Shown piece by piece: positions 1 to 64,000 of a stretch of 64,000 bases of DNA (position 1 is its first letter; each line of letters begins with the position of its first letter). The stretch comes from an uncultured virus (IMG/VR IMGVR_UViG_3300030107_004098). Taxonomy: Duplodnaviria > Heunggongvirae > Uroviricota > Caudoviricetes. The translations under genes were made by a program, and so were the position numbers. The DNA lies in the IMG/VR virus record IMGVR_UViG_3300030107_004098; one strand, given 5' to 3'. The notes under the pieces were generated by a model. That model worked only from the letters and a program-made list of their open reading frames with translations, did not search any database and had not been told where the DNA came from.

Positions 1-411
1 CTTTCGGATTCTTTCTTTTAGTGACTGAATTGCTGGAATTTCTTCTACGATTTCTTCTACTACTTCTTCTAATACATCTTCTACAGATGTTTTAGTTTCA
101 GGAGCGTGACGCATAATTCCACCAATGTCTACTTCTGCCTCATCTAATACTTGGCTAACCATACTTCTAATATAAATAGAAGCACTCTCAATAAATTTTT
201 CTTTAATGAAGGTCTGCATCTCTGTATCAAAAAACCTGTATATACTTAGCAAGTCAGCACTATTAAAACATTCAAGTGCTAAATTTTCAGATATACGTTC
301 TATATCTAATACATCTCTTACAGACCATTTCTTTTCAGCAATTAATTTCATCAAATGTTGTTCTATATCTTCCCCTTTGTAACTTTCAAGTTCACCAGAA
401 GTCATATCCAT
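1..411 (-). CDS. hypothetical protein, runs off window start
   Basis: Read manually: GGAGG RBS, ATG at 411, open frame MDMTSGELESYKGEDIEQHL... to base 1. Confidence 0.65.
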   Translation of the reverse strand, partial: MDMTSGELESYKGEDIEQHLMKLIAEKKWSVRDVLDIERISENLALECFNSADLLSIYRFFDTEMQTFIKEKFIESASIYIRSMVSQVLDEAEVDIGGIMRHAPETKTSVEDVLEEVVEEIVEEIPAIQSLKERIRK

Positions 412-1294
412 TACCTCCACCTACTGCTTCACAATGGTCGTAATGTCCACAGTGAACACACTTTTTAATAAAGAAATCAGCAGGGAACTCATTAGCCTTA
501 TAGTGTGCAATCAATTTATCAATTGACCTTAACACGGCAGTTGAAGTTCTCTTAGAAGCCTTTTCTCCATAAACATAATTTGAGGCAGGGTAAAACCAAC
601 CCCAATGTGTAATATCAATATTAGGGTCTAACCCTAACTTTATCTTTTGTTCATCGTCTGCACATTCATATAATAGTTTATAGAAAGCCATTTCTTTACG
701 CATCATAGTTTTCTTTGAATCCTTCCATGCTCCTGTCTTTAATTCAAAAGGTAAATAACCTCCGTCTTCTAAAAACATTCTATCTATAATACCTTGTAAA
801 TGAACAGTTACTCCGTCATCAGTAGTAAATCTACCATCTAACATAATTTCATTACCAACGGGTATATAGTTGCCCAAAGCATTTTCTTCTATAGATTCCA
901 TTAATCTTTCTACATCGTATGCAGCCATAGCCGTATATATTTGTTCATATGAATCATCCTTTGCTTCACCATAAAGTTCACGAAAGTAATTTACCGCGTC
1001 CATAGGGTTAGCAACTAATGTTTGTGCTTTCTTAATATCTACATCATCCCAGAACTTTTCTCTTGCATCATGAATATGTGTTCCTTTTAACATAGCATCT
1101 GATGTAGCCTGTTTAATATTATCTATATATCCATACTTGTAGTTTAATCTACAAAATCCAAAAGAACCGAGAGACGATTTTGTTATCTTAAGCATTGGAC
1201 CATCCTCATCATTAGGATTCCAATTGTAAGTATATATTCCGTTTTCTGTTCTCATTCTATATTCCTTCTTATAATTTGGTTGTGGAAGCCTCAA
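392..1294 (-). CDS. Cas4/AddB-like PD-(D/E)xK exonuclease with Fe-S cysteines
   Basis: N-terminal Cys (FGFCR), GTHIH, GIIDR, ELKTG, C-terminal CxxCxxxxxC; true start may be MRTENG (~1255). Confidence 0.8.
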   Translation of the reverse strand: MRLPQPNYKKEYRMRTENGIYTYNWNPNDEDGPMLKITKSSLGSFGFCRLNYKYGYIDNIKQATSDAMLKGTHIHDAREKFWDDVDIKKAQTLVANPMDAVNYFRELYGEAKDDSYEQIYTAMAAYDVERLMESIEENALGNYIPVGNEIMLDGRFTTDDGVTVHLQGIIDRMFLEDGGYLPFELKTGAWKDSKKTMMRKEMAFYKLLYECADDEQKIKLGLDPNIDITHWGWFYPASNYVYGEKASKRTSTAVLRSIDKLIAHYKANEFPADFFIKKCVHCGHYDHCEAVGGGNGYDFW

Positions 1295-1809
1295 TATACT
1301 ACTTCCGTTGTTTGCTTTGCGCGCTTTATCGCGTTCAATTTTTTTAGTTCGTCGATTAATGCGCTGGCCTCCCTACGAGTTAATCCCAAAGGAACTTCCC
1401 CGCCTAATTTTTTAATGTATTTAATTTGTTTTTCTGTTGGTTCTAGTTCTGCATTATCTTCTGCTACTTCTTTAGCGTCTAATTTCTTTCTAATCATAGA
1501 AGCCGTAGTTAAATCATGGCATTGTTTACATAATTCAATTACATTACCTCTAAGTTTAATAAAGTGATGTAAACCTTCTTCTTTACATCTATGTTGGGAG
1601 ATAATATGGTGCCATTCAGTATAGCCTTCTGAACCGCATATCTGGCATTCACCTGTTTTATCCCATAATTCCCCTTCTTGTGAAAGAAGGTTATCTAACG
1701 TTTCTTGTCTAACGTTAACTGTTTCTCTTGCTTTTTCTAAGGCTTCTACGGCCTTCATAATACTCTTTCTATATGTTTTTGTTTTTCCCATTTTACCACC
1801 ATTCATCAA
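1291..1809 (-). CDS. HNH endonuclease-domain protein
   Basis: CQICG..EWHHII..NVIELCKQCH motif. Confidence 0.75.
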   Translation of the reverse strand: MMNGGKMGKTKTYRKSIMKAVEALEKARETVNVRQETLDNLLSQEGELWDKTGECQICGSEGYTEWHHIISQHRCKEEGLHHFIKLRGNVIELCKQCHDLTTASMIRKKLDAKEVAEDNAELEPTEKQIKYIKKLGGEVPLGLTRREASALIDELKKLNAIKRAKQTTEVVY

Positions 1810-4246
1810 TAGTTGTTTGGATTCCTACTTCAGATATATTCTGAAGGTTCCACCCTAAACTCTCATAAATTAATGTTACTTTCTTAACTACCTCTGATTC
1901 AGCCAAAGAAGCCCAATCAGGAGGATAGTCGTTAATGACTTCATCAATACGTTTACACGCGATGTAGTCAACCGGTCTTGTTCTTTCCCCTACCATAAAT
2001 GTTCGTGCTTTTTTAAGGCTACGGTTATCACAACGATAGAAGTAATAACTATCACCCACTGCTATAGTCCCAATACCACTATTGTATACTTTAACTCCTG
2101 CAACGCCACCTGCTAATACCTTATATTCATCTAACTCCTTACGTAGCCTAGAACGTTTAGCAATAGTATTCATATCTACTTCACCATTCTTTAATAGGTT
2201 ATAATTTTCTTTACAAAAAGTAGTAACTTCTTTTTCTACTACACCCGATGCAACCATCTTTAGTGTAGTTAATTGAACATTCTTAGCAAATGCTGTTTCA
2301 TTACTTTTCTTTGCTTCAAAACCCATCATGAAGAAATTATCCTCTTCCAGATATTTACCATCTTTCCATGATAGATAACCACAGTATCTATTTTTCTTCT
2401 TAGATAAGAAGAATGATTTAGCAAACTTTTCAAACTCCAAAGTCACGAAATCATTGAACACGTCGTTTCTTAAATGTAAATTTAATTTACCGCACAATTC
2501 TTGTGATTCTTCCGGATTCTCTACAATTACAAATATAGAATCTGTGTGTCCATAAATAACTTCATAACCTAATTTTTGTGCTTCAAATGCAACACTTCTC
2601 ATAGCGTGTCGGGCTGATGCTGTAATTGCTGCGGCCATTTCCATATCGCCCCAACCATAACCATCTTTAGCCAATACACCATAAAGAGCATTAACTACAC
2701 GCTTAGTAGCCATTTGAGCAGAATCCCATTTACGCTTATCTTCATCCGTAGTAGCATTCTTTAATTCCCTCTTGTATTCGTCTCGCAGAATCATTAACCC
2801 AATAACACACCTAGGTAGTAGGCCAAGTGGTTCCTTTTTGAAACCAACATTACATTGTTCTACTTCTCTATCAAATTCACCTAGATTCTTAGGTGTTCCA
2901 AAATATATCTTGTTACACGTATCGTCTGGCTTTAATGTCTTAGTTTCCCATGAGATATTATTCGCCGCCATCATAGATGGGTAAAGAGATTTAAAATCAA
3001 ATACAGCAACATTCTCATGTAAACCATATGTATTTTCATAGTCAGGGTCCATAACGAATGCCGCTTCGTATTTTTCTTTATTACCTTTAATACCTGTTGG
3101 TGCTATCCAGTCAGCGTGTTTCATAAAATACGAAGCACCCATTTGACTATTATAGAATACACATTCAAACGGGCAAATTAGCAATCTTTGTAGTGCTAAA
3201 TCGTTTTCACTAATACGCATCTTCTCATCCATTTCTACCATTAGTTTAACGTCAACATAGTTATACTCAAGAAATACTTCTGTATCTTCTAACCAAGCAC
3301 GACGGAAAAACTCATCTCCTTCAAACTTAGATTTCTTTACTTTACCACCTGCATCTTCACCAAGTAGTGCTTTAGAACAGTATTCAAGTGAAAGAGATGG
3401 TAGGGTTCCACGTTGAGAATCTAACCACAATCTTTCAAATCTAGTCATTAGACAATAAGTAATTCTACCCTTAATAGGTTGGGCAGTATTAGTATATTGT
3501 GTTCTAGGTGTTTTTGTTAAATCTGTATATACTCCAGTGACCTCATCAAAAGGACTTAACCTTCTAGCGTTAATATTGTTACTACACATATTTTGTATAA
3601 TAACCGGAATATCGAAACCTAAAACATACCACCCAATAATCATATCGGGGTCTTGTTGAATACATTGTCTTAGAAATGCCCTAAGCATCAATGTTTCATT
3701 TTCATAGATTTCAACATTAACATCGTCTCCAGCCCATTCATTAACTAATTCCCTTTCCTCTGGAAACCAAGTATATACAGTATACATTTTAGTATAACTA
3801 TCATATACAGTAATAGCATTAATCTGTTTATAGTCACGTCCACTTGTTGTTTCAATATCAAGATACCATTTTCGCAAGTTATATTCTTTAACTGAATCCA
3901 TATTATCTACACAATATTGTCTAGCCAAAGATACATCTGCTCCGTATGTTCTAATAGCATTTTGATGAAAATGGTCCTTTAACCAATACACTTCATTTCT
4001 AGAACTAAGTGTAATCTTAAGTAGAGCATCACCATTAAGATTTTTCTTCTTAGTTGTATCTATTCTAGGTCTAAGTAATTTTTCTTGGCCCCAGTGTCTG
4101 TAAGTATATACTTTCTTTAACTTACTATAATCCTTAGATTCAACATAGAAATAGTGTCTATAGTCATCAATACTATCAGTCACTCTTTGATTTTGTGGAT
4201 TCCTCCACCTTAACTTCACTTTGTCTCTTACCTCTGTAATTATCAT
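1793..4246 (-). CDS. polB: family B DNA polymerase
   Basis: Exo I YLDIET, DFKSLYPS, KRVVNALYG, YGHTDS, KKNRY; C-terminal PIP box QTTIDEWW. Confidence 0.97.
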   Translation of the reverse strand: MIITEVRDKVKLRWRNPQNQRVTDSIDDYRHYFYVESKDYSKLKKVYTYRHWGQEKLLRPRIDTTKKKNLNGDALLKITLSSRNEVYWLKDHFHQNAIRTYGADVSLARQYCVDNMDSVKEYNLRKWYLDIETTSGRDYKQINAITVYDSYTKMYTVYTWFPEERELVNEWAGDDVNVEIYENETLMLRAFLRQCIQQDPDMIIGWYVLGFDIPVIIQNMCSNNINARRLSPFDEVTGVYTDLTKTPRTQYTNTAQPIKGRITYCLMTRFERLWLDSQRGTLPSLSLEYCSKALLGEDAGGKVKKSKFEGDEFFRRAWLEDTEVFLEYNYVDVKLMVEMDEKMRISENDLALQRLLICPFECVFYNSQMGASYFMKHADWIAPTGIKGNKEKYEAAFVMDPDYENTYGLHENVAVFDFKSLYPSMMAANNISWETKTLKPDDTCNKIYFGTPKNLGEFDREVEQCNVGFKKEPLGLLPRCVIGLMILRDEYKRELKNATTDEDKRKWDSAQMATKRVVNALYGVLAKDGYGWGDMEMAAAITASARHAMRSVAFEAQKLGYEVIYGHTDSIFVIVENPEESQELCGKLNLHLRNDVFNDFVTLEFEKFAKSFFLSKKKNRYCGYLSWKDGKYLEEDNFFMMGFEAKKSNETAFAKNVQLTTLKMVASGVVEKEVTTFCKENYNLLKNGEVDMNTIAKRSRLRKELDEYKVLAGGVAGVKVYNSGIGTIAVGDSYYFYRCDNRSLKKARTFMVGERTRPVDYIACKRIDEVINDYPPDWASLAESEVVKKVTLIYESLGWNLQNISEVGIQTTIDEWW

Positions 4247-4487
4247 ATATTTCTCCTTCCTGTCCTTCGTTATGTATCTTCATTAACGGCGAAGATATAC
4301 CGTTTCCCCAACTATCATATGTTTCTAATATCCTAATTGTTGGATATGTTTTATCTTTTGCTGCCTTATTTCTAAGAACTATATGATGTGCTTTATTCTT
4401 AGAAAGATAAGCACCCATGTAAAGACATTCATAATCCATATCATTATATCTAAACATTATTGGGGCATTATAATCAATATGATTCAT
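4176..4487 (-). CDS. hypothetical protein
   Basis: ORF in co-oriented run with upstream RBS. Confidence 0.55.
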   Translation of the reverse strand: MNHIDYNAPIMFRYNDMDYECLYMGAYLSKNKAHHIVLRNKAAKDKTYPTIRILETYDSWGNGISSPLMKIHNEGQEGEIYDNYRGKRQSEVKVEESTKSKSD

Positions 4488-4594
4488 TCTTCCTCACCTT
4501 CAAAACATTCAGTGCAAAAATCACCATCAATTAATTCATCCCAATCTAAGGGTTTACCACAAATAGTGCATTCGTAGGTTTTTATTTTTACCAT
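4484..4594 (-). CDS. small zinc-finger protein (36 aa)
   Basis: Read manually: MVKIKTYECTICGKPLDWDELIDGDFCTECFEGEEE; fills gap with overlapping start/stop. Confidence 0.6.
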   Translation of the reverse strand: MVKIKTYECTICGKPLDWDELIDGDFCTECFEGEEE

Positions 4595-4818
4595 AATGGG
4601 TCTTCAACTCCCGGCATTCCAATTACCCATTGAAGAGATTTAACAACACCACGTAGGGCATTATAATTTCTAACTGCTTCTGCAATATCTGCTCGCGGGT
4701 ATTTGTTATCGGGATTTAAACTATTATGTTCTTTCATTTCTAAAAGATAAGCCTCCCATTCATCCCTTAATCGTTTTGCTTCTCTCATCATTTCTCTTAC
4801 TTCTCTGTTGTCTTTCAT
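4588..4818 (-). CDS. hypothetical protein
   Basis: ORF in tightly packed run. Confidence 0.65.
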   Translation of the reverse strand: MKDNREVREMMREAKRLRDEWEAYLLEMKEHNSLNPDNKYPRADIAEAVRNYNALRGVVKSLQWVIGMPGVEDPLW

Positions 4819-4819
4819 A

Positions 4820-5062
4820 TTAATCTCTCATTAAACTTAGATATTCATTAAAAGGAATATCTTTATCTTCGGAAAGCATATCGTTTCTAAGCATATCACA
4901 ATATACTATTAATTCAGAAAAGGATATGTGTTTTTCTAGTTCTTCTGTTTCAATTATTTCACATAATTTGTCTTCTAGTTTCTTACAAGAATTACATATT
5001 GGTATTCTTTGTATTCTAGAAGTTCTAGATTCAGTGTTACCACCTTTACATAGGTTACACAT
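4820..5062 (-). CDS. hypothetical CxxC-CxxC protein
   Basis: CNLC...CNSC; coupled to neighbours. Confidence 0.6.
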   Translation of the reverse strand: MCNLCKGGNTESRTSRIQRIPICNSCKKLEDKLCEIIETEELEKHISFSELIVYCDMLRNDMLSEDKDIPFNEYLSLMRD

Positions 5063-5292
5063 TACTCTTCCTCCAACTCTAATAGGTCTACGGTTCTTTC
5101 GTCTAATATCATTTGTTGAATTAGAGCATCAATAATAGCCATCTGTCCTAGAATATATGCTATCTTTTCTTCTGTTGTTTCTATCTTAAGGTCTTTGTGT
5201 CTCATGTATTCTTCCATAGAAGAACACCCCACAATTCTCAATAACTGTCTCAATTCATTCTGTAGTGGTTGTACAAATTCTAATAAATTCAT
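5062..5292 (-). CDS. hypothetical protein
   Basis: Translationally coupled ORF. Confidence 0.6.
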   Translation of the reverse strand: MNLLEFVQPLQNELRQLLRIVGCSSMEEYMRHKDLKIETTEEKIAYILGQMAIIDALIQQMILDERTVDLLELEEE

Positions 5293-6035
5293 GTTCTTAG
5301 CCTCGGCGCTCTTAGTATCATAACATCATTTGTCTTAAATAAAATTGGGTTGTCTGTGTTTGTTGCTATAGTTAAATCTCCTGTTAAGAACTTATGGAAT
5401 GGCCCAACATATTCCATAAGCGCAGAACCGGCAGGTTCGGATAAAGTAATTAACTCCATATAGTTTTCACTATTAGTAGTAGAAGATACCAATAACCTAT
5501 TTTCATCAATTGTTATTTGGTATATTCCACTACCTACTTTTTCACACATCTTAACTGCATCAGAAAACTTCTTACTTGTTGTTTTTGCTACAGAACGTAA
5601 GGTTGTTTTATTACTAATAGCAAACCCTTCATCGTTTTCTATATCACCGCTAAGGTTTCTTACGCTCCTTAAAATATTATCTGCAAATGGGTGTCTTTCT
5701 AATGTTCGAAAAAAAGATTTTGTTTCAGTGTTACCACTTATAGAAAACTGTCCGTTATCTACCCTTAAAGTAACAGAACCATTTCGCATGTATTTCATAG
5801 CAATTGAAGCATCAATTACTACGTTATTTAACGACGTTATATTAGCAGCAGTAATTTTACTCCAAACAAAAGTAGAATTGTCTGCATTAGCAATATTTAG
5901 TTTTCTTTCATCCGTCCATATCATAATTTCATTTCCTAAAGAACTGTTTTTTGTTGTAGAGCCTACGGCCCATTTACCTTTACAAATAACAGTTTCTATC
6001 GCTTTCTTTAAATCTTTACAATTTACTGTCGTCAT
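5289..6035 (-). CDS. pcn: PCNA-like sliding clamp
   Basis: 248 aa, clamp-like alpha/beta pattern, terminal NPILF...ILRAPR, near PolB with PIP box. Confidence 0.75.
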   Translation of the reverse strand: MTTVNCKDLKKAIETVICKGKWAVGSTTKNSSLGNEIMIWTDERKLNIANADNSTFVWSKITAANITSLNNVVIDASIAMKYMRNGSVTLRVDNGQFSISGNTETKSFFRTLERHPFADNILRSVRNLSGDIENDEGFAISNKTTLRSVAKTTSKKFSDAVKMCEKVGSGIYQITIDENRLLVSSTTNSENYMELITLSEPAGSALMEYVGPFHKFLTGDLTIATNTDNPILFKTNDVMILRAPRLRT

Positions 6036-6053
6036 TTAATCACCTAAAAAGTG

Positions 6054-6080
6054 GAGCAGTTTTATGACTTACTCAGGTCT
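6054..6080 (-). ncRNA. small H-type RNA pseudoknot, family A copy 1
   Basis: GAC-CUGAGUAA-GUC-AUAAAA-CUGCUC; near-identical copy at 27817-27843 with compensatory change. Confidence 0.55.
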
Positions 6081-6087
6081 ATACAAA

Positions 6088-7002
6088 TTAAAGAGTTCCG
6101 TCTTTGATTTGTGGAAGGCCATGCCAAGTTACTTGGCCGCCTTCGTTTTCCATAATTAAGAATTTTTGTCCTAGATTCTCTGCATTCGTCTTTGACTTCT
6201 TTACTGTAGCATATAATTTAAGAGATTTACCTCGTTCTTCACGACTCATCTCAATATACTGAAACAGTTTTGCAGTTGTGGACTTCTCCCAATCTGGCTT
6301 AGTTCCTACAATTTCAAACCCATCATGAACTTCTTTCATATGTGTAATAAAGAACTTATGGCATTTAAGTTGTAGGGCTGCTTGAAATAATCTTTTATAC
6401 ATAGCATTTCTAGCATACCATTGAGTAGGAACCATCTTGACTTTATCAGCCTGTCGAGGGTCACCACCCTTAATATGATTTAACCTAGCAATCATATTTG
6501 TTGTATCTAACCATGAATCGAGTCCATCAAAGATAATAGCCTTTACTGCTTCTACCTCTACTACTTCATCCTCGTATTCAATCTTCCCAGTTTCAATTGC
6601 TTCATTAACCATAGCCATGAAAAATCGAGACATATCTGCCGTCTTCTCATAATCTACGGTCATATCTTCATTGTAAACATATGGGTTAAAGATAACAACC
6701 TTTTCATCAGAACTCCAATGTTGTCTCCATGTGGGTTCAGCACCTTCATCGTAATCTAATACGAATATCCAATGTGAATCTAATTCATCATCTGTTCGAC
6801 AATCAAGACAAGTTCCTGTTTTACCATCACCGGGATTTCCGCTAACGCCACAAACAAGATAAGCCTGTTCTTGTTCTAACAGATTCTTTCTTTGATTCAT
6901 GGCTCGCATCTTTGCCGCCTTAAATGAATTACTATTTAAGTTATCATTTGCCTTCTGTAATACAGAACCTGCGGCTTTACCTGATTTACTTCCAATACCC
7001 AT
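6088..7002 (-). CDS. RecA/Sak4-like P-loop ATPase
   Basis: Walker A GNPGDGKT, Walker B IIFDGLD, FITH. Confidence 0.75.
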   Translation of the reverse strand: MGIGSKSGKAAGSVLQKANDNLNSNSFKAAKMRAMNQRKNLLEQEQAYLVCGVSGNPGDGKTGTCLDCRTDDELDSHWIFVLDYDEGAEPTWRQHWSSDEKVVIFNPYVYNEDMTVDYEKTADMSRFFMAMVNEAIETGKIEYEDEVVEVEAVKAIIFDGLDSWLDTTNMIARLNHIKGGDPRQADKVKMVPTQWYARNAMYKRLFQAALQLKCHKFFITHMKEVHDGFEIVGTKPDWEKSTTAKLFQYIEMSREERGKSLKLYATVKKSKTNAENLGQKFLIMENEGGQVTWHGLPQIKDGTL

Positions 7003-7211
7003 TACTCCACCACCTTAACTTGTGTAGCGTATTGCTCCTTAATTGTATTAAGGTCTTTTTCACTAACTTGGCGGGTATACATTTTACCGCTAGTTGTGTG
7101 AAGTCGAAGAGAGTATTGTCCTTTTTCTTCTTCTAACTCTTTCCATTCTAAACTTTCTACCTTTCCAAAATCAACTACTAATTGATTCAATTTTACTATC
7201 ATTTCTTTCAC
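7002..7211 (-). CDS. hypothetical protein
   Basis: GGTGA RBS; coupled to ATPase gene. Confidence 0.6.
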   Translation of the reverse strand: MKEMIVKLNQLVVDFGKVESLEWKELEEEKGQYSLRLHTTSGKMYTRQVSEKDLNTIKEQYATQVKVVE

Positions 7212-7329
7212 CTTGTTTTGGGCTTCGCACCCAATTGACCGTCATTCGCCAACGATTACACGTTAAAGTTTCCATACCTTAGTGGCTTGCACTACTTTGT
7301 GTGCTACCAATGTATAATCTGTTTTCTTC

Positions 7330-8613
7330 TCACCAATAATCAATACTGTTTTCTTCATCAACAGTTTCGGGAGCATCAGGATTTCCTAATGCTACTCTTG
7401 GTAATACACCATATAGATTAATTGAAACTGGGTTCCATTCATCTTCTAGGGTATTTCCGTTCTCATCTTTCTTCTGTGTTTGATTTGTTCTACCAATAAT
7501 GATAACATCTGAACCAACACCGAAGTCAATATTTAGATAAGAAGGAACCCAAACTGGAGTAGAATCAGGAACATCATCTGACTCAAAGCCATAGTTTGCT
7601 TCTGCTGATTCAATCCACATAGTTCTGTTTCCAGTTCTTTCGTTAGGAGTAAGATTCATACTGCTAACAATACCATCAGTAATTACCAACTTCATACCCG
7701 GTTCGTTACGAATAGAATCGTGATAGTCCTCAATTTCTAATAGGTCTGCGATGTATTCTCCCATATTATCTACTAACAAATCTTCCATAGAAAGTTTATC
7801 AGTATTGATGTGTTCATCTGATTCAGGGTCTAGTGAATCATTGTATAGTAATGACTCAAGAGTTTTACCACGAATACCGTATACTGCATTTCTGTCTTCA
7901 TTGAATAATCCGAATAGGTGAACCCATCGGAATGTATCACAATTAAAGTTCTTGGCCGCATCATTCTTTAGTCCTAAAGTCCAATACTGAAATTCACCAT
8001 CTTCCTTTCGACCTACAAAATGCGCTCTTAGCCTATATTCTTCTGCTGGTAGAGGCTTACCGTATCGAGGGTTTGCATCACCACTTCCGAATGATTTAAT
8101 GTTATCAAGTGGAACAATCCACTTAGCATCATCTTCTGTTCCAACTTCCATAGCGGAATTAGGAACTTCGGGGATATTCTTTGTATCAACATCTCCGTTT
8201 ATGATTTGTGACTTTTCAAATACGCCAGCAGATACTTCTGTAATTTCAGCAATATCTCCCGCGTTGAAAACTTCACTTGGATTTGCATTATATCGAGACA
8301 TAATGTTACGTCGTCTCCATTCTTGCACATCTCTCGCTTGTTCTACACCAACTAAGAAACCAAAACCTTGATTCCCAAAGGTGCTTTTACTAGATGACTT
8401 AGAGCGTAAAGCCCCACGAATAAAATTACGCGTCAATGTTAACGCAATCATACCCGACCGAGGTTGCTCCATATCTAGGTTATTTTGTGTAGCAATTTCA
8501 TTATATTTTGCTACAATTTGTTCTTCATTCATACTAACTCTATTTCCTAATGCTTTCAATTCTTCCAATACTCTTTCTTGCACTGTGTTCACTTCCGTTA
8601 TTTTTTCTTTCAT
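7330..8613 (-). CDS. putative ssDNA-binding (RPA/OB-fold-like) replication protein
   Basis: Beta-rich OB-like C-terminal part (GIVSSM...FGVGSDVIIIGR), acidic tail ending SIDYW, next to Sak4-like ATPase; fold inferred. Confidence 0.5.
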   Translation of the reverse strand: MKEKITEVNTVQERVLEELKALGNRVSMNEEQIVAKYNEIATQNNLDMEQPRSGMIALTLTRNFIRGALRSKSSSKSTFGNQGFGFLVGVEQARDVQEWRRRNIMSRYNANPSEVFNAGDIAEITEVSAGVFEKSQIINGDVDTKNIPEVPNSAMEVGTEDDAKWIVPLDNIKSFGSGDANPRYGKPLPAEEYRLRAHFVGRKEDGEFQYWTLGLKNDAAKNFNCDTFRWVHLFGLFNEDRNAVYGIRGKTLESLLYNDSLDPESDEHINTDKLSMEDLLVDNMGEYIADLLEIEDYHDSIRNEPGMKLVITDGIVSSMNLTPNERTGNRTMWIESAEANYGFESDDVPDSTPVWVPSYLNIDFGVGSDVIIIGRTNQTQKKDENGNTLEDEWNPVSINLYGVLPRVALGNPDAPETVDEENSIDYW

Positions 8614-8656
8614 AAACCGAAGGCATTAAGCCTCCGTCTACTGTTTTCTTAACGAC

Positions 8657-8679
8657 TAGAGGGTATATTAAACCCTCTA
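8657..8679 (-). promoter_or_regulatory. TATA box enclosed in inverted repeat
   Basis: TAGAGGG-tatattaaa-CCCTCTA about 45 nt upstream of the 8613 start. Confidence 0.5.
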
Positions 8680-8715
8680 ACTTATTTGTTTGCTCATTTT
8701 GCACAATTATCTCTT

Positions 8716-8958
8716 TCATTCTTCTTCATCATGTAGGCGATAAATTATCCCATAACGACTTTTACGAACCGCTATGTATTTTTTCTGTGCTTTCAGGTAA
8801 TGGCAAATTTTTCTATGTTCGGGAACATAAATAGTTGATTTATTACCTGTATCAAACCATCTATTCATTATTTCATCAAGAACTTGTCTTGCTGTTCTTT
8901 CCCGTTTATCTTCCATAACTAAATCTATATATCGTTCAGAATATTGTCGTCTTCCCAC
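8716..8958 (-). CDS. winged-HTH-like DNA-binding protein
   Basis: RTARQVLDEI...YVPEHRKICHYLK...IYRL pattern. Confidence 0.5.
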   Translation of the reverse strand: MGRRQYSERYIDLVMEDKRERTARQVLDEIMNRWFDTGNKSTIYVPEHRKICHYLKAQKKYIAVRKSRYGIIYRLHDEEE

Positions 8959-9110
8959 GACAAACCCTCCTTAATATAAACTTCTTTAGGTGTTAAGTCA
9001 TCATTATAATAATCACGTAATACCTTGTATCTAATTTTATTTTCTCTCTTTTTAGGAATATAACCTATCCATTTATTAAATGAATAACCACATCCTTTTC
9101 TTATATCCAT
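8925..9110 (-). CDS. hypothetical protein
   Basis: AAGGAG RBS upstream. Confidence 0.5.
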   Translation of the reverse strand: MDIRKGCGYSFNKWIGYIPKKRENKIRYKVLRDYYNDDLTPKEVYIKEGLSWEDDNILNDI

Positions 9111-9129
9111 TGATTATTCTCCTTAAGTG

Positions 9130-9179
9130 GGAGAGTAGATTAACGACACAATAGCCTCTTTTCGTTAATCTCTCAACCC
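9130..9179. other. strong intergenic stem-loop
   Basis: GAGTAGATTAACGA...TCGTTAATCTCTC inverted repeat. Confidence 0.55.
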
Positions 9180-9214
9180 AAATATAAAAACTATTTAATA
9201 CTTAATATACTTAT

Positions 9215-9610
9215 TCACTCTTTTGCGTCTCTTATCATCCACTTAAGAGTTTCTAGACCATCATCAGTTTTATGTTTATCTTCATTTACTTCATGTAAAA
9301 AGTCCTTCAATAGTTTCCAATGATGTTCATTACCCTTTGGAAATACTTCAGGAATTTCTCCCCATAAGTTTAACAAATTAAGTAATGAATCTCTACTAGT
9401 AATAGCGAGAACTGCTCCAGTATTCTGATGTTGAATATTAGATTCAACTTCATACTGTTTCAATGTCTCAGATAAAGGAGTTAAAAACTCCGTTCTTCCC
9501 CTCAATAATACTTGAGTCCTAATAATTGTTTTACCCTCACCACCATAAATAGCAGTGAAAGGTTTTCCTAAACACATAAATATTCCTTTTATTTCATCTT
9601 TTGTATACAT
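9215..9610 (-). CDS. degenerate single-domain LAGLIDADG-fold protein
   Basis: IKGIFMCLG in place of LAGLIDADG; C-terminal KHKTDDGLETL typical of LAGLIDADG_1 nucleases. Confidence 0.5.
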   Translation of the reverse strand: MYTKDEIKGIFMCLGKPFTAIYGGEGKTIIRTQVLLRGRTEFLTPLSETLKQYEVESNIQHQNTGAVLAITSRDSLLNLLNLWGEIPEVFPKGNEHHWKLLKDFLHEVNEDKHKTDDGLETLKWMIRDAKE

Positions 9611-9847
9611 TTATACACCGCCGTAATTTTCAGCGCGTTCTTCTACATGTTCATGATATTTTTCATGACCTAATAGAAATAATCCTGCCTCTTTTTTATT
9701 ACCAATAAAAGATTCTAAGCAGACAGGGCAGGTAACTTTAACCATTTCTGCTTCAAAATATACTCCAATATCAGTTGCGTAAGTAACAATTTCACCTTCT
9801 GTGAATAAATGTTCTGGACCCCAATCATCCCAAGTAATATTAATCAC
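9611..9847 (-). CDS. C2H2-like zinc-finger protein
   Basis: CPVC...GHEKYH. Confidence 0.55.
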   Translation of the reverse strand: MINITWDDWGPEHLFTEGEIVTYATDIGVYFEAEMVKVTCPVCLESFIGNKKEAGLFLLGHEKYHEHVEERAENYGGV

Positions 9848-9884
9848 CTAGTATAACATTGTCCTTACTCAAATATAAACATCA

Positions 9885-10070
9885 CTATTTACGTTCATAG
9901 GTTCCTACACCTAAATGAAACATATAATAATCTAATGCTCGGTATAAACAATGATAACAATAGGAGAATCCGTCTCCCCGCATATTATGAATCATTGTTT
10001 CTCCTACTTCTTTACATATATTACAGACACCTTGATGCATCTGTGGTAGTGTAACGTCACTTTCTTTCAT
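9885..10070 (-). CDS. small zinc-finger protein
   Basis: CNIC...CYHC. Confidence 0.55.
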   Translation of the reverse strand: MKESDVTLPQMHQGVCNICKEVGETMIHNMRGDGFSYCYHCLYRALDYYMFHLGVGTYERK

Positions 10071-10273
10071 TCTTCTTCACCAAATAATTCCCAATGTCGT
10101 AACGTATTATCATTAAGAGTGAACATACTTCCGTCATCTTTGTATTTAAGTTTGTATATACTCATAGGTTGTCCTCTCATATATATCCAAGAATGCAATA
10201 TTACTTCAGCGATTCTTCCTGTATGTCTATTTTGTACAATATCATTTATCTTTAAGTTCTTCAACATCATCAA
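10067..10273 (-). CDS. small beta-barrel (SH3/KOW-like) hypothetical protein
   Basis: LKINDIVQNRHTG pattern; coupled ORF. Confidence 0.5.
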   Translation of the reverse strand: MMMLKNLKINDIVQNRHTGRIAEVILHSWIYMRGQPMSIYKLKYKDDGSMFTLNDNTLRHWELFGEEE

Positions 10274-10439
10274 TTCCCCAGTGTTCTTTTAATTGTTTTC
10301 CAGTTTCTGTTCCCCACCATCCGGGGTGGGTTAGATACCACTTAATATTATTTTTTCTTATTTTTTCTTTTTGCTCCGCTATGAACTTTTTTGCTCCTTC
10401 GCTGAGTTTTAGTTTCTTTTTCTTTTGTTCCATTATCAA
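10242..10439 (-). CDS. hypothetical protein
   Basis: ORF with GAGG RBS. Confidence 0.5.
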   Translation of the reverse strand: MIMEQKKKKLKLSEGAKKFIAEQKEKIRKNNIKWYLTHPGWWGTETGKQLKEHWGIDDVEELKDK

Positions 10440-10629
10440 CTACCTCTTTATGCATTTGTAGGTTTGCTACAATTGACCGCCATAAATGCCAGTTCTTAAT
10501 TACGGGTATTTCGCTAAACGATAATAAGGCTTCCCTTATTCCGCAATTTGGGCATATGTCGGTTTTATTGTCCCATCTGCTAATTGCACTATGTTCAGTG
10601 TATTCAATTGAGCAGATAGGACATTTCAA
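10348..10629 (-). CDS. zinc-finger protein
   Basis: CPIC...SRWDNKTDICPNCGIREA. Confidence 0.6.
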   Translation of the reverse strand: MKCPICSIEYTEHSAISRWDNKTDICPNCGIREALLSFSEIPVIKNWHLWRSIVANLQMHKEVVDNGTKEKETKTQRRSKKVHSGAKRKNKKK

Positions 10630-12131
10630 CCTAACAACTCCTGTAGATTTTTAAATTCACTAGGTCCATGTTTATCGGTCCTTAGACGAATAAATCTAGG
10701 AAACCTTAGACCGACGTTTCCATCTTGGTCTTGTGTTACAATATCTGCATGAACTTCCATTATAGTTACGTCTCGATTATTATCGTAATAGTCGTGGACT
10801 ACCAATAAATCTTCTTCTGTAAAACCAGTTCCTACTGAACCAACACTAATTACATTATCTCCAATCATTACTCCTAGTTCATAAGAACCATAATAACCGG
10901 CTCTTTTACCTGTTCCCATAGTCGCATTCATTACAATACAATCTAAATCTACTAGAGCAGGTTTATGTTTTAACCATGAACGCTTACCCGGTTCATATGT
11001 TTGTTCTACACCTTTAAGGACTAATCCTTCATATCCATCTTTAATAGCCTTAGTGTAAGCATTTTTGATTTCTTCCTCACCAGTTACAATTTCCGTATCT
11101 GTAATATTTACATTAGGGAAGTGCATACGAATAGTATCTAACCTATTACCATAACCGAAGTTATATGTATCTTGTTTGTTGAATGTTAGAATATCAAAAA
11201 TAATAGCCTTAACCGCTACACGATTACGCACTTGTTCTGTTTTACCATGAATGCGAGGCATAATCTCCTTGAACTCAAGAACATTTCCTTCACTATCAAT
11301 AGGCACAATTTCCCCATCAAGAATAAACTCATCAAACTCTTCACCCCAAGATTCAACATTAAGGTCTGCAAACTTCTCTGTAATATCTACACCTTTACGG
11401 TTAAAAATACATACATACCCATTTTCATCCCTATGAAACTGAGCGCGAATACCATCATACTTTACATCAGCATAATAAGTTCCTGTTAATGTCTTGGCGG
11501 TTTTAGCCAATTGAGGTTGAACGTAACTACCCGGTTCAGGTATCATTAGTTCCCCTACACCATTACCAAGACACACTTCATCAATAATAGTATTAAGATT
11601 ATTGAACTTAAGTGCGGTCTTGAAATCTCCTGTTGGGATAAGATACTTCTTTTGCAGGGATTTTTTAGTTACATTATCCCCTGCACCGTTTCTCTTTTGG
11701 TTTATCACAACTGCCGTATACCACTTCTTTTCTAGTTTACCCATATTACTGAAACGTTCCATGAATATTAGCCTAGCGGTTACTATATCTTCTGCAATAG
11801 ACAGTGGGTGAAAGGCATCATATAAACTATAGTCAATACAATCACCGGCATCAATTCCAAACTCTTCAAGTAGTTCGGGAACTCCACCAAAATCATCTAC
11901 TAAATCCTGTAGTCCTTCTTGTTCTAGCCCTAGTTCATCAGCAATATGTGGTAAGAGGTTCTTTGCTCCTAAACCTACACTACTGAACTTATCTGTTAGT
12001 GTGTGATAAAACATAGACCAATCCTTTGATAAATCATCATCAGCAACAATACTGTTAACAATTTGTGTGGGAGTCATATTAAGATATGATTCCATCTTTT
12101 CTGCAAAATCACTCATCAACATTTGTTTCAC
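10626..12131 (-). CDS. lig: ATP-dependent DNA ligase
   Basis: KYDGIR, ILDGEI, FDIL, EGLVLK, WLKHK, GSVGTG, LRFPRF. Confidence 0.95.
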   Translation of the reverse strand: MKQMLMSDFAEKMESYLNMTPTQIVNSIVADDDLSKDWSMFYHTLTDKFSSVGLGAKNLLPHIADELGLEQEGLQDLVDDFGGVPELLEEFGIDAGDCIDYSLYDAFHPLSIAEDIVTARLIFMERFSNMGKLEKKWYTAVVINQKRNGAGDNVTKKSLQKKYLIPTGDFKTALKFNNLNTIIDEVCLGNGVGELMIPEPGSYVQPQLAKTAKTLTGTYYADVKYDGIRAQFHRDENGYVCIFNRKGVDITEKFADLNVESWGEEFDEFILDGEIVPIDSEGNVLEFKEIMPRIHGKTEQVRNRVAVKAIIFDILTFNKQDTYNFGYGNRLDTIRMHFPNVNITDTEIVTGEEEIKNAYTKAIKDGYEGLVLKGVEQTYEPGKRSWLKHKPALVDLDCIVMNATMGTGKRAGYYGSYELGVMIGDNVISVGSVGTGFTEEDLLVVHDYYDNNRDVTIMEVHADIVTQDQDGNVGLRFPRFIRLRTDKHGPSEFKNLQELLG

Positions 12132-12354
12132 CCTCCATAGATTTTAGGGCATCATTATAGTATACCCATGCTAAACTAACATGGTTTGCAGTTATTCTTT
12201 CACTGTCTGTTTTAGTATAATTTAATATACTTTTAATAAATTCTTCCATAAATTCTTGTGTGCGATGAGCAATTGCTTCTCGCGCTTCTGCCTTAAACTG
12301 CCTATCGGGAATACACCCAGCAATAATTCTCTTTACTTCTCTTTCGCTAACCAT
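12109..12354 (-). CDS. archaeal histone-fold protein
   Basis: VKRII..DRQFKAEAREAI..EFMEEF..ERITANHVSLA follows the three-helix histone-fold pattern. Confidence 0.7.
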   Translation of the reverse strand: MVSEREVKRIIAGCIPDRQFKAEAREAIAHRTQEFMEEFIKSILNYTKTDSERITANHVSLAWVYYNDALKSMEGETNVDE

Positions 12355-12719
12355 TTTTCCATCTCCTTTTTGTTATAAAAATACTTTAATATTTTATTAT
12401 CTAATCCTGTAATTATAAATACTGCTCCCATGATACTGTTTACAGAAATCACCTGATACTTACCAGACACGGTAAGTGTTTCAACTGTTGGTGTAATACC
12501 ATACATTCTACTACTTTCAAATGATACCCGTTGAGCGTTATCCTTTATCCACTTAATTATATGTGGTTCTTGAACTTCAACCCACATGGGTCCATCAAGT
12601 TCCAATTCTCCGGTTTGATTGCATACATTACATTCTTTACCATCACAGATTGGACACTTAATACTTAATACGTTTACAGGAAATCTAACAGTATTTACTC
12701 TTCCTCCGATGTTAGACAT
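12333..12719 (-). CDS. DnaJ-type zinc-finger hypothetical protein
   Basis: CPICDGKECNVCNQTG. Confidence 0.55.
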   Translation of the reverse strand: MSNIGGRVNTVRFPVNVLSIKCPICDGKECNVCNQTGELELDGPMWVEVQEPHIIKWIKDNAQRVSFESSRMYGITPTVETLTVSGKYQVISVNSIMGAVFIITGLDNKILKYFYNKKEMEKWLAKEK

Positions 12720-13168
12720 ATTTCCTCAGTCCTCGATAAATACTCTTCACCATCTACTTTGAACCAACGCATACTTTCTTTATTACCTAGTACTATTGCC
12801 TCATTAAGAATTGGTTTTTGAGTATTAATAGTCCTCCAATCGGTTCCGCTAAAATACGCTTTACCGAATGGGTGGGTATGAATCCAACACTTAATTGGAA
12901 TCTTCATACCTGATACTTTTTCGTTCTTATAATCTACAAATACTCCTGAACCTTTACTAATAAATAGATTGTAGTCGTTATCTACAATTACGCTTACCTC
13001 TAGTTCGGTGAGATAATCAGTTGATACTTGCCAGATTATATCCAAAAAATATGGGTCATAAAAACTCCCTTCACATAAATCAAAGGCTTCTTCTATTAAA
13101 GCCTTACAAAAATCCCAATCACATGTTGGGTGAACTATTCCTTTATTCTTATATTCTAATTCTTCCAT
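12695..13168 (-). CDS. JAB/MPN+ (JAMM) metallo-isopeptidase
   Basis: Upstream Glu (LEV) plus WIHTHPFGKAYFSGTD = HxH-x7-S-x2-D. Confidence 0.88.
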   Translation of the reverse strand: MEELEYKNKGIVHPTCDWDFCKALIEEAFDLCEGSFYDPYFLDIIWQVSTDYLTELEVSVIVDNDYNLFISKGSGVFVDYKNEKVSGMKIPIKCWIHTHPFGKAYFSGTDWRTINTQKPILNEAIVLGNKESMRWFKVDGEEYLSRTEEICLTSEEE

Positions 13169-13440
13169 TATTCTTCCTCTCCTTTAAATTCGAACCCATA
13201 GGATTCTAGTTTTGTTTGATTCTTATCCTGTCCAAATAGGACATTGTGAATCTTGTTAATTAATTCCTCTTCATTATTATGAGTCGCCTCAATAATCCGA
13301 TTAAGAATCTTAAGTTCTTTTTGATAATCACTCATCCCAAATCCCTCCACAATTACTGCATTCGGGTTGGTTGGTTTTCCAATCAACAAACATATAATAT
13401 CCACATACATAGCATCTATTTTTATCTTCCATTTAATCAC
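13168..13440 (-). CDS. hypothetical protein with PIP-box-like motif
   Basis: QTKLESYGF near C-terminus; coupled between E1 and JAB. Confidence 0.55.
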   Translation of the reverse strand: MIKWKIKIDAMYVDIICLLIGKPTNPNAVIVEGFGMSDYQKELKILNRIIEATHNNEEELINKIHNVLFGQDKNQTKLESYGFEFKGEEE

Positions 13441-14015
13441 CCATTATATGTGGCGTGTTTCTTTACATCTTCACCATTAAACCATCTTTGAACCCATTGA
13501 GCGCCATAACCTGCTGCTACTACCTGCATAAAATGAACACCTGTAGTATCTCCTTCCCATGAATCGCCTTGGCAACTAAAAGAACCATCCGGTCCAGCAG
13601 TAAATGACGAATATAACTCTGCACGTTCTAATGATGAAATAAGAGCAGCGTTTCTACCTTGTGCTCTTAGGTCTAACCAATTAATGTTATGAGAAGCATA
13701 TAATGTTCTCCTAACTGCAAGATTATCTGCACAACAAACAACTAGGTCAAATCCTTTTACTTGCTTCATAGTTAGAACCTTGTATGGTTCTCCAGTTACT
13801 GTAGAATATCTATCATCCATAACTTTAACCTTGAACTTTTCAACATCTTCTTCATCGAAGTTTTGGTATGTTATATTCTTTATTTCTACTACATCAGGGT
13901 CATATACTGTAATATTGTATAGTCCTGTTTTGTCCAATAGGGGTATTAAGAAACTCCCAATACCACCTGCTCCGATAATCATAATCTTTCTCTTCTTATT
14001 CTTTCTCTTAGCCAT
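13437..14015 (-). CDS. ThiF/MoeB/E1-like adenylating enzyme
   Basis: IIGAGGIGS, YDPDVVEIKNITYQNF, CADNLAVR, WLDLRAQG, Cys in GSFSCQ. Confidence 0.9.
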   Translation of the reverse strand: MAKRKNKKRKIMIIGAGGIGSFLIPLLDKTGLYNITVYDPDVVEIKNITYQNFDEEDVEKFKVKVMDDRYSTVTGEPYKVLTMKQVKGFDLVVCCADNLAVRRTLYASHNINWLDLRAQGRNAALISSLERAELYSSFTAGPDGSFSCQGDSWEGDTTGVHFMQVVAAGYGAQWVQRWFNGEDVKKHATYNG

Positions 14016-14661
14016 TTCTAATCACCTTTAAATGTCTTTTCAAGCGAGGGAGGCTTACTCCCATTTTTTCACAGACCTGCGCTTGAGTCAAATCTGAATA
14101 TTCGTAAAGTATTGCGGAATATAATCCGCGTGTAATCGTGTAACGTTCTTCCATTTCTGTTATGAACTCTTTACCTGCTTCGGATAGTTCGTTACCAAAA
14201 AATATTATTGGACGAACATCAAATTCCTCTGCATTATTTTCACGATAAAAGAAATGCTTAACCTTCTTTACATTGTTAAACACTTTATTTTTATCAACGC
14301 CTATAAACGCACACATCTTATGAATGTTATACTCGGCTTGAGTTTGTTGTAATACATAATATGTTACAGTTGTAAACCTAATATTTTGTTCCATGTTTCT
14401 AAAGAACAAATGTTTATTTAACGTATTATATACTTTAATACATTCATTTCTGTAATCTTGTAATCTAAATTCATTTAATAATATATCAAGGGGTGCAAAA
14501 TCACGATTTGTTCTGGTAAGGAGATTTTGTGTCTTTTCACCACGTATTGTAAATATTCGTGATACTGCGAGCAACCCACAATTATTACATTCATATAATT
14601 CTATACTTGGAACATATTGTAGGTTTGTTGATTCGCAATTTTCACAAGGCATCCCAATCAA
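14008..14661 (-). CDS. TFIIB/TFB-like transcription factor
   Basis: N-terminal CENC...CNNCG zinc ribbon; C-terminal LTQAQVCEKMGVS HTH like the TFB BRE-binding helix. Confidence 0.7.
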   Translation of the reverse strand: MIGMPCENCESTNLQYVPSIELYECNNCGLLAVSRIFTIRGEKTQNLLTRTNRDFAPLDILLNEFRLQDYRNECIKVYNTLNKHLFFRNMEQNIRFTTVTYYVLQQTQAEYNIHKMCAFIGVDKNKVFNNVKKVKHFFYRENNAEEFDVRPIIFFGNELSEAGKEFITEMEERYTITRGLYSAILYEYSDLTQAQVCEKMGVSLPRLKRHLKVIRNG

Positions 14662-15799
14662 ACCTTCCGGCTAAATCAGAATCTTTTGTGATTCTATCAA
14701 GATAACTTCTTACTGTACTAACGTATGAACCTAGAACATTATCATTCATTACGGCCATAGCCCTAGCAGCGTATTGGTCACCTTTAGCGGCTCCACTCAT
14801 CATATTATCAATACAAATTGGTCCAATTAATCCTACTTCATCATCAACGTTTAATTTGTTTAGTTTTACTAGGCTGTTATTACCTGCTCCTTTTTGTAGC
14901 ATGTAGGTAGATACGTCTTGAACGCCTCGCTTCATACCATTATCTGCAATAATCCAATCTGTTAACTTACCTTGAATTGCTAGTGCGAGTTGAGCCTCTT
15001 GGTCTTTGGATGCTTTGAACTTAATTGTTTTAACCTGTTTGTAGTTCTTAGCCATTTGGTCCAGTAGTTCCATAGCCCTCTTTTCTACATTTTCTGCTTG
15101 TCTGTTTTGAGACATAAATGCTTTAATTACTGCAATCTGTGCTTCTGATGCTCTATTACCACCAAGAGTATATACTAACTCTTCGGGGCTAATTGCATAG
15201 AACTTACCCCTACGGTCATCTTTAAGATAACTATTTACGAATTGTTTTAACTCTCTTAGTGTAATATCATACCAAAAGGCATCGTTTAGTTCTAAAGCAA
15301 AATCTTCCGGTCCTACTTGAGCGACGTTTAATCTGCACTCAGACAATTCACCCTTATCATTAAAGTATTTATAAGGCACTCTATTTTCAAGAACATAACT
15401 TAACTCCATAGGCATTTTAACACATCGAGTTAAATATTCATCTAGTGCTTTCCAACCTTCATCATCGGCATCCACATATACTGAACGCATTAATACTCTA
15501 GTTACTACGGTCATAATATCATTATAATTACACCTGAAACCATTAACGGTATATCTATTACCGACCTTTCTTACTGCTATTCCATAGCCTTTTACTGTAA
15601 TTAGAGAACCTTCTGTTTTTGCTGCTTTTCCAACCGTAGATACTATAACATTACGAATTGCTTTGTATGTTGGGTCTTCCCCTCTATCATTTCTACGATG
15701 CCTTGTAGGGTATACAGTAAAGGTTCTATCGTCATTTCCGTCTATTTGTATATTAGTATATGTGTTATAATCGCTTGGACTTCTAACTCTAATTAACAT
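14642..15799 (-). CDS. hypothetical protein (candidate E2-like Cys domain at C-terminus)
   Basis: 385 aa ORF upstream of TFB/E1; GPICID motif; function not established. Confidence 0.55.
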   Translation of the reverse strand: MLIRVRSPSDYNTYTNIQIDGNDDRTFTVYPTRHRRNDRGEDPTYKAIRNVIVSTVGKAAKTEGSLITVKGYGIAVRKVGNRYTVNGFRCNYNDIMTVVTRVLMRSVYVDADDEGWKALDEYLTRCVKMPMELSYVLENRVPYKYFNDKGELSECRLNVAQVGPEDFALELNDAFWYDITLRELKQFVNSYLKDDRRGKFYAISPEELVYTLGGNRASEAQIAVIKAFMSQNRQAENVEKRAMELLDQMAKNYKQVKTIKFKASKDQEAQLALAIQGKLTDWIIADNGMKRGVQDVSTYMLQKGAGNNSLVKLNKLNVDDEVGLIGPICIDNMMSGAAKGDQYAARAMAVMNDNVLGSYVSTVRSYLDRITKDSDLAGRFDWDAL

Positions 15800-16050
15800 T
15801 AGACGTTTTCCTCCATGTTAATTTGTTCCATTAGAACGCCATCACATAGTTCGTTCAACTTTTCAGCAAGGCTTTCGCAAATGCCGGGAATTGTTTTTCT
15901 TTGTAGTCCCAACCATACTTTATGTCTAACGTTAAGAACTACAATAGGGAATAATTCACCCTCATCGTGTTTAATAATTACAGGTGGTAATTCATCATCA
16001 TTAACTAGACGAAACTCCACTGTCTTACGAGTTGTAGGCATCATATTCAT
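15799..16050 (-). CDS. hypothetical protein
   Basis: Coupled ORF. Confidence 0.6.
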   Translation of the reverse strand: MNMMPTTRKTVEFRLVNDDELPPVIIKHDEGELFPIVVLNVRHKVWLGLQRKTIPGICESLAEKLNELCDGVLMEQINMEENV

Positions 16051-16364
16051 TCTTTCACTTCCGGCTTTGGTCCTGTCTTGATTACTTGACGGCTAACAAT
16101 TACATGAGGGAACTTTTCAATTAGAATAGGCATTATCTCATTCCAATCTACTCCTTCATCATACTGCTTAGTCCAAACGCTACCATTTGTCTTTAACGAA
16201 GTTAATCGGTATACTACCTTTTCTGTCTTAACTACGTCCATTTCGCCAAGCAAAGCAAGGCTAGCGTCGTCTATCATCATTCCTGTTTTCTTCATTTCTT
16301 CCATATTCATTTTTTTCACTTCCATTGTGTTTGCTAGTTTATATTTCACACGACCCACCAGCAC
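16047..16364 (-). CDS. hypothetical protein
   Basis: ORF; real start likely a downstream ATG (~16310). Confidence 0.55.
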   Translation of the reverse strand: MLVGRVKYKLANTMEVKKMNMEEMKKTGMMIDDASLALLGEMDVVKTEKVVYRLTSLKTNGSVWTKQYDEGVDWNEIMPILIEKFPHVIVSRQVIKTGPKPEVKE

Positions 16365-18204
16365 AAGCGATTTCCCCGCTTAGGTCTGTGTTATCCTCAG
16401 ATTCATATACTTGTGTTAAATCAACACTAGTAAGTGACTCCATCATCTCACGATATTTGAGGACATTCGTGGACTCAAATGGAGCCTGTATATATGTTCC
16501 ACCATCATAAGGTAAAACAGATAAACCATTGTAGAACTTTCTATTATTCCACATCCATTCACCAACATCTTCCCATTCATCTTCACGAATTGAAACAGTT
16601 GCTGAAACATTGTGGGTATTCATCCCGTCATTATGTCCGGTTCTTACCCAATTTTCTGCGAACCATTTTACTCTTTCTAATAAAGAAATAGCAGGTTCGG
16701 TTCTTAGTGTTGCACCATCAGGTGCGCGTTGAGGAATACTAATTACCGCTTCTAAATGCGGTTTAAAGTGGTCATCCTCAATTAATTCTGGGTGATTATT
16801 CACCAAGTAATTGTATATTGCTTCATTTTTTCCTACACGAACACGACGAATATAATGTTTATCGTGCCATGCGTGAATACCAGAACTAGTTCCTAATACT
16901 AAAGAAGTAGTTCCAGCAGGTTTAATACAAGTTGTTCTTGCGGCCGTATTAATTCCGATTCTTTTAGCATATAACTTATTAGTCGCTCGGACTAACTTAG
17001 CCGCGTATTCTAAATCTAAACCTTTAACAGCATTAGATGCTATTCCAGTCATAGATACTCCAATTAGAGCATCTTTTTCTGTAGTTTCCTTCCATATATC
17101 TCTAAGATAATGAAAATCTGTATACCCTGCCTGTAATGTTCCTAAGAACGAAGCATTAGATACTCTTGTATTTAGGTCAGTTTGGTCTTTTACATCAGAC
17201 ACGTTAACTTCTGTAAGATTACAGAACTGATAAGGTCTTAATGCAATCTCACAACATGGATTAGTTCCCCAATCCTTATCATGAGATAAATAAATCCCCG
17301 GTTCACCTGAACCTGAATCTTTAATTCGCTGCCAAAGACCTTTAAACATAGCCTTTCTTAATCTACTACGAATTAATACAGCAGAGTTATTAGCCCTACC
17401 GCGTTGTGGGTTTTGTTCCCACCATGCTCCAGATTTACAGGAAATCATATCGTCGTCATCTGCACTGAATAAACTAATCAATGCTGCTCTACGAATACCT
17501 CCTGCTAATACTGAATCAGCGATATAACACATAATATCATGTGCTTCTAGAGTTGTAATTTTAGAGCCGTGTTCTTTTTCAGTCAAAATGTTTTCGATTT
17601 TAACTAAACACTCTCTAAGTGGTGTTGGTCCCGGTGCGCGTCCTCCTGATGTTTTCAAAAGAGTTCCTTTAGCACGAATATCTGAATAATCAAATACGGG
17701 AGTTGATTTATAATGACCAAAATACGATTTAATTAATATTTTAACCGCATCAGCCCAACCTTCAATTGAATCCCCAATAAGATAACGTCTAGTTCTTTTG
17801 GGATTTGGTTTTACAATTTCAGGTAATTGCTCAATATGGTGTTTTTGAACTGAATAACCTACACCAGTTCCACCTAACAATAAAAACATCGCTTCCCAAA
17901 AAGAATCAATTGAATCAATCGGCATATATGCACAATTGTAAACTCTATTGGGGCTTACTTCTATTGGTTTCCCAGCAAATTGCATACTTCGCATAGATGG
18001 TAAGATTTTCTTTGGTATAACATAATCATTATAACAGTGAAAAATCTCACTTTCCAGTTCTGGGTATTTTTTAATATGCATCTGCATATTACGGTCACAT
18101 ATCTCTGACCATGTTTCTCTCCTAAATTCCGTTGGCTCAAACTTTGCATATTTCATATGCACTATTATATCACTTAATATTTCTTGACTTATATCCATCA
18201 ACAT
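16339..18204 (-). CDS. nrdJ: class II (B12-dependent) ribonucleotide reductase
   Basis: YNCA, GTNPCCEI, CNL, CIKPAGT, C-terminal CAGGSC redox pair; no ATP cone. Confidence 0.93.
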   Translation of the reverse strand: MLMDISQEILSDIIVHMKYAKFEPTEFRRETWSEICDRNMQMHIKKYPELESEIFHCYNDYVIPKKILPSMRSMQFAGKPIEVSPNRVYNCAYMPIDSIDSFWEAMFLLLGGTGVGYSVQKHHIEQLPEIVKPNPKRTRRYLIGDSIEGWADAVKILIKSYFGHYKSTPVFDYSDIRAKGTLLKTSGGRAPGPTPLRECLVKIENILTEKEHGSKITTLEAHDIMCYIADSVLAGGIRRAALISLFSADDDDMISCKSGAWWEQNPQRGRANNSAVLIRSRLRKAMFKGLWQRIKDSGSGEPGIYLSHDKDWGTNPCCEIALRPYQFCNLTEVNVSDVKDQTDLNTRVSNASFLGTLQAGYTDFHYLRDIWKETTEKDALIGVSMTGIASNAVKGLDLEYAAKLVRATNKLYAKRIGINTAARTTCIKPAGTTSLVLGTSSGIHAWHDKHYIRRVRVGKNEAIYNYLVNNHPELIEDDHFKPHLEAVISIPQRAPDGATLRTEPAISLLERVKWFAENWVRTGHNDGMNTHNVSATVSIREDEWEDVGEWMWNNRKFYNGLSVLPYDGGTYIQAPFESTNVLKYREMMESLTSVDLTQVYESEDNTDLSGEIACAGGSCEI

Positions 18205-18689
18205 TCCCTCATTAGGCTATCAATTTCTCGGAGAAATTCTCCATTTTGCACAAGAACCCAAGAACGAACTTCTAACCATTCAAAGTCCTTCCAATCTTTC
18301 AGTGATTCCCAACCATTTGAGTTGAGAAGATTCCACATACTATGATATTCTTTATTCTTATACACAACTTTAAGGTCGCCGCAACTTACTAATTCTTTGT
18401 TACGATTACCACGCCCCAATACAATTCCTTCATCGTAAAAATTAGGATTGATTGTAACTAAGTCGCTATTATTGAAATGGGGATGAAACTCATAAAGGTT
18501 TCTACCACCAATTGTCTTTAACTTCATAATCTTCATTATTCTGTCCAAAATATAATCATAGGTTATATGTTCAGACATATGTTCTAAACCATTTTCTTCT
18601 AGGTATTCATTAGTTATCATATATTTTCTTCCTAAATAATTGGTCTGGAGTTGGAAACCAATCAGGTCTTCCGTTTCTCCAAGTAGCAA
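18198..18689 (-). CDS. hypothetical protein
   Basis: ORF; real start likely MITNEY (~18620). Confidence 0.55.
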   Translation of the reverse strand: MLLGETEDLIGFQLQTNYLGRKYMITNEYLEENGLEHMSEHITYDYILDRIMKIMKLKTIGGRNLYEFHPHFNNSDLVTINPNFYDEGIVLGRGNRNKELVSCGDLKVVYKNKEYHSMWNLLNSNGWESLKDWKDFEWLEVRSWVLVQNGEFLREIDSLMREC

Positions 18690-19167
18690 ATCGCCACTTA
18701 TCTATTCTGTAATATTCCTTATACGCTTCTATAGTAGATGGGAATAATTCCTCATCTAAAAGATGCGGGTAAATGTTTTTCTTAATTGCTCTAGCGAAAG
18801 GAGTTAGTCCTTCGTTATCGAACATGGCATTTTGTAGCCATTTTGATACATCTTTACTAATCTCTCGCATAAGCCGTTCTACTTTATGTTGCTTTTTATA
18901 GCGACCTGTATATTCGTCGCATAAAGCCCAAGTATTATCCCACAACCATTGAAAGTTTTCTTTTGATTGTCTGCCCCAAACTGTAGATGGGTGAACGGCC
19001 ATACCATGTGATAGTTTCTTCCAAACAATTTTGTCCGCAGGAAATCCTAACTCATGTAAATTATGTGAAATCATTTGAAATCCCTCTGTGGGCATTTTGA
19101 CTACGTGTTTATCACAACATAATCTAGCCGCACGTATTGGATTTTCATCTAAAAAGAAAATGTTCAT
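18610..19167 (-). CDS. pyrimidine-dimer DNA glycosylase-like (DenV/Pyr_excise-related) protein
   Basis: MNIFFLD..CDKHVVKM..HPSTVW..EYTGRY..H..AYKEYY..W..RPDW. Confidence 0.75.
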   Translation of the reverse strand: MNIFFLDENPIRAARLCCDKHVVKMPTEGFQMISHNLHELGFPADKIVWKKLSHGMAVHPSTVWGRQSKENFQWLWDNTWALCDEYTGRYKKQHKVERLMREISKDVSKWLQNAMFDNEGLTPFARAIKKNIYPHLLDEELFPSTIEAYKEYYRIDKWRFATWRNGRPDWFPTPDQLFRKKIYDN

Positions 19168-19472
19168 TCTTCTTCACCTTCCCGCCAACTCATTAAACAA
19201 TTTGAACTAGATTCCCATCCATGCGTATTTGTTTGATAGTAATGATGTAGTTCTTTAGCATACACATTTACGCAGAATTTGTAAATCTTTATTGCTTCTG
19301 AAAGAGTATGAACATTAAATTCCCTACATGGTGAACCAAGAAAATTATTATCTGGGTCTTCGGGTGAATCCCAAACTAATACTGCATACTCTGTTGGTAT
19401 ATTATAATCTGGTCTATCTTCTGGTCTTTCATATTTAGCATATTTATGGCTCATTTCTTCTCTTCTATTCAT
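19164..19472 (-). CDS. hypothetical protein
   Basis: Coupled ORF. Confidence 0.55.
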   Translation of the reverse strand: MNRREEMSHKYAKYERPEDRPDYNIPTEYAVLVWDSPEDPDNNFLGSPCREFNVHTLSEAIKIYKFCVNVYAKELHHYYQTNTHGWESSSNCLMSWREGEEE

Positions 19473-19804
19473 TGTTATCTCTCCATTCTTGTAGTATGTC
19501 TAATAACTGTTCGGCAGTTAATTCATAATCGTCTAGAAGTTCGTGTGTTCCAATCGCTTGCACGCCCCGTCCGGAGTAAAACTCTATATGTATTGTATTT
19601 GTATTCTCATCAAAAATTACATCACATAGAATCATTATCCCATCCTCCTAGCACAAGGCATACAAAACTTCTCAGAATATGAAAATACTGGATTCATACA
19701 GTTTTCATTTCTACACAGTTTCATTTAACCATCTCCTATATTCTGCATGGAACTTTCGCAGGTATTCTGCTTTCAATAATCTTTCCTTTCTATCATATGC
19801 GTTT

Positions 19805-20155
19805 TCATTCTTCATTTGTTTTCCTCCATAGTAATTGATTAGATTTAGAATCTACTTTAGAAGTCCATCCACCTTGCTTTCGCAAACCCTTAGCAATAAA
19901 TTGACTCATAGCCAATACATTATCCCTATATTTGTTAGCGTGTTTGTATGCTCCATGTGGAGATACTGCTTTCATTAACTCATAGTATTCGTCAACTACT
20001 TCATCCATAATTAGATTAGTAGATACTTCATCATACTTGTTTGCTACGTTTTGAACTGCTTGTATCATAGTGGGGAAGTGAGAACTAGTTCTTCTTTTTC
20101 TCCCCATTATTCTTCCTCCTGTAATGGTTCTTTCATAAAAGGTTGTTTTACCCAT
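19805..20155 (-). CDS. hypothetical protein
   Basis: ORF; GGAGG RBS favours start MGRKRR (~20107). Confidence 0.55.
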   Translation of the reverse strand: MGKTTFYERTITGGRIMGRKRRTSSHFPTMIQAVQNVANKYDEVSTNLIMDEVVDEYYELMKAVSPHGAYKHANKYRDNVLAMSQFIAKGLRKQGGWTSKVDSKSNQLLWRKTNEE

Positions 20156-20463
20156 GTCTGACCAATAGGTTTTATGTTCTGTTTGATTTCAATAACTGAA
20201 TCATCAGTTAATTTAATTCCCGCCACATCAAAGGCTTGATAAACAGTCATAAAACTATCATTCTCTGGATGAAAAATTGATTTAGTCATCTTTTCACCCA
20301 CGACTACAGCACCTGTCTGCATACACTTATCGTATTCCTCAAAGTAATAATTACTATTACGATAACGAATATAAAAGTCGTTACCATTACTTAGTCGTCC
20401 TTCAATCTGTGTAGGATGTGCTACACTAGTTATTCTAAATTTTACAATTTCTTTCTCATTCAT
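20107..20463 (-). CDS. hypothetical protein
   Basis: AAGGAG RBS; PTQIEG..FYIRYR. Confidence 0.6.
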   Translation of the reverse strand: MNEKEIVKFRITSVAHPTQIEGRLSNGNDFYIRYRNSNYYFEEYDKCMQTGAVVVGEKMTKSIFHPENDSFMTVYQAFDVAGIKLTDDSVIEIKQNIKPIGQTWVKQPFMKEPLQEEE

Positions 20464-20516
20464 ATTTAATTCTCCTTTTTTGGTAATTTACAGAGATACC
20501 AACTCTAAATAATAGG

Positions 20517-20590
20517 TGGGTCTAGTGGGATTTGAACCCACGACCAACGGGTTAAAAGCCCGTCGCGCTACCTTACTGCGCCATAGACCC
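20517..20590 (-). tRNA. tRNA-Lys(UUU)
   Basis: GGGTCTA acceptor stem, anticodon arm ACGGG-CTTTTAA-CCCGT, GGTTCAAATCC T-arm. Confidence 0.93.
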
Positions 20591-20596
20591 AAAAGA

Positions 20597-20671
20597 TGCT
20601 GAATACGGGATTTGAACCCGTGTCCACGGAATGAAAACCCGCGATGATGGACCTAACTACACCAATTCAGC
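20597..20671 (-). tRNA. tRNA-Glu(UUC)
   Basis: GCTGAAT/ATTCAGC acceptor, loop TTTTCAT, ACGGG-TTCAAAT-CCCGT T-arm. Confidence 0.88.
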
Positions 20672-20686
20672 GTTTTGAATAATAAG

Positions 20687-20768
20687 TGCTGGAAGTAGGA
20701 TTCGAACCTACGAAACATTTTGTAATGGGACTTAAGCCCATCGCCTTTGACCACTCGGCTATTCCAGC
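20687..20768 (-). tRNA. tRNA-Leu(UAA)
   Basis: GCTGGAA/TTCCAGC acceptor, ATGGG-CTTAAGT-CCCAT, long variable arm, GTTCGAATC. Confidence 0.93.
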
Positions 20769-20994
20769 GTTATGTTGTTCTATTTTGTAAGGATAGAACG
20801 AAACCTTATTCGTTGTTTTGTTTTTTCATCCACAATACTATTCGGTGTCCTACGACGAACACCAAAAAGTAAAAGGCTAATTCTACTACTAAAGCCACAG
20901 CGAATGCTGTATCTTCTACACATGTTTGCTTACCCATTACGGTTGTGCAAACTTCTATGATAGCCATCAGAACTAATCAGATGATAGTTTATAT

Positions 20995-21348
20995 TTAAAC
21001 CCATTCTACATCGTATTTTTTACAATACGAACATAGTGTTTCCCAATCTTCATCCATTTCTATTCTTTCATGTTGTTTTAGTATTGGTAATACTACGTTT
21101 ACAAAATCATCCAATAAATCTGCGGCGTTCTCATCAGTTAAGTCATGGGCCAATGCCTTCTCAAACTGCATAATAAACGCGCCAATAATTCCATGTTCTG
21201 CTATCAATTTATCACTATATTTAGTAACTCTACGTATATATCGTCTCTCTCTAAAAGAAACCCAAGCATCCTTTGTTAATGCTAGAAATACGTCCGCAAA
21301 TAATTTAAACATTCTATTCCTCCAAGAATTTACGTAATCGCCTTTCAT
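20995..21348 (-). CDS. hypothetical protein
   Basis: ORF in co-oriented run. Confidence 0.55.
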   Translation of the reverse strand: MKGDYVNSWRNRMFKLFADVFLALTKDAWVSFRERRYIRRVTKYSDKLIAEHGIIGAFIMQFEKALAHDLTDENAADLLDDFVNVVLPILKQHERIEMDEDWETLCSYCKKYDVEWV

Positions 21349-21724
21349 AAATATACTTAAACATGTGTTTTCTGTATTTTTTTGTTATTTGATTAACATT
21401 ACTTTTCATAAATGTATTCATTCTGTATACTTTAACATCATCTGTAGGAATACCCAATAAAGGTATATGATTTCCATTTGCATTTACAATTGGACCTGAA
21501 CCATCTTTTTCTTGATAAACAACTAGTTCTCCTTCTCCATTAAATTGTCTTTCAGTTCCATTTTCTAATTTAACAATCATACCTTTAATTCTTTCTTTAG
21601 CAGTGTTGCTACCTACGTATCTTCTAGTTGTATAATCATATCTTTGATTAAATTCTTCCCAAATCTCGCTTTCTAATAAAAAACTCTTATATCCTTCCCA
21701 ATCATTCTTCTTTCTCCAACTCAT
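21314..21724 (-). CDS. hypothetical protein
   Basis: AGGAG RBS. Confidence 0.6.
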   Translation of the reverse strand: MSWRKKNDWEGYKSFLLESEIWEEFNQRYDYTTRRYVGSNTAKERIKGMIVKLENGTERQFNGEGELVVYQEKDGSGPIVNANGNHIPLLGIPTDDVKVYRMNTFMKSNVNQITKKYRKHMFKYIYERRLRKFLEE

Positions 21725-21802
21725 TTTATCTCTCCTTTAAAATATTTTAAGTGTGTGCAAAAACACTGTCTCTTCAGGACTAGAGTTTTGCATATGAATT
21801 TA

Positions 21803-21832
21803 CGGTTTTGTTCACGCAGACCGAAAACTGCG
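21803..21832 (-). ncRNA. small H-type RNA pseudoknot, family B copy 1
   Basis: CGCAG-UUUUCGGU-CUGCG-UGAACAAA-ACCG. Confidence 0.45.
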
Positions 21833-21866
21833 ACAAAATGCTTTACTTTTTGTTTTTGTTTGGAAA

Positions 21867-22082
21867 TTACTCTTCCAAATCGTCGCCACCCACAATTGCT
21901 TGTGTTAGAACGACTTCGTTAACATCGTTGAAGTTAACATTACCCAATTCTTCACGACTAACGAGTTCTCCGTCAACGTAAGCCCAATGGGTAGGGTGTT
22001 CAATAATTTGTTCAAGTGCGCCTTCTGCGCTCATCATAAGTTCTGTGTGTCCTGTCTCATTCAATATAGTTACTTTTACCAT
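21867..22082 (-). CDS. ubiquitin-like beta-grasp protein precursor (SAMP/ThiS/MoaD-like) ending GG-DDLEE
   Basis: MVKVTIL...VDGELV...VVLTQAIVGG plus 5-residue extension; GGTGA RBS puts ATG at 22082; TTATATA box at 22139-22145. Confidence 0.8.
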   Translation of the reverse strand: MVKVTILNETGHTELMMSAEGALEQIIEHPTHWAYVDGELVSREELGNVNFNDVNEVVLTQAIVGGDDLEE

Positions 22083-22192
22083 TTTTTTCACCTTGTTTTA
22101 GTTTAAGCCCTTCGGCATATTGTACTACGTTTAAGTGGTATATAACCGTCACGCTGCACCGTATTTTAAGCATTTTGTTAAGGAATTTCACC

Positions 22193-22447
22193 TTAATTGT
22201 TGAATTTTATCCAATATATTTTTTCTGTATGTCGTATCTCGAATATGTCGTCAAACACTGTTGTATTTGGTTCATACCCTCTTTGCATCTCCGCCAAAAT
22301 ATATTTCCAATCATCCCAATCTTGGACTACTTCTTTTACTATAGCCAACCTGTTAGGATTCTTTGTATTTTGTAATAAATCTCCCTTCTCCCAGAGAGGT
22401 TCATGTTTTATCTCTGGTATTCTTTTGAAGCCTCTTCTTTTATCCAT
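22193..22447 (-). CDS. hypothetical protein
   Basis: Coupled ORF. Confidence 0.55.
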   Translation of the reverse strand: MDKRRGFKRIPEIKHEPLWEKGDLLQNTKNPNRLAIVKEVVQDWDDWKYILAEMQRGYEPNTTVFDDIFEIRHTEKIYWIKFNN

Positions 22448-22700
22448 GTCTGTTCCCCTTATATGCGGTCCAACGTCTAGCGGCTAGTTCCGCTTGAGCA
22501 TCTTGATACCAATGTGTATAAAATATAGACATTATGATATTAATAACTGCTATCATAAAATACCACTGGTTAAAATAAGATAATATGAATAACACTAGGC
22601 TTACCGCTAGGTTAATTCTGGATAAGTCATGCATTCTACTGCTAAATTTCTTAACTTCCGCATCACTTTTTCTTTCCAAATATTCACTAACTAATCCCAA
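22440..22700 (-). CDS. small membrane protein (2 TM)
   Basis: Two hydrophobic segments. Confidence 0.6.
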   Translation of the reverse strand: MGLVSEYLERKSDAEVKKFSSRMHDLSRINLAVSLVLFILSYFNQWYFMIAVINIIMSIFYTHWYQDAQAELAARRWTAYKGNRHG

Positions 22701-22981
22701 GATTCATCACTGTTCCTTTTAGCCACTAACCATAAAACACAATATCCTGCTAAGTCGAGAAATATATCCTCATCTTTTTCAATTGCATCATGTCCCATAG
22801 CCAATCTTGAAATCTTATCATCCATTCGGACTCTAATCAATTCCTCAGCACTTCCATTCGCAAATATCCCAACAGGATTTAATGCTGAATCTCCATACTG
22901 TTCGTTTTTCAAAACTAAGAGTTCTGTTAACTCTTTCATTATTGTCTTAATCTTCTTACCTGTATCTTCTGTATTTCGCAT
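22691..22981 (-). CDS. DUF1599-like nucleotide-modification-associated protein
   Basis: KNEQYGDS, RMDDKISR, DLAGY. Confidence 0.75.
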   Translation of the reverse strand: MRNTEDTGKKIKTIMKELTELLVLKNEQYGDSALNPVGIFANGSAEELIRVRMDDKISRLAMGHDAIEKDEDIFLDLAGYCVLWLVAKRNSDESWD

Positions 22982-23019
22982 AAGTTATCACCAAAATCTA
23001 TTTCAAAATGAGCAAGAAT

Positions 23020-23300
23020 CACTTTTCCTACACATTTTGTTCACTATTCCTACGTGAGAAATCAATATGAGTAAGAAATCGCAAATATCTACATCAAAAT
23101 GTAAAAGTTCCTATTTTCCTACTTTTCCTATGCCCTCGCATATATACACATATATACATATATATCTATAACAAAATGTAGTAGATAAAATAGTGTGTGT
23201 GTAGTAGTAGGTAGGAATAGTAGGAATAGTAGGAATATTTACAATATGTAATAGATAATCCTTTTTTCTTACCCATAATGATTTCCTACGAATAGGAAAT
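23020..23300. repeat. TTCCTA/TAGGAA iteron cluster around AT-rich core (candidate origin)
   Basis: About 10 hexamers in both orientations, tandem GTAGGAATA x3, central TATA/CACA low-complexity tract. Confidence 0.55.
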
Positions 23301-23723
23301 GTGAGAATGTGTTGCATAATGACGATGAAATTGAGTGTGAAATAGAATTACCACATTATGCAACGTAAAAATATAGTATTTTCAATCAAAATACCACTAA
23401 AATATATGTATAGTTTGAGATATGGTTTATATAAACACTAGGTCAAACCTACATAAATAATTAATATGTTCATGTGCAAGACATACATCTTAGCACTTAG
23501 TAATGGAGAGGACCGAGTAGAGTATATAAGCACCTCCGACCCAACATTTCAAATGTTTGAATTGTCTAGATAACATATTTAATAATATTATTTAGATATA
23601 TTATTACACCTATCTTACCATATGGAACTTTGTGGCCCAATTTCTCTAAAAATAGGGTGGAAGTCGGGAAGATTCGCTAATATCTCCCCGACCTCCGGAT
23701 TTGACCGATTAACGCTGGTATTT

Positions 23724-24194
23724 TCAGTTACCACAGTAATTTTCGTCGTCTCTTCTAATATCTTTTATCAGAGTTTCTGATATATCTAGAAGTTTCGAGA
23801 ACCTGTGTTGCTCCATATGCAGATACCTTTCGGCGGTGCGGATTTCCTTTTCATGGGATTTCTTATGTTCCTTGAGTTTGCTTTCCGCGTCCCACTTTTC
23901 GCTGCTCAACTTATCCTTAGCAGATTTTAGTTTATCAACATGTGATACCATATCTGCTAGATGGTCTACCACTGAAAGCGGCATCCCAATTAGGATATTG
24001 AGGCATGAATGGCCTACTCCTGAATCTGGCTTTGCACGGGTTTGCATAGCGAATGCATATACCGTATTGATTACCATAATCAGGAAATTGTCGTTCTTGC
24101 AGTAAGTAGAACTGATTCCCAGTTTTTTAGCGATTTCTGGGATGTCCTCCTTACTGATGTTGTTCGTGTTACTAGATGTCGATTCCTCGTCCAT
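23724..24194 (-). CDS. hypothetical coiled-coil protein (leaderless, cassette promoter)
   Basis: ATG at 24194, conserved promoter box starts at 24213. Confidence 0.7.
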   Translation of the reverse strand: MDEESTSSNTNNISKEDIPEIAKKLGISSTYCKNDNFLIMVINTVYAFAMQTRAKPDSGVGHSCLNILIGMPLSVVDHLADMVSHVDKLKSAKDKLSSEKWDAESKLKEHKKSHEKEIRTAERYLHMEQHRFSKLLDISETLIKDIRRDDENYCGN

Positions 24195-24212
24195 GTTTAT
24201 GTCTAAAAATAA

Positions 24213-24254
24213 GAGTATATAAGGAACAATACTACAAAGCGACGTTCCATATGG
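24213..24254 (-). promoter_or_regulatory. conserved promoter cassette (TATA + CAAAG + CCATATGG)
   Basis: GAGTATATAAGG...CAAAG...CCATATGG. Confidence 0.75.
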
Positions 24255-24677
24255 TCCTCCGTTTTATACGGGACCGCAAAATGGGGATTACGATGTTAGT
24301 GGTGATGATTAGACGGTTATTAAGTCAAATCAGATGAGTATGCATCGTACCATATGGTAATAATTTGTATTTACCCCAATTTTTAACTTAAAAAAAAGTT
24401 ATTTTTTTGATTAAGCAGAAAACATTAAAAACTGCTATATTTGTTTACTTCTTATTTTTGTAGTCATCTTTAGGAACACAATGCCCTAAATCCCACAATA
24501 CGCAGAAATAACACCTTGAGCGACAAGCCCTTGTAGGCGTTTTTCCACTATTTACCTTGTCTAACCATTCTTGATTAATTACGCTATCTTCACTCATTAT
24601 TACACCTTCTACAATTACCTATACGATACCAATTACCGCATTTTTCGCATTGACTTGGAATTGCTCCGCACATATTA

Positions 24678-24947
24678 TCACTCCGAGATTATCCATTCTT
24701 CACTATCTAATTCGATACTAGCAGATAATAAGTCGATTCCTTCAAAATACATACGGGGCGACCATCTGAAATTATGTGCTTTTTGCATAGCACCAAATTG
24801 GGTTTCTAACCACTCAATATATTCAAGAATAATTATTCCGTCAGTAATCAATTGTTTAGGATAAGGCCAAGTGCAATCTGAATTAGTGCATTCAGCACTA
24901 TCATCCTCGGCTCTTACCAATTTCCATCCACATCTAAAACATTTCAT
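24678..24947 (-). CDS. zinc-finger hypothetical protein
   Basis: CFRC...CTNSDC; GGAG RBS. Confidence 0.55.
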   Translation of the reverse strand: MKCFRCGWKLVRAEDDSAECTNSDCTWPYPKQLITDGIIILEYIEWLETQFGAMQKAHNFRWSPRMYFEGIDLLSASIELDSEEWIISE

Positions 24948-25207
24948 TCATTCATCTCCTTCAATTGTAGCATAATCTGTTCAGTAATTCGTTTAACTGA
25001 ATCAATCAATTCCTCTTCCGACTTAGCCGGAATACGTAAAGATTCGATTATCCAATTTTGATAACGGTCCTGTTTGAACTTCACTATATATTCGGGGTCA
25101 TTCTTCTTCCAAAACATATTTTTTCGCTCCTTTCTTAATTATAAATGCACATTTTTTACACATTCGATATTGACGTGTTAGTTTACGTCCACAATTCTCG
25201 CATAGAA

Positions 25208-25489
25208 TCATTGTTTACCAACCGTCCAATCATAACGACGTTCATCTTCGGTGCGCCAATCCCAATCAGGATAACGCTCCTTAAGCCAATTAGGGTTTTC
25301 TTCTCGCATTTCACGATGTTGATGCCCCCGCCTTAACGCCTTTAGTCGTTCTCTACGCCAAATAGGATTATTCCAGTTATATGCATCTTTTTTGTTTGCA
25401 TATTCAGGGGCTATTCTATCAAACCCCTTTACGAATAATCCGTATTTGCGTCCATATCTATTTGTAAATGTATTACTCATTTCGTTCAC
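25208..25489 (-). CDS. hypothetical protein
   Basis: GGTGA RBS; likely start MSNTF. Confidence 0.55.
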   Translation of the reverse strand: MNEMSNTFTNRYGRKYGLFVKGFDRIAPEYANKKDAYNWNNPIWRRERLKALRRGHQHREMREENPNWLKERYPDWDWRTEDERRYDWTVGKQ

Positions 25490-25509
25490 CTTATTAAAAT
25501 AAAAAAATT

Positions 25510-25543
25510 GACTTTTTTGGTTTCGCAGAAAGTCGTAACTGCG
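25510..25543 (-). ncRNA. small H-type RNA pseudoknot, family B copy 2
   Basis: CGCAG-UUACGACUUU-CUGCG-AAACCAAA-AAAGUC, followed by U-tract. Confidence 0.5.
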
Positions 25544-25699
25544 CCGATGTGTAAATTTTTGTGTATTTTTATCGGATTAATTTTAGCATCTATTACCGGA
25601 TGCCTCGGTTTTTGGCTTTTTAGAGCGTGGAAGCCATTAACCACGGGAAAGAGGCTATTATGATTAAGCCTCTTCCTCATCGAGTAGAATAAATTGCAT

Positions 25700-26290
25700 T
25701 TATTCAGCACTCTCCTCGTTGTTAGAGTCGGAATTGTCGTTACCGACAACGCTCCAAGTCATTTTAGCATTACCGTCCCAAATCTTGTTACGGTGCTTAG
25801 ACATAAGACCCTGCTTTTCCGCGTTAACTTTCGCCTTAATGAAATCCTCTGCGGTATCAATTAGACCGTATGGGTTTTCATCAGCACGACCGGAAAGACG
25901 GAATAGGCTTAGGTTCTCTGCGCCTTCAATGCTATTTCGCAATTCGTAAATTGCGGTATAGACCTGTTCTGCTACTCCAACATGGGTATCAACAATTCCC
26001 TGTGTTTCGGGGTCAAGGGTTGAACCTCTTCCACGAACAAACGGCCAAATACCGACAGGAAACATCTTACCCGCTAAGTGGATTCTTTGCTTAATGTCTA
26101 ACGCTGGTTCGTCAGACATGGCGCTTAGAAGCCTCTCTATTTGCTGCATATCGAATTCTGCGAAGTTTCTGTCCTTCTTAGATTTGATAGCCGCTATTAG
26201 CGGGGTTGTTGTCTCAACCCATTCATTCACCTTTGCAGAATAAACTGCAAAGTCATCTTTACTCATTACTTTCGTATTTTCTTCACTCAT
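25700..26290 (-). CDS. hypothetical protein (cassette promoter)
   Basis: GGTGA RBS, ATG at 26290. Confidence 0.7.
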   Translation of the reverse strand: MSEENTKVMSKDDFAVYSAKVNEWVETTTPLIAAIKSKKDRNFAEFDMQQIERLLSAMSDEPALDIKQRIHLAGKMFPVGIWPFVRGRGSTLDPETQGIVDTHVGVAEQVYTAIYELRNSIEGAENLSLFRLSGRADENPYGLIDTAEDFIKAKVNAEKQGLMSKHRNKIWDGNAKMTWSVVGNDNSDSNNEESAE

Positions 26291-26345
26291 TTTTTTCACC
26301 TTTTACAATGTTGCCCCATCACAGGACAATTAATTCCCCCAATTA

Positions 26346-26386
26346 GAGTATATAAGGTACGTCCTGCAAAGCGGAGTACCATATGG
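26346..26386 (-). promoter_or_regulatory. conserved promoter cassette
   Basis: GAGTATATAAGG...CAAAG...CCATATGG. Confidence 0.75.
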
Positions 26387-26405
26387 TAGTAATTTGTAAT
26401 ACCCC

Positions 26406-27022
26406 AAAAAAATAAAAAAAATAAAAACAGGAAATCAGGAGCGTAAACACGTTCATTCAAATACGATTTTTACAGGTTATCGGCCGATTCCCGCACTATC
26501 CATATGAGGTGAGTAAGGTGCAATACTCCATCATTCCCACGGTGGAAAAGAAGGTGGGGTCTTAATGGTTTAAGATTAAGAAATTACTCATTTTACAGTT
26601 CTTTCGCAGACGGCGTTCACATATCTGTCTTTTAAGGCCGGTGTGTAATCTTTTACCCCGTAAAGGTTGCGCGGTAAGGCTAGATGAGGTTACATCGACA
26701 CTTACAAATTTCACCGGATTCCTATGCATTCATGTTCGTATACATTTGAATATGACGGCTACTTTAACTCACCACAAAAAGGCTCTTACTCCTAATTGCT
26801 GCCACTAACTACCCGCTAAGGTAATCCCGCTATTAAATCGGTCACAAATACATCCTTTGATTATTACGATGCTTAATCCTCGGTGGGAAAAATAAATTGC
26901 TTTTGGACACTATATCCAATGGGGCAGGTGATTGTCTTAACAATGCTTCACACTGTTTATTCGACACACGCGCGAATCCCATTCAATGCGCTAACGCGCC
27001 ACCACATGACCGGCTGAGATAC
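26406..27022 (-). ncRNA. candidate ~600-nt structured non-coding RNA
   Basis: Begins at cassette promoter, no minus-strand ORF of 60 aa or more, many hairpins, ends in U-tract. Confidence 0.55.
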
Positions 27023-27038
27023 TTATTTGGTCAATATA

Positions 27039-27078
27039 TAGTATATAAGGAACAACCACAAAGCGTAGTTCCATATGG
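27039..27078 (-). promoter_or_regulatory. conserved promoter cassette
   Basis: TAGTATATAAGG...CAAAG...CCATATGG. Confidence 0.75.
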
Positions 27079-27159
27079 TTCATTTTTCTAGGCGCAGTGA
27101 AATACAAGGCAACGCGAATAAAAATAATAAATTTGTGGTATTTTTACTTGTATTGAGCA

Positions 27160-27212
27160 AGCAAAAAATAACCCCAGATGGGGAAGGAGGGGTTTTACCC
27201 CCTCCCTCCGAA
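27160..27212 (-). terminator. GC hairpin with U-rich tail downstream of the 27226 stop
   Basis: GGAAGGAGGGG-tttta-CCCCCTCCCTCC. Confidence 0.5.
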
Positions 27213-27225
27213 TCAGGATTCTTCT

Positions 27226-27711
27226 TCATCCCTCAAGGGTTTCACCCTCGGTTGGTTCTTCTGTGGTTTCACCGATTGTAAGAAAATCGGTGATTTGCTC
27301 AACAGTGGTGAAATTGTTGTTCTTCACTACTGTTCGGAGGCGGTTGATTGCGTTTTTAGTGCTATCTTCCATTGTCCTCTTTTCACCCTTCTTGAGAGTT
27401 AGTAGGGTAATAGCCAATTGTGGGTTTTGGCTAATTACATCCCACGCATTCCCATATAGAGGGCTTGCAGGTCTACGTCCACCTTGTAGTGGGTTAGCAG
27501 AATCCTTGTATGACTGTGCGATAGTTTTTATTCGGTTCATCATTTCTTCCTTCTTGGAATCATTTTCATTACCGAAGGCTACGTATCTTTCGATATTTGC
27601 CTTATCGTGCTTAGTCAAATCACTGTCGTTCCAAAACGTCATGGCTAACCACGCAGTTACGCGGGCCATAAACGCTGTCCATCGTTCATTTATTGTAGGG
27701 CTGTCGCTCAT
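27226..27711 (-). CDS. hypothetical protein (leaderless, cassette promoter)
   Basis: ATG at 27711, promoter box variant starts at 27730. Confidence 0.7.
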   Translation of the reverse strand: MSDSPTINERWTAFMARVTAWLAMTFWNDSDLTKHDKANIERYVAFGNENDSKKEEMMNRIKTIAQSYKDSANPLQGGRRPASPLYGNAWDVISQNPQLAITLLTLKKGEKRTMEDSTKNAINRLRTVVKNNNFTTVEQITDFLTIGETTEEPTEGETLEG

Positions 27712-27729
27712 ACTATATTCAAAATTATA

Positions 27730-27776
27730 GGGTACTTAAGTTAAACCACAAAGTTACCCACATAAGTACCATATGG
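27730..27776 (-). promoter_or_regulatory. conserved promoter cassette (variant)
   Basis: GGGTACTTAAGT...CCACAAAG...CCATATGG. Confidence 0.65.
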
Positions 27777-27816
27777 TAATAATTTGTATACCTCAAAAAA
27801 ATAATTAAAAATAAAT

Positions 27817-27843
27817 AAGCAGTTTTTTGACTTACTTAGGTCT
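27817..27843 (-). ncRNA. small H-type RNA pseudoknot, family A copy 2
   Basis: GAC-CUAAGUAA-GUC-AAAAAA-CUGCUU, followed by U-tract. Confidence 0.55.
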
Positions 27844-28317
27844 GCGTATTTCGTCTTTTTACGTCGTCACGTCCGGCTCAATTAACTAAGTTACGCTTCT
27901 TTCCGGAGATTTAATAACTGAATTAACAGTTAATTGGTTATCGTAAACCGACAACCCCTCTAGTCACGTTCATTATAGAGGTTAAGATTCTTCTTCATCG
28001 AAAGACATTATTCATCACCTCTCAATAAGTCGATAAATTCTGAATAATCCATTCCGAATGATTCTGCTAATGTTTTTACAGGGATTGCTACGTATAACCC
28101 CAATTCATCATTATATCCCCATGAAGAATCGTATTTTTCTTTTCCCCAATCTTTCATTACCTGTAGATTCATTCTTCTTCACTCTCCATCCTTTTATATC
28201 GAAGAACATTCATTACTCGTTCTCTATCGTAATATAGAGCATCCTCTAATTCTTCTAATTCCTCAATGGATAATTTTTTCAATTCAGATACAATGTATTT
28301 TTTAGGATAAGTAACCA

Positions 28318-28614
28318 TTATTCCACCCTCTTTTCTACAATCTTATATTCCCAATTTCTGACTGCTTCAGTTAGGTCGTTCAATAGTGGTCTTCCACTAC
28401 CTCTAATTGCACCTTTTATGGTAATTGCGAGGTCAATTGCTTGTAGGCTAATTCTATCTTTTATTTCCTGTGCTTGATTCATGGCTTTTTCTTTAGTCAT
28501 AAATAGACCAATTATCTCCATGTTATCCGGAGTTTCAATGCTACCTGCACCTAATCTCCACGGCAATCTTCTTCTTGTTACGTGTAATTCGTATACATAC
28601 TGTGTGTTGTTCAT
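28318..28614 (-). CDS. hypothetical protein (leaderless, cassette promoter)
   Basis: ATG at 28614, promoter box starts at 28633. Confidence 0.7.
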   Translation of the reverse strand: MNNTQYVYELHVTRRRLPWRLGAGSIETPDNMEIIGLFMTKEKAMNQAQEIKDRISLQAIDLAITIKGAIRGSGRPLLNDLTEAVRNWEYKIVEKRVE

Positions 28615-28632
28615 ACTATATTCGTTTATTTA

Positions 28633-28672
28633 GAGTATATAAGGAACGACTCCAAAGTGTAGTTCCATATGG
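28633..28672 (-). promoter_or_regulatory. conserved promoter cassette
   Basis: GAGTATATAAGG...CAAAG...CCATATGG. Confidence 0.75.
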
Positions 28673-28879
28673 TAGTCATTCATCTTCGTCACGTCCTGTT
28701 CGAATATTAATGCGGTAGTGCTGGTTTAAAATCTTCTTACACCCATATGGTTCTATTTAGTTGATACGTTAGTTAAACCCAATTTCGGGGTATTAGTACC
28801 ATATGGTTCCGATTTGCGTGAACTTATTTCGTTATTAAAATAAAATATCTAAACATCATATTTAGACACCAATCTTTAT

Positions 28880-29272
28880 ATGGGACATTCAAACATCTTA
28901 TTTCGAGGCAAAAGCATGTACACTTTTAACTTTAATTTAGGCGGAGAACCAAATATAGCCCCCGCACACGATTTTATGCCATTAATAGAAGCCCTAAAAG
29001 GGATAACAGAGGACTGGCAATCTTTCTATAACTTATATAAAAAATTCGCGCCGCCTCCAATAGAAAACCAAGTACAAATACAATCATGGTTTAATGAGAT
29101 TAAAGATGCGTTAGATGAAGTCGTTGAATTATATAATAAGATACCTGAAGCGCCAACATTAGAAGGCATACACAATACAGAAGATGCTGCAGATATGTTA
29201 TCTAAATTTAATGAAATAAATAACATAATTAAATCAGTTAAATCAGATGACGACAATCATATGTATAATTAA
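28880..29272 (+). CDS. hypothetical protein, first gene after strand switch
   Basis: TTTATA box at ~28875 suggests real start MYTFNF at 28916. Confidence 0.6.
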   Translation: MGHSNILFRGKSMYTFNFNLGGEPNIAPAHDFMPLIEALKGITEDWQSFYNLYKKFAPPPIENQVQIQSWFNEIKDALDEVVELYNKIPEAPTLEGIHNTEDAADMLSKFNEINNIIKSVKSDDDNHMYN

Positions 29273-29405
29273 ATAACTTATTCAAATAAAATAATATAGA
29301 TAAACCTTGGAAATAAAAACAAAAAATAAAAAAAAATTTCGCTAGTCGCAAAAAAATTACCGCCCAAAATTTGAAAAATGAAATATGATATGGAAGTGTT
29401 GTAAA

Positions 29406-30005
29406 ATGTGGAAAGATATTCTAAAAGCACCACCGTTTAGATTATATGATAGAAAAGGCGGTAAATCTTTAATTAGATTAAAGGATGTAGACGTTTTATA
29501 TTCTGGTGGTAAAAAAGGCGACAAACCTAGTGGTTTTTGGACTCCAGATTTACAGATGGCTTTTCAGTATGCTTTGTATGGGGATATACTAAATACCCAA
29601 CCAAGATTAGGAGAGCCAGTAATATTTGAGGCTAGAGATTTTAGTATGATTCCAATGTATAGAGAAATTGAAACAGATTATGGGTTTTTAGATTTTAGAA
29701 GATACAAAAAATTAAACTATAAAACCATTGAAGGTCCAGAATTAGCAAGGTTTATTAAAAATAATGACGATGATTTTGCATATGTTTTTAATCAAGAAAT
29801 TTCCGGAGTATCTATGGGAGAAGTAATTCAACTTTTGGAAGAGGACGACCCTACGGCTAGCAGATATTTCTTTGGACCTAGAGAAACTAGCGAATATCAA
29901 AACATTAGAAGTCATCAAATGAAACGGCTATCAAGAGATAGGTATAAAGATTTAATAGGTACTCGCGCAATTAACGATTACGACGTAAGGCGGGATAAAC
30001 AATGA
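29406..30005 (+). CDS. tagged protein, possible ADP-ribosyltransferase-like fold
   Basis: MWKDILK tag; LYSGG..GFWTPDLQMAFQYA. Confidence 0.6.
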   Translation: MWKDILKAPPFRLYDRKGGKSLIRLKDVDVLYSGGKKGDKPSGFWTPDLQMAFQYALYGDILNTQPRLGEPVIFEARDFSMIPMYREIETDYGFLDFRRYKKLNYKTIEGPELARFIKNNDDDFAYVFNQEISGVSMGEVIQLLEEDDPTASRYFFGPRETSEYQNIRSHQMKRLSRDRYKDLIGTRAINDYDVRRDKQ

Positions 30006-30463
30006 GTTGGATGGATATTTTAAAACGGGAAGAATTTATTGGACCTATGACTCAAGACAGCGCAATAGAGTTATGGAATAACAACGAAGATAACCCACGA
30101 TATGAAAGAAGAGATGGCGCATACCCTCTTACAGATTGGTTCTTAAGAGTAATAGATGGTAAAGTTGTTGGTATTCAAGGATTTAAGGATTTTGGCGATT
30201 ATGCTTTTGTTGGTGGAACTAATAGCGAAGCAAAAGGCGGAATTGCAGCATTTGAAGAATACCGTAAAAATTACTTGGGAACCAAACCAAAGGTTGCCGG
30301 ATTTAAACCAAAAAGAGGCGAAGTAGAAAAATATGTAGCATATCTAAAAAGTAAAGAATGGACAATAAACCCAGATGAATTTGAAGATGTTCCCGCAGAA
30401 GTAATAGAGGAATTTAAAAATAACTACGGCGGCAATTGGGGCATCAAAAAAATGAGGTTATAA
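30002..30463 (+). CDS. tagged GNAT-like protein
   Basis: MSWMDILK; DGKVVGIQGFKDFGDYAFVGG resembles the GNAT at 36472. Confidence 0.6.
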   Translation: MSWMDILKREEFIGPMTQDSAIELWNNNEDNPRYERRDGAYPLTDWFLRVIDGKVVGIQGFKDFGDYAFVGGTNSEAKGGIAAFEEYRKNYLGTKPKVAGFKPKRGEVEKYVAYLKSKEWTINPDEFEDVPAEVIEEFKNNYGGNWGIKKMRL

Positions 30464-30464
30464 T

Positions 30465-31046
30465 ATGTGGCGTGATATTCTTAAAGCCCCAATTTGGAAT
30501 ATACATCAAAAGGTAAACATTACTCCCGACATGAGAATTTCTGCTTCTACAACTGACTGGGATGAAAAAGAATGGGTACAGTATTATAAATCAAAATATT
30601 GGCCTAACGAAAAACCTCAAGGTTTGTGGTATGCATTAGGTAGTGATTGGATAGATTGGTTAGAAGGCGAAATGCCTCTTGCGTCTAACAAGTATAACTA
30701 TGTTTATGAAATACACTTGACCGGAAATATTTTAAAATTAAAAACTAAACAAGACCATATAGATTTTTATAATAAATACGCTGAAGATGCTGTAGGTACT
30801 AGATATACTTATAATAGAAAAAAAATTAACTGGAAAAGAGTCGCAAGCGAATATGACGGAATAGAAGTAATGGGTAAAGATTTTCATTATGATTCATTGG
30901 ATGATAAAAGTTTAGAATGGTTAAGTGGTTGGGATGTTAACGGTGGTGTTATTTGGAATCTTAGTGCTTTTAGACAGGGAAAACTATTATTTAGTAGAGA
31001 CGACAAACTATGGGAAACCGCAACTGCTGAAGAGTATTATTGGTGA
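30465..31046 (+). CDS. tagged protein, possible ART-like fold
   Basis: MWRDILK; KPQGLWY..YVYEI..YDGIE..VIWN. Confidence 0.6.
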   Translation: MWRDILKAPIWNIHQKVNITPDMRISASTTDWDEKEWVQYYKSKYWPNEKPQGLWYALGSDWIDWLEGEMPLASNKYNYVYEIHLTGNILKLKTKQDHIDFYNKYAEDAVGTRYTYNRKKINWKRVASEYDGIEVMGKDFHYDSLDDKSLEWLSGWDVNGGVIWNLSAFRQGKLLFSRDDKLWETATAEEYYW

Positions 31047-31051
31047 TTATT

Positions 31052-31342
31052 ATGAGTTGGAAAGATATACTAAAAGAAAGAGAAAGGTTGCCTGATTATA
31101 CATTAACTAAAGAACAAATGGTAGATTTTCATAAAAGATTTACAAGAGAAATATTACCTAAGTTATCCGGTGAAAAAGAAGAAGACGCGGGAATGTGGTT
31201 ATATTGGTTAAGCAAAGCAATCAAAAACAAAGACACAGGTTTGGGTCGTTTATTTGTTTCAAATGAATATATTATTGCTCAACTACAAGACATTATGGAC
31301 ACCGTAATATCAGAAAGGGATTCATTTAGAGGAATGGAGTGA
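31052..31342 (+). CDS. tagged hypothetical protein
   Basis: MSWKDILK after GGTGA. Confidence 0.7.
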   Translation: MSWKDILKERERLPDYTLTKEQMVDFHKRFTREILPKLSGEKEEDAGMWLYWLSKAIKNKDTGLGRLFVSNEYIIAQLQDIMDTVISERDSFRGME

Positions 31343-31346
31343 TACA

Positions 31347-31655
31347 ATGGTTTGGGAAAATATTATCAAGTCGGCTTTTCAAGTTAAGACAAATTTTCCT
31401 GAAGCAGATTTTTGGCTAATTAGAGTTCATGATAGAGAAACAGTAGGTAAGCCGGTAAAAGAATTTAAACCACAGTATATTGGTATTAAGATTTTAGCAA
31501 CGGACAAATTCGATGCAGGGTATATGTTTTATTGGTTTATGAACCTACATCAAAATATGCGATACTGGCAGCAAGTTTCTTATTCTTCTGATGGGCGTAA
31601 TAGTATTAGAGTCAGTGATGTTAAAGATTTAGTAAAAAGGATAGTGACGGAATAA
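31347..31655 (+). CDS. tagged hypothetical protein
   Basis: MVWENIIK; ADFWLIR..VGKP. Confidence 0.7.
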   Translation: MVWENIIKSAFQVKTNFPEADFWLIRVHDRETVGKPVKEFKPQYIGIKILATDKFDAGYMFYWFMNLHQNMRYWQQVSYSSDGRNSIRVSDVKDLVKRIVTE

Positions 31656-32452
31656 TGTGGTGGAACATTCTTAAGGTAGCAGGTAAAGAACGTTCAAGAT
31701 TTTTTAGAGGAATTAACATTCCCAAAGAAATAGGTAACATGCGCCCAATACAAACAAGAATCAGACCAAATGTAATTCTTTCAAGACACGCAATACAAAG
31801 AATGCAAGGCAAAGACGTTAGTAGAGAAACCGATACAGGTGTTAGAGCCGGAGAAACAATGTATAGAGATTTAGAAGGAGTGTGGTATTTTGAAGGGGCT
31901 ATGGATGCAATCCAAGAAGGAATAGAATCGGGTAGATTTAATTCTTTACTATCAGATAAATATGGTAAAAAAGGTCAAGCAGTAGTTAGGCTCGCCAGTG
32001 TAGGTCACGGAAGAATGGGTTGGGGAGTAAAAAAACATAGAGATTTAGATGATACATTAATAGTTACTACATATTTAGATTATAGAGGTTTACCACAAGG
32101 AGCCGGGGCTAACACGATTTCCTTTAATAATATTTCTACTCCCCTACATCCTATTAATCCACCCCGTATGCAATCAGAATCATGGGTTAATCTTAGAAGA
32201 AGGGCATATCAAACCCGTACTCGACCCACCCCACAAACTGAAACCTTTAAAGAAAAAGTTACTACAGAAGCAGTTAAAATTCCAGAGTTTGAAGAAAAAT
32301 ATTTAGAGCAATTATTTTCCGAACCCACTCCAACAAATACTTTAGAGTTAAGAAGTAAATTAAATCCGTGGCAAAATAAATCACAGGGTTCAAAACGAGA
32401 TAGATTCTTTATTAAATTACTATACAATGCACAAACAAAGTGGGAGTTCTAA
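31655..32452 (+). CDS. tagged protein with possible RelE/BECR-like RNase motif
   Basis: MWWNILK; LSRHAIQRM...LIVTTY. Confidence 0.6.
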   Translation: MWWNILKVAGKERSRFFRGINIPKEIGNMRPIQTRIRPNVILSRHAIQRMQGKDVSRETDTGVRAGETMYRDLEGVWYFEGAMDAIQEGIESGRFNSLLSDKYGKKGQAVVRLASVGHGRMGWGVKKHRDLDDTLIVTTYLDYRGLPQGAGANTISFNNISTPLHPINPPRMQSESWVNLRRRAYQTRTRPTPQTETFKEKVTTEAVKIPEFEEKYLEQLFSEPTPTNTLELRSKLNPWQNKSQGSKRDRFFIKLLYNAQTKWEF

Positions 32453-33024
32453 TGTGGTGGGATATAATCAAATCAAAATGGATGGGCCAAATGTCCGACG
32501 ATAAAAAAGAATTACTCGAACATAAACCTAAAGTTAAAATTGATATTCCCAAAATGTCTTACCCCGACGGCAGCAAAGAAGTCAAAGAAGTAATCAAGGT
32601 AATGAAAGAAAAACCAGTGCCTAAAGATATTATGGACAAACACGATAAAGATTCCGACCAAGTATTATTTGATATAGTGGATGCAAAAAGTTCTGATTAT
32701 GAAGATTTTACAAAAGACGTTAACTCGTACGTAATGCGAGAGAAAGTAAAATATGCAAGACAAAGACCAAATGAAGTTTCTGATATTGTAGAAAGTAAAA
32801 CAGAAACAGATGATACTCCGGCTTTTCCTTCGGGTCACGCAACTTTAGTTTATGCTTTAGAAAAAATGTTATCCAACAAATACCCAGAAAAGAAAAAGGA
32901 ATTAAATAAAACTGCAGAAATGTTAGCATTAGCCCGTGTTCAGTTAGGTTCTCATTATCCTTCGGACATAAAAGCCGGAAAGAAACTAGGTTATCTTATA
33001 GCAAAGAAATATTTAAAAGATTAG
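32452..33024 (+). CDS. tagged PAP2-family phosphatase
   Basis: MWWDIIK; K..RQRP, FPSGHA, RVQLGSHYPSD. Confidence 0.85.
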   Translation: MWWDIIKSKWMGQMSDDKKELLEHKPKVKIDIPKMSYPDGSKEVKEVIKVMKEKPVPKDIMDKHDKDSDQVLFDIVDAKSSDYEDFTKDVNSYVMREKVKYARQRPNEVSDIVESKTETDDTPAFPSGHATLVYALEKMLSNKYPEKKKELNKTAEMLALARVQLGSHYPSDIKAGKKLGYLIAKKYLKD

Positions 33025-33068
33025 AAATGTTTATTAGTAAATATAGATAACATACTATTGAGAGTAGC

Positions 33069-34625
33069 ATGTCCGAAGATATAGATGACTTAGTAGAAAA
33101 GGCAAAAGTCCTTGCAGAAGCAACCGGTAGAGATGAAGCCGATGTATTGGCTGATTTAATGGATGATGGTGTATTAAACGATTCACATAAAGAAACCGAA
33201 AAAACAGATTTAGTAACACAGTTAAAGGAGGCCGCAGAACTAATTAATACTGTTCAGGCTATTAACCAAGAAGTCGCAGAAAACAAAGTGCTTAACGGTA
33301 ACGGTAATTCTACTAACGTAGAAATTGATACCACACTAGAGGGCGATATTGTAGACAGGGCTATTGAATCCGTTCAACGTAAAGCAGAAAATATTAAAAA
33401 AATTGTTATTCTTGTTGCTCCCTTATTCTTATTAGTGGGAGGTGGTGGGTCTTTAGAAATGTTTGGTATAACTGACTTTGTTGGTGACGATGAGCCTGAT
33501 GATGATTATTACCCCGACGATACTTTTTATGAGATTTGGGGATGCACTGATTACGAAGCAGATAATTACGATGAATATGCTAACATGGATGACGGTTCTT
33601 GTTCTTATCCTGTATATGGTTGTATGAATAACGCTGCACCAAATTATAATCCCGAAGCAACAGTAGAAGATGGTTCGTGTACTCGCGGTGGTTGTACTGA
33701 CCCCGAAGCAGAAAACTATGATGATAATGCTAACGAAGATGACGGTAGTTGCGAATATTATGTAGAACCTATTTATGGTTGTACTGATTCAGAAGCAAAT
33801 AACTATCAATCAGAAGCAGAAGAAGATGACGGTTCATGCACTTATGACCCTGAACCTGTTTATGGTTGTATGGATGATAGCGCAAATAATTATAATTCAG
33901 ATGCTACCGTAGATGATGAGTCATGCGAATATGACCCAGAATTAGAATGCGAAGTAGAAATTACTAATCACTATAGAGGTCATGTTCAATCAGATGAAGA
34001 ACAAGATGCAATATTAATTGCCTTTAGAATTGTTCCAACAGATTGTGATGATGAGGTTTTAGAAATAGACATAGATATGCACCCACCCGGAGAAGATGAC
34101 GAAGTAGATTATACTTACTATGTAGAAGTTAACGGTAGTGAACCAACAGATGTTTCTTATACTTTTGATAATGTAGCAGTAGGTGTTTGGGTTCCAAGAA
34201 TTACTGCGGCAATTGACGATGAACCAATAGAAAGAATTTGGATGTGGTCAATCGAAGTAGTAGAGCAGGTTTGTGAAATTAATTTGTTCGGTATTAATTT
34301 TGGAACAAACAATACTTCTGCTGTTGTTATTTATGACCTTGATTGTGGTGACGAGGAAAATAATTTAGACGGATATAACGTATCTGTGCAGTTTCTTGTG
34401 TATTCTGTAAATTCGACAAACAATACTAATCCTCCAATTGAATACAATACCACAACACATTATATTCAGGGTTATGCAGATGACCCACGTATGCTTAGAT
34501 TGAGTAATTTTACTGATGGTAATACTACTCACTATGACTTTTATTGGTATGTTACTTGGGAAGATGCAGACGGCGAAGTGCAATACATTGAGCGCACTTG
34601 GTTAAATAGAGAATTGGCTCCGTGA
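33069..34625 (+). CDS. membrane-anchored acidic protein with five GC(T/M)xxxAxNY...D(G/E)SC repeats
   Basis: Single TM (IVILVAPLFLLV), 5 Cys repeats, NxT/S-rich beta C-terminus. Confidence 0.8.
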   Translation: MSEDIDDLVEKAKVLAEATGRDEADVLADLMDDGVLNDSHKETEKTDLVTQLKEAAELINTVQAINQEVAENKVLNGNGNSTNVEIDTTLEGDIVDRAIESVQRKAENIKKIVILVAPLFLLVGGGGSLEMFGITDFVGDDEPDDDYYPDDTFYEIWGCTDYEADNYDEYANMDDGSCSYPVYGCMNNAAPNYNPEATVEDGSCTRGGCTDPEAENYDDNANEDDGSCEYYVEPIYGCTDSEANNYQSEAEEDDGSCTYDPEPVYGCMDDSANNYNSDATVDDESCEYDPELECEVEITNHYRGHVQSDEEQDAILIAFRIVPTDCDDEVLEIDIDMHPPGEDDEVDYTYYVEVNGSEPTDVSYTFDNVAVGVWVPRITAAIDDEPIERIWMWSIEVVEQVCEINLFGINFGTNNTSAVVIYDLDCGDEENNLDGYNVSVQFLVYSVNSTNNTNPPIEYNTTTHYIQGYADDPRMLRLSNFTDGNTTHYDFYWYVTWEDADGEVQYIERTWLNRELAP

Positions 34626-34630
34626 TTATT

Positions 34631-34978
34631 ATGACTTGGTTTAGTATTTTAAAGACCGACTATAGGTATTCTCCAAGTATGGCGGAACTAGAACTAAAAG
34701 TAAATCAAATAACACATGACTTTAGAAAAGAATATGAATCATTTATAGAATCCACTGACCCTCAACGTATTAATGAATTACTTTCTGGTGTAGATTTACA
34801 AATAGATTTAATAGAAAAAACTTTTAATTCCAAAACTCCCAATTTGAAAAAGGTAATACTAGTATTTAGAAACCTTAAAATACTATTTAAGAATAATGTA
34901 CCAAAAGACGGAGACGATATATACAATAGGTATATGCAAAGGGTCACACAAGCCTATAGAGAATACAACAGGAGTTAA
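34631..34978 (+). CDS. tagged hypothetical protein
   Basis: MTWFSILK. Confidence 0.7.
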   Translation: MTWFSILKTDYRYSPSMAELELKVNQITHDFRKEYESFIESTDPQRINELLSGVDLQIDLIEKTFNSKTPNLKKVILVFRNLKILFKNNVPKDGDDIYNRYMQRVTQAYREYNRS

Positions 34979-34983
34979 ATAAA

Positions 34984-35562
34984 ATGAGTTGGTTTGATAT
35001 AATTAAAAGATTACCGGCATTCGCTAGACGAGATAAACATAGTGAAGAACAATATTATAGCCCCGATAAGCATTACGCTAAAGAACGCTATAACCCAACA
35101 GATACTAAAACAGCACAACCACCCACAACTTATAGAAGTTTAGTAGGTGGAGAATATAGAGATGTAGAAAGACAACCTAGAGTAAGAATGGCGAACTCAA
35201 CAGAATATAGAGATGTAAGAAAACCCGGAGGTAGGGGTGAACGTGCAGATTATAGACCTGATAGGTTTCCTAGTCATCGAGAAAGAGATTTTAAAAATCT
35301 AGAAATGATTAAACATTATAATAGAGTTGATACGAGCATACCCAGAATGAAATATGCTATAACAAACATATTACTAACACCTGAGTATTCACTAAAAATA
35401 CGTCGTTATCAAGACGGGTATGATGTATCAAATGTTCCCTTTCCTACTTTTGAGGAAGTTAAAAACAAGATGCAACTTATGGGTATTGAGTTAGATGATA
35501 CAACTCGGTTTATGCGGGAGTATGATAATCTTAAAAATTATTGGGGGGAGTATTTTAAATGA
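34984..35562 (+). CDS. tagged hypothetical protein
   Basis: MSWFDIIK. Confidence 0.7.
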   Translation: MSWFDIIKRLPAFARRDKHSEEQYYSPDKHYAKERYNPTDTKTAQPPTTYRSLVGGEYRDVERQPRVRMANSTEYRDVRKPGGRGERADYRPDRFPSHRERDFKNLEMIKHYNRVDTSIPRMKYAITNILLTPEYSLKIRRYQDGYDVSNVPFPTFEEVKNKMQLMGIELDDTTRFMREYDNLKNYWGEYFK

Positions 35563-35837
35563 GTTGGAAATCAATACTAAAACAGGTGGGCCAGCCTAGA
35601 TGGATGATAGAAACAGGTGCGCCGGGAACAATGAAAACTCGTCTTCATAGAATGATGCAAGAAAATGAAAACTACAATGATAAGTTTCCTACCTTTGATG
35701 AATATTTAGATAGACAATATCAAGGAACTCTAGAAGAAATAAAGACACGTTTGAAAAACAACTTTAAAGAAGGGACATTTGAAAGAATGGAACAATATTA
35801 TAAAGATTTAGAACATGCGTGGAGAAATTCACTATGA
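35559..35837 (+). CDS. tagged hypothetical protein
   Basis: MSWKSILK. Confidence 0.7.
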   Translation: MSWKSILKQVGQPRWMIETGAPGTMKTRLHRMMQENENYNDKFPTFDEYLDRQYQGTLEEIKTRLKNNFKEGTFERMEQYYKDLEHAWRNSL

Positions 35838-36121
35838 GTTGGTTCACTGTTCTAAAAAAGGATAAAAAAGATATGCGGGTAGATACTGTATATCCCAGTG
35901 ATAGAGCAGGTAAAAAGATTATGATGTTAACTCACGAAGGTAAAAAGATTCACGCCGGAGCAAAAGGTTATGGTAACTATAAACGCTCAGGAAAAAACAG
36001 AGGTGGTGGAACTCATAGAAGTGCAAAACGTCGAAAGAGTTTTAGAGCAAGACATAAATGCAACCAATGTAAAGGACGTATTACTACACCACGATGTTTA
36101 GCCTGTAAAAAATTGTGGTGA
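35834..36121 (+). CDS. tagged, highly basic nucleic-acid-binding protein
   Basis: MSWFTVLK; IHAGAKGY..RRKSFRARHKC. Confidence 0.7.
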   Translation: MSWFTVLKKDKKDMRVDTVYPSDRAGKKIMMLTHEGKKIHAGAKGYGNYKRSGKNRGGGTHRSAKRRKSFRARHKCNQCKGRITTPRCLACKKLW

Positions 36122-36140
36122 TAATATTAGTTGGAAACAA

Positions 36141-36470
36141 ATGCTAGAAGTTAAGCCCGAAACAGAAGTAAAGGTTGAAACAGCAGTAGCCTCCGGCGAC
36201 CCATGTTGTGAAACTGCTAGAGAAAAATTAATAGACCTTGTATTTGAACATGGTATAGTTGTTGGTAAACATGGTAGAAAATACTCACAAGAAGAAACAA
36301 TTAGTAAGGTAAGAAAAGAACCCTGTGAAAAAATACATGATTATTTATTGAACATACAGAATAATTTTTTTAGAACTAGACCCAAAGTAGCAGAAGAAGC
36401 AAATGAGATTCTTAACGAATGGTTAGAATGCGAAGGTGAAGATTGGATATATGCGCTACCAGAGGTATAA
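36141..36470 (+). CDS. hypothetical protein (degenerate tag ISWKQML, possible ATT start at 36126)
   Basis: In-frame upstream codons after GGTGA read I-S-W-K-Q. Confidence 0.65.
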   Translation: MLEVKPETEVKVETAVASGDPCCETAREKLIDLVFEHGIVVGKHGRKYSQEETISKVRKEPCEKIHDYLLNIQNNFFRTRPKVAEEANEILNEWLECEGEDWIYALPEV

Positions 36471-36471
36471 T

Positions 36472-36906
36472 ATGAATTTTAAATTACTACCAGAAGACAC
36501 TTTTCGCAGTATGGTAACTAATTTTACTTCAGCAATAGACAAAGGTTATCCTAATGTTGTTTCTCCACTTACGTATTATGCTTATGTCGCAGAAGATTCT
36601 GTATTAGGTTACTCATCCTTTTCCGATATGGGTGATTTTTACTTCGTAGGCAATACATATATCCAACCTGAAAATCGTGGTCAAGGAATATACACTAAAT
36701 TACTTTCTAATCGCAACGCACATCTTTCTGATAAACCAAAAATTACTTTAGTCAACCCAATAGAAGGTACAGATGTTGCAGTGCTTTTTAGACAAGTTAA
36801 TAAACAAGGTGGGATTAAGGTAGAGTCATACGAGGAAGTGAAAGATATTATGTGTCGAGATATGTATAATAAACTAAACACGCTTCCTTTGTTTATTTAT
36901 AGGTGA
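36472..36906 (+). CDS. GNAT acetyltransferase
   Basis: YIQPENRGQGIY acetyl-CoA motif A; GAGGT RBS. Confidence 0.8.
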   Translation: MNFKLLPEDTFRSMVTNFTSAIDKGYPNVVSPLTYYAYVAEDSVLGYSSFSDMGDFYFVGNTYIQPENRGQGIYTKLLSNRNAHLSDKPKITLVNPIEGTDVAVLFRQVNKQGGIKVESYEEVKDIMCRDMYNKLNTLPLFIYR

Positions 36907-36911
36907 TTAGT

Positions 36912-37718
36912 ATGTCTTGGTTTAATATTATAAAAGATGATGAGGATTTTGACCAATTAACCGAAGAACAAGTAGAAGAGTTGACCGAATTATTTAATAC
37001 AATAGTAGAAAGGGTACGTCAACGAGAAAGAGAGGAAATGTTTGGTCCGGAACCTGAACCTTTTATTGCAAATGAACGATTAGCAAGAATAATGGCTACA
37101 TACTTGGTTCGACTTCGTATGGAGGTTGAAGAAATACGGAGTAAAAATTTAGGTCTAGAAACTCATATGTTTAGTTATTATTATCCAGAACTAACTTTTC
37201 GTGCATTAGAAACGATAGATGATTTATTAGACGAATTACAGGCGGCAAATTTATTGGAAGAATTTCAAGAGAGTCACGACGGAATAATTCCAGATGTTCA
37301 TGCCCTCATGAATGAAATAATTAATACTGTGGCCGATACTGATTTGGGTGCAGGGTATATTTATTATGACCCCCAAGAACTATACGATAGCCTAATGAGG
37401 AAATCTTCTTGGTTTGATACTATTAAAGGTATAGACACCGCAACACGTAGCGCAGAATTATGGGTATTAAACGAAGAAGCCATATACAACATGGCTATGG
37501 GGTTTATTACTAATTCAATACGTGGAACCAACACATCACTAGAAGAAGCAATACAAGAATTAGCCCAATACTTATCTGAAATAATGCCCACCAGTCAAGG
37601 TTTTATGGATGAATTAGTAGACATGCAACCTTCAGATGGATTATCAGATGTTGATTGGGAAGAAGTAGCAAGAAATTTCACAGAAGAAATAAAAGAAGAA
37701 ATGGAAGCATACAGATAA
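36912..37718 (+). CDS. tagged acidic protein with internal second tag
   Basis: MSWFNIIK and internal SSWFDTIK. Confidence 0.7.
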   Translation: MSWFNIIKDDEDFDQLTEEQVEELTELFNTIVERVRQREREEMFGPEPEPFIANERLARIMATYLVRLRMEVEEIRSKNLGLETHMFSYYYPELTFRALETIDDLLDELQAANLLEEFQESHDGIIPDVHALMNEIINTVADTDLGAGYIYYDPQELYDSLMRKSSWFDTIKGIDTATRSAELWVLNEEAIYNMAMGFITNSIRGTNTSLEEAIQELAQYLSEIMPTSQGFMDELVDMQPSDGLSDVDWEEVARNFTEEIKEEMEAYR

Positions 37719-37748
37719 TTTATATATTACATATGAGAATGAGAGTTT

Positions 37749-37934
37749 ATGCCCCGAACAGAATGGTTCAATAATTGGTTAGACGACAATTTTCCAGAAG
37801 AAGATGTAGAAGAAGTTTTTGAAAAGACCCTAGAATATATTGAGGGTAGCAAAGACGACACTAAAACATTACAAAAAATCAAGGCATACATATTACAGGC
37901 TTTTACTATGGCTAAGGCAGATGAGGAAGAATGA
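37749..37934 (+). CDS. hypothetical protein
   Basis: TTTATATA box ~30 nt upstream. Confidence 0.55.
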   Translation: MPRTEWFNNWLDDNFPEEDVEEVFEKTLEYIEGSKDDTKTLQKIKAYILQAFTMAKADEEE

Positions 37935-38092
37935 ATTGGCAAAATATTATTAAAGCAATTAAATGCCCCGAATGTAAACAAGGGGAACTTAAGATGACTT
38001 TTTATAAAAAAGGTAGAAGTGGATATACTCGACAAAAGAATAGAACGGTCATGGAATGTAACAAATGTGGACATAAGGAAGTGTTTGAATGA
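37931..38092 (+). CDS. tagged zinc-ribbon protein (53 aa)
   Basis: Read manually: MNWQNIIKAIKCPECK...MECNKCGHKEVFE. Confidence 0.7.
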   Translation: MNWQNIIKAIKCPECKQGELKMTFYKKGRSGYTRQKNRTVMECNKCGHKEVFE

Positions 38093-38343
38093 CTTGGGAA
38101 AATTATCTTAAATCAATTGATGCAAAAGAAATCAATGATTGGTCCGAGGCACTAAAGGCTTTTATCAAACAAGGTCGAGAACTAGGTATTCCATTAGATG
38201 TAATGTCTGAATTAGAAAACGCAAACAAAGCGGCAGGAACAACAACAACAAACGTTGGTGGTTTTACTCCATCTGTTCATAATATTCTCTATGGGTCTTG
38301 CCCGAAATGTAAAAATAATAAAACAAAATGTGGGTGTGAATAA
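38089..38343 (+). CDS. tagged hypothetical protein
   Basis: MTWENYLK; C-terminal Cys cluster. Confidence 0.7.
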   Translation: MTWENYLKSIDAKEINDWSEALKAFIKQGRELGIPLDVMSELENANKAAGTTTTNVGGFTPSVHNILYGSCPKCKNNKTKCGCE

Positions 38344-39791
38344 TGGTAGATTTTAAAAATGTTAAAAATGTTAGCACTGAATTACAAGATATTATTAAAG
38401 ATGCAAAAAGACGAATCGAAGACGCTATTAAAAAGAATGTAACTGTTACCGGAATTAAAGGTAGTGCTACAAAACCAAAATCTATTTTAGGAACTGTGAA
38501 AAATCACGGTATTCGTCATTCACGACTAGGTATTAGAAGTTTTGATGGAATGGGTGAGGCATATAGCCTCTTAGACATATTATCTAAAAAAGATAAAATA
38601 TTAAATCAGGACCTTGCATTACTTACTAATGCTTTAGCAATTCTAAAAGCGGTCGATGCTAGCACAGAAACAGTAGGAGAAAAAGCGATTAACCCACGGT
38701 ATATTAAATTTACAGTAGTTACAAAATTTACACTAGATAAAAAATCAAAACCTTATCCTAATAAACCTAAAATATTAGAAAGAGACGAAGTTTATGGACA
38801 TTTTCTTACACCTACAGTTTTAAAATTTATAGAAGCAAAGAAAAAATGGCATAAAGATAACGGTAAACCATATACAGGAGCATCTTATGATTTAACCCCA
38901 GCCCAAGTTAAAGGTTGGGCAGGAACAGCAGAATCAAGACCACGACCACCTTTGTATAAAGCATTGGAGATATTTATTCAAGAGTTACAAAATATTATTC
39001 ATGAATTAGAAGACGAACCAATAGGTGTACCTGTAGAACATATACCCGTTTTGTTAATTAATAGAGCCGTTAATTTAAAACAATTAGGTAAGGTTGAATC
39101 ACTAAAAGAAGGTTTTACAGAAATTTTATCAGATGATGCTATTTATCCAAGAATTGCCGTACGTAGAGATGGTAAAAAAGTTCGTGGTTCAAATAAACCT
39201 GTTTGGGAAAGCGACTCAAGACCTAGTTTTAGTAGTAAAGTAGAACAGTATGTATTCTCAATTAAGGGTGATGCAGATAGAGCAGCAATAGACGCAGCAG
39301 TTCCGGGTTGGGGTAAAGAAGGTGGTGATTTAGCAATTACTCAATATTATGACCGATTTAAAATACAACTAACTAGTATTGCTAGAACGAAAAGATTAGC
39401 AAGAGAATGCTTTGGTGGCGCACAAATTGCTACACAAATTAATGTTCAGGGAAGAACTCCGGGTGTTATGCTTAAGAGTGACGAACCTATGGATTATAAA
39501 AAACCATTTAAAGCGGGTATTATCAGAACAGGTAAAGGAAAACAAAAAACATTAATGATTTCTCAAGCATTTCAATATCTAAACAATAAACCAACAACTG
39601 CTAATGACTTAATGGCTATAATGTCGTCAGGTGTAATAAAAACCACAACTGGTAATCCTAAGAAAAATCCTTTCAGTAGTATTAATCAATTATCTCAACA
39701 TTTACGAATGTATGGGTTTACTGCACATGGTTCGGGTAAAAGTGGTCAAGGTGGAACACCAGTTAAACTATGGGGTCCGAGGAAGGAATAA
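38343..39791 (+). CDS. hypothetical basic protein with C-terminal wHTH-like domain
   Basis: 482 aa ORF; MLKS junction then KPTTANDL..NQLSQHLR. Confidence 0.7.
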   Translation: MVDFKNVKNVSTELQDIIKDAKRRIEDAIKKNVTVTGIKGSATKPKSILGTVKNHGIRHSRLGIRSFDGMGEAYSLLDILSKKDKILNQDLALLTNALAILKAVDASTETVGEKAINPRYIKFTVVTKFTLDKKSKPYPNKPKILERDEVYGHFLTPTVLKFIEAKKKWHKDNGKPYTGASYDLTPAQVKGWAGTAESRPRPPLYKALEIFIQELQNIIHELEDEPIGVPVEHIPVLLINRAVNLKQLGKVESLKEGFTEILSDDAIYPRIAVRRDGKKVRGSNKPVWESDSRPSFSSKVEQYVFSIKGDADRAAIDAAVPGWGKEGGDLAITQYYDRFKIQLTSIARTKRLARECFGGAQIATQINVQGRTPGVMLKSDEPMDYKKPFKAGIIRTGKGKQKTLMISQAFQYLNNKPTTANDLMAIMSSGVIKTTTGNPKKNPFSSINQLSQHLRMYGFTAHGSGKSGQGGTPVKLWGPRKE

Positions 39792-39793
39792 TT

Positions 39794-40063
39794 ATGTCTT
39801 GGGAAGATATTGTTAAAAGAAAAAAGATGCAACCTTTGTACAAAAAATTAATTGATGATGTAGTACAAGGGTTAGATAGTCCTGCGTCTGCACAAGAAAT
39901 ATATTCAATAATACGTGATAGATTTGAAGAGATGCGCTACTCTGGCCCTAGAGTTTTATCTGGAAGGTTTTTTCCAGAAATAGGTGCTGTTAGACAATAT
40001 CTTAAAGTTAATTACAAACCTACAGGTAGCGCAAAAAATGTACATTTATATGGTGGTAAATAA
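39794..40063 (+). CDS. tagged winged-HTH-like protein
   Basis: MSWEDIVK; SAQEIY..FFPEIGAVRQYLK. Confidence 0.65.
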   Translation: MSWEDIVKRKKMQPLYKKLIDDVVQGLDSPASAQEIYSIIRDRFEEMRYSGPRVLSGRFFPEIGAVRQYLKVNYKPTGSAKNVHLYGGK

Positions 40064-40725
40064 TGACTAGAGTAACCCGTAAAACTTGCCCAGTTTGTAA
40101 TCACGAAGAACGCGATATTATAGAACAAGGAGTTCTTGACGGAAGTATTGACCCCTCTATGTTAGACAAAGATAATGGTTGGTGGAACGGAACTACCCGT
40201 AAACACATGCAAAACCATACAGACAATTATGTTTCACATTCAAACGACAATTGTGAGTTATGCACACATCAGTCAAGGGCTGATATAGAGGCAGGGCTTT
40301 CAGATGGTCGCACTAAAGTTAGCGAAATAGCAGAACAATTGGATATGTCCGAAGATAAAGTTCAGTTACATTTGCGTAAGCATTTAAAACCTATGATACA
40401 AAAAAGCGCAGCACTAGAATTAGCAAGAATTGATTTTAACGAAATGGATGTTTTATCTAATAATATTGCTATACTACAAGACAAAGTAAATGATTTAGGT
40501 AACAACGATGATTTGGATTTTAGACAAATTGATTCACTTACTCGATTAGCAAAAGAAATCAGGGAATCCCTTAAATATATGTTAGAGTTTAAAGGACAAT
40601 TAGTACACAAGAGAGAAGAAACTATTGTGGTCCAACAAGTAGAGGTTATTCAAAGAGTATTAATTGAAAAATACCCCGAAGTATGGACAGATATACGAGA
40701 TGCAGTTGCGGAGAAGATACAATGA
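40063..40725 (+). CDS. putative terminase small subunit / DNA-binding protein
   Basis: Two CxxCxH-HTH-H repeats and a C-terminal coiled coil; upstream of TerL block. Confidence 0.5.
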   Translation: MTRVTRKTCPVCNHEERDIIEQGVLDGSIDPSMLDKDNGWWNGTTRKHMQNHTDNYVSHSNDNCELCTHQSRADIEAGLSDGRTKVSEIAEQLDMSEDKVQLHLRKHLKPMIQKSAALELARIDFNEMDVLSNNIAILQDKVNDLGNNDDLDFRQIDSLTRLAKEIRESLKYMLEFKGQLVHKREETIVVQQVEVIQRVLIEKYPEVWTDIRDAVAEKIQ

Positions 40726-40907
40726 GTTGGGAAGTAATTATTAAAGCAAGAGAAGAATGTGAAATATGCAAAAGCGAAGGACCCTTTACTAAGGAAAAAG
40801 TTAATGGGAAACTGATTAGACAATGTTCTCTATGCAGTCATACTAAAGACATCACAGATGAAGCCTTTAATTATTATTTGAATAATTATGGAATGGAGCG
40901 ATACTAA
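40722..40907 (+). CDS. tagged zinc-finger protein
   Basis: MSWEVIIK; CEIC...CSLC. Confidence 0.65.
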   Translation: MSWEVIIKAREECEICKSEGPFTKEKVNGKLIRQCSLCSHTKDITDEAFNYYLNNYGMERY

Positions 40908-41482
40908 TGAGTTGGACAAATATATTAAAAGAAGAAAGAGATTTTACAAAACTACCTGAAGGCTTGAGAGTATCTGAATACTCTTTAACACCAGAAAAAC
41001 TTGCAGATTCAAGAACTGATTATGATGATTATGAAATATTCGATAATGTGGCGTTTAAGAGAGAATTAGGTGATATTGTATCTGCTTTAGCAAGGCTCAA
41101 TATTGATGTTTCTTTTGCGGCTTTAGAAGATTTAAGATACCATAACAGCGATGGTCTTTACAATTGGGACGAAAAAAGTGGATTAGCAGTTAAACTTAAA
41201 ACGAGGGAGATTACAAGGACTCTATATTTTGTTATTGAAACAGAAGGGGCTTGGACAGAAGACGGAAGAGAACCTGAAGTATATGTTCCTAGAGTTTTAG
41301 AAGATGAAGACACTTTTATTGCTGTTGTTTTACAATCTTTAAATATTGGTGAAGGCCCTGTTAAAGACCCCGCAAGTTCTATTACTAGAGAACGACAGGC
41401 TGCTTATTCTGAATGGTGGCGTAGCCTTCCGCGAGAAGAACGGGGAGACCCAGATTCAAGATTTCCCCCTCCTAAATTTTAA
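40907..41482 (+). CDS. tagged hypothetical protein
   Basis: MSWTNILK. Confidence 0.7.
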   Translation: MSWTNILKEERDFTKLPEGLRVSEYSLTPEKLADSRTDYDDYEIFDNVAFKRELGDIVSALARLNIDVSFAALEDLRYHNSDGLYNWDEKSGLAVKLKTREITRTLYFVIETEGAWTEDGREPEVYVPRVLEDEDTFIAVVLQSLNIGEGPVKDPASSITRERQAAYSEWWRSLPREERGDPDSRFPPPKF

Positions 41483-41493
41483 AGGTGTTTACA

Positions 41494-41832
41494 ATGATTT
41501 GGCAAAACACAATAAATAAATCTAAAAATTTAGATAGTTGGTTTATAGAAACTGAAAATTGGGCATATAATGTTGATTATTCAAAATACGAAAAAGGCAT
41601 AGTGGAAATCGTTAGTAAAATTCGCAAACTATTACTCAAAGCAAAAAAGTTTCCTAATCTTAGACAAGAAATTAAATATCTAATAGTTGATATAGCCTCT
41701 AAAAGAAAATTAAAAGATTTAAAAGAGATGAATTATGAACCAGCAGGACAAGAAGTTTTTTCCGCTACAATGATACCAACATGGTCCGTAAATCAGTATG
41801 ATAGAAATTGGAGAAAGAATCTAAAAAGATAG
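41494..41832 (+). CDS. tagged hypothetical protein
   Basis: MIWQNTINK. Confidence 0.6.
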   Translation: MIWQNTINKSKNLDSWFIETENWAYNVDYSKYEKGIVEIVSKIRKLLLKAKKFPNLRQEIKYLIVDIASKRKLKDLKEMNYEPAGQEVFSATMIPTWSVNQYDRNWRKNLKR

Positions 41833-41846
41833 TAGGAGAGATTACA

Positions 41847-42395
41847 ATGAGTTGGGAAGATATATTAAAAGATGAACCAGAGCCTGAACGAGAAAAGTTT
41901 AAACCCATCAAATTTCGCTTCGGTCCAAGTATTGATAAGTTAAAAAGATATGCTAAAACTATTTATTATTGGCGTGAATGGGTTCAGGATAAAAAAGGTA
42001 GGGGTGTAAGAAAAAATAATATAGTCAGAGAACATCTTTTAACTGAACCACTGGCTAAAAAAGCATTAGAGGTATTAGATAGAGTAACTTTTACACACGA
42101 CCAAAAATATAAGGAAGGTAATGTTGAAGAAAGGTTCGGGGAATACATTATTACCGCACGATGGTCTAGTTATCCAGCGCCACATCCCGTGTATGGTAAA
42201 GTGGATTATGGAAATTTGAAACAAGGTTCATGTTTTTATTTGGGATTAACCGTTATTAGAACTTTTCCGGGCCGCGAACCCCACGCCGTACGTTTAGAGA
42301 TGGAAATGCCTCGCGCTAAGGAATTAGATGAATTTTCTGATGAAGAAATTGATTCATATTCATGGATGGTTGACTGGAGGGAAGGTTCAAAATGA
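41847..42395 (+). CDS. tagged hypothetical protein
   Basis: MSWEDILK after AGGAG. Confidence 0.7.
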   Translation: MSWEDILKDEPEPEREKFKPIKFRFGPSIDKLKRYAKTIYYWREWVQDKKGRGVRKNNIVREHLLTEPLAKKALEVLDRVTFTHDQKYKEGNVEERFGEYIITARWSSYPAPHPVYGKVDYGNLKQGSCFYLGLTVIRTFPGREPHAVRLEMEMPRAKELDEFSDEEIDSYSWMVDWREGSK

Positions 42396-42577
42396 GTTGG
42401 ACAAATATTATTAAAAACCGTGTATCTTATTCCGGCACTTGTCCAAAGTGTAAACAATTTGTAGCAACAGGTAAACCGTGTCCTCGTAAATTACCTACCG
42501 ATAAAGAAACATCTCCCGGTGTGGTATTAGAAGGATGCCCAATGAAAATTAATGAACCAGATATGTATTTGGAGTAA
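42392..42577 (+). CDS. tagged Cys-rich small protein
   Basis: MSWTNIIK; CPKC..C..C. Confidence 0.7.
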   Translation: MSWTNIIKNRVSYSGTCPKCKQFVATGKPCPRKLPTDKETSPGVVLEGCPMKINEPDMYLE

Positions 42578-42583
42578 TTAAAA

Positions 42584-42952
42584 ATGAGTTGGGAAAATAT
42601 TCTAAAGATTAATAGACCTACTATTAAAAATCATTGTGAACTTATTGCTGCTAGAGATTTATCAAGTGTAGTAGAAGAAACATTAGAAATGATAGAAATT
42701 TATCAACCTGAAACAGTAGCAGATTTTAGGAGTGTGTTAATAGATTTTTCGGAGTTACTTTCTGGTTCTAGTAATAACCGCCTTGATGCAGCACCCTTTG
42801 GTGAAAGGAATATAAGTGAAGCGTTTCAGTTTATACGTTCTATACTAGAAGATTTAAATGAAATGGGTACTACCAGCCCTCCCTTTATTACTGAAATGTT
42901 AAATAAAGTATTACGTATAGAGAACGAGTATGAGGCGTGTAAAAGAACATAA
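42584..42952 (+). CDS. tagged hypothetical protein
   Basis: MSWENILK. Confidence 0.7.
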   Translation: MSWENILKINRPTIKNHCELIAARDLSSVVEETLEMIEIYQPETVADFRSVLIDFSELLSGSSNNRLDAAPFGERNISEAFQFIRSILEDLNEMGTTSPPFITEMLNKVLRIENEYEACKRT

Positions 42953-42984
42953 CCTTTATATCTAACATTAGTTAAGGAGATAGT

Positions 42985-43338
42985 ATGTCTAAGCATCCAA
43001 AGGATAAGAGTTTTAACGATAAACTAATGTTACTAATGGGAGTACCAATTGTACTAACATGGTTAGGTCTTGCAGCATATGTTATTTACATGGCTACCGC
43101 AGACCCTGATGTTGTTCTACAAAACTTAGATGGGTTCACTGCCGTATTAGGTTTAATCGGTGGTCCGGCTTTACTTATTATTACTAAGATGTTAGACCTT
43201 TGGAGCAACGAGCAATCTAATGAGATTAATGAAATCCCATCAGAACTCGCTCATCGTCGTGAATTACAAACTGCTGATAAGCAACACAATATTGCTATGG
43301 ACGCTTACTTAACAAAGGAAGGTAAGAAAGATGAGTAA
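42985..43338 (+). CDS. two-TM membrane protein (holin-like topology)
   Basis: Two hydrophobic helices, charged C-terminus, own TTTATA box. Confidence 0.6.
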   Translation: MSKHPKDKSFNDKLMLLMGVPIVLTWLGLAAYVIYMATADPDVVLQNLDGFTAVLGLIGGPALLIITKMLDLWSNEQSNEINEIPSELAHRRELQTADKQHNIAMDAYLTKEGKKDE

Positions 43339-43810
43339 TTGGTTTGGTGTTGTTAAATTAAATCCTACTGATAGACGTAGACGAATGTATGCTGATTTAG
43401 AAGTTGAATTAGAAGACAAGGTAATTAATGCTATTGATAAACTAATGAATGAACGTGAGTTCGATAGTGTAGCAGAAATAGGTTCGGAACCTATGCCTTT
43501 ACCGGGAATTAATTTATTAGTGGATGCAGAAGATGAAGATTATCTTCAATTATACGTGAGTGACTACGGTGAAGGTAACGAGGCTGTTCCTATTGGGACT
43601 GTTGATTGGGAAGAACGTAAAATAGAATTACAGGAAGATTTACTAAACAAAGTAAGTGTTAGAACACTACGTCAAATAGTTCCAACAGAAAAACAACGCA
43701 TGGCTAGAGACATGAAACGATTCCAAACCTCTCCCCGATATAAGAAAGATGATGTTGATAGACAAATATCTTGGGAACGTTATTTGGATAGAAAAAGAAA
43801 GGAAGAATAA
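43331..43810 (+). CDS. tagged hypothetical protein
   Basis: MSNWFGVVK. Confidence 0.65.
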   Translation: MSNWFGVVKLNPTDRRRRMYADLEVELEDKVINAIDKLMNEREFDSVAEIGSEPMPLPGINLLVDAEDEDYLQLYVSDYGEGNEAVPIGTVDWEERKIELQEDLLNKVSVRTLRQIVPTEKQRMARDMKRFQTSPRYKKDDVDRQISWERYLDRKRKEE

Positions 43811-43812
43811 AT

Positions 43813-44016
43813 ATGAAAACAGAAAAAGAAGTTACAGACAAAGTTGAGAAGGCCGAAGATATGGTCGAAGAAGTTTTAGAAGAATTAGAAGATTTAGGTT
43901 TAGTTGATGAGGCTACAGCAAATAAAATTCTAGCGAAGGTCGCACAATATAAGCGGTATATTCTTCTAGCCGTACCTGTTGCTATTGCTCTTGTAGCCGC
44001 TATTAGCGCGCTATAA
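43813..44016 (+). CDS. small C-terminally anchored membrane protein
   Basis: Acidic N-terminus, hydrophobic tail. Confidence 0.65.
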   Translation: MKTEKEVTDKVEKAEDMVEEVLEELEDLGLVDEATANKILAKVAQYKRYILLAVPVAIALVAAISAL

Positions 44017-44026
44017 GGGTGATACA

Positions 44027-45955
44027 ATGGATTGGTGGGAAGAGTTATTAATTCGGGAAAATAGTACACCCGGAGCGATAGCAAGAGCCAAACCAAAACC
44101 TAACGAGGAACCGGGCCGAAAAATGTTCGATAATCAATTGATTAGCCTAGCAGAAGTACTTTCTAATACAGAAAAAGAAATTCAAGAAGATAGAAGAATC
44201 AGTAATACTAACATCAGACAAAAAATAGAATCCGGACAATTAGATAAAGAAAATATTCCTAGAATCGCTCAAGCCCTAAAAGATAAATTACAAAACTTAT
44301 CTAAAGTTATTATGATAAATGAGTTAAGAGAAGGTATTGAAAAATTAGCGAAGGACCCTAGAACTATAAGTGAACTAGCACCTATTCTTGACGAAGGGTA
44401 TAGAACATTAAAAACTGGTAATGAACGAAGAGAATTTATAGATATGATTCAACCTTACTTAACTCTAGGTGTGGATAGAGAAGAATTAATGGATTCTATA
44501 TTCGCGCTAATGAAAAAAGGTGGGATGGATTATTCTACTTATATAAATGATATAATAACAATTGCACCGAAAATTAACCGCAAGGATATTATGGAACACG
44601 GAAAATCTAAACAAGAAGAAGAATTACCTCCTACAAAATTACAAAGAGAATACGAAACAGTCCCATATAATAATTTTGTGGAAGTTATTAAAAGTAACCA
44701 CACAGATTTAGAAAAATTTAAAAAGTTAGTGCAAAACGTATACACTGCTTGGGGTTTAAGAGATACTCCATTTAAATTTTATATCGAAGAAAGAGTAAGT
44801 GGTGGTGAATACGGTACGCCTAACGTAGATAGACCAATACCGGAAGAAACAACAGTCGCTTCTCCATTGTATATATTATATAAAATTATAAAACATATGC
44901 CCACAAGTAATATTTTTTCCACATCTAATTATGGCGCTTTGTTAGGAAGAAGAGAACACGTTACTAAAAAACGAGTAAACATGATGGGATTCTTTGCTCA
45001 AGACCGTGTAAAAAGAAAAGGTGGAGATATTCAAGAAACTATAGAAAATGTTAAGTTACCAAGAACCGCATCCGGTAGTTTAAGAAATGAATTTGATAAA
45101 TGGATGGCTAAAGATACTAAATTTAGTAGTGGTGACTACGCAAAAGAAAGTACAGCCGGTGACTTAGGACTTATGATAAAAGAGTTATTTCCTGCTTCTA
45201 TTGATTTACGGGCCATATATGTTATGGCCTTTCCTAAACAAGCAGGGGTAAACCTAGCAGATACTGTAAAGCAAAATATTGAAGAATTTCCTACAATTAC
45301 AGAAACTTCTACACCTATAGATTTATTCTCGGCTTATGTTCATGTTATAGATAGTTTTAATGAGAGTGCAGTAGGCCCTTTATTAGAAAAATTAAATGAA
45401 ATAACTAGAGAGTTAATACTACTAAGATATTATGATGAAATAGAAGAAGAAGAAGAAGAAGTTCTAATAGAACAAGACGATGGTTCATACGAAATTGACT
45501 CATTTGCTTTAGAGCAAGTTGACCAATCAAAGGTTATTTCTGCCGTCGACGACTTTAATAAGGAGTTAAGGAAAGCAATATTACAAACAGGTGAAACCAT
45601 AACACGGACTCTTTATGATATGATTAAAGATAATCTCAATAGGCCCGGAATAGGAAAATATAGTTTAACTCGTTCTGCAAAAACTACAGAAAGAAAGCCA
45701 CATGAAAAACAAACAGAAGAAGATATTGCTAGAATAAAAGAACGAGAATCTAAAAGAACTGTTATCGGCTATGGGGAAGGTGGTGAATTAACAACAGAAA
45801 TTGGGAGAGCGCCACGCGAAAGAATCCGAGACATAAAAGGACATAAAGAAAAAGATAAAGGAACTATTCAAGAATATCTACAACGTTACGCATATGCAGG
45901 AAAAGATTTTGACGAAACCCAAAAACTTATTGATTACAAATTTGGAAGTGACTAA
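44027..45955 (+). CDS. large helical hypothetical protein
   Basis: 642 aa ORF; GGTGA RBS; weak tag MDWWEELLIR. Confidence 0.75.
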   Translation: MDWWEELLIRENSTPGAIARAKPKPNEEPGRKMFDNQLISLAEVLSNTEKEIQEDRRISNTNIRQKIESGQLDKENIPRIAQALKDKLQNLSKVIMINELREGIEKLAKDPRTISELAPILDEGYRTLKTGNERREFIDMIQPYLTLGVDREELMDSIFALMKKGGMDYSTYINDIITIAPKINRKDIMEHGKSKQEEELPPTKLQREYETVPYNNFVEVIKSNHTDLEKFKKLVQNVYTAWGLRDTPFKFYIEERVSGGEYGTPNVDRPIPEETTVASPLYILYKIIKHMPTSNIFSTSNYGALLGRREHVTKKRVNMMGFFAQDRVKRKGGDIQETIENVKLPRTASGSLRNEFDKWMAKDTKFSSGDYAKESTAGDLGLMIKELFPASIDLRAIYVMAFPKQAGVNLADTVKQNIEEFPTITETSTPIDLFSAYVHVIDSFNESAVGPLLEKLNEITRELILLRYYDEIEEEEEEVLIEQDDGSYEIDSFALEQVDQSKVISAVDDFNKELRKAILQTGETITRTLYDMIKDNLNRPGIGKYSLTRSAKTTERKPHEKQTEEDIARIKERESKRTVIGYGEGGELTTEIGRAPRERIRDIKGHKEKDKGTIQEYLQRYAYAGKDFDETQKLIDYKFGSD

Positions 45956-48403
45956 ATGAGCGAAGAAATAATAAAACTAGTAGATAACGCTTTTAGGAGA
46001 TTAGGAGTAAATAGAGGAATGGCCGGTTCAGCAAACAAATTAGTAGAACTAATAGGAGGCGAAGTTACTCCTGAAGAAATAACCAAAGCAGTATCGGAAA
46101 TAAGGGACCAAAGATTACATGTTTTTAATACTTTTATACAATATGTAAATTACGGGACTGAAGAATTAGAATATAAACAAGTCGTAAACTATAACGTATT
46201 ACATGATATATTAAGACAAAAGCATAGTGACTTAGATAATTATATATTGGGTAACCCATATAAAAGAGCAACAGTTAAAAAATTAATTGTTGATTTAGAC
46301 AAAGAAAACTATTCTCCAAAAATACCTATTCCATTTTTTACACCCAAAGAGCGTCAGTTATTTATTACTGTTATTGACGGTGTTACTAGAGACAGAAGAA
46401 CATCTACAAAAATAGATTTAACTAAATTTGCTTCTAAACTTACTACAACTAGAGCAACTGACCTTAGAACTCGTAACAACACATATAAATATTGGAACCA
46501 AGTAAAGGGTGAATTTAAAACTATGATTGATGCGATAAATGCTTCAGGTACTATACCTCTTAGTAACGGTAAAACCATTAAAGAAATTCCTAGTTATATT
46601 ATTACTATGGGACCGCTAATCATTAAAAAAATAATTAATCCTAACCACCCAATTTTATTAGATGTTTTACGACATAAATATATTAGCGATGAATTAAACG
46701 ATATAATAGAAAGCGAATATGTAGCAATAGGACAATTTGATGACGAGGGTGGACAAACAGGGTATGGTGCGGAAATAAGTCAACGAGATACGACTTTAAC
46801 AGATACATCACCATTACAACAATTAAGAGATAATATTATTTCTATGTCTGATGTTTGGTTATCCGAAGAAGAAAATATTTCTTTAGACCCATTATTAACA
46901 ATTATTTTACAGGACGAAGAATTTCCGACAGTAATGAATGCAGAACAAATAGAAACAAATGTAGAAAAAGTTATTGCTCAACTACAATCAGGTATTGATG
47001 CAGAAGATTTAGAATTCCTTGCACAGTCATTTAATAAATACAAAAAAATAATTAGTGATAATCTTAATAGATACCAACCTATTAGTCGTAAAACATACAG
47101 TTTTGCTATCATGGATGGTCCAGAAATATCGCAGAAAGTATTAACCGAAGCACTAGAAGATACACCAGCAGTTAAACCTACTTATGAGTATCTTGTAGCG
47201 GAATACACTGGGGATAAATATACAATAACAACAAAAATCGCTAAAAATTATTCTAAAATGATTAATGAAATAAATAAATCAACTAATGAAGTAATCAGAT
47301 TCTTTACTGACCATTACGATGTCGAAAAATACATTACTGAAGATAGTAAAACTGTTTATTCTGTACCTCAACAACAAAAACATGCTAAAGCAAAAAGAGT
47401 TACAGGTTTAGGTACTCCCAGTATTCCTATACGTAGAATACCCGAAGGGCAGATTGGAAAAAATACTGCGGGATTAACGGATGCATTAACAAGATATTAT
47501 TTTACTGCTCTTACTGAACAAAATATTAACTTGGACGACTTACCTAATTTTACAAAAACAAAACAGTATAATGCATTAAAGCGACTATTAGCCAACGACC
47601 CCGTTACTTTAGTCACTAAAGAAATAGCAAGTGGTAGAAGTCGCCCGAAGTTTAGTATGGCGCAATTTCAGGATATGAATAAATTTTTGAAAATAATAAA
47701 ACAGGGATATATACAAAGATATGACGCAAATAATTCGGTCTACGCGGATAAATTTATTTCAGGCATAATTAATTTAATACGACCTATAGGTATACAAAGG
47801 TTTAGACCTATAGAAAGAAATTTATCAATTTTATTAGGAGCAATATTACACCAATCTTGGGAAAAATCTGTCGCTGCTAAGGACGACCCTGAATCACCGA
47901 AATTTAGAGGGAAAACATTAGAATATTGGAATAACACATATCACTCAGCAGAAGAGGATAAAAAAGATTTATACCTATCTTTTGCTAATTTACATAGATT
48001 ATTTAATGAACCAATTATGGTAGAATACTTACAATCTGAAGGTGCTGTAACTGGTCAAACTCAAGAAAATTCAGCCTATTACATTGTATATGGACAAAAT
48101 GGAATAGTGGATAATCTGACTAAAGTTTCAGAAAACTTACCAAAACTTGCCTCGGCTGTATTGTATTCTTACGATTTAATTAGAAAACACAATAACCTAC
48201 CAATTTATAGTGGGTATTTAGATGTAAACTCTCCTGAAGATATAGAATATCTAATTGATACTATTGATAAAAAATATAGTTTGGATGTTTATGGTAAAGA
48301 CGTAGATACTATTGTTAAGTCCCATATGACCATGAAAGAGTTAGTATCTACATTGGGTATTCCTCACGAAGTAGTGTATCATATTAGGGGAATGTTTAGA
48401 TGA
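45956..48403 (+). CDS. large hypothetical protein
   Basis: 815 aa ORF. Confidence 0.75.
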   Translation: MSEEIIKLVDNAFRRLGVNRGMAGSANKLVELIGGEVTPEEITKAVSEIRDQRLHVFNTFIQYVNYGTEELEYKQVVNYNVLHDILRQKHSDLDNYILGNPYKRATVKKLIVDLDKENYSPKIPIPFFTPKERQLFITVIDGVTRDRRTSTKIDLTKFASKLTTTRATDLRTRNNTYKYWNQVKGEFKTMIDAINASGTIPLSNGKTIKEIPSYIITMGPLIIKKIINPNHPILLDVLRHKYISDELNDIIESEYVAIGQFDDEGGQTGYGAEISQRDTTLTDTSPLQQLRDNIISMSDVWLSEEENISLDPLLTIILQDEEFPTVMNAEQIETNVEKVIAQLQSGIDAEDLEFLAQSFNKYKKIISDNLNRYQPISRKTYSFAIMDGPEISQKVLTEALEDTPAVKPTYEYLVAEYTGDKYTITTKIAKNYSKMINEINKSTNEVIRFFTDHYDVEKYITEDSKTVYSVPQQQKHAKAKRVTGLGTPSIPIRRIPEGQIGKNTAGLTDALTRYYFTALTEQNINLDDLPNFTKTKQYNALKRLLANDPVTLVTKEIASGRSRPKFSMAQFQDMNKFLKIIKQGYIQRYDANNSVYADKFISGIINLIRPIGIQRFRPIERNLSILLGAILHQSWEKSVAAKDDPESPKFRGKTLEYWNNTYHSAEEDKKDLYLSFANLHRLFNEPIMVEYLQSEGAVTGQTQENSAYYIVYGQNGIVDNLTKVSENLPKLASAVLYSYDLIRKHNNLPIYSGYLDVNSPEDIEYLIDTIDKKYSLDVYGKDVDTIVKSHMTMKELVSTLGIPHEVVYHIRGMFR

Positions 48404-49587
48404 TTACCTTTCCCAATAAGATATATTCTGAGGCCGAGGTAATCCAATTATACGAAGAATCTTACTCTAAATGGAAAGATAAGAATAAAACCGATGGAAC
48501 ACCACTTGCTAAAACTAGAACACCTAGAGCGCAACAACCATTATTTCCCGCATTTACTAGAAAAACTCCTGACGGGTATTATGTTGCTTTAGATGGAGAT
48601 ATTTTAGCGGGTTGGGCAGGTTGGAGAGCCGTAGATGAAAATCTATATTTAACAGCAGGTTCCTTTACTGCTCCCGATTATAGAGGGCAGGGCGTTCAAA
48701 GCAATCTTTGGGTTAAAAGAAACTCTATATTTGCTGGAAAATCTGTTATTACTATTACAAACAAAAAAGAAAAAAAGTGGGTTAATTTTACTAGCCGATA
48801 TTATCCCGAAGTTACTATAGACAAAATACCAGAAAAGTATAGAGCAGACGTTCAGGACGCTTTAGATTTTTATGAAAAAAGAGGTAAAGGTCCTAAAGTT
48901 TTTTATAGAGGACCTACAGAAGACAGTGCTATGCAAAAGGCATGGGGTATCATTAAAGCAGATGTTGACTTTAAGTTATTTATTCCTGACTACATAAAAA
49001 GCGAAACCACTGGAGGGATATACGATAGAAGGACGGGAAATATAGAAATTTACCCGTCATCCGTATATAAATATCTAAAGGCTAAATTACAAAGAAAACC
49101 TAAAGATGAAGAATTACAGAAATTTGTAGTTGCTCTTATTAATCACGAAGCAGGTCACGCCGCCGACTATTCAGTAAATCCACACCTTAATATGTTTTGG
49201 GATGAACATGAAGTAGATTCTGCTAGAGAATGGGTAGCATTTCAAAGTCAACACCCTAAAGACCCTTATCTTGCTATGGTTGGTTTTTTAAAACACCCAT
49301 ATACGTATAAATTAGTAGGTCCGAGAGGACAACCAGCAAGGGGTGTAGATTACATAACAGATAATGTTACACAAGAACATCATCCCGGACTACCGACTAG
49401 CATTAAAAAAATAGTTGCATATGTAAATAAACATGCTAAAACTCCTAGACAAAAAAATAAATTAGCCACGTTAGAATTATCCCAAAGAGGTAGAAAAGTA
49501 AGGAGAAATTTTCCCACTAATATATTGGGAGCAGTACGAAGATACGGAAAACAACATTTAGATTTTCTTAAAACGTTAAGGTGGTAA
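48400..49587 (+). CDS. GNAT + HExxH metallopeptidase-like fusion with internal tag
   Basis: PDYRGQGV; internal MQKAWGIIKA; LINHEAGH. Confidence 0.75.
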   Translation: MITFPNKIYSEAEVIQLYEESYSKWKDKNKTDGTPLAKTRTPRAQQPLFPAFTRKTPDGYYVALDGDILAGWAGWRAVDENLYLTAGSFTAPDYRGQGVQSNLWVKRNSIFAGKSVITITNKKEKKWVNFTSRYYPEVTIDKIPEKYRADVQDALDFYEKRGKGPKVFYRGPTEDSAMQKAWGIIKADVDFKLFIPDYIKSETTGGIYDRRTGNIEIYPSSVYKYLKAKLQRKPKDEELQKFVVALINHEAGHAADYSVNPHLNMFWDEHEVDSAREWVAFQSQHPKDPYLAMVGFLKHPYTYKLVGPRGQPARGVDYITDNVTQEHHPGLPTSIKKIVAYVNKHAKTPRQKNKLATLELSQRGRKVRRNFPTNILGAVRRYGKQHLDFLKTLRW

Positions 49588-51011
49588 AGTTGGATAACTT
49601 AATTTACGATATGGACTTAAAAATGTCCAAAGGTAATTTTGAATATTTCTTTACCAAAGTTCTAGGATATGAAATGGCTCCATTCCATAGAGAGTGGTTA
49701 GAAGAAGTTCAAGAAACAAATAGAACAGTAATTATTTGTTCCCGCGACCACGGTAAATCGGTTTTCTTTCATTCATGGTGTGTATACCAATTAATATTCC
49801 AAGAGCCTCCATATCAGATGCTTTACATTTCTTCTAACCATAAACAAACAATGGTTCACATGAAAGACATTGACCGAATGTTTAGTAATAACCCAGTAAT
49901 TAAAAAATTTAAGCCCAAAGCAGGTTGGGCCGTAGGTGCTATGCGCTTAACAAACGGAAATGAAATACTTGAGCGTTCCGTTGGTTCACAAATTCGTGGG
50001 CTTCACCCTCAAGAAATTATTATTGACGACCCACTAAAAGAGTTTTCAATGAATGCTATTCAACGCGTAACTGATTGGTTTTGGGGCGATATGATACCCA
50101 CACTACACCATACAGCCGCCCTTAGAATGGTCGGAACACCATTTACATATACAGACATATTTGCACAATTATCAGAAAATCCCGCATACGATGTTAAAAG
50201 ATACCCCGCTATTAATCAAGCAGGGGAAGCATTATGGCCGGGTCGGTGGGATAAAGATAAACTAGAACAACGTAAGTTAGAAATTGGTTCTAGCAAGTTT
50301 ACTAGAGAATATCTGTGTATTCCTATTAGCACTAATACAATGTTATTCGACCCTGAACATGTAGAGGCTTGTAAAGATAGAGATGCTGTTTTAACTTCTA
50401 CTCGCACGTCAGATGACCTTAGATATTTTATTGGTTATGACCCCGCAATATCAGCAAATGGTGACTGGACTGTTATGACTGTATTAGAGGTAGACGACGA
50501 TATGAATAAGAAAATTGTTCAGATATTTAGAGCACAGGGGTTAGATTTTAGAGAACATATTATGCATATTATGGACCTATGTAGAAGATACCAACCTGAA
50601 ACGGTTATGATTGAAACTAATACATTTGCTAAGGCATTTGCTATGGAGTTAAAAAATATCAGCGATTTTCCTGTTAAAGAATTTACAATGAGTAGAAAAA
50701 AGAAACAAGAAATAATTCTAAATTTACAAATGAATATTGATAATCATAAGATTATTTTTCCATACGGGAATGAAGAATCACAAACCGTATGTAGACAATT
50801 GATACAAGAACTTGAAGCATTCGGTATTAACCACAATGGTAAAATAGAAGGCGTGGGCGCACATGACGACATGGTTATATCTTTAGCACTGGCTAATTAT
50901 GCTACAAAGAAGTTTTCAGATGTATTTACGTTACTCGATGATGAGGGAATCTTTAATAATGGCTCCCCGTCTATGCCGTATATAGGTGGTGGTATACGTG
51001 GAATTAATTAA
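49581..51011 (+). CDS. terL: terminase large subunit
   Basis: SRDHGKS Walker A, IIIDD Walker B, IGYDPA, HDDMVISLALA RNase H-like nuclease. Confidence 0.93.
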   Translation: MVKLDNLIYDMDLKMSKGNFEYFFTKVLGYEMAPFHREWLEEVQETNRTVIICSRDHGKSVFFHSWCVYQLIFQEPPYQMLYISSNHKQTMVHMKDIDRMFSNNPVIKKFKPKAGWAVGAMRLTNGNEILERSVGSQIRGLHPQEIIIDDPLKEFSMNAIQRVTDWFWGDMIPTLHHTAALRMVGTPFTYTDIFAQLSENPAYDVKRYPAINQAGEALWPGRWDKDKLEQRKLEIGSSKFTREYLCIPISTNTMLFDPEHVEACKDRDAVLTSTRTSDDLRYFIGYDPAISANGDWTVMTVLEVDDDMNKKIVQIFRAQGLDFREHIMHIMDLCRRYQPETVMIETNTFAKAFAMELKNISDFPVKEFTMSRKKKQEIILNLQMNIDNHKIIFPYGNEESQTVCRQLIQELEAFGINHNGKIEGVGAHDDMVISLALANYATKKFSDVFTLLDDEGIFNNGSPSMPYIGGGIRGIN

Positions 51012-52389
51012 ATTCGATACCGATGAGGTTAGGGAACAGTTATTAGAACTAGACCGAGCAAAGCAACAGGTTGAGCAACAGGAAGAATCTACTGTCGAAC
51101 CCATTAAGGAAAAAATCATGCAGAATCTTAAAACCAAATCAGAAATTAACGACTGGTTAGATATGCAATCTGGAAACGAACTAGAAATTGTAAAAAATAT
51201 TTCTTCTCTATGTGGAGTAAACTTGTCTGATGCTATGACTTATATTCCATCATATCCTTCCTCACCAATAGTGGGAGAAAAGGAACTTCCTGATTTAGTA
51301 AAAGAAATGAGAAGAATCCGTAGAGGACTAAAAGGCGAACAACGTAATAGTATTGCTAAAGGTATAGACCATCTTATTACTGCTTATCAGGAATACATAG
51401 GTAAATGTATTAAATCTATTTATTGGTTACGACCATACACTTCACCTTTATATGATATTAATTTATCAGAATCTAAAATTAAAAAATTATATAGCCTTAA
51501 AGATGGTGATAGCAGAAATGCTATAATTGATAATTTATGTAAAATGTGGGATGCTAAATTAGACAGAAGAAACTTAGAGTATGGTAAAGAATATTCTGAA
51601 TTAACAAAACAAATAAACGAAGGTAAAAAAGAAATATCTTCTTTGTTACGGTCTATTAAACATCAAGACGTTAGAAAATCTAGGAAGGAAAATATAGAAC
51701 TAGAAATTACACAGATTATTTGTGAAAATCCCGGAATTACATCTAATGCAATATTATCTAAAATGAGCGACAAACACGCTAAATATTCTAGCCCGTCTAC
51801 TATTGCTAAGATGGCTAATACAATTGGAGCGACTAATGTAGATAGTCAATACTATCTTATTAGAGATTTAATACGTAAAGATTTGTATTCTTACGTGGCT
51901 GGGTTTATTGATTCTGATGGCTACATAACTATGGATAGTAAGTTCGCCCCAAGAGTAGGGATGGTAGCAACAGGTAGTAGAGGAAAGGCTTTCTTTACTG
52001 AATTAGAGAAAGAACTAAAATGTGGAAGATTACACTTGGACCAAAAAGCAGGAGAAAATAATAGAAGTCAACACAGGCTTAATTTTTATAGTGCTAATGA
52101 TATTGGAACAATATTAGATAAGTGTATTCCTCACCTAAGAATGAAAAAGAGTCAAGGGGAACTAGTTAAAGAAGCAATTAGAATTAAGAAAGGTCATAAA
52201 AATCAACCGTGGGCCAAAGAAAGGTTATCTGAAATTTTTAAACTTATTAAGTATGAGAATTGGAAGGATGCCCGTAATACCTACGAGTTAGATAAATATG
52301 GGGTTAACCCCGAAGAAGTGGTTAAGTATTTTGATAATAATAAAAATTCATTAATGGATGATTTAGAATCAATTGTAAAGGAGGAATAA
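50986..52389 (+). CDS. protein with wHTH and C-terminal LAGLIDADG endonuclease domain
   Basis: YVAGFIDSDGYI; PHLRMKKSQ. Confidence 0.8.
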   Translation: MVVYVELIKFDTDEVREQLLELDRAKQQVEQQEESTVEPIKEKIMQNLKTKSEINDWLDMQSGNELEIVKNISSLCGVNLSDAMTYIPSYPSSPIVGEKELPDLVKEMRRIRRGLKGEQRNSIAKGIDHLITAYQEYIGKCIKSIYWLRPYTSPLYDINLSESKIKKLYSLKDGDSRNAIIDNLCKMWDAKLDRRNLEYGKEYSELTKQINEGKKEISSLLRSIKHQDVRKSRKENIELEITQIICENPGITSNAILSKMSDKHAKYSSPSTIAKMANTIGATNVDSQYYLIRDLIRKDLYSYVAGFIDSDGYITMDSKFAPRVGMVATGSRGKAFFTELEKELKCGRLHLDQKAGENNRSQHRLNFYSANDIGTILDKCIPHLRMKKSQGELVKEAIRIKKGHKNQPWAKERLSEIFKLIKYENWKDARNTYELDKYGVNPEEVVKYFDNNKNSLMDDLESIVKEE

Positions 52390-52390
52390 T

Positions 52391-54022
52391 ATGGGAGTAA
52401 GAGATAGAATAAGTAATTTAATCAGGAGAAGAACACCAACTCCTGTAGAAAAGGAAGTATTTAATTTAGGTATTCAAGAACAGAAACACCCACAACATAT
52501 TTTGGGTCCGGTTATATACAACGTAGCAGACCAATCTGTTGTTGTTAGAACATGTATTACACAACTTAAGACAGAAATCTTTCGTAGAGGATATATGTGG
52601 GAAAAGGCTTTTTATAAAAAATGCGTAGCATGTGGTGAAGAATACCAATCAGAAGTAGATGAATGTTCATCTTGTGGTAGTTTTGATTTTAGGGGTCCAG
52701 ACCCTATGCAGAAAAAATATGCAGAAAAAATGGTAAATGGGTATGTAAATAAGTCAGACCAATTATTTGTTGATGTATTAAAAGAAATTGAGCGTGACTT
52801 AAATATTGCTGACGACGCATATCTTATATTTGTAAAAGAATATTATGTAGATGAGTTAGGTAACATTAAACTACATAAGGTAAAAGAACTATATCGAGGT
52901 GACCCACTCACTATGTATATTGATGTAGATGAAGATGGGGATAGAGGAACGGCGCATTATACTTGTGTTACTCACAGAGATGTATATACAGAAGACCCTT
53001 ACGAACAATGTCCTGAATGTAATGCTTCACTACACCCCGTTGTATATACTAATAGAGTTCACGGTAAAGAACAGTATTACATTGATGGGGAAGTAGTTCA
53101 CATGAGTAAGTTTAGTCCAAGTAGGTTATACGGCACTTCTCCAATTATTACTTTGTGGAGCCATATTACTACTTTGATTGCTATGGAGAATTATATTAAT
53201 ACTTCATATAGTAAGGCTAGAACACCAAAAGGTATCTTAGCAGTTCAAACAAATAACATGGATTCTCTAATTAGATACTGGAGAGGTGTTAAAGAGAAGT
53301 TAGAAAAGGACCCACACTATATTCCTATTATGGGGATTGAAACAGAAGCCGGTGGAAGGGGTGATGTTAAGTGGGTTCCGTTTATGCAAAGCCTAAAAGA
53401 AATGGACTATACAGCAGTTAAGGATGATTTACGAACACGTATTGGTGCTTTCTATGGTATATCACCTATTTTTCAGGCAGATAATACAGCAGGTGGTGGA
53501 TTAAATAACGAAGGATTACAGATTACTGTTACTAACAGAACAGTAGAATTAGCACAAAGCGTATACAATAAATACGTGTTTCCTTTTATGGAGAAGCAAT
53601 TTGGTATAACTGATTGGAAAATTAGATTATTACGTTCCGAAGAAGAGGACGATACTGCTGCACTAAGGCGACGTGAAACAGAAGTTAATATTGCTGGACA
53701 AATGAAGAACTTAGGATTTGATGTAGATATGGATGAAGACGGTAACTTTGTATTTAAGAAATTAGTTAAACCGGATGAAGCCCTACAACAAGCACAGGCA
53801 GAAGGTGGACAAATAGCAAATGACCCATATGCAGGAACAGATATTGATGCTAGATACTTAGGACAAATGCAAGCAGATATGATGCAACAGGCAAAACAAC
53901 CTATACAAACAGAAGGTAGAGGAAATAAAAGTAGTACCGCTTTACAGTTAGATAACAGAAATACAGGTTCTCCAGCAGGAACAGCAAATCAAAACGTAGA
54001 TAGGAGAACTGAAACGCGATGA
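52391..54022 (+). CDS. portal protein with zinc-finger insertions
   Basis: HK97-like EVVH..YGTSPI, FYGISP; position after TerL. Confidence 0.88.
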   Translation: MGVRDRISNLIRRRTPTPVEKEVFNLGIQEQKHPQHILGPVIYNVADQSVVVRTCITQLKTEIFRRGYMWEKAFYKKCVACGEEYQSEVDECSSCGSFDFRGPDPMQKKYAEKMVNGYVNKSDQLFVDVLKEIERDLNIADDAYLIFVKEYYVDELGNIKLHKVKELYRGDPLTMYIDVDEDGDRGTAHYTCVTHRDVYTEDPYEQCPECNASLHPVVYTNRVHGKEQYYIDGEVVHMSKFSPSRLYGTSPIITLWSHITTLIAMENYINTSYSKARTPKGILAVQTNNMDSLIRYWRGVKEKLEKDPHYIPIMGIETEAGGRGDVKWVPFMQSLKEMDYTAVKDDLRTRIGAFYGISPIFQADNTAGGGLNNEGLQITVTNRTVELAQSVYNKYVFPFMEKQFGITDWKIRLLRSEEEDDTAALRRRETEVNIAGQMKNLGFDVDMDEDGNFVFKKLVKPDEALQQAQAEGGQIANDPYAGTDIDARYLGQMQADMMQQAKQPIQTEGRGNKSSTALQLDNRNTGSPAGTANQNVDRRTETR

Positions 54023-54177
54023 ACTGGAAAGATATTCTTAAAGCGGATTTTAAGAGATTAGATGATATTGCTTTAAGGAGTTTATATGATAATATACGAA
54101 GTTATCCCGGAAGAAAGGACACAAAGTTTATTATGGAAATAGAACAAGAAATGAAACAAAGAGGCATGGAAATATGA
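54019..54177 (+). CDS. tagged small protein (52 aa)
   Basis: Read manually: MNWKDILKADFKRLDD... Confidence 0.7.
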   Translation: MNWKDILKADFKRLDDIALRSLYDNIRSYPGRKDTKFIMEIEQEMKQRGMEI

Positions 54178-54392
54178 CTGATATGATTAAAAGAAAATTA
54201 AATGATATGAAACAACAATTAAGCAAACTTGAGAGCAAAGTAAATGCTCCCGAACCCGTTCAGAAAACAACAACTAATATGGTTCCCGCAGGTGTTGGTG
54301 AAGCAACAGAACCTAAGCGAGAAGCAGAACCCGGCGCTCCCGGTTTTATTACTGGTGGGCCTAAAATGAGCAAAAAAATGAAAGAAGTTTAA
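54174..54392 (+). CDS. hypothetical protein
   Basis: Coupled ORF. Confidence 0.65.
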   Translation: MTDMIKRKLNDMKQQLSKLESKVNAPEPVQKTTTNMVPAGVGEATEPKREAEPGAPGFITGGPKMSKKMKEV

Positions 54393-54401
54393 GGTGATTA
54401 A

Positions 54402-57400
54402 ATGAGTTGGTCTAATATTCTTTTAAAGGAAATACCCCCTTCTGTATATGAAGAGGCTCTAAGAGATTCTGGTATTTCCGCTACAAGGAAAAAGGAACTA
54501 CAAAATAAGTTAAATAAATTAATAGAAGATAATTTTATTGGGAATCTAAATTTGTTTCCCAAACAAAACCCTTTTATTAAATATAAAATAGCACAAGATT
54601 TACCCGGAGTTATTGCTAGCATATTAGAAACTTATGAAAGTTTAGGTAAACCCGGAATTAAAAGAGAAAGAATACCTGTCCTCGACAAAAAAACAAAGAA
54701 GCAAAAAAGGGATAAAGATGGTAGGCTCATGTGGGAAATGCAGGGGTTTGGACAATATAAAATTGAGACAACAAAGATTAAACCCATCCCAGTAGCAAAA
54801 AGATTTGATTTAATACTTGCTCAATTAGAATATGCTATAGAAGCAGTATTAGGAAGATTAGGAATAGATTATCAACCTTCTATGTCTATAGCAGAAGTAG
54901 ATAAACTTATTACAGATATTGGTCTAACGGATGAAGGAATCGCTGATGCAGAAAGTAAACTTGAACGTATTTTACAGAATACTGTTGATTTATCTAATAA
55001 AATGCCTAAAAAGCCGGAAGCAGAACAACGTGAACTTCTTGAAGGTGAAGATATTCCCAGTAGGGAACCAATAGACCCATCAATTAAAGCAAAACTCGAT
55101 TTTATTAGTATACATAAAGCACTTGAAGACATTTTTAAAAGTAGTGTAACAACAAAAAAACAAGACACTCAACTTACTTCAGCAGCAACAGACCTTTTTG
55201 GGAAGATAATTGTAAAGCAGGTAGCGTTATTGCAGGAATTATCAGGTATTGACCTAAAGAATAAACGCGACACACCACAAATTAGTAAACCTCCAATTTA
55301 CAGTATAAGTCAAAAATTTAAAAATGTAACCCAGAGAGATAAAATATTATTTAGTTCAGTAGATTACTTTTTTAAAGAATTGGCTAAAAAGAAACATGAG
55401 GGTGGAGAAATTCACGCAAAGTATAGAGAATTAATAGAAGGATTAAATGTATCTATGTATAATATTTTGGTAGCAATATATGAAATAGAATATGGTGATA
55501 CTAGAGTTGTTAATTTTCCGGTCTTATTAGGTAGAAAATATACAGCACTTATTGAAAAACCTGTACCTAAATTTACTTTTACATTGGGTGGTAAAGAATA
55601 TGATTACAGTGCTGAATCTGCTAAAGAACTTCGACAAATATATCTAGATGAGCGACAATATTTTATTGCTGACGCACTTGCAGACGGTATTATAGAACTT
55701 GCAGTAGAAGAAATAAAACTACGTGAAGTTATTTCAGAAGAAGAAATGAAACATAAAAATAAAACATCTCAACTGCGACAACGCATTAAATTAGAAAAAG
55801 ATAGAGAAAGGAAAAAGGAACTGGCTCATGAATTTAAATATATTGTTGATGAATACAAAAGAGGTAAGAAACAACGAAATAAACAACTAAAAGAAATTAC
55901 TGATACTGGCTATGGAGGAATAACAGGAAAACCAATAGATATAGATACTATTTCTAATCAGGGTCAAATAGTTCGTCGTGTTAGAGATTCAATATCTAAG
56001 CCAGAAACAGAACAAGCGAAAAAATTATACGAAGAAAGCGAAAAACGAAGTAAACAGTTTCAAGACGTTTTAGACAAAATTACTGAAGCGCACGAAAGAT
56101 ATAAATCAAGGGAACAAGAAAAAACATCTGCTAAAGAATTAACTGGCGTATTATCTGATGAACTTGGTAATTTAGGAAATATTACAATTTCTTCTGATGT
56201 GGGTAAAAATATAACTTTAGAAGAGGGAGATAAGGCTAATAGAAAAGAGATGGCTGACCTATTATACGATACAATGGAAGAATTAAATGTTAAAATAGTT
56301 CCTGTTATGGGTAAAGAAGAAGAAGAACTGGCTAAAAAAATTAAAGGAACACGATTACCTAAGCGAGCAAGAAAAACTGCTCCTGCTCGATATAAGAAAT
56401 TAACAGAGAAAAAACAAAAAGAGTTTAATAAACTACTAACTTCTTTCTTAGAAACTGGACCTCTTACTCCAGAAGAAACACAAAAACTAAGAGAAGAATT
56501 AATAGACCCAAAAACTAGAGTAAACACTAAGCCCAAATTATTATCCCAAGAAGAATTTAAGGTAACTGCTGAACAGATAAAAGAGGCACAGAAAGCAATA
56601 AAAGAAGGTAAACCGGAATTACTCTCTCCAGAAGAAATACGTAAACTTAAAAATAAAATAAAATCACACTATCAAGGGTTAGTGCTTTTAGGTGCAGCAG
56701 GTGAAAAGAAAAGAAAGAAAGAATCACAACGACTTATACATGGTAAGGGACCCAAAGAAGGACAACCCTATACTGATGAAGAAATGGAGGCTGTACGTGC
56801 CCGTAATTTAAAAGATAGAAATGACCCAATGCGAGAAGTAAGAGAAAGAATAGAAGAAGAGAAAAAGAAAAATGCAAAAGAAACAGGTATGTACGAAACA
56901 GATGCTCAAAGAGAACAAAGAGAAAAAATTAATGAAAGAATTAAATCCGGAAAATGGGAAAGCGGATTTTATTCCTCCGAACATCCCTTTCCTTTAGCGA
57001 CTCGCGCCCCAGATTGGGCTTATGGACAAGCCAAAGAAACAAAAAAGGCATTAGACACGTTATTAACTGAATTAGGAGTCACGTCCGATACAATTGTTAA
57101 AGAAGACACAAGTATGATTCTAACTGAACTAAACAAGAAAGACAAACGATTAGTAAAAACACTATTACAACTAGCACACCCAACAGAATACTTTAACGAA
57201 GACGTTCTCAAACTAGGAGAACTTATTACAGTATTAAAGTCCCTCGGTGTTGTTAATGAAAATAAGGGGCTAAAAAAGCGCATCCTTAAATACGAGGATG
57301 AGAATCTAATGGTAGTTAAGCGGGCAGTAAAACTGCGCCGTGAATATGAAAAACTATATAAATCAATTAGAGAAGTAATCTACCCAAAGACAGGTGACGA

Positions 57401-57410
57401 CAATGAGTGA
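54402..57410 (+). CDS. large tagged Lys/Glu-rich coiled-coil protein (possible internal head protein)
   Basis: MSWSNILLK; 1002 aa; in head module. Confidence 0.75.
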   Translation: MSWSNILLKEIPPSVYEEALRDSGISATRKKELQNKLNKLIEDNFIGNLNLFPKQNPFIKYKIAQDLPGVIASILETYESLGKPGIKRERIPVLDKKTKKQKRDKDGRLMWEMQGFGQYKIETTKIKPIPVAKRFDLILAQLEYAIEAVLGRLGIDYQPSMSIAEVDKLITDIGLTDEGIADAESKLERILQNTVDLSNKMPKKPEAEQRELLEGEDIPSREPIDPSIKAKLDFISIHKALEDIFKSSVTTKKQDTQLTSAATDLFGKIIVKQVALLQELSGIDLKNKRDTPQISKPPIYSISQKFKNVTQRDKILFSSVDYFFKELAKKKHEGGEIHAKYRELIEGLNVSMYNILVAIYEIEYGDTRVVNFPVLLGRKYTALIEKPVPKFTFTLGGKEYDYSAESAKELRQIYLDERQYFIADALADGIIELAVEEIKLREVISEEEMKHKNKTSQLRQRIKLEKDRERKKELAHEFKYIVDEYKRGKKQRNKQLKEITDTGYGGITGKPIDIDTISNQGQIVRRVRDSISKPETEQAKKLYEESEKRSKQFQDVLDKITEAHERYKSREQEKTSAKELTGVLSDELGNLGNITISSDVGKNITLEEGDKANRKEMADLLYDTMEELNVKIVPVMGKEEEELAKKIKGTRLPKRARKTAPARYKKLTEKKQKEFNKLLTSFLETGPLTPEETQKLREELIDPKTRVNTKPKLLSQEEFKVTAEQIKEAQKAIKEGKPELLSPEEIRKLKNKIKSHYQGLVLLGAAGEKKRKKESQRLIHGKGPKEGQPYTDEEMEAVRARNLKDRNDPMREVRERIEEEKKKNAKETGMYETDAQREQREKINERIKSGKWESGFYSSEHPFPLATRAPDWAYGQAKETKKALDTLLTELGVTSDTIVKEDTSMILTELNKKDKRLVKTLLQLAHPTEYFNEDVLKLGELITVLKSLGVVNENKGLKKRILKYEDENLMVVKRAVKLRREYEKLYKSIREVIYPKTGDDNE

Positions 57411-57636
57411 AGACAACGACTTACAATTATTACTAAAAGAATTAGTTGACCGCGTTAAGAGTTTAGAAGCGATGGTCTATTCCACGGATAATATCCTTAT
57501 GAAATCAGGTCTAGTTAAGACCGAAACACAAACTCCTTTTATTCAGACAGGTAGTGCATTACCCGATGCAGATATGATTGCTAAAATGGATTGGACCGAA
57601 CTGGATGATATGGTAAAGAAAATTAATGGTGAATAA
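57403..57636 (+). CDS. hypothetical head-module protein
   Basis: GGTGA RBS; C-terminus resembles protease tail. Confidence 0.65.
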   Translation: MSEDNDLQLLLKELVDRVKSLEAMVYSTDNILMKSGLVKTETQTPFIQTGSALPDADMIAKMDWTELDDMVKKINGE

Positions 57637-58243
57637 TATGGATTATAACAACTTAGGTGAAAATGAAAATTTAAGCGCACATAGGGCGGAACAAAGTGAT
57701 GCTGAAAAGAAAGTATCTATGGCTCTATCACAATTAAGAGATTTAACGACATTGATTAGTAATCATTTAGGAAGTCCTGTAGACCCTGATGAACACGCAG
57801 AAGATGTAAAAGTTAACAAACCAAAATCTAAAAAAGTAGATGTGTTTGGAGTACAATTTGATGATGGACCATTAGGCCCACGTTCTATTCCTCGTGGTGC
57901 TGCAAAACCAAATAAGCCACAAACAATGAAAAAGGCTTTTGGGGATAAAGAACTCGATAGAGATTTAACTGGACAAAAATATGTTAAGCGTGGTGCAGAT
58001 AGAGAACCTATGGATGATGAAGCCGGACCTATGGATAGAGGACAGGAATTAGGTGAAGGTAAACCTTCGGTAAAAGAAACTTTACCTCAAATGGCTGCTT
58101 CGTTTAAAGCGATAGCACAACAAGTACAATCAGTTAATAAACTTCTAGGTAAATTAGTAGAGCAAGAAGCATCAACAGAAGTTTCAGCAAAGGTAGCCAA
58201 TAGACCTGCAGATGACGATAAACCAACAGAAGAACTATACTAG
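57626..58243 (+). CDS. hypothetical head-module protein
   Basis: ORF in operon. Confidence 0.7.
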   Translation: MVNNMDYNNLGENENLSAHRAEQSDAEKKVSMALSQLRDLTTLISNHLGSPVDPDEHAEDVKVNKPKSKKVDVFGVQFDDGPLGPRSIPRGAAKPNKPQTMKKAFGDKELDRDLTGQKYVKRGADREPMDDEAGPMDRGQELGEGKPSVKETLPQMAASFKAIAQQVQSVNKLLGKLVEQEASTEVSAKVANRPADDDKPTEELY

Positions 58244-58253
58244 GTGGTTTAAT

Positions 58254-58622
58254 GTGGATTGGAAAATTATTCTAAAGAGAAAATTATCTAATTCTGAACA
58301 TGCAAACGTTATAAGTATTCTCTTAGAAGATTTAAAACAAGATGGAATAACATTAGAAAACGCAGGTATTCAATGGTCTGAATTTGTTATAGGTGATGAT
58401 TTTACATTTCCTAAAAATTATAGAGTAGAACTAGAAGGACATTCTGCTATCTTTTATTTAGATTTTACATTCCCTAATATGAATCCTACGATTAGACATA
58501 TTAGCGGCGACAAAGATTTAACAGATTTAATACGTGAATATCTCTCTACTGAACAAGATTTAATAAATAGAATGATACGTGCTATATCAAAAGATACCAC
58601 AGGAGATGTTGCATATGGGTAA
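58254..58622 (+). CDS. tagged hypothetical protein
   Basis: GTG start after AGGTGG: MDWKIILKR. Confidence 0.65.
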   Translation: MDWKIILKRKLSNSEHANVISILLEDLKQDGITLENAGIQWSEFVIGDDFTFPKNYRVELEGHSAIFYLDFTFPNMNPTIRHISGDKDLTDLIREYLSTEQDLINRMIRAISKDTTGDVAYG

Positions 58623-60705
58623 TAAATGGATGCCCAAATATAATGAATGTCGTTTATTATATCTAACAGCAAAAGAAGACCCAAAAACATATGGCGGTGA
58701 ATGGGCAAATCTAGTATCAGAAATAGAAGACCTGCTAACCGAGGATGAAAATTTTAAATCTATTATAGAATTAAGAATACCTCTTACTAGATTAAAACAA
58801 GCAAAGGATGTTACTACATCTCATGCTAAATTGGTATTAGATGTGTTGCAGGAAATAGCAAATACTCGTACTATACTAAAAGAAGACCAAACCAAATTAA
58901 ATACTTTCGTCATACCAAATAAACCAATGTATAGAATATTTGAAATTGACGATTTAAAAGAACTAAAAGGTTTTACCGGAGAATGGATTGTACAAGAAAA
59001 ATTCGACGGCCTACGTATTCAGATTCACAAATTAAAATCTGTTAAGATTTATTCATTTAATGGTAATGATATTACAGATAAATTTCCAAAACAAGTTAAA
59101 AGATTAGAGCAGGATGCTTTTCCTAAATGTATTTTAGATGCCGAAGCAGTTCTTTACAAAGATGATGAACCACTTCATAGGGCAGAAACTTTAGCCTATA
59201 TTAATAGAAAGGAAGGAAAGGCAGACATTAAAGTTCATGTATTTGATATACTTCGCCATCAAGGAGAAGACATTTATTTTAAAAAATTAGAAGAAAGAAT
59301 CATGACTTTATTTAAAGAATATTCTGCTCTTAGCGACGACCAAATACAATTTCCATCGAAGCGAGATACACGTTCTGCGGATTCATACGAGGAAATTGAA
59401 GATTATGCAAAAGAAATAATGGACAATCCTACAGCAGAAGGTGTTGTTATTAAGGATGCTAAGTCGTCATATATTGTTGGTAAAAAGAAAAATCCTAAGT
59501 GGGTTAAATGGAAAAAATTTGTAGATTTAGATTTAATAGTATTAGAAGCAAGAGAAAATAAAAACGGAACATATAGTTATACATTAGGTGCTGGACCAAT
59601 GGATGATGACGACCAATATACACCAGTAGTAGAACGTGAAGGTAAAAGATACTTAAAAGTCGGAAAGGCACTAAATACAACAGAAGAAGTAAAAGTAGGA
59701 GATATTATTAGAGTCAAGGTAGATGAGGTTCAATCAAACAAAAATGGGTTTTCTATTTATTCTGCTAAGTTTGTTGAGATACCCGAAGTAACAGAAGCGG
59801 AACGAATTATTACTCTTAAGTTCTTATCAGAAGGTAATAAAAAAATGCTATCAGAATATACTGTAGAAGCACTTAAGAAGTCATATGTTCTTACAGATAG
59901 TATTCATGGTGAGGCAATTATTAAGGGTTCTACGTCAATGGAAGGATTTATGTTTTACGGATTTGAGGATAATAATTTAATGGCTAAAAATGCTATGATA
60001 GATTTAGACCTATGGAAAGAAGAATTGGGTAATGTGTACCATAAAGACAGTGCTATGTTAATGACTTTAGTTAGTAATATGACTCAAGATAAATCATCTG
60101 TAACTGCAAAGGATATAATTAATCGTGCTAAAAATATGAATAACATATTATCTAGATTATTTAAATCTAAAGGCGAAGAACTAGAAAAAGATGTTACTAA
60201 CTTTATGCGAGAAAGAGGTAATGCTTATGGTATTTTATATGATAAAGCCTCTCGTAAGTTCTATAATGATGATAAAATAGAACTTAAAGAAGAACCAACC
60301 ACATTTGAATTATGGCGCAGAAAGGATAAAAATCTTAATTTTGTTATTAAGCACAAAGGCAAAGAATTAGTTTGGAGAATAGAACAAGAAGAAGATATTG
60401 ATTTGTATAACTTATTTGGTAAAGCAGATAAATTTTTAGCACAAATAGACGATTCTGCAGACAAAGTAAAAATTATATCTAAAGGTGGTGCTGTAATTGG
60501 AAGTCAACGAGACGGCTATCACGAATACATAATTGACTCAAAAATGTATGATGGGAAAATACACTTTAGGGTAGTGCCTATAGAAGACAGTAATAAATGG
60601 ATTGTTTGGACTGGGTATAAAACAAAACCCACAAGCAAAACTAGTGACGAAGGATTAGTAAATATCTACGACGATAAGTATAAAAAACTCAAGTTTTCTG
60701 ATTAA
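58579..60705 (+). CDS. second ATP-dependent DNA ligase-like protein in head module
   Basis: QEKFDGLR, ILDAEAV, VFDIL, EGVVIK, WVKWK, OB domain; extra C-terminal domains; start may be 58615 or 58627. Confidence 0.85.
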   Translation: MLYQKIPQEMLHMGNKWMPKYNECRLLYLTAKEDPKTYGGEWANLVSEIEDLLTEDENFKSIIELRIPLTRLKQAKDVTTSHAKLVLDVLQEIANTRTILKEDQTKLNTFVIPNKPMYRIFEIDDLKELKGFTGEWIVQEKFDGLRIQIHKLKSVKIYSFNGNDITDKFPKQVKRLEQDAFPKCILDAEAVLYKDDEPLHRAETLAYINRKEGKADIKVHVFDILRHQGEDIYFKKLEERIMTLFKEYSALSDDQIQFPSKRDTRSADSYEEIEDYAKEIMDNPTAEGVVIKDAKSSYIVGKKKNPKWVKWKKFVDLDLIVLEARENKNGTYSYTLGAGPMDDDDQYTPVVEREGKRYLKVGKALNTTEEVKVGDIIRVKVDEVQSNKNGFSIYSAKFVEIPEVTEAERIITLKFLSEGNKKMLSEYTVEALKKSYVLTDSIHGEAIIKGSTSMEGFMFYGFEDNNLMAKNAMIDLDLWKEELGNVYHKDSAMLMTLVSNMTQDKSSVTAKDIINRAKNMNNILSRLFKSKGEELEKDVTNFMRERGNAYGILYDKASRKFYNDDKIELKEEPTTFELWRRKDKNLNFVIKHKGKELVWRIEQEEDIDLYNLFGKADKFLAQIDDSADKVKIISKGGAVIGSQRDGYHEYIIDSKMYDGKIHFRVVPIEDSNKWIVWTGYKTKPTSKTSDEGLVNIYDDKYKKLKFSD

Positions 60706-60737
60706 CTTTATATAGTATATAGGATTAATCGTCAAAT

Positions 60738-61985
60738 ATGGCCTTAAGCACACATATGCTAGGGAGTCACTTTGGGGCCGGTAGTGAACTGGTCATTTTA
60801 AAGGCTAGAAATAACGAGCCTTTAGTTATTGCAGGTTACGCATCTGTTGATGTTGTAGATAAGCAAAACGATTTAATTACCTTAGATGCACTAAAAGATG
60901 CATCTGATAAGTTTATGAAAGGTGATTATAAAAATGTTATGATAACGCATTCCAATGTGCAAGTAGGAGAAGTGATAGATAATTGGACGGACTCAAAAGG
61001 TAATGTATTAAAAACACAAGTTGATGATACAGGACTTTTTGTAGTTATTAAACTTCGTGATGATATTGAAAAAGCGAGAGAAGTAGGACGTGAAATTCGT
61101 AGGGGGAATTTACGTTCTTTTAGTATCGGAGGTCAAGCCCTTCACAAGTCGAATAGATACGACCCCGATGTTGGAACATATAAAGAGATAGATAAGTTGG
61201 AGTTACACGAAGTAACGATTTGTGAAGAAGGCATAAACCCCGAAGCGAAATTTGATATTGTTAAAGAAAACAAAAGAGATGATAAAATGTCGGAAGAAAT
61301 TGCAAAAGCATTAGAAGAATTTAACGACGTTGTTGCAGCACTGCGCGACCAAGTTGAAATTAAGAAAGATGATTCTCTGGATGAAGCAACCATGATGGAT
61401 GATGAAGAAATGATGGAAGTAGCCGGAGATGAAGAAGAACTTATGATGGATAAAGCAGAAGATGAAGAATTAGAGATGTTAGATGACGAAGAAGAAAAGG
61501 CGGAGTCCTTGACTTACGGCCATAATGAAACTGGTCAGTCACGCATTGATGGTGCTTTAACTGGACGCTATAGTGGCGAATTTAAAAATTTCGTTACTCG
61601 AAAGTCGGACTCAATTTCGAGTTTGGACTTAAGCGAGGAAACCCTCGCAAAGGCTTATGAACAATTTAAGTTAGAAAAAGAAGAAGCCCGCGCTTATGAT
61701 GTGGTAAAGGACCAATTCGAGGCTCTATACCAACAGGAATTAAAAGCGGAAGCAGCAGATATTGCTAAGGCTAGTTATGATGCCGCCGCAGAAGTTGCTG
61801 CTCTTAAGAACGAATTTGCAGAATTACGCAAATCGCTAGAAAGTAATAACGCAGTTATTACAAAGCAAGTTGAAAAAGTTGCTGCTGGACCACAGTTAAG
61901 CGAAGAAATGTTGTTAAAGATGCAGAATGTCGGAGAACTATCATGGGAAGAAGTTAACGCTTTAGTCCGTGATTTGCAGGAGTGA
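60738..61985 (+). CDS. HK97-type prohead protease with fused scaffold
   Basis: IAGYAS..VDKQND, H, SFSIGG, LHEVT; acidic coiled-coil C-terminus; TTTATATA promoter at ~60707. Confidence 0.9.
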   Translation: MALSTHMLGSHFGAGSELVILKARNNEPLVIAGYASVDVVDKQNDLITLDALKDASDKFMKGDYKNVMITHSNVQVGEVIDNWTDSKGNVLKTQVDDTGLFVVIKLRDDIEKAREVGREIRRGNLRSFSIGGQALHKSNRYDPDVGTYKEIDKLELHEVTICEEGINPEAKFDIVKENKRDDKMSEEIAKALEEFNDVVAALRDQVEIKKDDSLDEATMMDDEEMMEVAGDEEELMMDKAEDEELEMLDDEEEKAESLTYGHNETGQSRIDGALTGRYSGEFKNFVTRKSDSISSLDLSEETLAKAYEQFKLEKEEARAYDVVKDQFEALYQQELKAEAADIAKASYDAAAEVAALKNEFAELRKSLESNNAVITKQVEKVAAGPQLSEEMLLKMQNVGELSWEEVNALVRDLQE

Positions 61986-61990
61986 TATAA

Positions 61991-63289
61991 ATGAGTGTAA
62001 ACACAATTAGAACAATTCAGGATTTAGAACGAGCAACCTACGGTAGTGTTGGTGGAATGCAGTTACTAAAGGGAGCAGGTATTGAATCAGGTATTCATTC
62101 TGCTCACGATGTAACTCTTCAATCTGCTTTTAACGGTAGTGGGCTTTACAACCATATTTACGGACAGAAAGTTTGGTCAATGCTTAACCGCGAAATTAAC
62201 GCATTAAGTATTTTACCTAAGAAACCTTGGTCTTCTTCCGGTTGGCGCATCTTAAAAGAGCGAGCAATTGGTGGCGGAGCAGATGTTTGGGCAACGACTG
62301 GTGGAACTGGTCATGGTTCTTTAACAGAAGGTGCAATTGGTGGTGTAGCAGAAAATGCAGCATTTACAACAAGTGCTACTGATGGATTAAGTCCATTGAA
62401 GCCTGTATATGATGTAATGTATGCTAGCCCAAAAACCGTTGCACATCAGTTCGAAATTTCAGAACTTGCTGCTGCTATGGCTAAGATTGACGATGGAATT
62501 GGCGATATTATGGCTGCTTACCGTGAAGAAATTGGTGTTTCTCACGCAGAAGTCATGAATCATATGGCTCTAATGCCTCTTGAATCCCAATTTAGTAGTT
62601 CTACACCAATTAGCGGAATTGCTAACAATCTAACATCATTGTATAAGATTGTTTCTAACTATGCAGAAATTGACGCTATGGACGGTGGAGTAATTATTAC
62701 TGGAACACAAACTGCTGCTGAAGAATTAATACGTCTTTATGGTCATGACCGAGCATCTTCTGGTGCTGATTGGCTAAACGCATATGTTGATTATGGTTCT
62801 TCATATGCTTCAAGGCGACCATTAACTCTTAATATCTTAAATACCGCATTACGCGAGTTGCAGATTCGTGGAGGTTCACCAAAGGTTATGCTAACAGGCT
62901 ATGATACTATTCAGGCTTTGGGTGAATTGCTACAATCTCAAGAACGATTTATGGGAAGAACAGAAATTGTTCCTACTCATAATGGTGTTCGTGGTGTTAA
63001 AGGTCGAGAAGTTGGATTCAAGGTAGCAACATACCATGATATTCCAATTATTCCTTGTAAGGAAATGGGAAGCACTGGCTCTGGAAGTGGTCTATCAGAT
63101 ATTATGATTCTTGATACAGACCATCTTTTCCTAAGTACTCTAAAACCCACTGAATATTTCGAGGGCGGTATTGACGCTGGCGACCCATTCGGTGTAGGCA
63201 AACTTGGAAACAGAGGACTTTACCGAACAATTGGTGAAATCGTTTGTACTTATTTCAAGGGTCAAGGTAAAATTACTAACCTACAGTGA
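61991..63289 (+). CDS. major capsid protein (HK97 fold)
   Basis: 432 aa directly after protease; P-domain-like VATYHDIPII, ILDTDHL. Confidence 0.88.
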   Translation: MSVNTIRTIQDLERATYGSVGGMQLLKGAGIESGIHSAHDVTLQSAFNGSGLYNHIYGQKVWSMLNREINALSILPKKPWSSSGWRILKERAIGGGADVWATTGGTGHGSLTEGAIGGVAENAAFTTSATDGLSPLKPVYDVMYASPKTVAHQFEISELAAAMAKIDDGIGDIMAAYREEIGVSHAEVMNHMALMPLESQFSSSTPISGIANNLTSLYKIVSNYAEIDAMDGGVIITGTQTAAEELIRLYGHDRASSGADWLNAYVDYGSSYASRRPLTLNILNTALRELQIRGGSPKVMLTGYDTIQALGELLQSQERFMGRTEIVPTHNGVRGVKGREVGFKVATYHDIPIIPCKEMGSTGSGSGLSDIMILDTDHLFLSTLKPTEYFEGGIDAGDPFGVGKLGNRGLYRTIGEIVCTYFKGQGKITNLQ

Positions 63290-63300
63290 GTGTGAAAAAG

Positions 63301-63861
63301 ATGACTAGCACAGTAACACTAATTAGTGACCATTTAGGTTCTGATAAACCATTTGTTATGGGTAATCAATACGTTGTAGACGCTGTTATTAACGTAACAG
63401 ATTTTGATGATGCAACAACTACTACGGGAAATTTTACTGCTTCGGCAAATACTTTTACCCGAACTAGTGGAACAGCATTACCAACAAATCTTATCGCTGG
63501 ACAGAATGTTATTATTACAAATGCAGTAGATGGTGGAAACAACACTACTGTAACATTTACGTCTTTAGCGGGTGAAGTGTTAACTCTAAGTGCTGTTGCG
63601 GCTGATGAAACAGGTGACGAGGTTACTCTCACTATGGACCAAGAAGTTATTGCTTATGCTGACTTCGGGTTATCATCAGTTTCGCAGGTTGAAATACTAG
63701 GACAAGAAAACCAATTACTAAATTGGTCAGTACAACTAGGAACTGACGGTAATACTCATATTACCGACTATTTAGTTCTAAGATGTATTACCTCTTCGAC
63801 TGGCGCACAAGCAACCGGTGATTGCGGAACTATTAGAGTTAGATTATACGGGCAGGTCTGA
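63301..63861 (+). CDS. putative virion structural/decoration protein
   Basis: Thr-rich beta protein right after MCP. Confidence 0.6.
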   Translation: MTSTVTLISDHLGSDKPFVMGNQYVVDAVINVTDFDDATTTTGNFTASANTFTRTSGTALPTNLIAGQNVIITNAVDGGNNTTVTFTSLAGEVLTLSAVAADETGDEVTLTMDQEVIAYADFGLSSVSQVEILGQENQLLNWSVQLGTDGNTHITDYLVLRCITSSTGAQATGDCGTIRVRLYGQV

Positions 63862-63871
63862 GGTGAATAAA

Positions 63872-64000
63872 ATGGTACGAGTAAGATACTTAAAGGGATT
63901 TTGCCGTGTTTACGGTAAAGCATTTTATCCTAATATGTGGACAGAAGTACCGGACGATTGGCTACCTCGGCTAAGTAATGATAAAGATTGGGAAATTGAA
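63872..64000 (+). CDS. hypothetical protein, runs off window end
   Basis: GAGGTGA RBS, ATG at 63872. Confidence 0.55.
   Translation, partial: MVRVRYLKGFCRVYGKAFYPNMWTEVPDDWLPRLSNDKDWEIE

Follow-up and report, generated by a model that had tools for sequence, protein, structure and literature searches.

A candidate ubiquitin-like conjugation module, with its own modifier, in a magrovirus-like virus of marine archaea

An E1-like adenylating enzyme and a JAB-type metalloprotease encoded close together in a viral genome raise the question of whether the virus runs a protein-tagging pathway of its own. We examined this in a 64,000-nucleotide stretch of DNA from an uncultured virus (IMG/VR IMGVR_UViG_3300030107_004098), referred to here as the window, for which a reading made from the sequence alone had described a coupled run of genes holding both enzymes and had proposed a virus-run ubiquitin-like (Ubl) pathway. 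The run was found where that reading had placed it, with all of its genes on the minus strand and with ORFs that overlap by 1–25 nt. The observations that bear on the question are the gene set, its motifs, the predicted folds and a strict gene co-occurrence; taken together, they make it moderately probable that the virus encodes its own ubiquitin-like conjugation module. Comparative genomics supports the core of the earlier proposal well, with a GG-ended beta-grasp protein, an E1 and a JAB enzyme occurring together; its further suggestion of an E2-less system resembling archaeal sampylation was not retained, as an E2-like domain is probably present in the 385-aa protein encoded next to them.

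The E1-like adenylating enzyme (positions 13437–14015, minus strand; 192 aa) was recognised by Pfam ThiF (PF00899) with an E-value of 1.1e-17 and 64.4 bits against a cut-off of 28.1, and the ThiF/E1 motifs were intact as had been claimed: GxGGIGS, DPD, D97-N98, R102 and the Cys of GSFSCQG were invariant in 35 aligned homologues, as were K46-N47 and YQN. Alignment to E. coli MoeB by hhalign gave a probability of 96% over residues 7–107 and placed D97-N98...R102 upon the MoeB segment CTDNVAVRN; D97 of the D-N...R motif is presumably the Mg/ATP-binding acidic residue. We found 763 homologues, of which the 120 listed span 179–205 aa. The enzyme is minimal, with no CxxC zinc motifs, no extra domains and no rhodanese domain, and it fell under every NCBIfam equivalog cut-off (ThiF, 52.8 vs 275; MoeB, 39.8 vs 266; UbaA, 31 vs 450; PRTRC ThiF, 42.2 vs 144.75). 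A search of the ESM Atlas returned viral ThiF clusters only, and PADLOC gave only Cap2-type E1-E2 matches, within the Rossmann part (5.3e-10). The E1 profile matched ThiF-type proteins, MccB, UBA5, Uba1, Cap2, Uba4, MoeB, ThiF, PaaA and TcdA in the PDB, in each case over the first ~100 positions only; beyond residue ~107 the protein aligns with no known E1, and the invariant Cys148 of GSFSCQG falls in that part. As only the first ~100 residues align with known E1s, Cys148 is a candidate, and no more, for the catalytic Cys found in the crossover loop of E1s that form a thioester or acyl-persulfide. In known cascades an extra E1 domain recruits E2s, and the viral E1 is without an extra domain of this kind.

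The same PDB matches bear upon a reading in which the genes are chance neighbours and the E1 adenylates the carboxylate of a non-Ubl substrate, as MccB, PaaA and TcdA do. These three enzymes were matched with E-values similar to those of true E1s, and only the Rossmann half of the viral protein is recognisable; against this, Ubl, E1 and JAB co-occur strictly among relatives whose Ubl identity to the window falls to ~49%, and the GG end with a disposable tail, described below, is the signature of an E1 substrate. We regard this reading as scarcely probable.

The JAMM/JAB (MPN+) zinc metalloprotease (12695–13168, minus strand; 157 aa) likewise has the intact motif attributed to it, with E57, H97, H99, S107 and D110 (E...HxHx7SxxD) invariant in 36 of 36 homologues. 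Pfam Prok-JAB scored the window protein below the gathering level (E 0.0028, 18 bits vs 25; a relative gave 18.6 bits) and PADLOC gave a JAB match at 0.032. The profile of the family, for which 313 homologues were found, matched AMSH-type deubiquitinases at 1.6e-4 over a region spanning the motif, and the Caldiarchaeum Rpn11-like protein at 0.048. The protein is predicted to be both a tail-trimming and a deconjugating enzyme; in the Bil system, as the preprint describes it, the JAB enzyme pre-processes its Ubl (10.1101/2023.09.26.559546).

The sequence-only reading had not located the Ubl, which lies outside the run. A scan for GG-ended ORFs found a 74-aa ORF (21867–22091, minus strand) about 8 kb upstream of the E1 gene, encoding a beta-grasp tag precursor that ends AIVGG followed by the 5-aa tail DDLEE. 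A search of 5 related virus records found homologues in all 5. The (A)IVGG end was invariant in 32 of 32 aligned database homologues, and the residues after it were hypervariable. When counted over virus loci, VGG was present in 49 of 49, with a tail of 0 aa in 12 loci, 1–2 aa in 32 and 4–9 aa in 5; among database homologues it was present in 61 of 63, with tails of 1–22 aa, and the other two were visibly frame-broken. The AF2 model of the tag (pLDDT 79.6) is predicted to be a beta-grasp fold, and the surface motifs NETGHTEL and HPTHW are strongly conserved. The mature tag would comprise residues 1–69, and its C-terminal region is free of Lys and Arg. The scan also returned an ORF at 9611–9847 that ends YGGV and had no Pfam match. 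In compact relatives there are small ORFs beside the Ubl gene, including one for a 52–55-aa Cys/His protein, that have no counterpart in the window.

The 90-aa ORF situated between E1 and JAB (13168–13440, minus strand) was also considered as a Ubl and was rejected: tblastn gave matches, all of them partial, in just 4 of 17 loci (L002, L004–L006), and the ORF has no GG end. It had no family match in Pfam, PHROG, PADLOC or NCBIfam searches, and the spacer that it occupies varies from 31 to 1637 bp among relatives. Judged by this conservation, it merely fills the spacer and does not belong to the conserved gene set.

Co-occurrence of E1, JAB and Ubl across related viruses had been put forward as a check on the pathway, and the three genes were found together in every related contig with enough DNA. 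There were 19 loci found through E1, of which 17 had downstream DNA, and JAB was present in 17 of these 17. Among 49 loci found through Ubl, a set that shares some contigs with the first, E1 was present in 46, the 385-aa protein in 46 and JAB in 44, with all of the misses at contig ends. Gene order was constant (Ubl ... 385-aa protein, TFB-like, E1, variable spacer, JAB). The spacing from the 385-aa gene to E1 was the tightest, with a median of ~727 bp, which is the size of the TFB-like gene; the Ubl gene lies only ~500 bp upstream of the 385-aa gene in some lineages, and in the window a ribonucleotide reductase (RNR) gene and other genes intervene; the 8 kb between Ubl and E1 there count against the module. 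In 12 loci the Ubl stops precisely at GG, and all 12 retain the JAB, the E1 and the 385-aa protein; since JAB is kept where its Ubl has no tail, it probably does more than trim.

That a viral Ubl with the conserved NETGHTEL and HPTHW motifs invariably accompanies E1 and JAB bears on a further reading, in which the viral E1 and JAB chiefly charge host modifiers or strip host conjugates, including those of a Ubl-based defence. Were these enzymes directed at host modifiers, the virus would have no need of a Ubl. We know of no host Ubl defence in these archaea. In keeping with such interference, the module lies among early and replication genes and not among structural genes, and JAB enzymes are described as removing Ubl marks in the SAMP (PMC4443979, PMC4895103) and Bil systems; we judge the reading to be decidedly improbable.

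The 385-aa protein (14642–15799, minus strand) belongs to a virus-restricted family and is the candidate for the E2 role. A search at E <= 0.001 gave 199 representatives (50% identity), of which the 150 listed were all of the same family or fragments of it; family proteins are 385–480 aa in length. In the AF2 model (pLDDT 82.8), Cys329 is predicted to lie after the last strand and before a helix at 339–351, within the motif W-x-G-P-I-C-I-D-N (GPICIDN in the window). This Cys was invariant in 40 sequences, and of 92 full-length representatives 91 have it, the sole exception appearing to be frame-broken. The active-site motif of E2 enzymes is G-x-I-C-L-D, which the Cys329 motif resembles, and an HPN motif is expected upstream of the catalytic Cys; no HPN motif was seen upstream of Cys329. 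A UBC fold has an N-terminal helix, a four-stranded meander and C-terminal helices, with the E2 catalytic Cys placed between strand 4 and helix 2. On the predicted structure, the C-terminal domain (approximately residues 233–385) is a candidate E2-like, UBC-fold carrier, and the first 230 residues have no assigned fold. Support for the fold reached Z <= 5.5, a level that can mean merely a common arrangement, and the structural aligner gave no residue-level pairing of Cys329 with an E2 Cys.

Sequence and structure searches gave this protein no family name. Pfam models for UQ_con, RWD, UEV and Prok-E2 matched none of 40 members (E <= 10) or of 24 divergent members, UQ_con was absent from 5 related virus records, the family profile had no PDB match at E <= 10, and the window protein had no family match in Pfam, PHROG, PADLOC or NCBIfam searches. 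Foldseek of the model against the PDB gave no match at E <= 0.001, and the ESM Atlas gave no usable match.

The structural neighbours of the Ubl model are pertinent to the reading in which it is a sulfur carrier only. The top neighbour was MoaD, with ThiS, CysO, TtuB and Caldiarchaeum ubiquitin also in the list, and the sulfur carriers MoaD/ThiS and the ubiquitin-like modifiers were tied within 1 Z unit; Foldseek of the model against the PDB gave no match at E <= 0.001. In a sulfur pathway the E1 would adenylate the Ubl, a host persulfide donor would turn the Ubl into a thiocarboxylate, which an enzyme of the host would then use, e.g., for 2-thiouridine at tRNA position 34 or for another thio-modification; the JAB enzyme would only mature or recycle the carrier, and the 385-aa protein would be unrelated. 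The best E1 scores, though under the cut-offs, were against ThiF and MoeB models; no E2 is detectable by sequence; and the window encodes tRNA-Lys(UUU) and tRNA-Glu(UUC) beside the Ubl gene. These are the tRNA classes that bear s2U34. Sets of E1, JAB and GG-carrier genes that lack an E2 are, moreover, typical of sulfur pathways in the account given by Iyer, Burroughs and Aravind in 2006 (PMC1779556). Some sources (JGI) label Ubl homologues 'sulfur carrier protein ThiS'.

Against the sulfur pathway, the two tRNAs are sporadic in related loci, tRNA-Lys(UUU) being found in 3 of 42, tRNA-Glu(UUC) in 2 of 42 and no tRNA at all in 15 of 42. The reported absence of thiamine, molybdopterin and tRNA-thiolation genes was borne out by Pfam over 91 of the 108 candidate ORFs of the window, among which there was no ThiG, MoaE, NcsA/TtuA-type protein, PP-loop thiolase, rhodanese or desulfurase, and none of these was found either in 22 ORFs from the remaining 29 kb of a related 94-kb genome; the cognate sulfur partner could be a host enzyme. 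Nor does the E1 have a rhodanese domain or CxxC pairs, while JAB is kept in the 12 loci whose Ubl needs no trimming, and a Cys-bearing protein of UBC-like fold is locked into the cluster. We favour conjugation because sulfur genes were absent from the ORFs scanned, tRNA-Lys and tRNA-Glu are sporadic, JAB is retained and the cluster holds a UBC-like protein with a conserved Cys; given the MoaD/ThiS-like fold matches and the lack of a canonical E2, we keep the sulfur-carrier reading as an unlikely alternative.

For conjugation, we propose a scheme in which each chemical step, the E2 role and proteins as the end acceptors are to be understood as inferred. The 74-aa beta-grasp tag would be made with a short variable tail after the invariant VGG, and the JAB metalloprotease would take off this tail to expose Gly-Gly. 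The minimal E1 with ATP would then adenylate the C-terminal glycine and probably hold the tag as a thioester on Cys148, from which it would be handed to Cys329 in the E2-like domain of the 385-aa protein and placed onto lysines of viral or host proteins; the JAB enzyme would also reverse the mark.

The targets put forward earlier were chromatin, transcription or replication proteins, proteasomal degradation of host factors, and host Ubl defence; the only contextual lead on possible targets is a hint from the TFB-like gene (14008–14661, minus strand; 217 aa), which in every case is flanked by the E2-like gene and E1. The TFB label given earlier to this protein was upheld by profile: that of 24 relatives matched human TFIIB with an E-value of 5.9e-08 and Pyrococcus TFB with one of 1.5e-05. 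Positions 18–205 of the 210 in the profile align to human TFIIB chain residues 30–291, and the Pyrococcus match covers the TFB core; the four Cys of the N-terminal CxxC...CxxC zinc ribbon are invariant, and the family combines a zinc ribbon with a cyclin-fold core. With single sequences, Pfam did not recognise the window protein as TFB, giving only weak HTH matches, and relatives matched the zinc-ribbon and repeat models of TFIIB below threshold.

A more far-reaching version of the proposal is that these abundant ocean viruses of Marine Group II archaea have a complete, self-contained cascade, in which a tag, a deubiquitinase and a minimal E1 work with an E2 of a new class that is fused to a targeting domain, and which is arranged around a viral TFB and marks transcription-initiation or chromatin proteins of the host or of the virus for removal or activation, so that the archaeal RNA polymerase is taken over. 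We hold this version to be speculative and unlikely. If true, it would parallel, in a virus, the SAMP-dependent TBP2 turnover of haloarchaea, and E1-to-E2 transfer would have been solved independently in radically miniaturised form.

At ~28.7 kb the genes of the window change from the minus to the plus strand, and GC skew switches at a matching point. Pfam identified a family-B DNA polymerase, a class II ribonucleotide reductase and nucleases of the PD-(D/E)XK and HNH types; further matches were to a terminase, a portal, a prohead protease and an SU10-type capsid protein. Of the two ATP-dependent DNA ligases that Pfam found, one is in the run, among replication genes (10626–12131, minus strand), where the earlier label is clear (Pfam 4.5e-35), and the second lies inside the structural block (58579–60705). 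The histone label given to another gene of the run (12109–12354, minus strand) fared less well, since Pfam gave a histone-fold match that was sub-threshold only (E 0.0054, 17.4 bits vs a cut-off of 21.4). The window has three tRNAs (Lys-UUU, Glu-UUC and Leu-UAA).

Several of these traits match, by description, those given for group B magroviruses by Philosof et al. (2017) in the text available: a pair of ligases, of which one is in the structural module; an RNR; tRNA-Leu/Arg, seen here in related loci; and related contigs of 92–96 kb. It is moderately probable, as a claim taken jointly with that of an own conjugation module, that the window comes from a magrovirus-like tailed virus of marine archaea with a genome of ~93 kb. 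For most magrovirus genes no function has been assigned. According to Philosof 2017, these viruses infect uncultured Marine Group II archaea and are abundant across the globe. No description of such a module for magroviruses was found in the literature searched, where 'magrovirus' and 'ubiquitin' never occurred in one paper; ThiF, JAB and ubiquitin go unmentioned in Philosof 2017 (main text and 2 supplements) and in PMC10160649, a comparison that may miss annotation given only on genome maps.

The closest known systems are the bacterial BilABCD and archaeal SAMP systems, and as judged by sequence the viral set is a member of none of the systems compared here. BilABCD is described as having a Ubl (BilA), an E2 (BilB), a JAB (BilC) and an E1 (BilD) (10.1101/2023.09.26.559546), and clusters of Ubl, E1, E2 and JAB genes were described by Iyer, Burroughs and Aravind in 2006 (PMC1779556). 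The Ubl, E1 and JAB of these systems have counterparts here, whereas for the E2 there is a candidate at the level of predicted fold only: the viral E2-like domain is the tail of a 385–480-aa protein with no E2 sequence similarity. The viral set also differs from them in belonging to an archaeal virus instead of a bacterial defence island, in its small E1 (~185–190 aa, under all curated cut-offs), and in having a TFB-like gene between the E2-like gene and E1 and a Ubl gene that can be several kb off.

We know of no E2 in the SAMP system, whereas a candidate E2-like protein is locked into the viral cluster. The small E1 and the JAMM enzyme are alike in the virus and in Haloferax volcanii, where the available text describes SAMPs, the E1 UbaA and HvJAMM1 (PMC4443979, PMC4895103); the viral E1 differs in scoring 31 bits against the UbaA cut-off of 450 and in having no CxxC zinc motifs, and the SAMP modifier is described as acting also in sulfur transfer, whereas no such partner genes were found in the viral set. 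The operon of Caldiarchaeum subterraneum for ubiquitin, E1, E2, a RING-E3 and an Rpn11-like protein (PMC5654768, PMC3082918) is likewise, as described, an archaeal and eukaryote-like cascade with a JAMM deubiquitinase. Its ubiquitin, E1, E2 and RING proteins are recognisable by sequence, whereas the viral proteins are not, save for the Rossmann half of the E1, and no RING-type E3 was identified in the viral set. The Nidhogg viruses of Asgard archaea (10.1101/2021.07.29.454249) are, in the account consulted, archaeal viruses with E1-like genes for which a use of ubiquitin-type modification has been proposed; that account has E1 homologues only, with host ubiquitin and E2 presumed, in contrast to the tag, protease and probable E2 that the present virus would supply itself.

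If the conserved four-part module holds, it would be the first such pathway assigned to magroviruses and among very few virus-encoded Ubl cascades outside eukaryotic viruses. Its parts are small (74, 157, 192 and 385 aa) and form a compact set, which can be rebuilt in E. coli with no need to grow either host or virus; it could show the minimum of protein required for E1-to-E2 transfer, and whether viruses use Ubl tagging besides facing it, as they do in Bil.

The remaining gene of the run encodes a 128-aa zinc-finger protein with an N-terminal CxxCxGxxCxxC zinc knuckle (12333–12719, minus strand). It is present in most related loci and is a frequent neighbour downstream of JAB, although in several lineages it lies up to ~3 kb away, and its weak PHROG matches were to function-less families only; we treat it as a neighbour of the system only.

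Outside the related viruses, a blastn search of the region found no close relative among GenBank phages, and tblastn with the E1 gave distant N-terminal matches only, e.g., to crAss-like genes annotated as 'thiamine biosynthesis protein'. When 185,579 species genomes were searched with the E1 profile, in a scan that detects only relatives sharing two short motifs, there were 3 loci, each with full magrovirus synteny and each inside a bacterial MAG; these are probably mis-binned viral contigs.

The full magrovirus gene order, running from the Ubl (the beta-grasp tag gene) through the ribonucleotide reductase, the 385-aa protein, E1, JAB and the zinc-knuckle protein to the DNA ligase, was found in three contigs (L080, L081 and L082) that are assigned to bacterial MAGs (Altibacter, Maricaulis). 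These are probably viral contigs that were mis-binned into the bacterial MAGs. In the compact relatives L057, L061, L065 and L067 a small ORF of 52-75 aa with a CxxC...H(x2-3)C pattern lies between the Ubl gene and the gene for the 385-aa protein, directly upstream of this E2-like gene; the window holds no counterpart of this ORF. For the window E1 (13437-14015, minus strand), the ESM Atlas returned many clusters of short ThiF-type proteins (183-223 aa), nearly all of them viral, and a distant relative occurs in crAss-like phages, where it is annotated as 'thiamine biosynthesis protein'. The 81-aa histone-fold candidate (12109-12354, minus strand; sub-threshold match to Pfam CBFD_NFYB_HMF, E 0.0054) showed conservation only among the closer relatives.

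Within the structural block, flanked by the portal and prohead protease genes, lies a second gene resembling ATP-dependent DNA ligases (58579-60705, plus strand; 708 aa, DNA_ligase_A_M 4.7e-27). Philosof 2017 describes a ligase in the structural block as a trait of group A and B magroviruses, with which the position of this gene agrees.

Three tRNA genes, tRNA-Lys(UUU), tRNA-Glu(UUC) and tRNA-Leu(UAA), are clustered on the minus strand at 20515-20768, and all three read A-ending codons. In the relatives the set differs and consists mostly of tRNAs for Leu(UAA), Arg(UCU) and Met. Many ORFs on both strands of the window terminate in E-E-E or a similar C-terminal end just ahead of an overlapping downstream start (e.g., the genes ending at 12695, 13168, 8716, 10067 and 19164); a purine-rich ribosome-binding site seems to be embedded in the last codons of these upstream genes. 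The GC content is raised (0.40) in a stretch that contains only short, dubious ORFs (about 26300-27200), and both gene orientation and GC skew switch near it (about 28600-28900); this region may represent a control region or an origin.

Among the other plus-strand genes, two proteins gave weak matches to GNAT acetyltransferases (48400-49587 and 36436-36906), one of which, of 395 aa, is followed directly downstream by the terminase gene. The plus-strand block also encodes a PAP2-superfamily phosphatase-like protein (32440-33024; 3.7e-10).

Follow-up and report, generated by a model that had tools for sequence, protein, structure and literature searches.

Among the known large structured RNAs, GOLLD and ROOL have families of their own in Rfam, and the pRNA of phage phi29, a molecule of about 120-174 nt, acts through intermolecular loop-loop pairing. 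Other non-coding transcripts are tied to replication origins, as in the case of ColE1 RNA II and the promoter-dependent origins of phages T4 and T7. Marine group II, which is counted among the most abundant uncultured archaea of the surface ocean, is the host group of concern here. Tan1, an abundant 229-nt non-coding RNA (ncRNA), has been assigned to these archaea, and the archaeal RNase P and SRP RNAs, of about 300 nt, are also described as abundant in marine metatranscriptomes (PMC5069720). Likewise, the magroviruses, tailed viruses with a halovirus-like capsid, have been assigned to marine group II (PMC5434244); a term search of that paper and of PMC11706807 returns no mention of an ncRNA or a promoter.

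Here we analyze a stretch of 64,000 nucleotides from an uncultured virus (IMG/VR record IMGVR_UViG_3300030107_004098), hereafter the window, in which positions 26406-27022 of the minus strand probably constitute a stand-alone structured ncRNA gene of a magrovirus-like tailed virus of marine group II archaea. A first-pass annotation of this DNA had proposed a promoter-driven, ORF-free structured RNA gene at this place, and the proposal is supported by the layout of homologous loci, covariation, the want of a shared ORF or an Rfam family, and contigs from RNA libraries. The length of about 600 nt that it gave would hold for the window copy; however, the conserved RNA is the 5′ portion of about 360 nt and the total length varies.

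The virus and its host

The window codes for a family B DNA polymerase (PolB, 1793-4246) and a major capsid protein (61991-63289), whose only matches among 50,697 phage records are to archaeal tailed viruses, at 21-27% identity. It also encodes a ribonucleotide reductase and two ATP-dependent DNA ligases, one at 10626-12131 among the replication genes and the other at 58579-60705 between the portal and the prohead protease. Two ligases, one of them in the structural module, are described for group A and B magroviruses, and a reductase for those of group B (PMC5434244). Judged by these encoded traits, the virus is a magrovirus-like tailed virus of marine group II archaea, and the reductase tentatively suggests a group B-like assignment. 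At least 903 proteins belong to the family of its capsid protein, and many of these are encoded on marine contigs of 85-100 kb. The setting differs from that of the first-pass annotation, in that the window derives from an archaeal virus and not from a bacteriophage. With an archaeal host, the cassette upstream of the RNA would be an archaeal promoter and the U-tract at its end an archaeal terminator.

A putative promoter cassette with no gene behind it

The minus strand carries four near-identical, alignable cassettes (24214-24255, 26347-26387, 27040-27079 and 28634-28673), each made up of ACCATATGG, about 9 nt, CTTTG, about 9 further nt and CCTTATATACT. A 20-nt pattern derived from them has 5 matches in the window against 0.02 expected. 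The ACCATATGG box, located at 27071-27079 in the cassette ahead of the RNA, is invariant in all four; it occurs at 9 sites in the window, every one of them inside 23617-28807, against 0.35 strand matches expected for the window. The TATA-like box CCTTATATACT (27040-27050) is likewise an 11-mer that is exact in 4 of 4 cassettes. In two sibling cassettes, a gene ATG (24194 and 28614) follows the TATA-like 11-mer by exactly 20 nt and opens ORFs of 156 aa and 98 aa, respectively. The third sibling, at 26367, has no gene start at the aligned position, its gene beginning instead at 26290 behind GGTGA.

The TATA-like box is thereby placed roughly 21-28 nt ahead of the start, as in archaeal promoters of leaderless mRNAs. 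Given an archaeal host and a TATA-like box 20 nt before a leaderless-type start codon, we infer, on the established rules of archaeal transcription, that the cassette is an archaeal promoter composed of the ACCATATGG box and the TATA-like box. The earlier observation that the cassette of the RNA (27059) has ATC where its three siblings have ATG stands in part: the ATC is present at 27020-27018, but an aligned ATG is found in only two of the three siblings, 20 nt past TATATACT, and is wanting in the third (26367). By register with the sibling cassettes, the A of this ATC at 27020 (27018-27022) would mark the transcription start of the RNA, which we accordingly predict near that position.

Homologous loci and conservation

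Two homologues were recovered from virus contigs of IMG/VR, namely L005 on a 92-kb contig, reached with a profile (16 relatives) for the protein of 196 aa that is encoded downstream, and L006 on a 96-kb contig, reached through a two-block pattern taken from the RNA core. Positions 1546-1940 of L005 align to 27079-26668 of the window at 67% identity, and alignment with both copies delimits a conserved RNA body at 26660-27020, i.e., the 5′ part of about 360 nt. Within it lies a 146-nt core with pairwise identities of 66-75%; the L006 core is 66-68% identical to the other copies and scores 154 bits with a model of the core (R1), which finds one strong copy per virus. The window also has weak R1 matches elsewhere, one of 22.8 bits at 25576-25701 and one of 12 bits at 59125-59243. 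The layout is kept at all three loci: the ACCATATGG box with the TATA-like box, an ORF-free body, a long T-tract and GGGTNTTACAAATTANNACCATATGG. The L006 virus is by no means a close copy of the window, with an amino acid identity of 69% in the capsid protein and 59% in PolB; in each of these two viruses the RNA gene is situated some 23 kb upstream of PolB, with its orientation inverted in that of L006.

Other searches delimit the distribution of the RNA. Sequence searches of IMG/VR with the flanking proteins, the promoter pattern or a 26-mer from the core gave no match; a phage collection had no DNA match for 26300-27200 and none for the 199-aa neighbour protein, and the neighbour-protein profile had no match in the genome contigs searched. 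R1 found nothing in two bacterial MAGs containing mis-binned relatives of the virus, nor in 151 genomes sampled from the presumed host order, to which a Candidatus Poseidoniaceae genome picked via a tRNA word had led. A pattern search with the 3′ module retrieved the L005 contig only. A 21-mer scan of metagenomes yielded two chance matches and L001, a contig identical to the window that was set aside as not independent; L002-L004, L008, L009, L011, L012 and L015-L017 were discarded as chance matches with nothing in common beyond the search pattern.

The genes flanking the RNA bear on whether it is a unit of its own. The window, where the next same-strand gene begins 116 nt past the T-tract, would be compatible with a long leader or regulatory RNA of that downstream 196-aa gene, formed by read-through of the T-tract into 26290-25700; moreover, homologues of this gene do occur in related contigs, with the L005 version 1.4 kb downstream. 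However, the 196-aa gene has a complete cassette of its own, two opposite-strand genes separate the RNA from the 200-aa gene in L005, and in the L006 virus the RNA is present although neither of the proteins that flank it in the window is detectable. Since the genes next after the RNA lie on the opposite strand in both L005 and L006, the RNA unit is not a leader but stands alone, and we regard the leader explanation as very improbable.

Absence of a conserved reading frame

As noted in the first-pass annotation, the nearest ATG in the region (27007) opens just 16 codons and no minus-strand ORF of 60 aa or more exists between the 27059 cassette and the T-tract, the longest having 46 and 55 aa. 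Recoding TGA as W or TAG as Q gives no longer frame (maxima of 84 and 80 codons). Reading TAA as Q produces a 194-codon frame on the plus strand with six recoded codons, which we rejected because the long genes of the window are intact under table 11. The longest sense ORFs measure 55 aa in the window, 32 aa in L005 and 84 aa in L006, and no ORF is common to the three copies. The invariant block CGTAATAATCAAAGG would be read as RNNQR in the frames of L005 and the window and as GVIIKG in that of L006, and the window copy runs into a stop where the L005 and L006 frames continue. Between pairs of copies, 9-11 of the 11-13 gap runs have lengths not divisible by three, and the mismatches are without codon phase (p 0.43-0.99); a diverged contig from an RNA library (X14 record 3) even has six 1-nt gaps within 176 nt. 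Thus, the stretch 26406-27022 of the minus strand has no conserved reading frame, as is fitting for an ncRNA gene.

Two protein-based explanations deserve consideration in this light. Small proteins, such as those of the 16-codon, 46-aa and 55-aa frames, might be the real product, for short sense-strand frames are indeed present and leaderless translation is likely in this virus; with no frame common to the three copies and indels that mostly are not multiples of three, and with mismatches that show no codon phase, this is scarcely probable at all. Alternatively, the locus might be the decaying remnant of a protein gene, still transcribed but functionless, in which the ATC is a lost ATG. The position of the ATC, which is that of the ATG in two siblings, is in keeping with this, as is the 84-aa frame of L006: it lies over the RNA core, which counts against the ncRNA reading, and ATGCAATT at its start is common to L005 and L006. 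Yet the 84-aa product has no Pfam family, the common blocks fall in different frames, and these blocks, the stems with their compensating changes, the promoter and the terminator have all been kept in three viruses with hallmark proteins 59-69% identical. A remnant is therefore highly improbable.

Composition, covariation and the consensus fold

The composition of the region and the fold of the window copy taken singly are both ordinary, contrary to what had first been noted. The region is not GC-richer than the genes at its sides (0.37-0.435 against 0.38-0.455), and its GC content exceeds that of other intergenic stretches only (0.28; 0.20-0.27). Nor is it unusually dense in helices: its minimum free energy is -157 kcal/mol where shuffles average -159.6 (z +0.39), 12 of 20 of them being as low or lower, and the fold of the plus strand is equally unremarkable against its shuffles (z -0.44). 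The pentamer UAGCG occurs 3, 2 and 5 times in the three copies against 0.3-0.5 expected.

The case for structure comes instead from comparison. RNAalifold applied to the three bodies (alignment A5) returns a consensus of -30.8 kcal/mol in which 24 of 66 pairs are compensatory. In 200 column shuffles, which preserve gap and identity patterns, the mean is -18.5 kcal/mol (sd 3.5) with none as low (z -3.5), and the number of compensatory pairs averages 10.3 (sd 3.5) with a maximum of 19. The reverse complement of the same alignment folds to just -21.9 kcal/mol. When pairs are counted on the RNAalifold structure, 0 of 500 shuffles reach the observed value, and controls with slid partners give 2-6 compensatory pairs against 24. 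For the core, five helices were set by hand on the 146-nt alignment A6: compensating changes are seen in 7 of the 27 pairs, whereas shuffles give 2.3 and none of 500 gets that far; 90.8% of cells pair, a share that drops to 36-55% with partners slid. In the 5′ domain, comparison of the window with L005 gives 9 compensatory pairs out of 27. The covariation set consists of three genomic copies, which served both to derive the structure and to count the changes, and MAFFT misplaces some helix registers in the alignment; a ribosum-scored alifold run was dropped for its implausible covariance term. Within those bounds, the compensating pairs of the homologues exceed what shuffles give.

Proceeding from the 5′ end of the RNA, the predicted fold begins with a hairpin at 26988-26999 (GCGC-GUUA-GCGC), which in L005 takes the form UCCC-AAUA-GGGA, with 2 of 4 pairs changed on both sides. 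It is followed by the hairpin UUGGAUA-UAG-UGUCCAA (26903-26919), all seven positions of which pair; this helix, 26903-26909 with 26913-26919, was one of those named at first sight and has two compensatory changes in L005, the situation in L006 not being clear. Next is a hairpin at 26875-26890, for whose loop (26880-26885) the three copies have CACCGA, CACCGA(U) and CAUCGA. Its pair 26887/26878, C-G in the window, is replaced by U-A in both homologues (L005, L006) and by G-C in two contigs of RNA libraries from two studies. Its register was read by eye and changed after the RNA-library variants had been seen, so that these are no independent test of it. The hairpin at 26850-26872 presents the invariant 13-nt loop GUAAUAAUCAAAG (26855-26867) and is also predicted from the window alone; its pair 26869/26853 is U-A, A-U and G-C across the three copies, and 26870/26852 goes from A-U to G-C in X14 record 3. 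The adjoining element (26811-26849) combines an outer U/G-rich helix with a 3-bp hairpin bearing the invariant loop AUUUAAUAG (26830-26838). The hairpin pair 26841/26827 is C-G, G-C and A-U across the copies; the outer helix (26844-26849 with 26811-26816) has only U-G/U-A variation, never a change on both sides, and two X14 variants break pairs in it.

In a helix of eight positions closing an 8-nt loop (26775-26798), both partners have changed in 5 of the 8 pairs; two U-U mismatches of the window are U-A pairs in L006, and X14 record 3 is missing 26796 and 26779, one base from each strand. Toward the end of the conserved body, a GUAAG/CUUAC helix surrounds a hairpin with a UAAC-containing loop (26674-26705). 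Here 3 of 5 pairs of the inner stem are compensatory, and the outer helix is kept in the window and L005 and retains 3 of its 5 pairs in L006. As to the five helices originally picked out by eye, all are fully complementary as claimed, but three of them either lie in the tail, which is not conserved, or are at odds with covariation. The TTCCCAC segment (26883-26889), which was to pair at long range, is assigned a local partner by covariation; GTGGGAA, the hairpin at 26560-26581 and the 5′-3′ closure belong to the tail (26430-26660) that is missing from the homologues; and the helix 26638-26643 with 26712-26717 is a candidate.

The 3′ tail, the T-tract and the question of an origin

Beyond the body lies a variable tail (26428-26659, minus strand) that is poorly alignable or missing in L005 and L006, such that the distance from predicted start to T-tract is about 600 nt in the window and 400 and 460 nt in the homologues. 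The T-tract itself, present at 26406-26427 as first annotated, is conserved after the RNA at 3 of 3 loci. Oligo-T halts archaeal RNA polymerase, and by these established rules of transcription the tract would be an archaeal oligo-T terminator. It is followed by the module GGGGTATTACAAATTACTACCATATGGT (26378-26405, minus strand), conserved in the window, L005 and L006, which recurs at 27768-27830 and 24342-24400 and in the window doubles as the start of the next cassette (26367).

The strongest alternative to an ncRNA gene is that of an origin-associated transcript or a cis-acting replication element, whereby the RNA or DNA would serve replication initiation by way of a primer, an R-loop or transcriptional activation. 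In its favor one may cite the promoter without a gene behind it, the confinement of the ACCATATGG boxes to one 5-kb region, and the fact that conservation within the 3′ end is greatest in the T-rich tract and the module that follows it. The unit is also about 2 kb from a switch in gene orientation near 28.7-28.9 kb, where cumulative GC skew turns and a stretch with a GC content of 0.20-0.27 follows; however, this turn falls at the strand switch and so is by itself no mark of an origin. Furthermore, iterated boxes are not found inside the RNA region, the conservation with covarying stems and invariant loops resides in the 5′ body rather than the 3′ end, and the L006 virus has kept the sequence of the gene despite its inversion with respect to PolB. 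Magroviruses, as described, also encode their own primase and helicase (PMC5434244). On balance, we consider an origin function unlikely and retain the reading as an ncRNA gene.

Occurrence in RNA libraries

Part of the stretch 26300-27200 is contained in 20 sequencing runs from 11 studies, and those among the compared runs that have it are marine or aquatic. Four RNA runs from four studies were compared with 24000-29000; contigs from all four of these metatranscriptomic libraries cover parts of 26696-27006. The other 16 runs (shares of 0.13-0.29, and X1, which may be the source) were left aside. The contigs are short (136-296 nt) and reveal neither the strand nor the ends or level of a transcript; DNA may also be present in an RNA library. 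The uppermost ends at 27006, and the X2 contigs, identical to the window, stop at 26696 and thus leave out the 3′ 270 nt. The only further cover in 24000-29000 is at 28393-28543 (X2), and missing cover carries no information. The other libraries include diverged copies, among them X14 record 3, which has 27 other letters and the six 1-nt gaps over 26764-26939. Placed on the RNAalifold structure, the variants in RNA contigs keep 9 paired places, three of them by changes on both sides, and break 13. Several of the broken places vanish once the CACCGA hairpin is shifted to the register suggested by L005 and L006, in which two U-U mismatches become G-C and U-A; part of the breakage is due to misregistered helices.

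Functional considerations and significance

We propose that the host archaeal transcription machinery would start about 20 nt past CCTTATATACT, near 27020, with the ACCATATGG box co-regulating the RNA and the three sibling cassette units. The first 360 nt or so would then fold into a series of short hairpins presenting the invariant loops CACCGA, GUAAUAAUCAAAG, AUUUAAUAG and UAAC, alongside which the repeated UAGCG motifs would be displayed; the tail of variable length would come next, and transcription would end in the oligo-T tract at 26427-26406. The invariant loops and the UAGCG motif could be contact sites for a protein or RNA partner, host or viral, that the loops might bind. Co-expressed with the cassette genes, the RNA may thus be a trans-acting scaffold or decoy. 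In the window, sequences complementary to the two long loops are no more frequent than expected by chance and point to no target there.

It is possible, if short of probable, that the RNA is the founding member of an abundant family of structured magrovirus ncRNAs and the first large structured RNA from archaeal viruses, driven by a virus-specific promoter regulon, serving as a ribonucleoprotein scaffold or decoy that hijacks a host function, and kept although neighbouring early proteins have been replaced. More generally, the locus would extend virus-borne structured RNAs to archaeal viruses and offers a first picture of transcription signals in magroviruses. As a conserved RNA present in RNA libraries and equipped with a putative promoter and terminator, it could serve as a specific metatranscriptome marker of active infection, and it is short enough for chemical probing, structural work and a search for partners without a cultured host.

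Comparison with known RNAs

The whole window, when searched against Rfam 15 at the gathering score, gives three tRNAs only. At E values up to 10, the 4227 models produce four chance-level matches in 26000-27400, outside the RNA body, as well as one such match in L005 and two in L006, all far below thresholds. As had been suspected from the sequence, the RNA hence matches no Rfam family, riboswitches, ribozymes and introns included, in the window copy or in either homologue, and it looks like the representative of a family not yet catalogued.

Comparison with archaeal RNAs of similar size is instructive. The conserved core is akin to the RNase P and SRP RNAs in size and abundance class (PMC5069720), but it has no match to RNaseP_arch (RF00373) or Archaea_SRP (RF01857), and R1 finds no homologue in the 151 host-order genomes. 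With Tan1 it shares an occurrence in marine metatranscriptomes, the host group and a proposed complex fold; unlike the present RNA, however, Tan1 is described as GA-rich with GGGAAAC-type repeats (PMC5069720, Table S5) and was mapped to contigs taken as those of the host, whereas the present RNA is not found in the 151 host-order genomes. A word search of the supplement of that paper finds none of three conserved 13-nt blocks of our RNA; on this search and the sequence description given in that source, the two RNAs are different.

The parallels to virus- and plasmid-encoded RNAs are of a more general kind. ColE1 RNA II resembles the present RNA in its dedicated promoter, a non-coding transcript of about 550-600 nt and the importance of folding, but here the conserved part is the 5′ body and not the 3′ end, and magroviruses are reported to encode their own primase (PMC5434244). 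The phi29 pRNA is likewise encoded by a virus, structured and made from its own promoter; it forms part of a ribonucleoprotein machine and is an example of the scaffold role that we propose. In contrast, our RNA has no Rfam match, its conserved loops are not mutually complementary by eye, and its gene lies between the replication and structural modules rather than beside the terminase. Finally, the comparison with ROOL and GOLLD made at the outset of the annotation holds for kind but not for family. Like them, the RNA is several hundred nucleotides long, has many helices, is borne by a virus and was found through comparative genomics; it differs in having no Rfam match, an archaeal host and a shorter conserved part of about 360 nt.

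Promoter-proximal elements and candidate control regions

Nine sites of the ACCATATGG box, of which the ACCATATGGT palindrome is a frequent form, are found in the window, and all of them fall within a 5.2-kb segment (23617-28807) lying between the replication and structural modules. Across the whole window this amounts to 13 observed strand matches versus 0.35 expected. Judged from sequence, the box looks like an operator, predicted to serve a regulon made up of early genes or of genes for host takeover.

A second conserved module, comprising a long T-tract followed by GGGGTATTACAAATTAYTACCATATGGTAC, recurs at five places: three in the window (24342-24400, 26378-26427 and 27768-27830) and one in each of the homologous RNA loci from two other IMG/VR virus contigs (L005:2000-2060 and L006:560-620). 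Since no TATA cassette comes after it in three of these five places, it may constitute a terminator-plus-operator unit.

The start codons at 24194 and 28614, which open ORFs of 156 and 98 aa, respectively, are both positioned exactly 20 nt downstream of a TATA-like box; this spacing suggests that the two genes would be transcribed as leaderless mRNAs. By contrast, the 196-aa gene downstream of the RNA gene, at 26290, has a 37-nt leader with a GGTGA motif.

Gene orientation flips at 28700-29500, with minus-strand genes extending up to 28614 and plus-strand genes running from 28880. Within the same interval the cumulative GC skew changes direction, and GC content drops to 0.20-0.27 at 29100-29500. 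Either a replication origin or a divergent control region may lie here.

An open frame in one copy of the RNA

Among the three copies of the RNA, L006 alone displays an 84-aa open frame across the conserved core (L006:719-973, minus strand). This reading frame is not common to the other two copies, and its product matched no Pfam family.

Other genes of the virus and related contigs

Three adjacent tRNA genes (Lys-UUU, Glu-UUC and Leu-UAA) are encoded on the minus strand at 20515-20768; the Leu-UAA gene contains an 18-mer common to many archaeal genomes, including one Candidatus Poseidoniaceae MAG. The replication-side block features a ThiF-family (E1-like) domain protein (13437-14015; domain match E 1e-17), and directly ahead of the terminase is a gene for a 395-aa protein (48400-49587) with a weak GNAT acetyltransferase match.

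A magrovirus-type capsid protein (54-57% identity) is also encoded by four contigs of 10-29 kb (L019-L022) from MAGs that carry the names Altibacter sp. and Maricaulis sp.; the contigs are probably of viral origin and were binned together with bacteria.

The window further codes for two ATP-dependent DNA ligases, at 10626-12131 and 58579-60705, the second of which sits within the structural module, flanked by the portal and prohead protease genes. The same two-ligase arrangement is reported for groups A and B of the magroviruses (PMC5434244).

Follow-up and report, generated by a model that had tools for sequence, protein, structure and literature searches.

By the account of T4 in PMC9026906, the internal proteins of this phage, which are variable, carry a capsid-targeting sequence of 10 residues that is cut off by the prohead protease. 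In P1 the packaging signal of DarB consists of its first 30 residues, and the Dar cargo counters host defence (PMC9024508). Encapsulin targeting peptides bind to the shell interior, and in the engineered system of P22 virus-like particles cargo enters via the coat-binding part of the scaffold, both as outlined in PMC8939255. For SPN3US, trimming of numerous head proteins by the prohead protease has been described. Among marine viruses, the magroviruses are tailed viruses that have been attributed to archaea of Marine Group II / Poseidoniales, and are characterised in PMC5434244 as marine, about 100 kb in size, and equipped with a head module resembling the one of haloarchaeal tailed viruses and with a replication module of their own that has a family B DNA polymerase.

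The window analysed here, a stretch of 64,000 nucleotides, appears to belong to a marine archaeal-type tailed virus. PolB and RNR are encoded, as are two proteins with an ATP-dependent ligase domain, one on the replication arm and one in the head module. The capsid protein is closest to haloarchaeal virus capsid proteins, with 26% identity. Complete relatives measure 92-96 kb, and the sequencing runs containing this stretch are marine or estuarine. The halovirus-like capsid, PolB, the size of the relatives and the marine origin agree with the magroviruses, compared by description as far as the account in PMC5434244 goes.

An earlier note on this DNA had proposed that 25 open reading frames (ORFs) share an N-terminal tag, and this was borne out for every one of them (Table 1). 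All 25 begin with a start codon (24 ATG, one GTG at 58254) and with the consensus M-x(0-2)-W-x-[D/N]-[I/V]-[L/I]-K or something close to it. The strict pattern W..[ILVM][ILVM]K is satisfied by 22 of them, the other three being 38089 (WENYLK), 41494 (WQNTINK, weak), and 54402 (WSNILLK). One more ORF with a tag variant, W-x-x-L-L-I-R, was found at 44027-45955, and its family has W-x-x-[LV]-[LI]-(I)-R at the N-termini. About one quarter of the genes of the head-building arm open with the tag. On the + strand seven tagged ORFs follow in succession from 29406 to 33024, four lie from 34631 to 36121, and seven from 40722 to 43810 with one untagged membrane ORF among them. A six-frame scan of the window with the strict pattern yielded 33 matches, 22 of which are at most three codons from the start of a + strand ORF between 29.4 and 58.3 kb, and none begins a real ORF on the - strand arm. 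Of the DNA pattern ATGNNNTGGNNNNNNATHNTNAAR the window contains 15 copies, compared to 0.03 expected copies from 100 dinucleotide-preserving shuffles, none of which reached 15.

Table 1. Tagged ORFs of the window and features of the adjoining head module.
Position	Strand	Feature	Evidence
29406-30005	+	tagged ORF	N-terminus read
30002-30463	+	tagged ORF	N-terminus read
30465-31046	+	tagged ORF	N-terminus read
31052-31342	+	tagged ORF	N-terminus read
31347-31655	+	tagged ORF	N-terminus read
31655-32452	+	tagged ORF	N-terminus read
32452-33024	+	tagged soluble PAP2-like protein	Pfam E 3.6e-10, 40.1 bits vs cut-off 27.2
34631-34978	+	tagged ORF	N-terminus read
34984-35562	+	tagged ORF	N-terminus read
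35559-35837	+	tagged ORF	N-terminus read
35834-36121	+	tagged ORF, basic, DUF5754-like	N-terminus read, profile search
36912..37718	+	tagged 268-aa fusion of two once-separate tagged genes	homologue comparison
37931-38092	+	tagged small ORF, weak Zn-ribbon matches below cut-off	
38089-38343	+	tagged small ORF, variant WENYLK	variant kept in homologues
39794..40063	+	tagged 89-aa ORF	N-terminus read
40722-40907	+	tagged ORF	N-terminus read
40907-41482	+	tagged ORF	N-terminus read
41494-41832	+	tagged ORF, weak variant	N-terminus read
41847-42395	+	tagged ORF	N-terminus read
42392-42577	+	tagged ORF	N-terminus read
42584-42952	+	tagged ORF	N-terminus read
42985-43338	+	untagged two-helix membrane ORF amid tagged ORFs	helix prediction
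43331-43810	+	tagged ORF	N-terminus read
44027..45955	+	642-aa ORF, variant tag MDWWEELLIRE	homologues' N-termini
49581-51011	+	large terminase, untagged	head-module context
50986-52389	+	HNH-like ORF, untagged	head-module context
52391-54022	+	portal, untagged	head-module context
54019..54177	+	tagged 52-aa ORF, directly after portal gene	N-terminus read
54402..57410	+	1002-aa head-module ORF, tag variant MSWSNILLK	N-terminus read
57394..57636	+	80-aa head-module protein	motif counts in homologues
58254..58622	+	tagged 122-aa ORF, GTG start (VDWKIILK)	kept in relatives
60738..61985	+	S78 prohead protease with helical acidic scaffold-like C-terminal half	Pfam Peptidase_S78 E 9.9e-13
61991..63289	+	major capsid protein, HK97-type by family match	phrog_24667 E 7.5e-26

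What follows the lysine, which the earlier note had called mostly unrelated, is unrelated from protein to protein: BLASTP among the 25 tagged proteins with the first 10 residues trimmed gave no pair at E <= 0.01. The tag is thus a short N-terminal peptide common to otherwise unrelated proteins of one virus. The domain labels given to these proteins fared less uniformly. The PAP2 label stands, this being the only tagged protein of the window above the Pfam cut-off, and no membrane helix is predicted for it. The GNAT-like and wHTH-like labels fall on untagged ORFs with matches below cut-off, the Zn ribbon of 37931-38092 stays below cut-off as well, and the ART-like label of the 1002-aa protein was not upheld, as this protein has no match in Pfam, PDB sequences or Atlas.

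A sequence resembling the tag recurs at the other end of two head proteins. The protease at 60738..61985 scores 49.0 bits against the Peptidase_S78 profile, with a curated cut-off of 21, and is fused to a scaffold-like extension, residues 280-415 of which are long helices in the predicted model (pLDDT 70-85). H71 and S127, which we take to be the catalytic residues, are invariant in 46 sequences. About 12-15 residues before its C-terminus this protein has the tag-like sequence ELSWEEVN; the motif [M/L]-x-W-x-[D/E]-[I/V] is found near the C-terminus in 45 of the 46 protease-scaffolds, with W403 invariant. The 80-aa head protein contains MDWTELDD at residues 65-72, near its C-terminus, and 24 of 26 homologues have the same motif 12-15 residues from the end. 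Internal matches to [ML].W.[DEN][IVL] are rare, 16 in the 140,950 residues of five genomes. Five of these are the C-termini of the protease-scaffold and another five those of the 80-aa head protein, each in all five genomes. Compared by sequence, the tag resembles the C-terminal motif of the scaffold.

The C-terminal part of a scaffold normally grips the interior of the capsid shell. From the shared eight-residue peptide and its likeness to the scaffold C-terminus it therefore appears most likely that the tag addresses a sizeable and rapidly changing set of soluble proteins into the head. A cargo-loading tag which mimics the scaffold and is possibly clipped after its lysine is the reading to which we assign a probability of roughly 0.55. 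The eight N-terminal residues would serve as a portable address peptide, loading accessory proteins that are soluble, fast-evolving, and otherwise unrelated into the capsid during its assembly, by imitating the C-terminal motif of the protease-scaffold and the small head protein. The initiator methionine would be part of the motif, which would be the reason for finding the tryptophan at position 3 in about 90% of the tags. The [I/L]-[L/I]-K end is the probable cut site of the S78 prohead protease, so that the cargo would be freed inside the head, and it would exit with the DNA at infection.

The positions of the tagged genes were compared in the window and four complete genomes. All 96 tagged ORFs are on the structural strand, upstream of the terminase or between portal and protease, in keeping with the proposal that only this strand bears tags and that some of them lie within the head operon. 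None of the 96 comes after the capsid gene, and the replication arm of the five genomes has no tagged ORF. Membrane proteins had been said to lack the tag, and indeed a membrane helix is predicted for 0 of the 96 tagged as against 63 of 577 untagged ORFs, the latter set including spurious ORFs because genes were called by a simple ORF caller. Membrane ORFs within the tagged cluster are likewise untagged. The cluster starts immediately after a divergent strand switch and also contains untagged regulators and membrane proteins, observations which speak against the loading reading. Early genes often lie beside such a switch. The tag might accordingly be a short linear motif which docks early or host-takeover proteins on one cytoplasmic hub, which may be a host factor or else a chaperone or regulator encoded by the virus, and the tagged proteins would then never enter the virion. 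Such a role would suit proteins that are small, evolve fast, and mostly lack known domains, with wHTH-like and other non-structural ORFs among them. It is nevertheless unlikely, as it has to contend with the same motif being conserved near the C-termini of the scaffold and a second head protein, with tagged genes between portal and protease and a replication arm without tags, and with a motif that stays at chance level in cellular genomes.

Loci of related viruses were retrieved by means of the most frequent DNA version of the tag. The 153 viral loci, several of which overlap, yielded 501 tagged ORFs, and these amount to 414 unique tagged proteins in relatives. Clustering of 410 tagged ORFs gave 232 clusters, 164 of them singletons, and only 5 of 150 family representatives have a Pfam match at 1e-4. 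Comparison of homologues showed gain and loss of the tag inside single families and decay of internal relics following gene fusion. The fusion protein at 36912..37718 has such a decayed internal tag, SSWFDTIK, near residue 165, and its C-terminal half has matches in two loci (L075 and L040) to tagged proteins that are encoded on their own. In the 52-aa protein after the portal gene the tag is invariant in 7/7 homologues, and homologues of the 1002-aa protein begin with MSWQLILK, MSWENVIK or MGWENIVK. Outside the clade, distant homologues of the DUF5754-like protein are without the tag; eight distant homologues of one tagged protein lack it. In cellular genomes the pattern stays at chance level: 90 of 120 matches do not begin an ORF and a single locus has two tags, compared to 82 of 138 viral loci with two or more. 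The related halovirus HVTV-1 has none among 122 ORFs. As far as these sequences reach, the tag is peculiar to this clade of viruses. With so few Pfam matches, the roles in host takeover or anti-defence named in the earlier note are guesses.

A large number of the tagged proteins are strongly basic or strongly acidic. This would fit proteins entering the procapsid as co-scaffolds, core proteins or DNA-condensing proteins, which are then degraded or retained and not delivered. The likeness of the tag to the scaffold C-terminus points the same way, and the small head protein with its C-terminal motif looks like a mini-scaffold. The extreme turnover and the paralogue expansions seen among the tagged proteins are, however, what one expects of arms-race genes and rarely sees in assembly parts, which makes this explanation rather improbable.

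Cleavage at the ILK end is proposed because the same tripeptide occurs close to where the capsid protein begins and on either edge of the protease domain. In the capsid protein, for which the predicted model has a mean pLDDT of 36.0, a conserved L-L-K follows a variable Gly-rich linker at residues 25-27. The site [ILV][ILVM]K is present here in 47/47 sequences with variable flanks and an invariant K27, and in 14/14 further homologues. It matches the end of the tag only, because no tryptophan precedes it. The protease has [FL]-x-[IV]-[LI]-K at residues 18-22 and F-D-I-V-K at residues 172-176, the end of its domain, with [ILV][ILVM]K at 20-22 and 174-176 in 46/46 sequences. A third invariant site, VVIK (residues 103-105), is inside the protease core, and the distant HVTV-1 protease has the similar strands PVFKS and KFGVVSK at corresponding places; the conservation at both protease edges may be structural. 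The 80-aa head protein contains LLLK near its N-terminus, where [ILV][ILVM]K is found in 25 of 26 homologues. The recurrence of the ILK end at likely protease sites, together with a tag that is N-terminal, short, exposed, and followed by a polar linker, would also be expected of a degradation or turnover signal read by the prohead or a host protease and limiting the lifetime of accessory proteins. We hold this to be very improbable: it leaves the scaffold likeness and the head-proximal restriction unexplained, and we know of no archaeal N-degron of this form.

Selection on the tag acts at the protein and not at the DNA level. In the fifth tag codon (n=25) the first base varies (A8/C11/G2/T4) and the second is T in 25/25, and usage of I, L, and K codons inside the tag is that of the gene bulk. 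The tryptophan has no phenylalanine or tyrosine as substitute: ahead of the aliphatic pair there is a tryptophan in 95 cases and a tyrosine in one. A nucleic-acid or translation feature, either an initiation enhancer or a cassette recombination boundary with a peptide devoid of any role, would account for the +4 base preference at codon 2 (ANT in most tags, AGT in 29 of 34 Ser codons there vs 26% in gene bodies) and merits hardly any credence, as the preference for A at +4 is shared by untagged genes, synonymous variation at the W, I/V, L/I, and K positions follows bulk codon use with changes only among aliphatic residues, and internal copies decay after fusion. The 15 residues after the tag are less hydrophobic (p 5e-9) and more charged (p 0.002) than the remainder of the protein in 287 proteins, indicating that a polar linker follows. 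On an ideal helix the methionine at W-2 and the tryptophan at 0 are on different sides, a counterpoint to the loading reading.

The comparison with the T4 capsid-targeting sequence drawn in the earlier note holds for the modular design, the protein-level selection, the head-proximal structural arm, the restriction to soluble proteins, and the fact that tail and replication genes go without the tag. That the tag binds and loads, and that cleavage and delivery follow, we infer. If it is a loading signal, sequence alone would label which "dark matter" genes are virion cargo in very abundant uncultured marine viruses, and the opening minutes of an infection in uncultured archaea could be studied. 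A portable capsid address of the T4 style would have arisen independently, with an HK97-type protease; it would imitate the motif by which the scaffold itself binds the shell, and would extend to 15-25 genes in each genome and over 200 families. To our knowledge no portable address at such a scale has been described for any tailed virus, and 15-25 cargo species per genome, of up to 1002 aa, are far more than any described tailed virus of this size known to us packages, which counts against the loading reading. The tag could also become a short natural means to put foreign proteins into HK97-type shells. A more far-reaching version, that any soluble protein gaining a copy of the scaffold motif is packed, trimmed, and injected, with 15-25 fast-turnover effectors per virion from hundreds of families and an evolutionary bridge from viral scaffolds to the targeting peptides of encapsulins, is put forward tentatively, at somewhat less than even odds. 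No description of the motif was found in the literature on capsid targeting sequences, shared phage N-terminal motifs or magroviruses, where a motif is not searchable by meaning.

Among the known systems, the giant phages SPN3US and phiKZ are described as having long propeptides on their ejection proteins and not one shared eight-residue tag. The P22 particles resemble the proposed mechanism in loading via the coat-binding part of the scaffold, and differ in being a laboratory design. Encapsulin peptides, as outlined in PMC8939255, are short, bear aliphatic residues, bind the inner face of an HK97-fold shell, and can be transferred to other proteins. They are usually C-terminal, their shells are without DNA and take up one or few cargo types, and the likeness to the tag lies in the proposed role. 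A DNA-free nanocompartment of the encapsulin type was rejected for the present locus, as terminase, portal, and protease are present. In P1 the N-terminal signal of DarB suffices for a heterologous protein to enter the head (PMC9024508), but it spans about 30 residues, is not a motif common to many proteins, and loading proceeds through a stepwise chain of dedicated Dar proteins. The differences from T4 are that the tag belongs to an archaeal-type virus known from its sequence, that it copies a scaffold C-terminal motif, that 15-25 instead of about 5 genes per genome are tagged, and that the candidate site ends in Lys instead of L/I-x-E and the protease is of family S78 (HK97 type) instead of the gp21 type. 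A gp21-type protease with L/I-x-E specificity was rejected on account of the Peptidase_S78 match (E 9.9e-13) and the lysine at the end of the tag. As the T4 system (IPI-III, Alt; gp21) is summarised in PMC9026906, both share an N-terminal peptide of about 10 residues common to otherwise unrelated proteins, the recurrence of the cleavage consensus, here of candidate sites, within the capsid protein and close to the ends of the protease, and cargo genes that vary between relatives.

The shared N-terminal peptide M-x-W-x-[D/N]-[I/V]-[L/I]-K, here called the tag, is confirmed and is stronger than first stated. The earlier note had placed it at the starts of 25 open reading frames (ORFs), and each of these positions is indeed a start codon, with the motif or a close variant behind it. 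Those at 38089, 41494 and 54402 are variants which do not fit the strict pattern W..[ILVM][ILVM]K, the one at 41494 being weak, and an additional ORF at 44027-45955 carries a family-specific variant with arginine at the end. A six-frame scan of the window yielded 33 matches to the strict pattern, 22 of them at most three codons from the start of an ORF on the + strand, in the region 29.4-58.3 kb. The DNA form ATGNNNTGGNNNNNNATHNTNAAR is present in 15 copies versus 0.03 expected, a number reached in none of 100 shuffles. The tagged proteins are, as had been claimed, mutually unrelated: after a ten-residue trim no pair among the 25 matched at E <= 0.01.

The window consists of two divergent arms (see table). 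Among named viruses, haloarchaeal tailed viruses have the capsid proteins nearest to that of the window (26% identity). Complete relatives in IMG/VR measure 92-96 kb, and two of these genomes have terminal repeats. The DNA sequencing runs containing the stretch are marine or estuarine, and no RNA run was found among the sequencing runs listed. These features agree with the published magrovirus description (PMC5434244), and it is from this match that we infer the magrovirus label and the host. An IMG/VR record of 184.7 kb listed there as 100% complete (G005) was ruled out as a distinct larger virus; its capsid gene and its protease gene each occur twice, some 91 kb apart, so that it consists of two related genome copies joined.

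Main features of the window, and location of the split polymerase in the complete relatives G003, G004 and G006 (L280 and L281 are related viral loci)
Feature	Genome	Coordinates	Strand	Content or location
Replication arm (- strand)	window	1 to ~28.6 kb	-	family B DNA polymerase, PD-(D/E)XK nuclease, ATP-dependent DNA ligase, ThiF-like protein, class II ribonucleotide reductase
+ strand arm	window	from ~28.9 kb	+	small-gene cluster, then head module
Large terminase	window	49581-51011	+	head module
Portal	window	52391-54022	+	head module
S78 prohead protease	window	60738-61985	+	head module
Major capsid protein	window	61991-63289	+	head module
Split family B polymerase (L280/L281)	G004	34252-37407
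Split family B polymerase	G003	53792-57285
Split family B polymerase	G006	71795-75235

The family B polymerase is a single ORF in the window (817 aa) and in the complete relative G002 (800 aa), and is split into ORFs of ~550 and ~300 aa, ~0.6-0.9 kb apart, in three complete relatives. The replication arm also contains its own ligase (10626-12131), a ThiF/E1-like gene (13437-14015, Pfam E 1.1e-17) adjoining small ORFs with Zn-ribbon-like cysteine pairs, and three adjacent tRNA genes, Lys(ttt), Glu(ttc) and Leu(taa), at 20515-20768 on the - strand. In the strand-switch region (26340-28820) a promoter-like repeat TTAGAGTATATAAGGAACG with the palindrome GTACCATATGGTA occurs three to five times, preceding small - strand ORFs as well as the first ORF on the + strand, and may act as a common early promoter and operator. 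The 467-aa ORF between terminase and portal (50986-52389) resembles HNH endonucleases in its C-terminal part (phrog_5046, E 5.5e-6); the terminase of the related halovirus HVTV-1 is likewise flanked by HNH genes. A further ATP-dependent DNA ligase domain is encoded within the head module, immediately ahead of the protease, by the gene of a 708-aa protein (58579-60705, Pfam E 4.7e-27), which is found in the same place in all four complete relatives (832-1026 aa).

Tags are retained in relatives found via the portal, and when IMG/VR was scanned for the commonest DNA form of the tag, at least 138 stretches matched. At least 501 ORFs of 30 aa or more carry the tag in the related viral loci L001-L153, at least 414 of them unique. 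These counts reflect breadth and not frequency, the loci having been retrieved by means of the tag and several of them overlapping. After removal of the tag, 410 unique proteins among the loci listed fell into 232 clusters, 164 of which were singletons. Of 205 cluster representatives 70 aa or longer, 150 were scanned, and five of these matched Pfam at 1e-4 (DUF5754, DUF6943, DUF6321, pentapeptide repeats and SUKH_6). The tag has been gained and lost inside individual families. The family of the ORF at 30002 is without it in three other genomes, and a GNAT-like ORF, which the earlier note had counted among the tagged ones, lacks the tag in the window and bears it elsewhere. When the whole library was searched with the tagged 95-aa protein of 35834-36121, 26 relatives were found, of which the close ones are tagged and eight distant ones untagged; one fusion contains a decayed internal tag. 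Similarly, two tagged genes have fused in 36912-37718, where the internal tag copy has decayed. Sequence searches did not confirm the 1002-aa protein as 'ART-like': Pfam gave no family at E <= 0.01, and neither PDB sequences nor the Atlas gave a match.

Runs of four to eight tagged paralogues occur in two complete relatives (locus L278 in G002, 83832-89600, and G004, 87760-89979), with a second conserved stretch past the tag, e.g. NIQISSQRTSSKDYVKPDE...C, and one member enlarged to 806 aa. These runs are a local expansion, typical of arms-race genes. In the window, the tagged PAP2-like protein of 32452-33024 belongs to a family conserved within the clade, has no predicted membrane helix, and keeps all three motifs K..RP, PSGH and R.....H...D, which we take to be the phosphatase signature motifs. 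The neighbouring untagged ORF 33069-34625 of the tagged cluster (518 aa, net charge -102, one weak hydrophobic segment) has repeated cysteine-containing units (..YGC.D..A.NY....DDGSC.Y).

The same DNA pattern was searched in 185,579 cellular genomes and gave at least 120 stretches. Among the 120 listed, the pattern did not stand at the start of a 30-aa ORF in 90, 29 had one tagged ORF and one had two; two or more tagged ORFs are found in 82 of the 138 viral loci listed. HVTV-1, in which only two genes lie between strand switch and terminase, has no tag-type N-terminus among 122 ORFs (86 kb of 102 kb scanned).

The sorting of the tag by strand, position and solubility, suggested from the window, holds across the window and its four complete relatives. 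All 96 tagged ORFs lie on the structural-gene strand, either upstream of the terminase or between portal and protease, i.e. some within the head operon as proposed. The tail genes follow the capsid gene, and none of the 96 is found there. A hydrophobic segment of 19 residues occurs in none of the 96 tagged compared to 63 of 577 untagged ORFs, the latter being an inflated set which includes spurious ORFs from a simple ORF caller; membrane ORFs within the cluster (42985-43338 and 43813-44016) are untagged. In 287 proteins the 15 residues past the tag are less hydrophobic (0.318 versus 0.359) and more charged, compared with the remainder of each protein; a tag joined by a linker would give this composition.

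A possible link to head assembly comes from the protease-scaffold, a fusion of the S78 prohead protease with a scaffold-like C-terminal half. Its C-terminus contains [M/L]-x-W-x-[D/E]-[I/V/L] (ELSWEEVN in the window, EMDWSDIHK in most relatives), with W403 invariant. Away from N-termini this motif has 16 matches in the 140,950 residues of all five genomes, with about eight expected by chance in a rough calculation. Five of them are the protease-scaffold C-termini and five the C-termini of an 80-aa head-module protein (57394-57636 in the window), each in all five genomes; the remaining six are not above chance. Of 46 scaffolds 45 retain the motif, as do 24 of 26 homologues of the 80-aa protein. 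The methionine two residues ahead of the tryptophan in these internal copies corresponds to the initiator methionine of the tags, which would explain why tryptophan occupies position 3 in 456 of 501 tags among the L001-L153 loci listed.

The end of the tag may also have counterparts in the head proteins. Residues 18-22 of the protease-scaffold are [FL]-x-[IV]-[LI]-K and residues 172-176, where the Pfam S78 match ends and a variable linker follows, are F-[DEN]-I-[LVI]-K, both in 46/46 sequences. Past a variable glycine-rich stretch, residues 25-27 of the capsid protein are [ILV][ILVM]K in 47/47 sequences and in 14/14 further homologues. A third invariant site of this type lies in the protease core, and similar strands are found at the two edges of the distant HVTV-1 protease; the protease-edge sites may therefore be structural. 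The predicted models were uninformative, for the protease-scaffold on the burial of these strands (mean pLDDT 47.8, protease domain below 50) and for the capsid protein altogether (mean pLDDT 36.0).

Scaffolding proteins generally hold the coat via their C-terminal part, as in P22 and herpesviruses. A tag copying that part should enter the procapsid together with its protein. We put the probability that the tag is a loading signal for capsid cargo slightly above one half (about 0.55). The HK97 protease cuts its capsid protein after a lysine, and the protease-scaffold of phage P2 trims about 30 residues off its capsid protein. Cleavage after the lysine of the tag is held with somewhat lower confidence than loading, and delivery of the cargo as effectors, as the earlier note had proposed, with lower confidence again.

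Alternatively, the tag might be a docking motif used in the cytoplasm, its role might be confined to assembly, or it might be a degron. A translation or recombination signal is the alternative which the data disfavour most clearly. In the fifth codon of the 25 window tags the first base varies (A8/C11/G2/T4) and the second is always T, a pattern which selection for any aliphatic residue produces. In the 96 tags of the five genomes isoleucine, leucine and lysine codons are used much as in gene bodies, and codon 2, of the form ANT, is the only one with a base preference (serine as AGT in 29/34 versus 26% in gene bodies); A at +4 is favoured in untagged genes too. The tryptophan is strict, N-terminal [ILVM][ILVM][KR] sites having W three residues ahead of the pair 95 times, Y once and F never.

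Capsid targeting is the best available interpretation, for which the likeness to the scaffold is new circumstantial support. If true, the tag would be a capsid-targeting peptide notable for its scale, for scaffold mimicry as its mechanism, and as a system of abundant uncultured marine viruses. The closest described system is the capsid-targeting sequence of T4, a sequence of 10 residues on variable internal proteins which the prohead protease removes (PMC9026906). Further parallels are the P1 DarB signal (PMC9024508) and the targeting peptides of encapsulins (PMC8939255).
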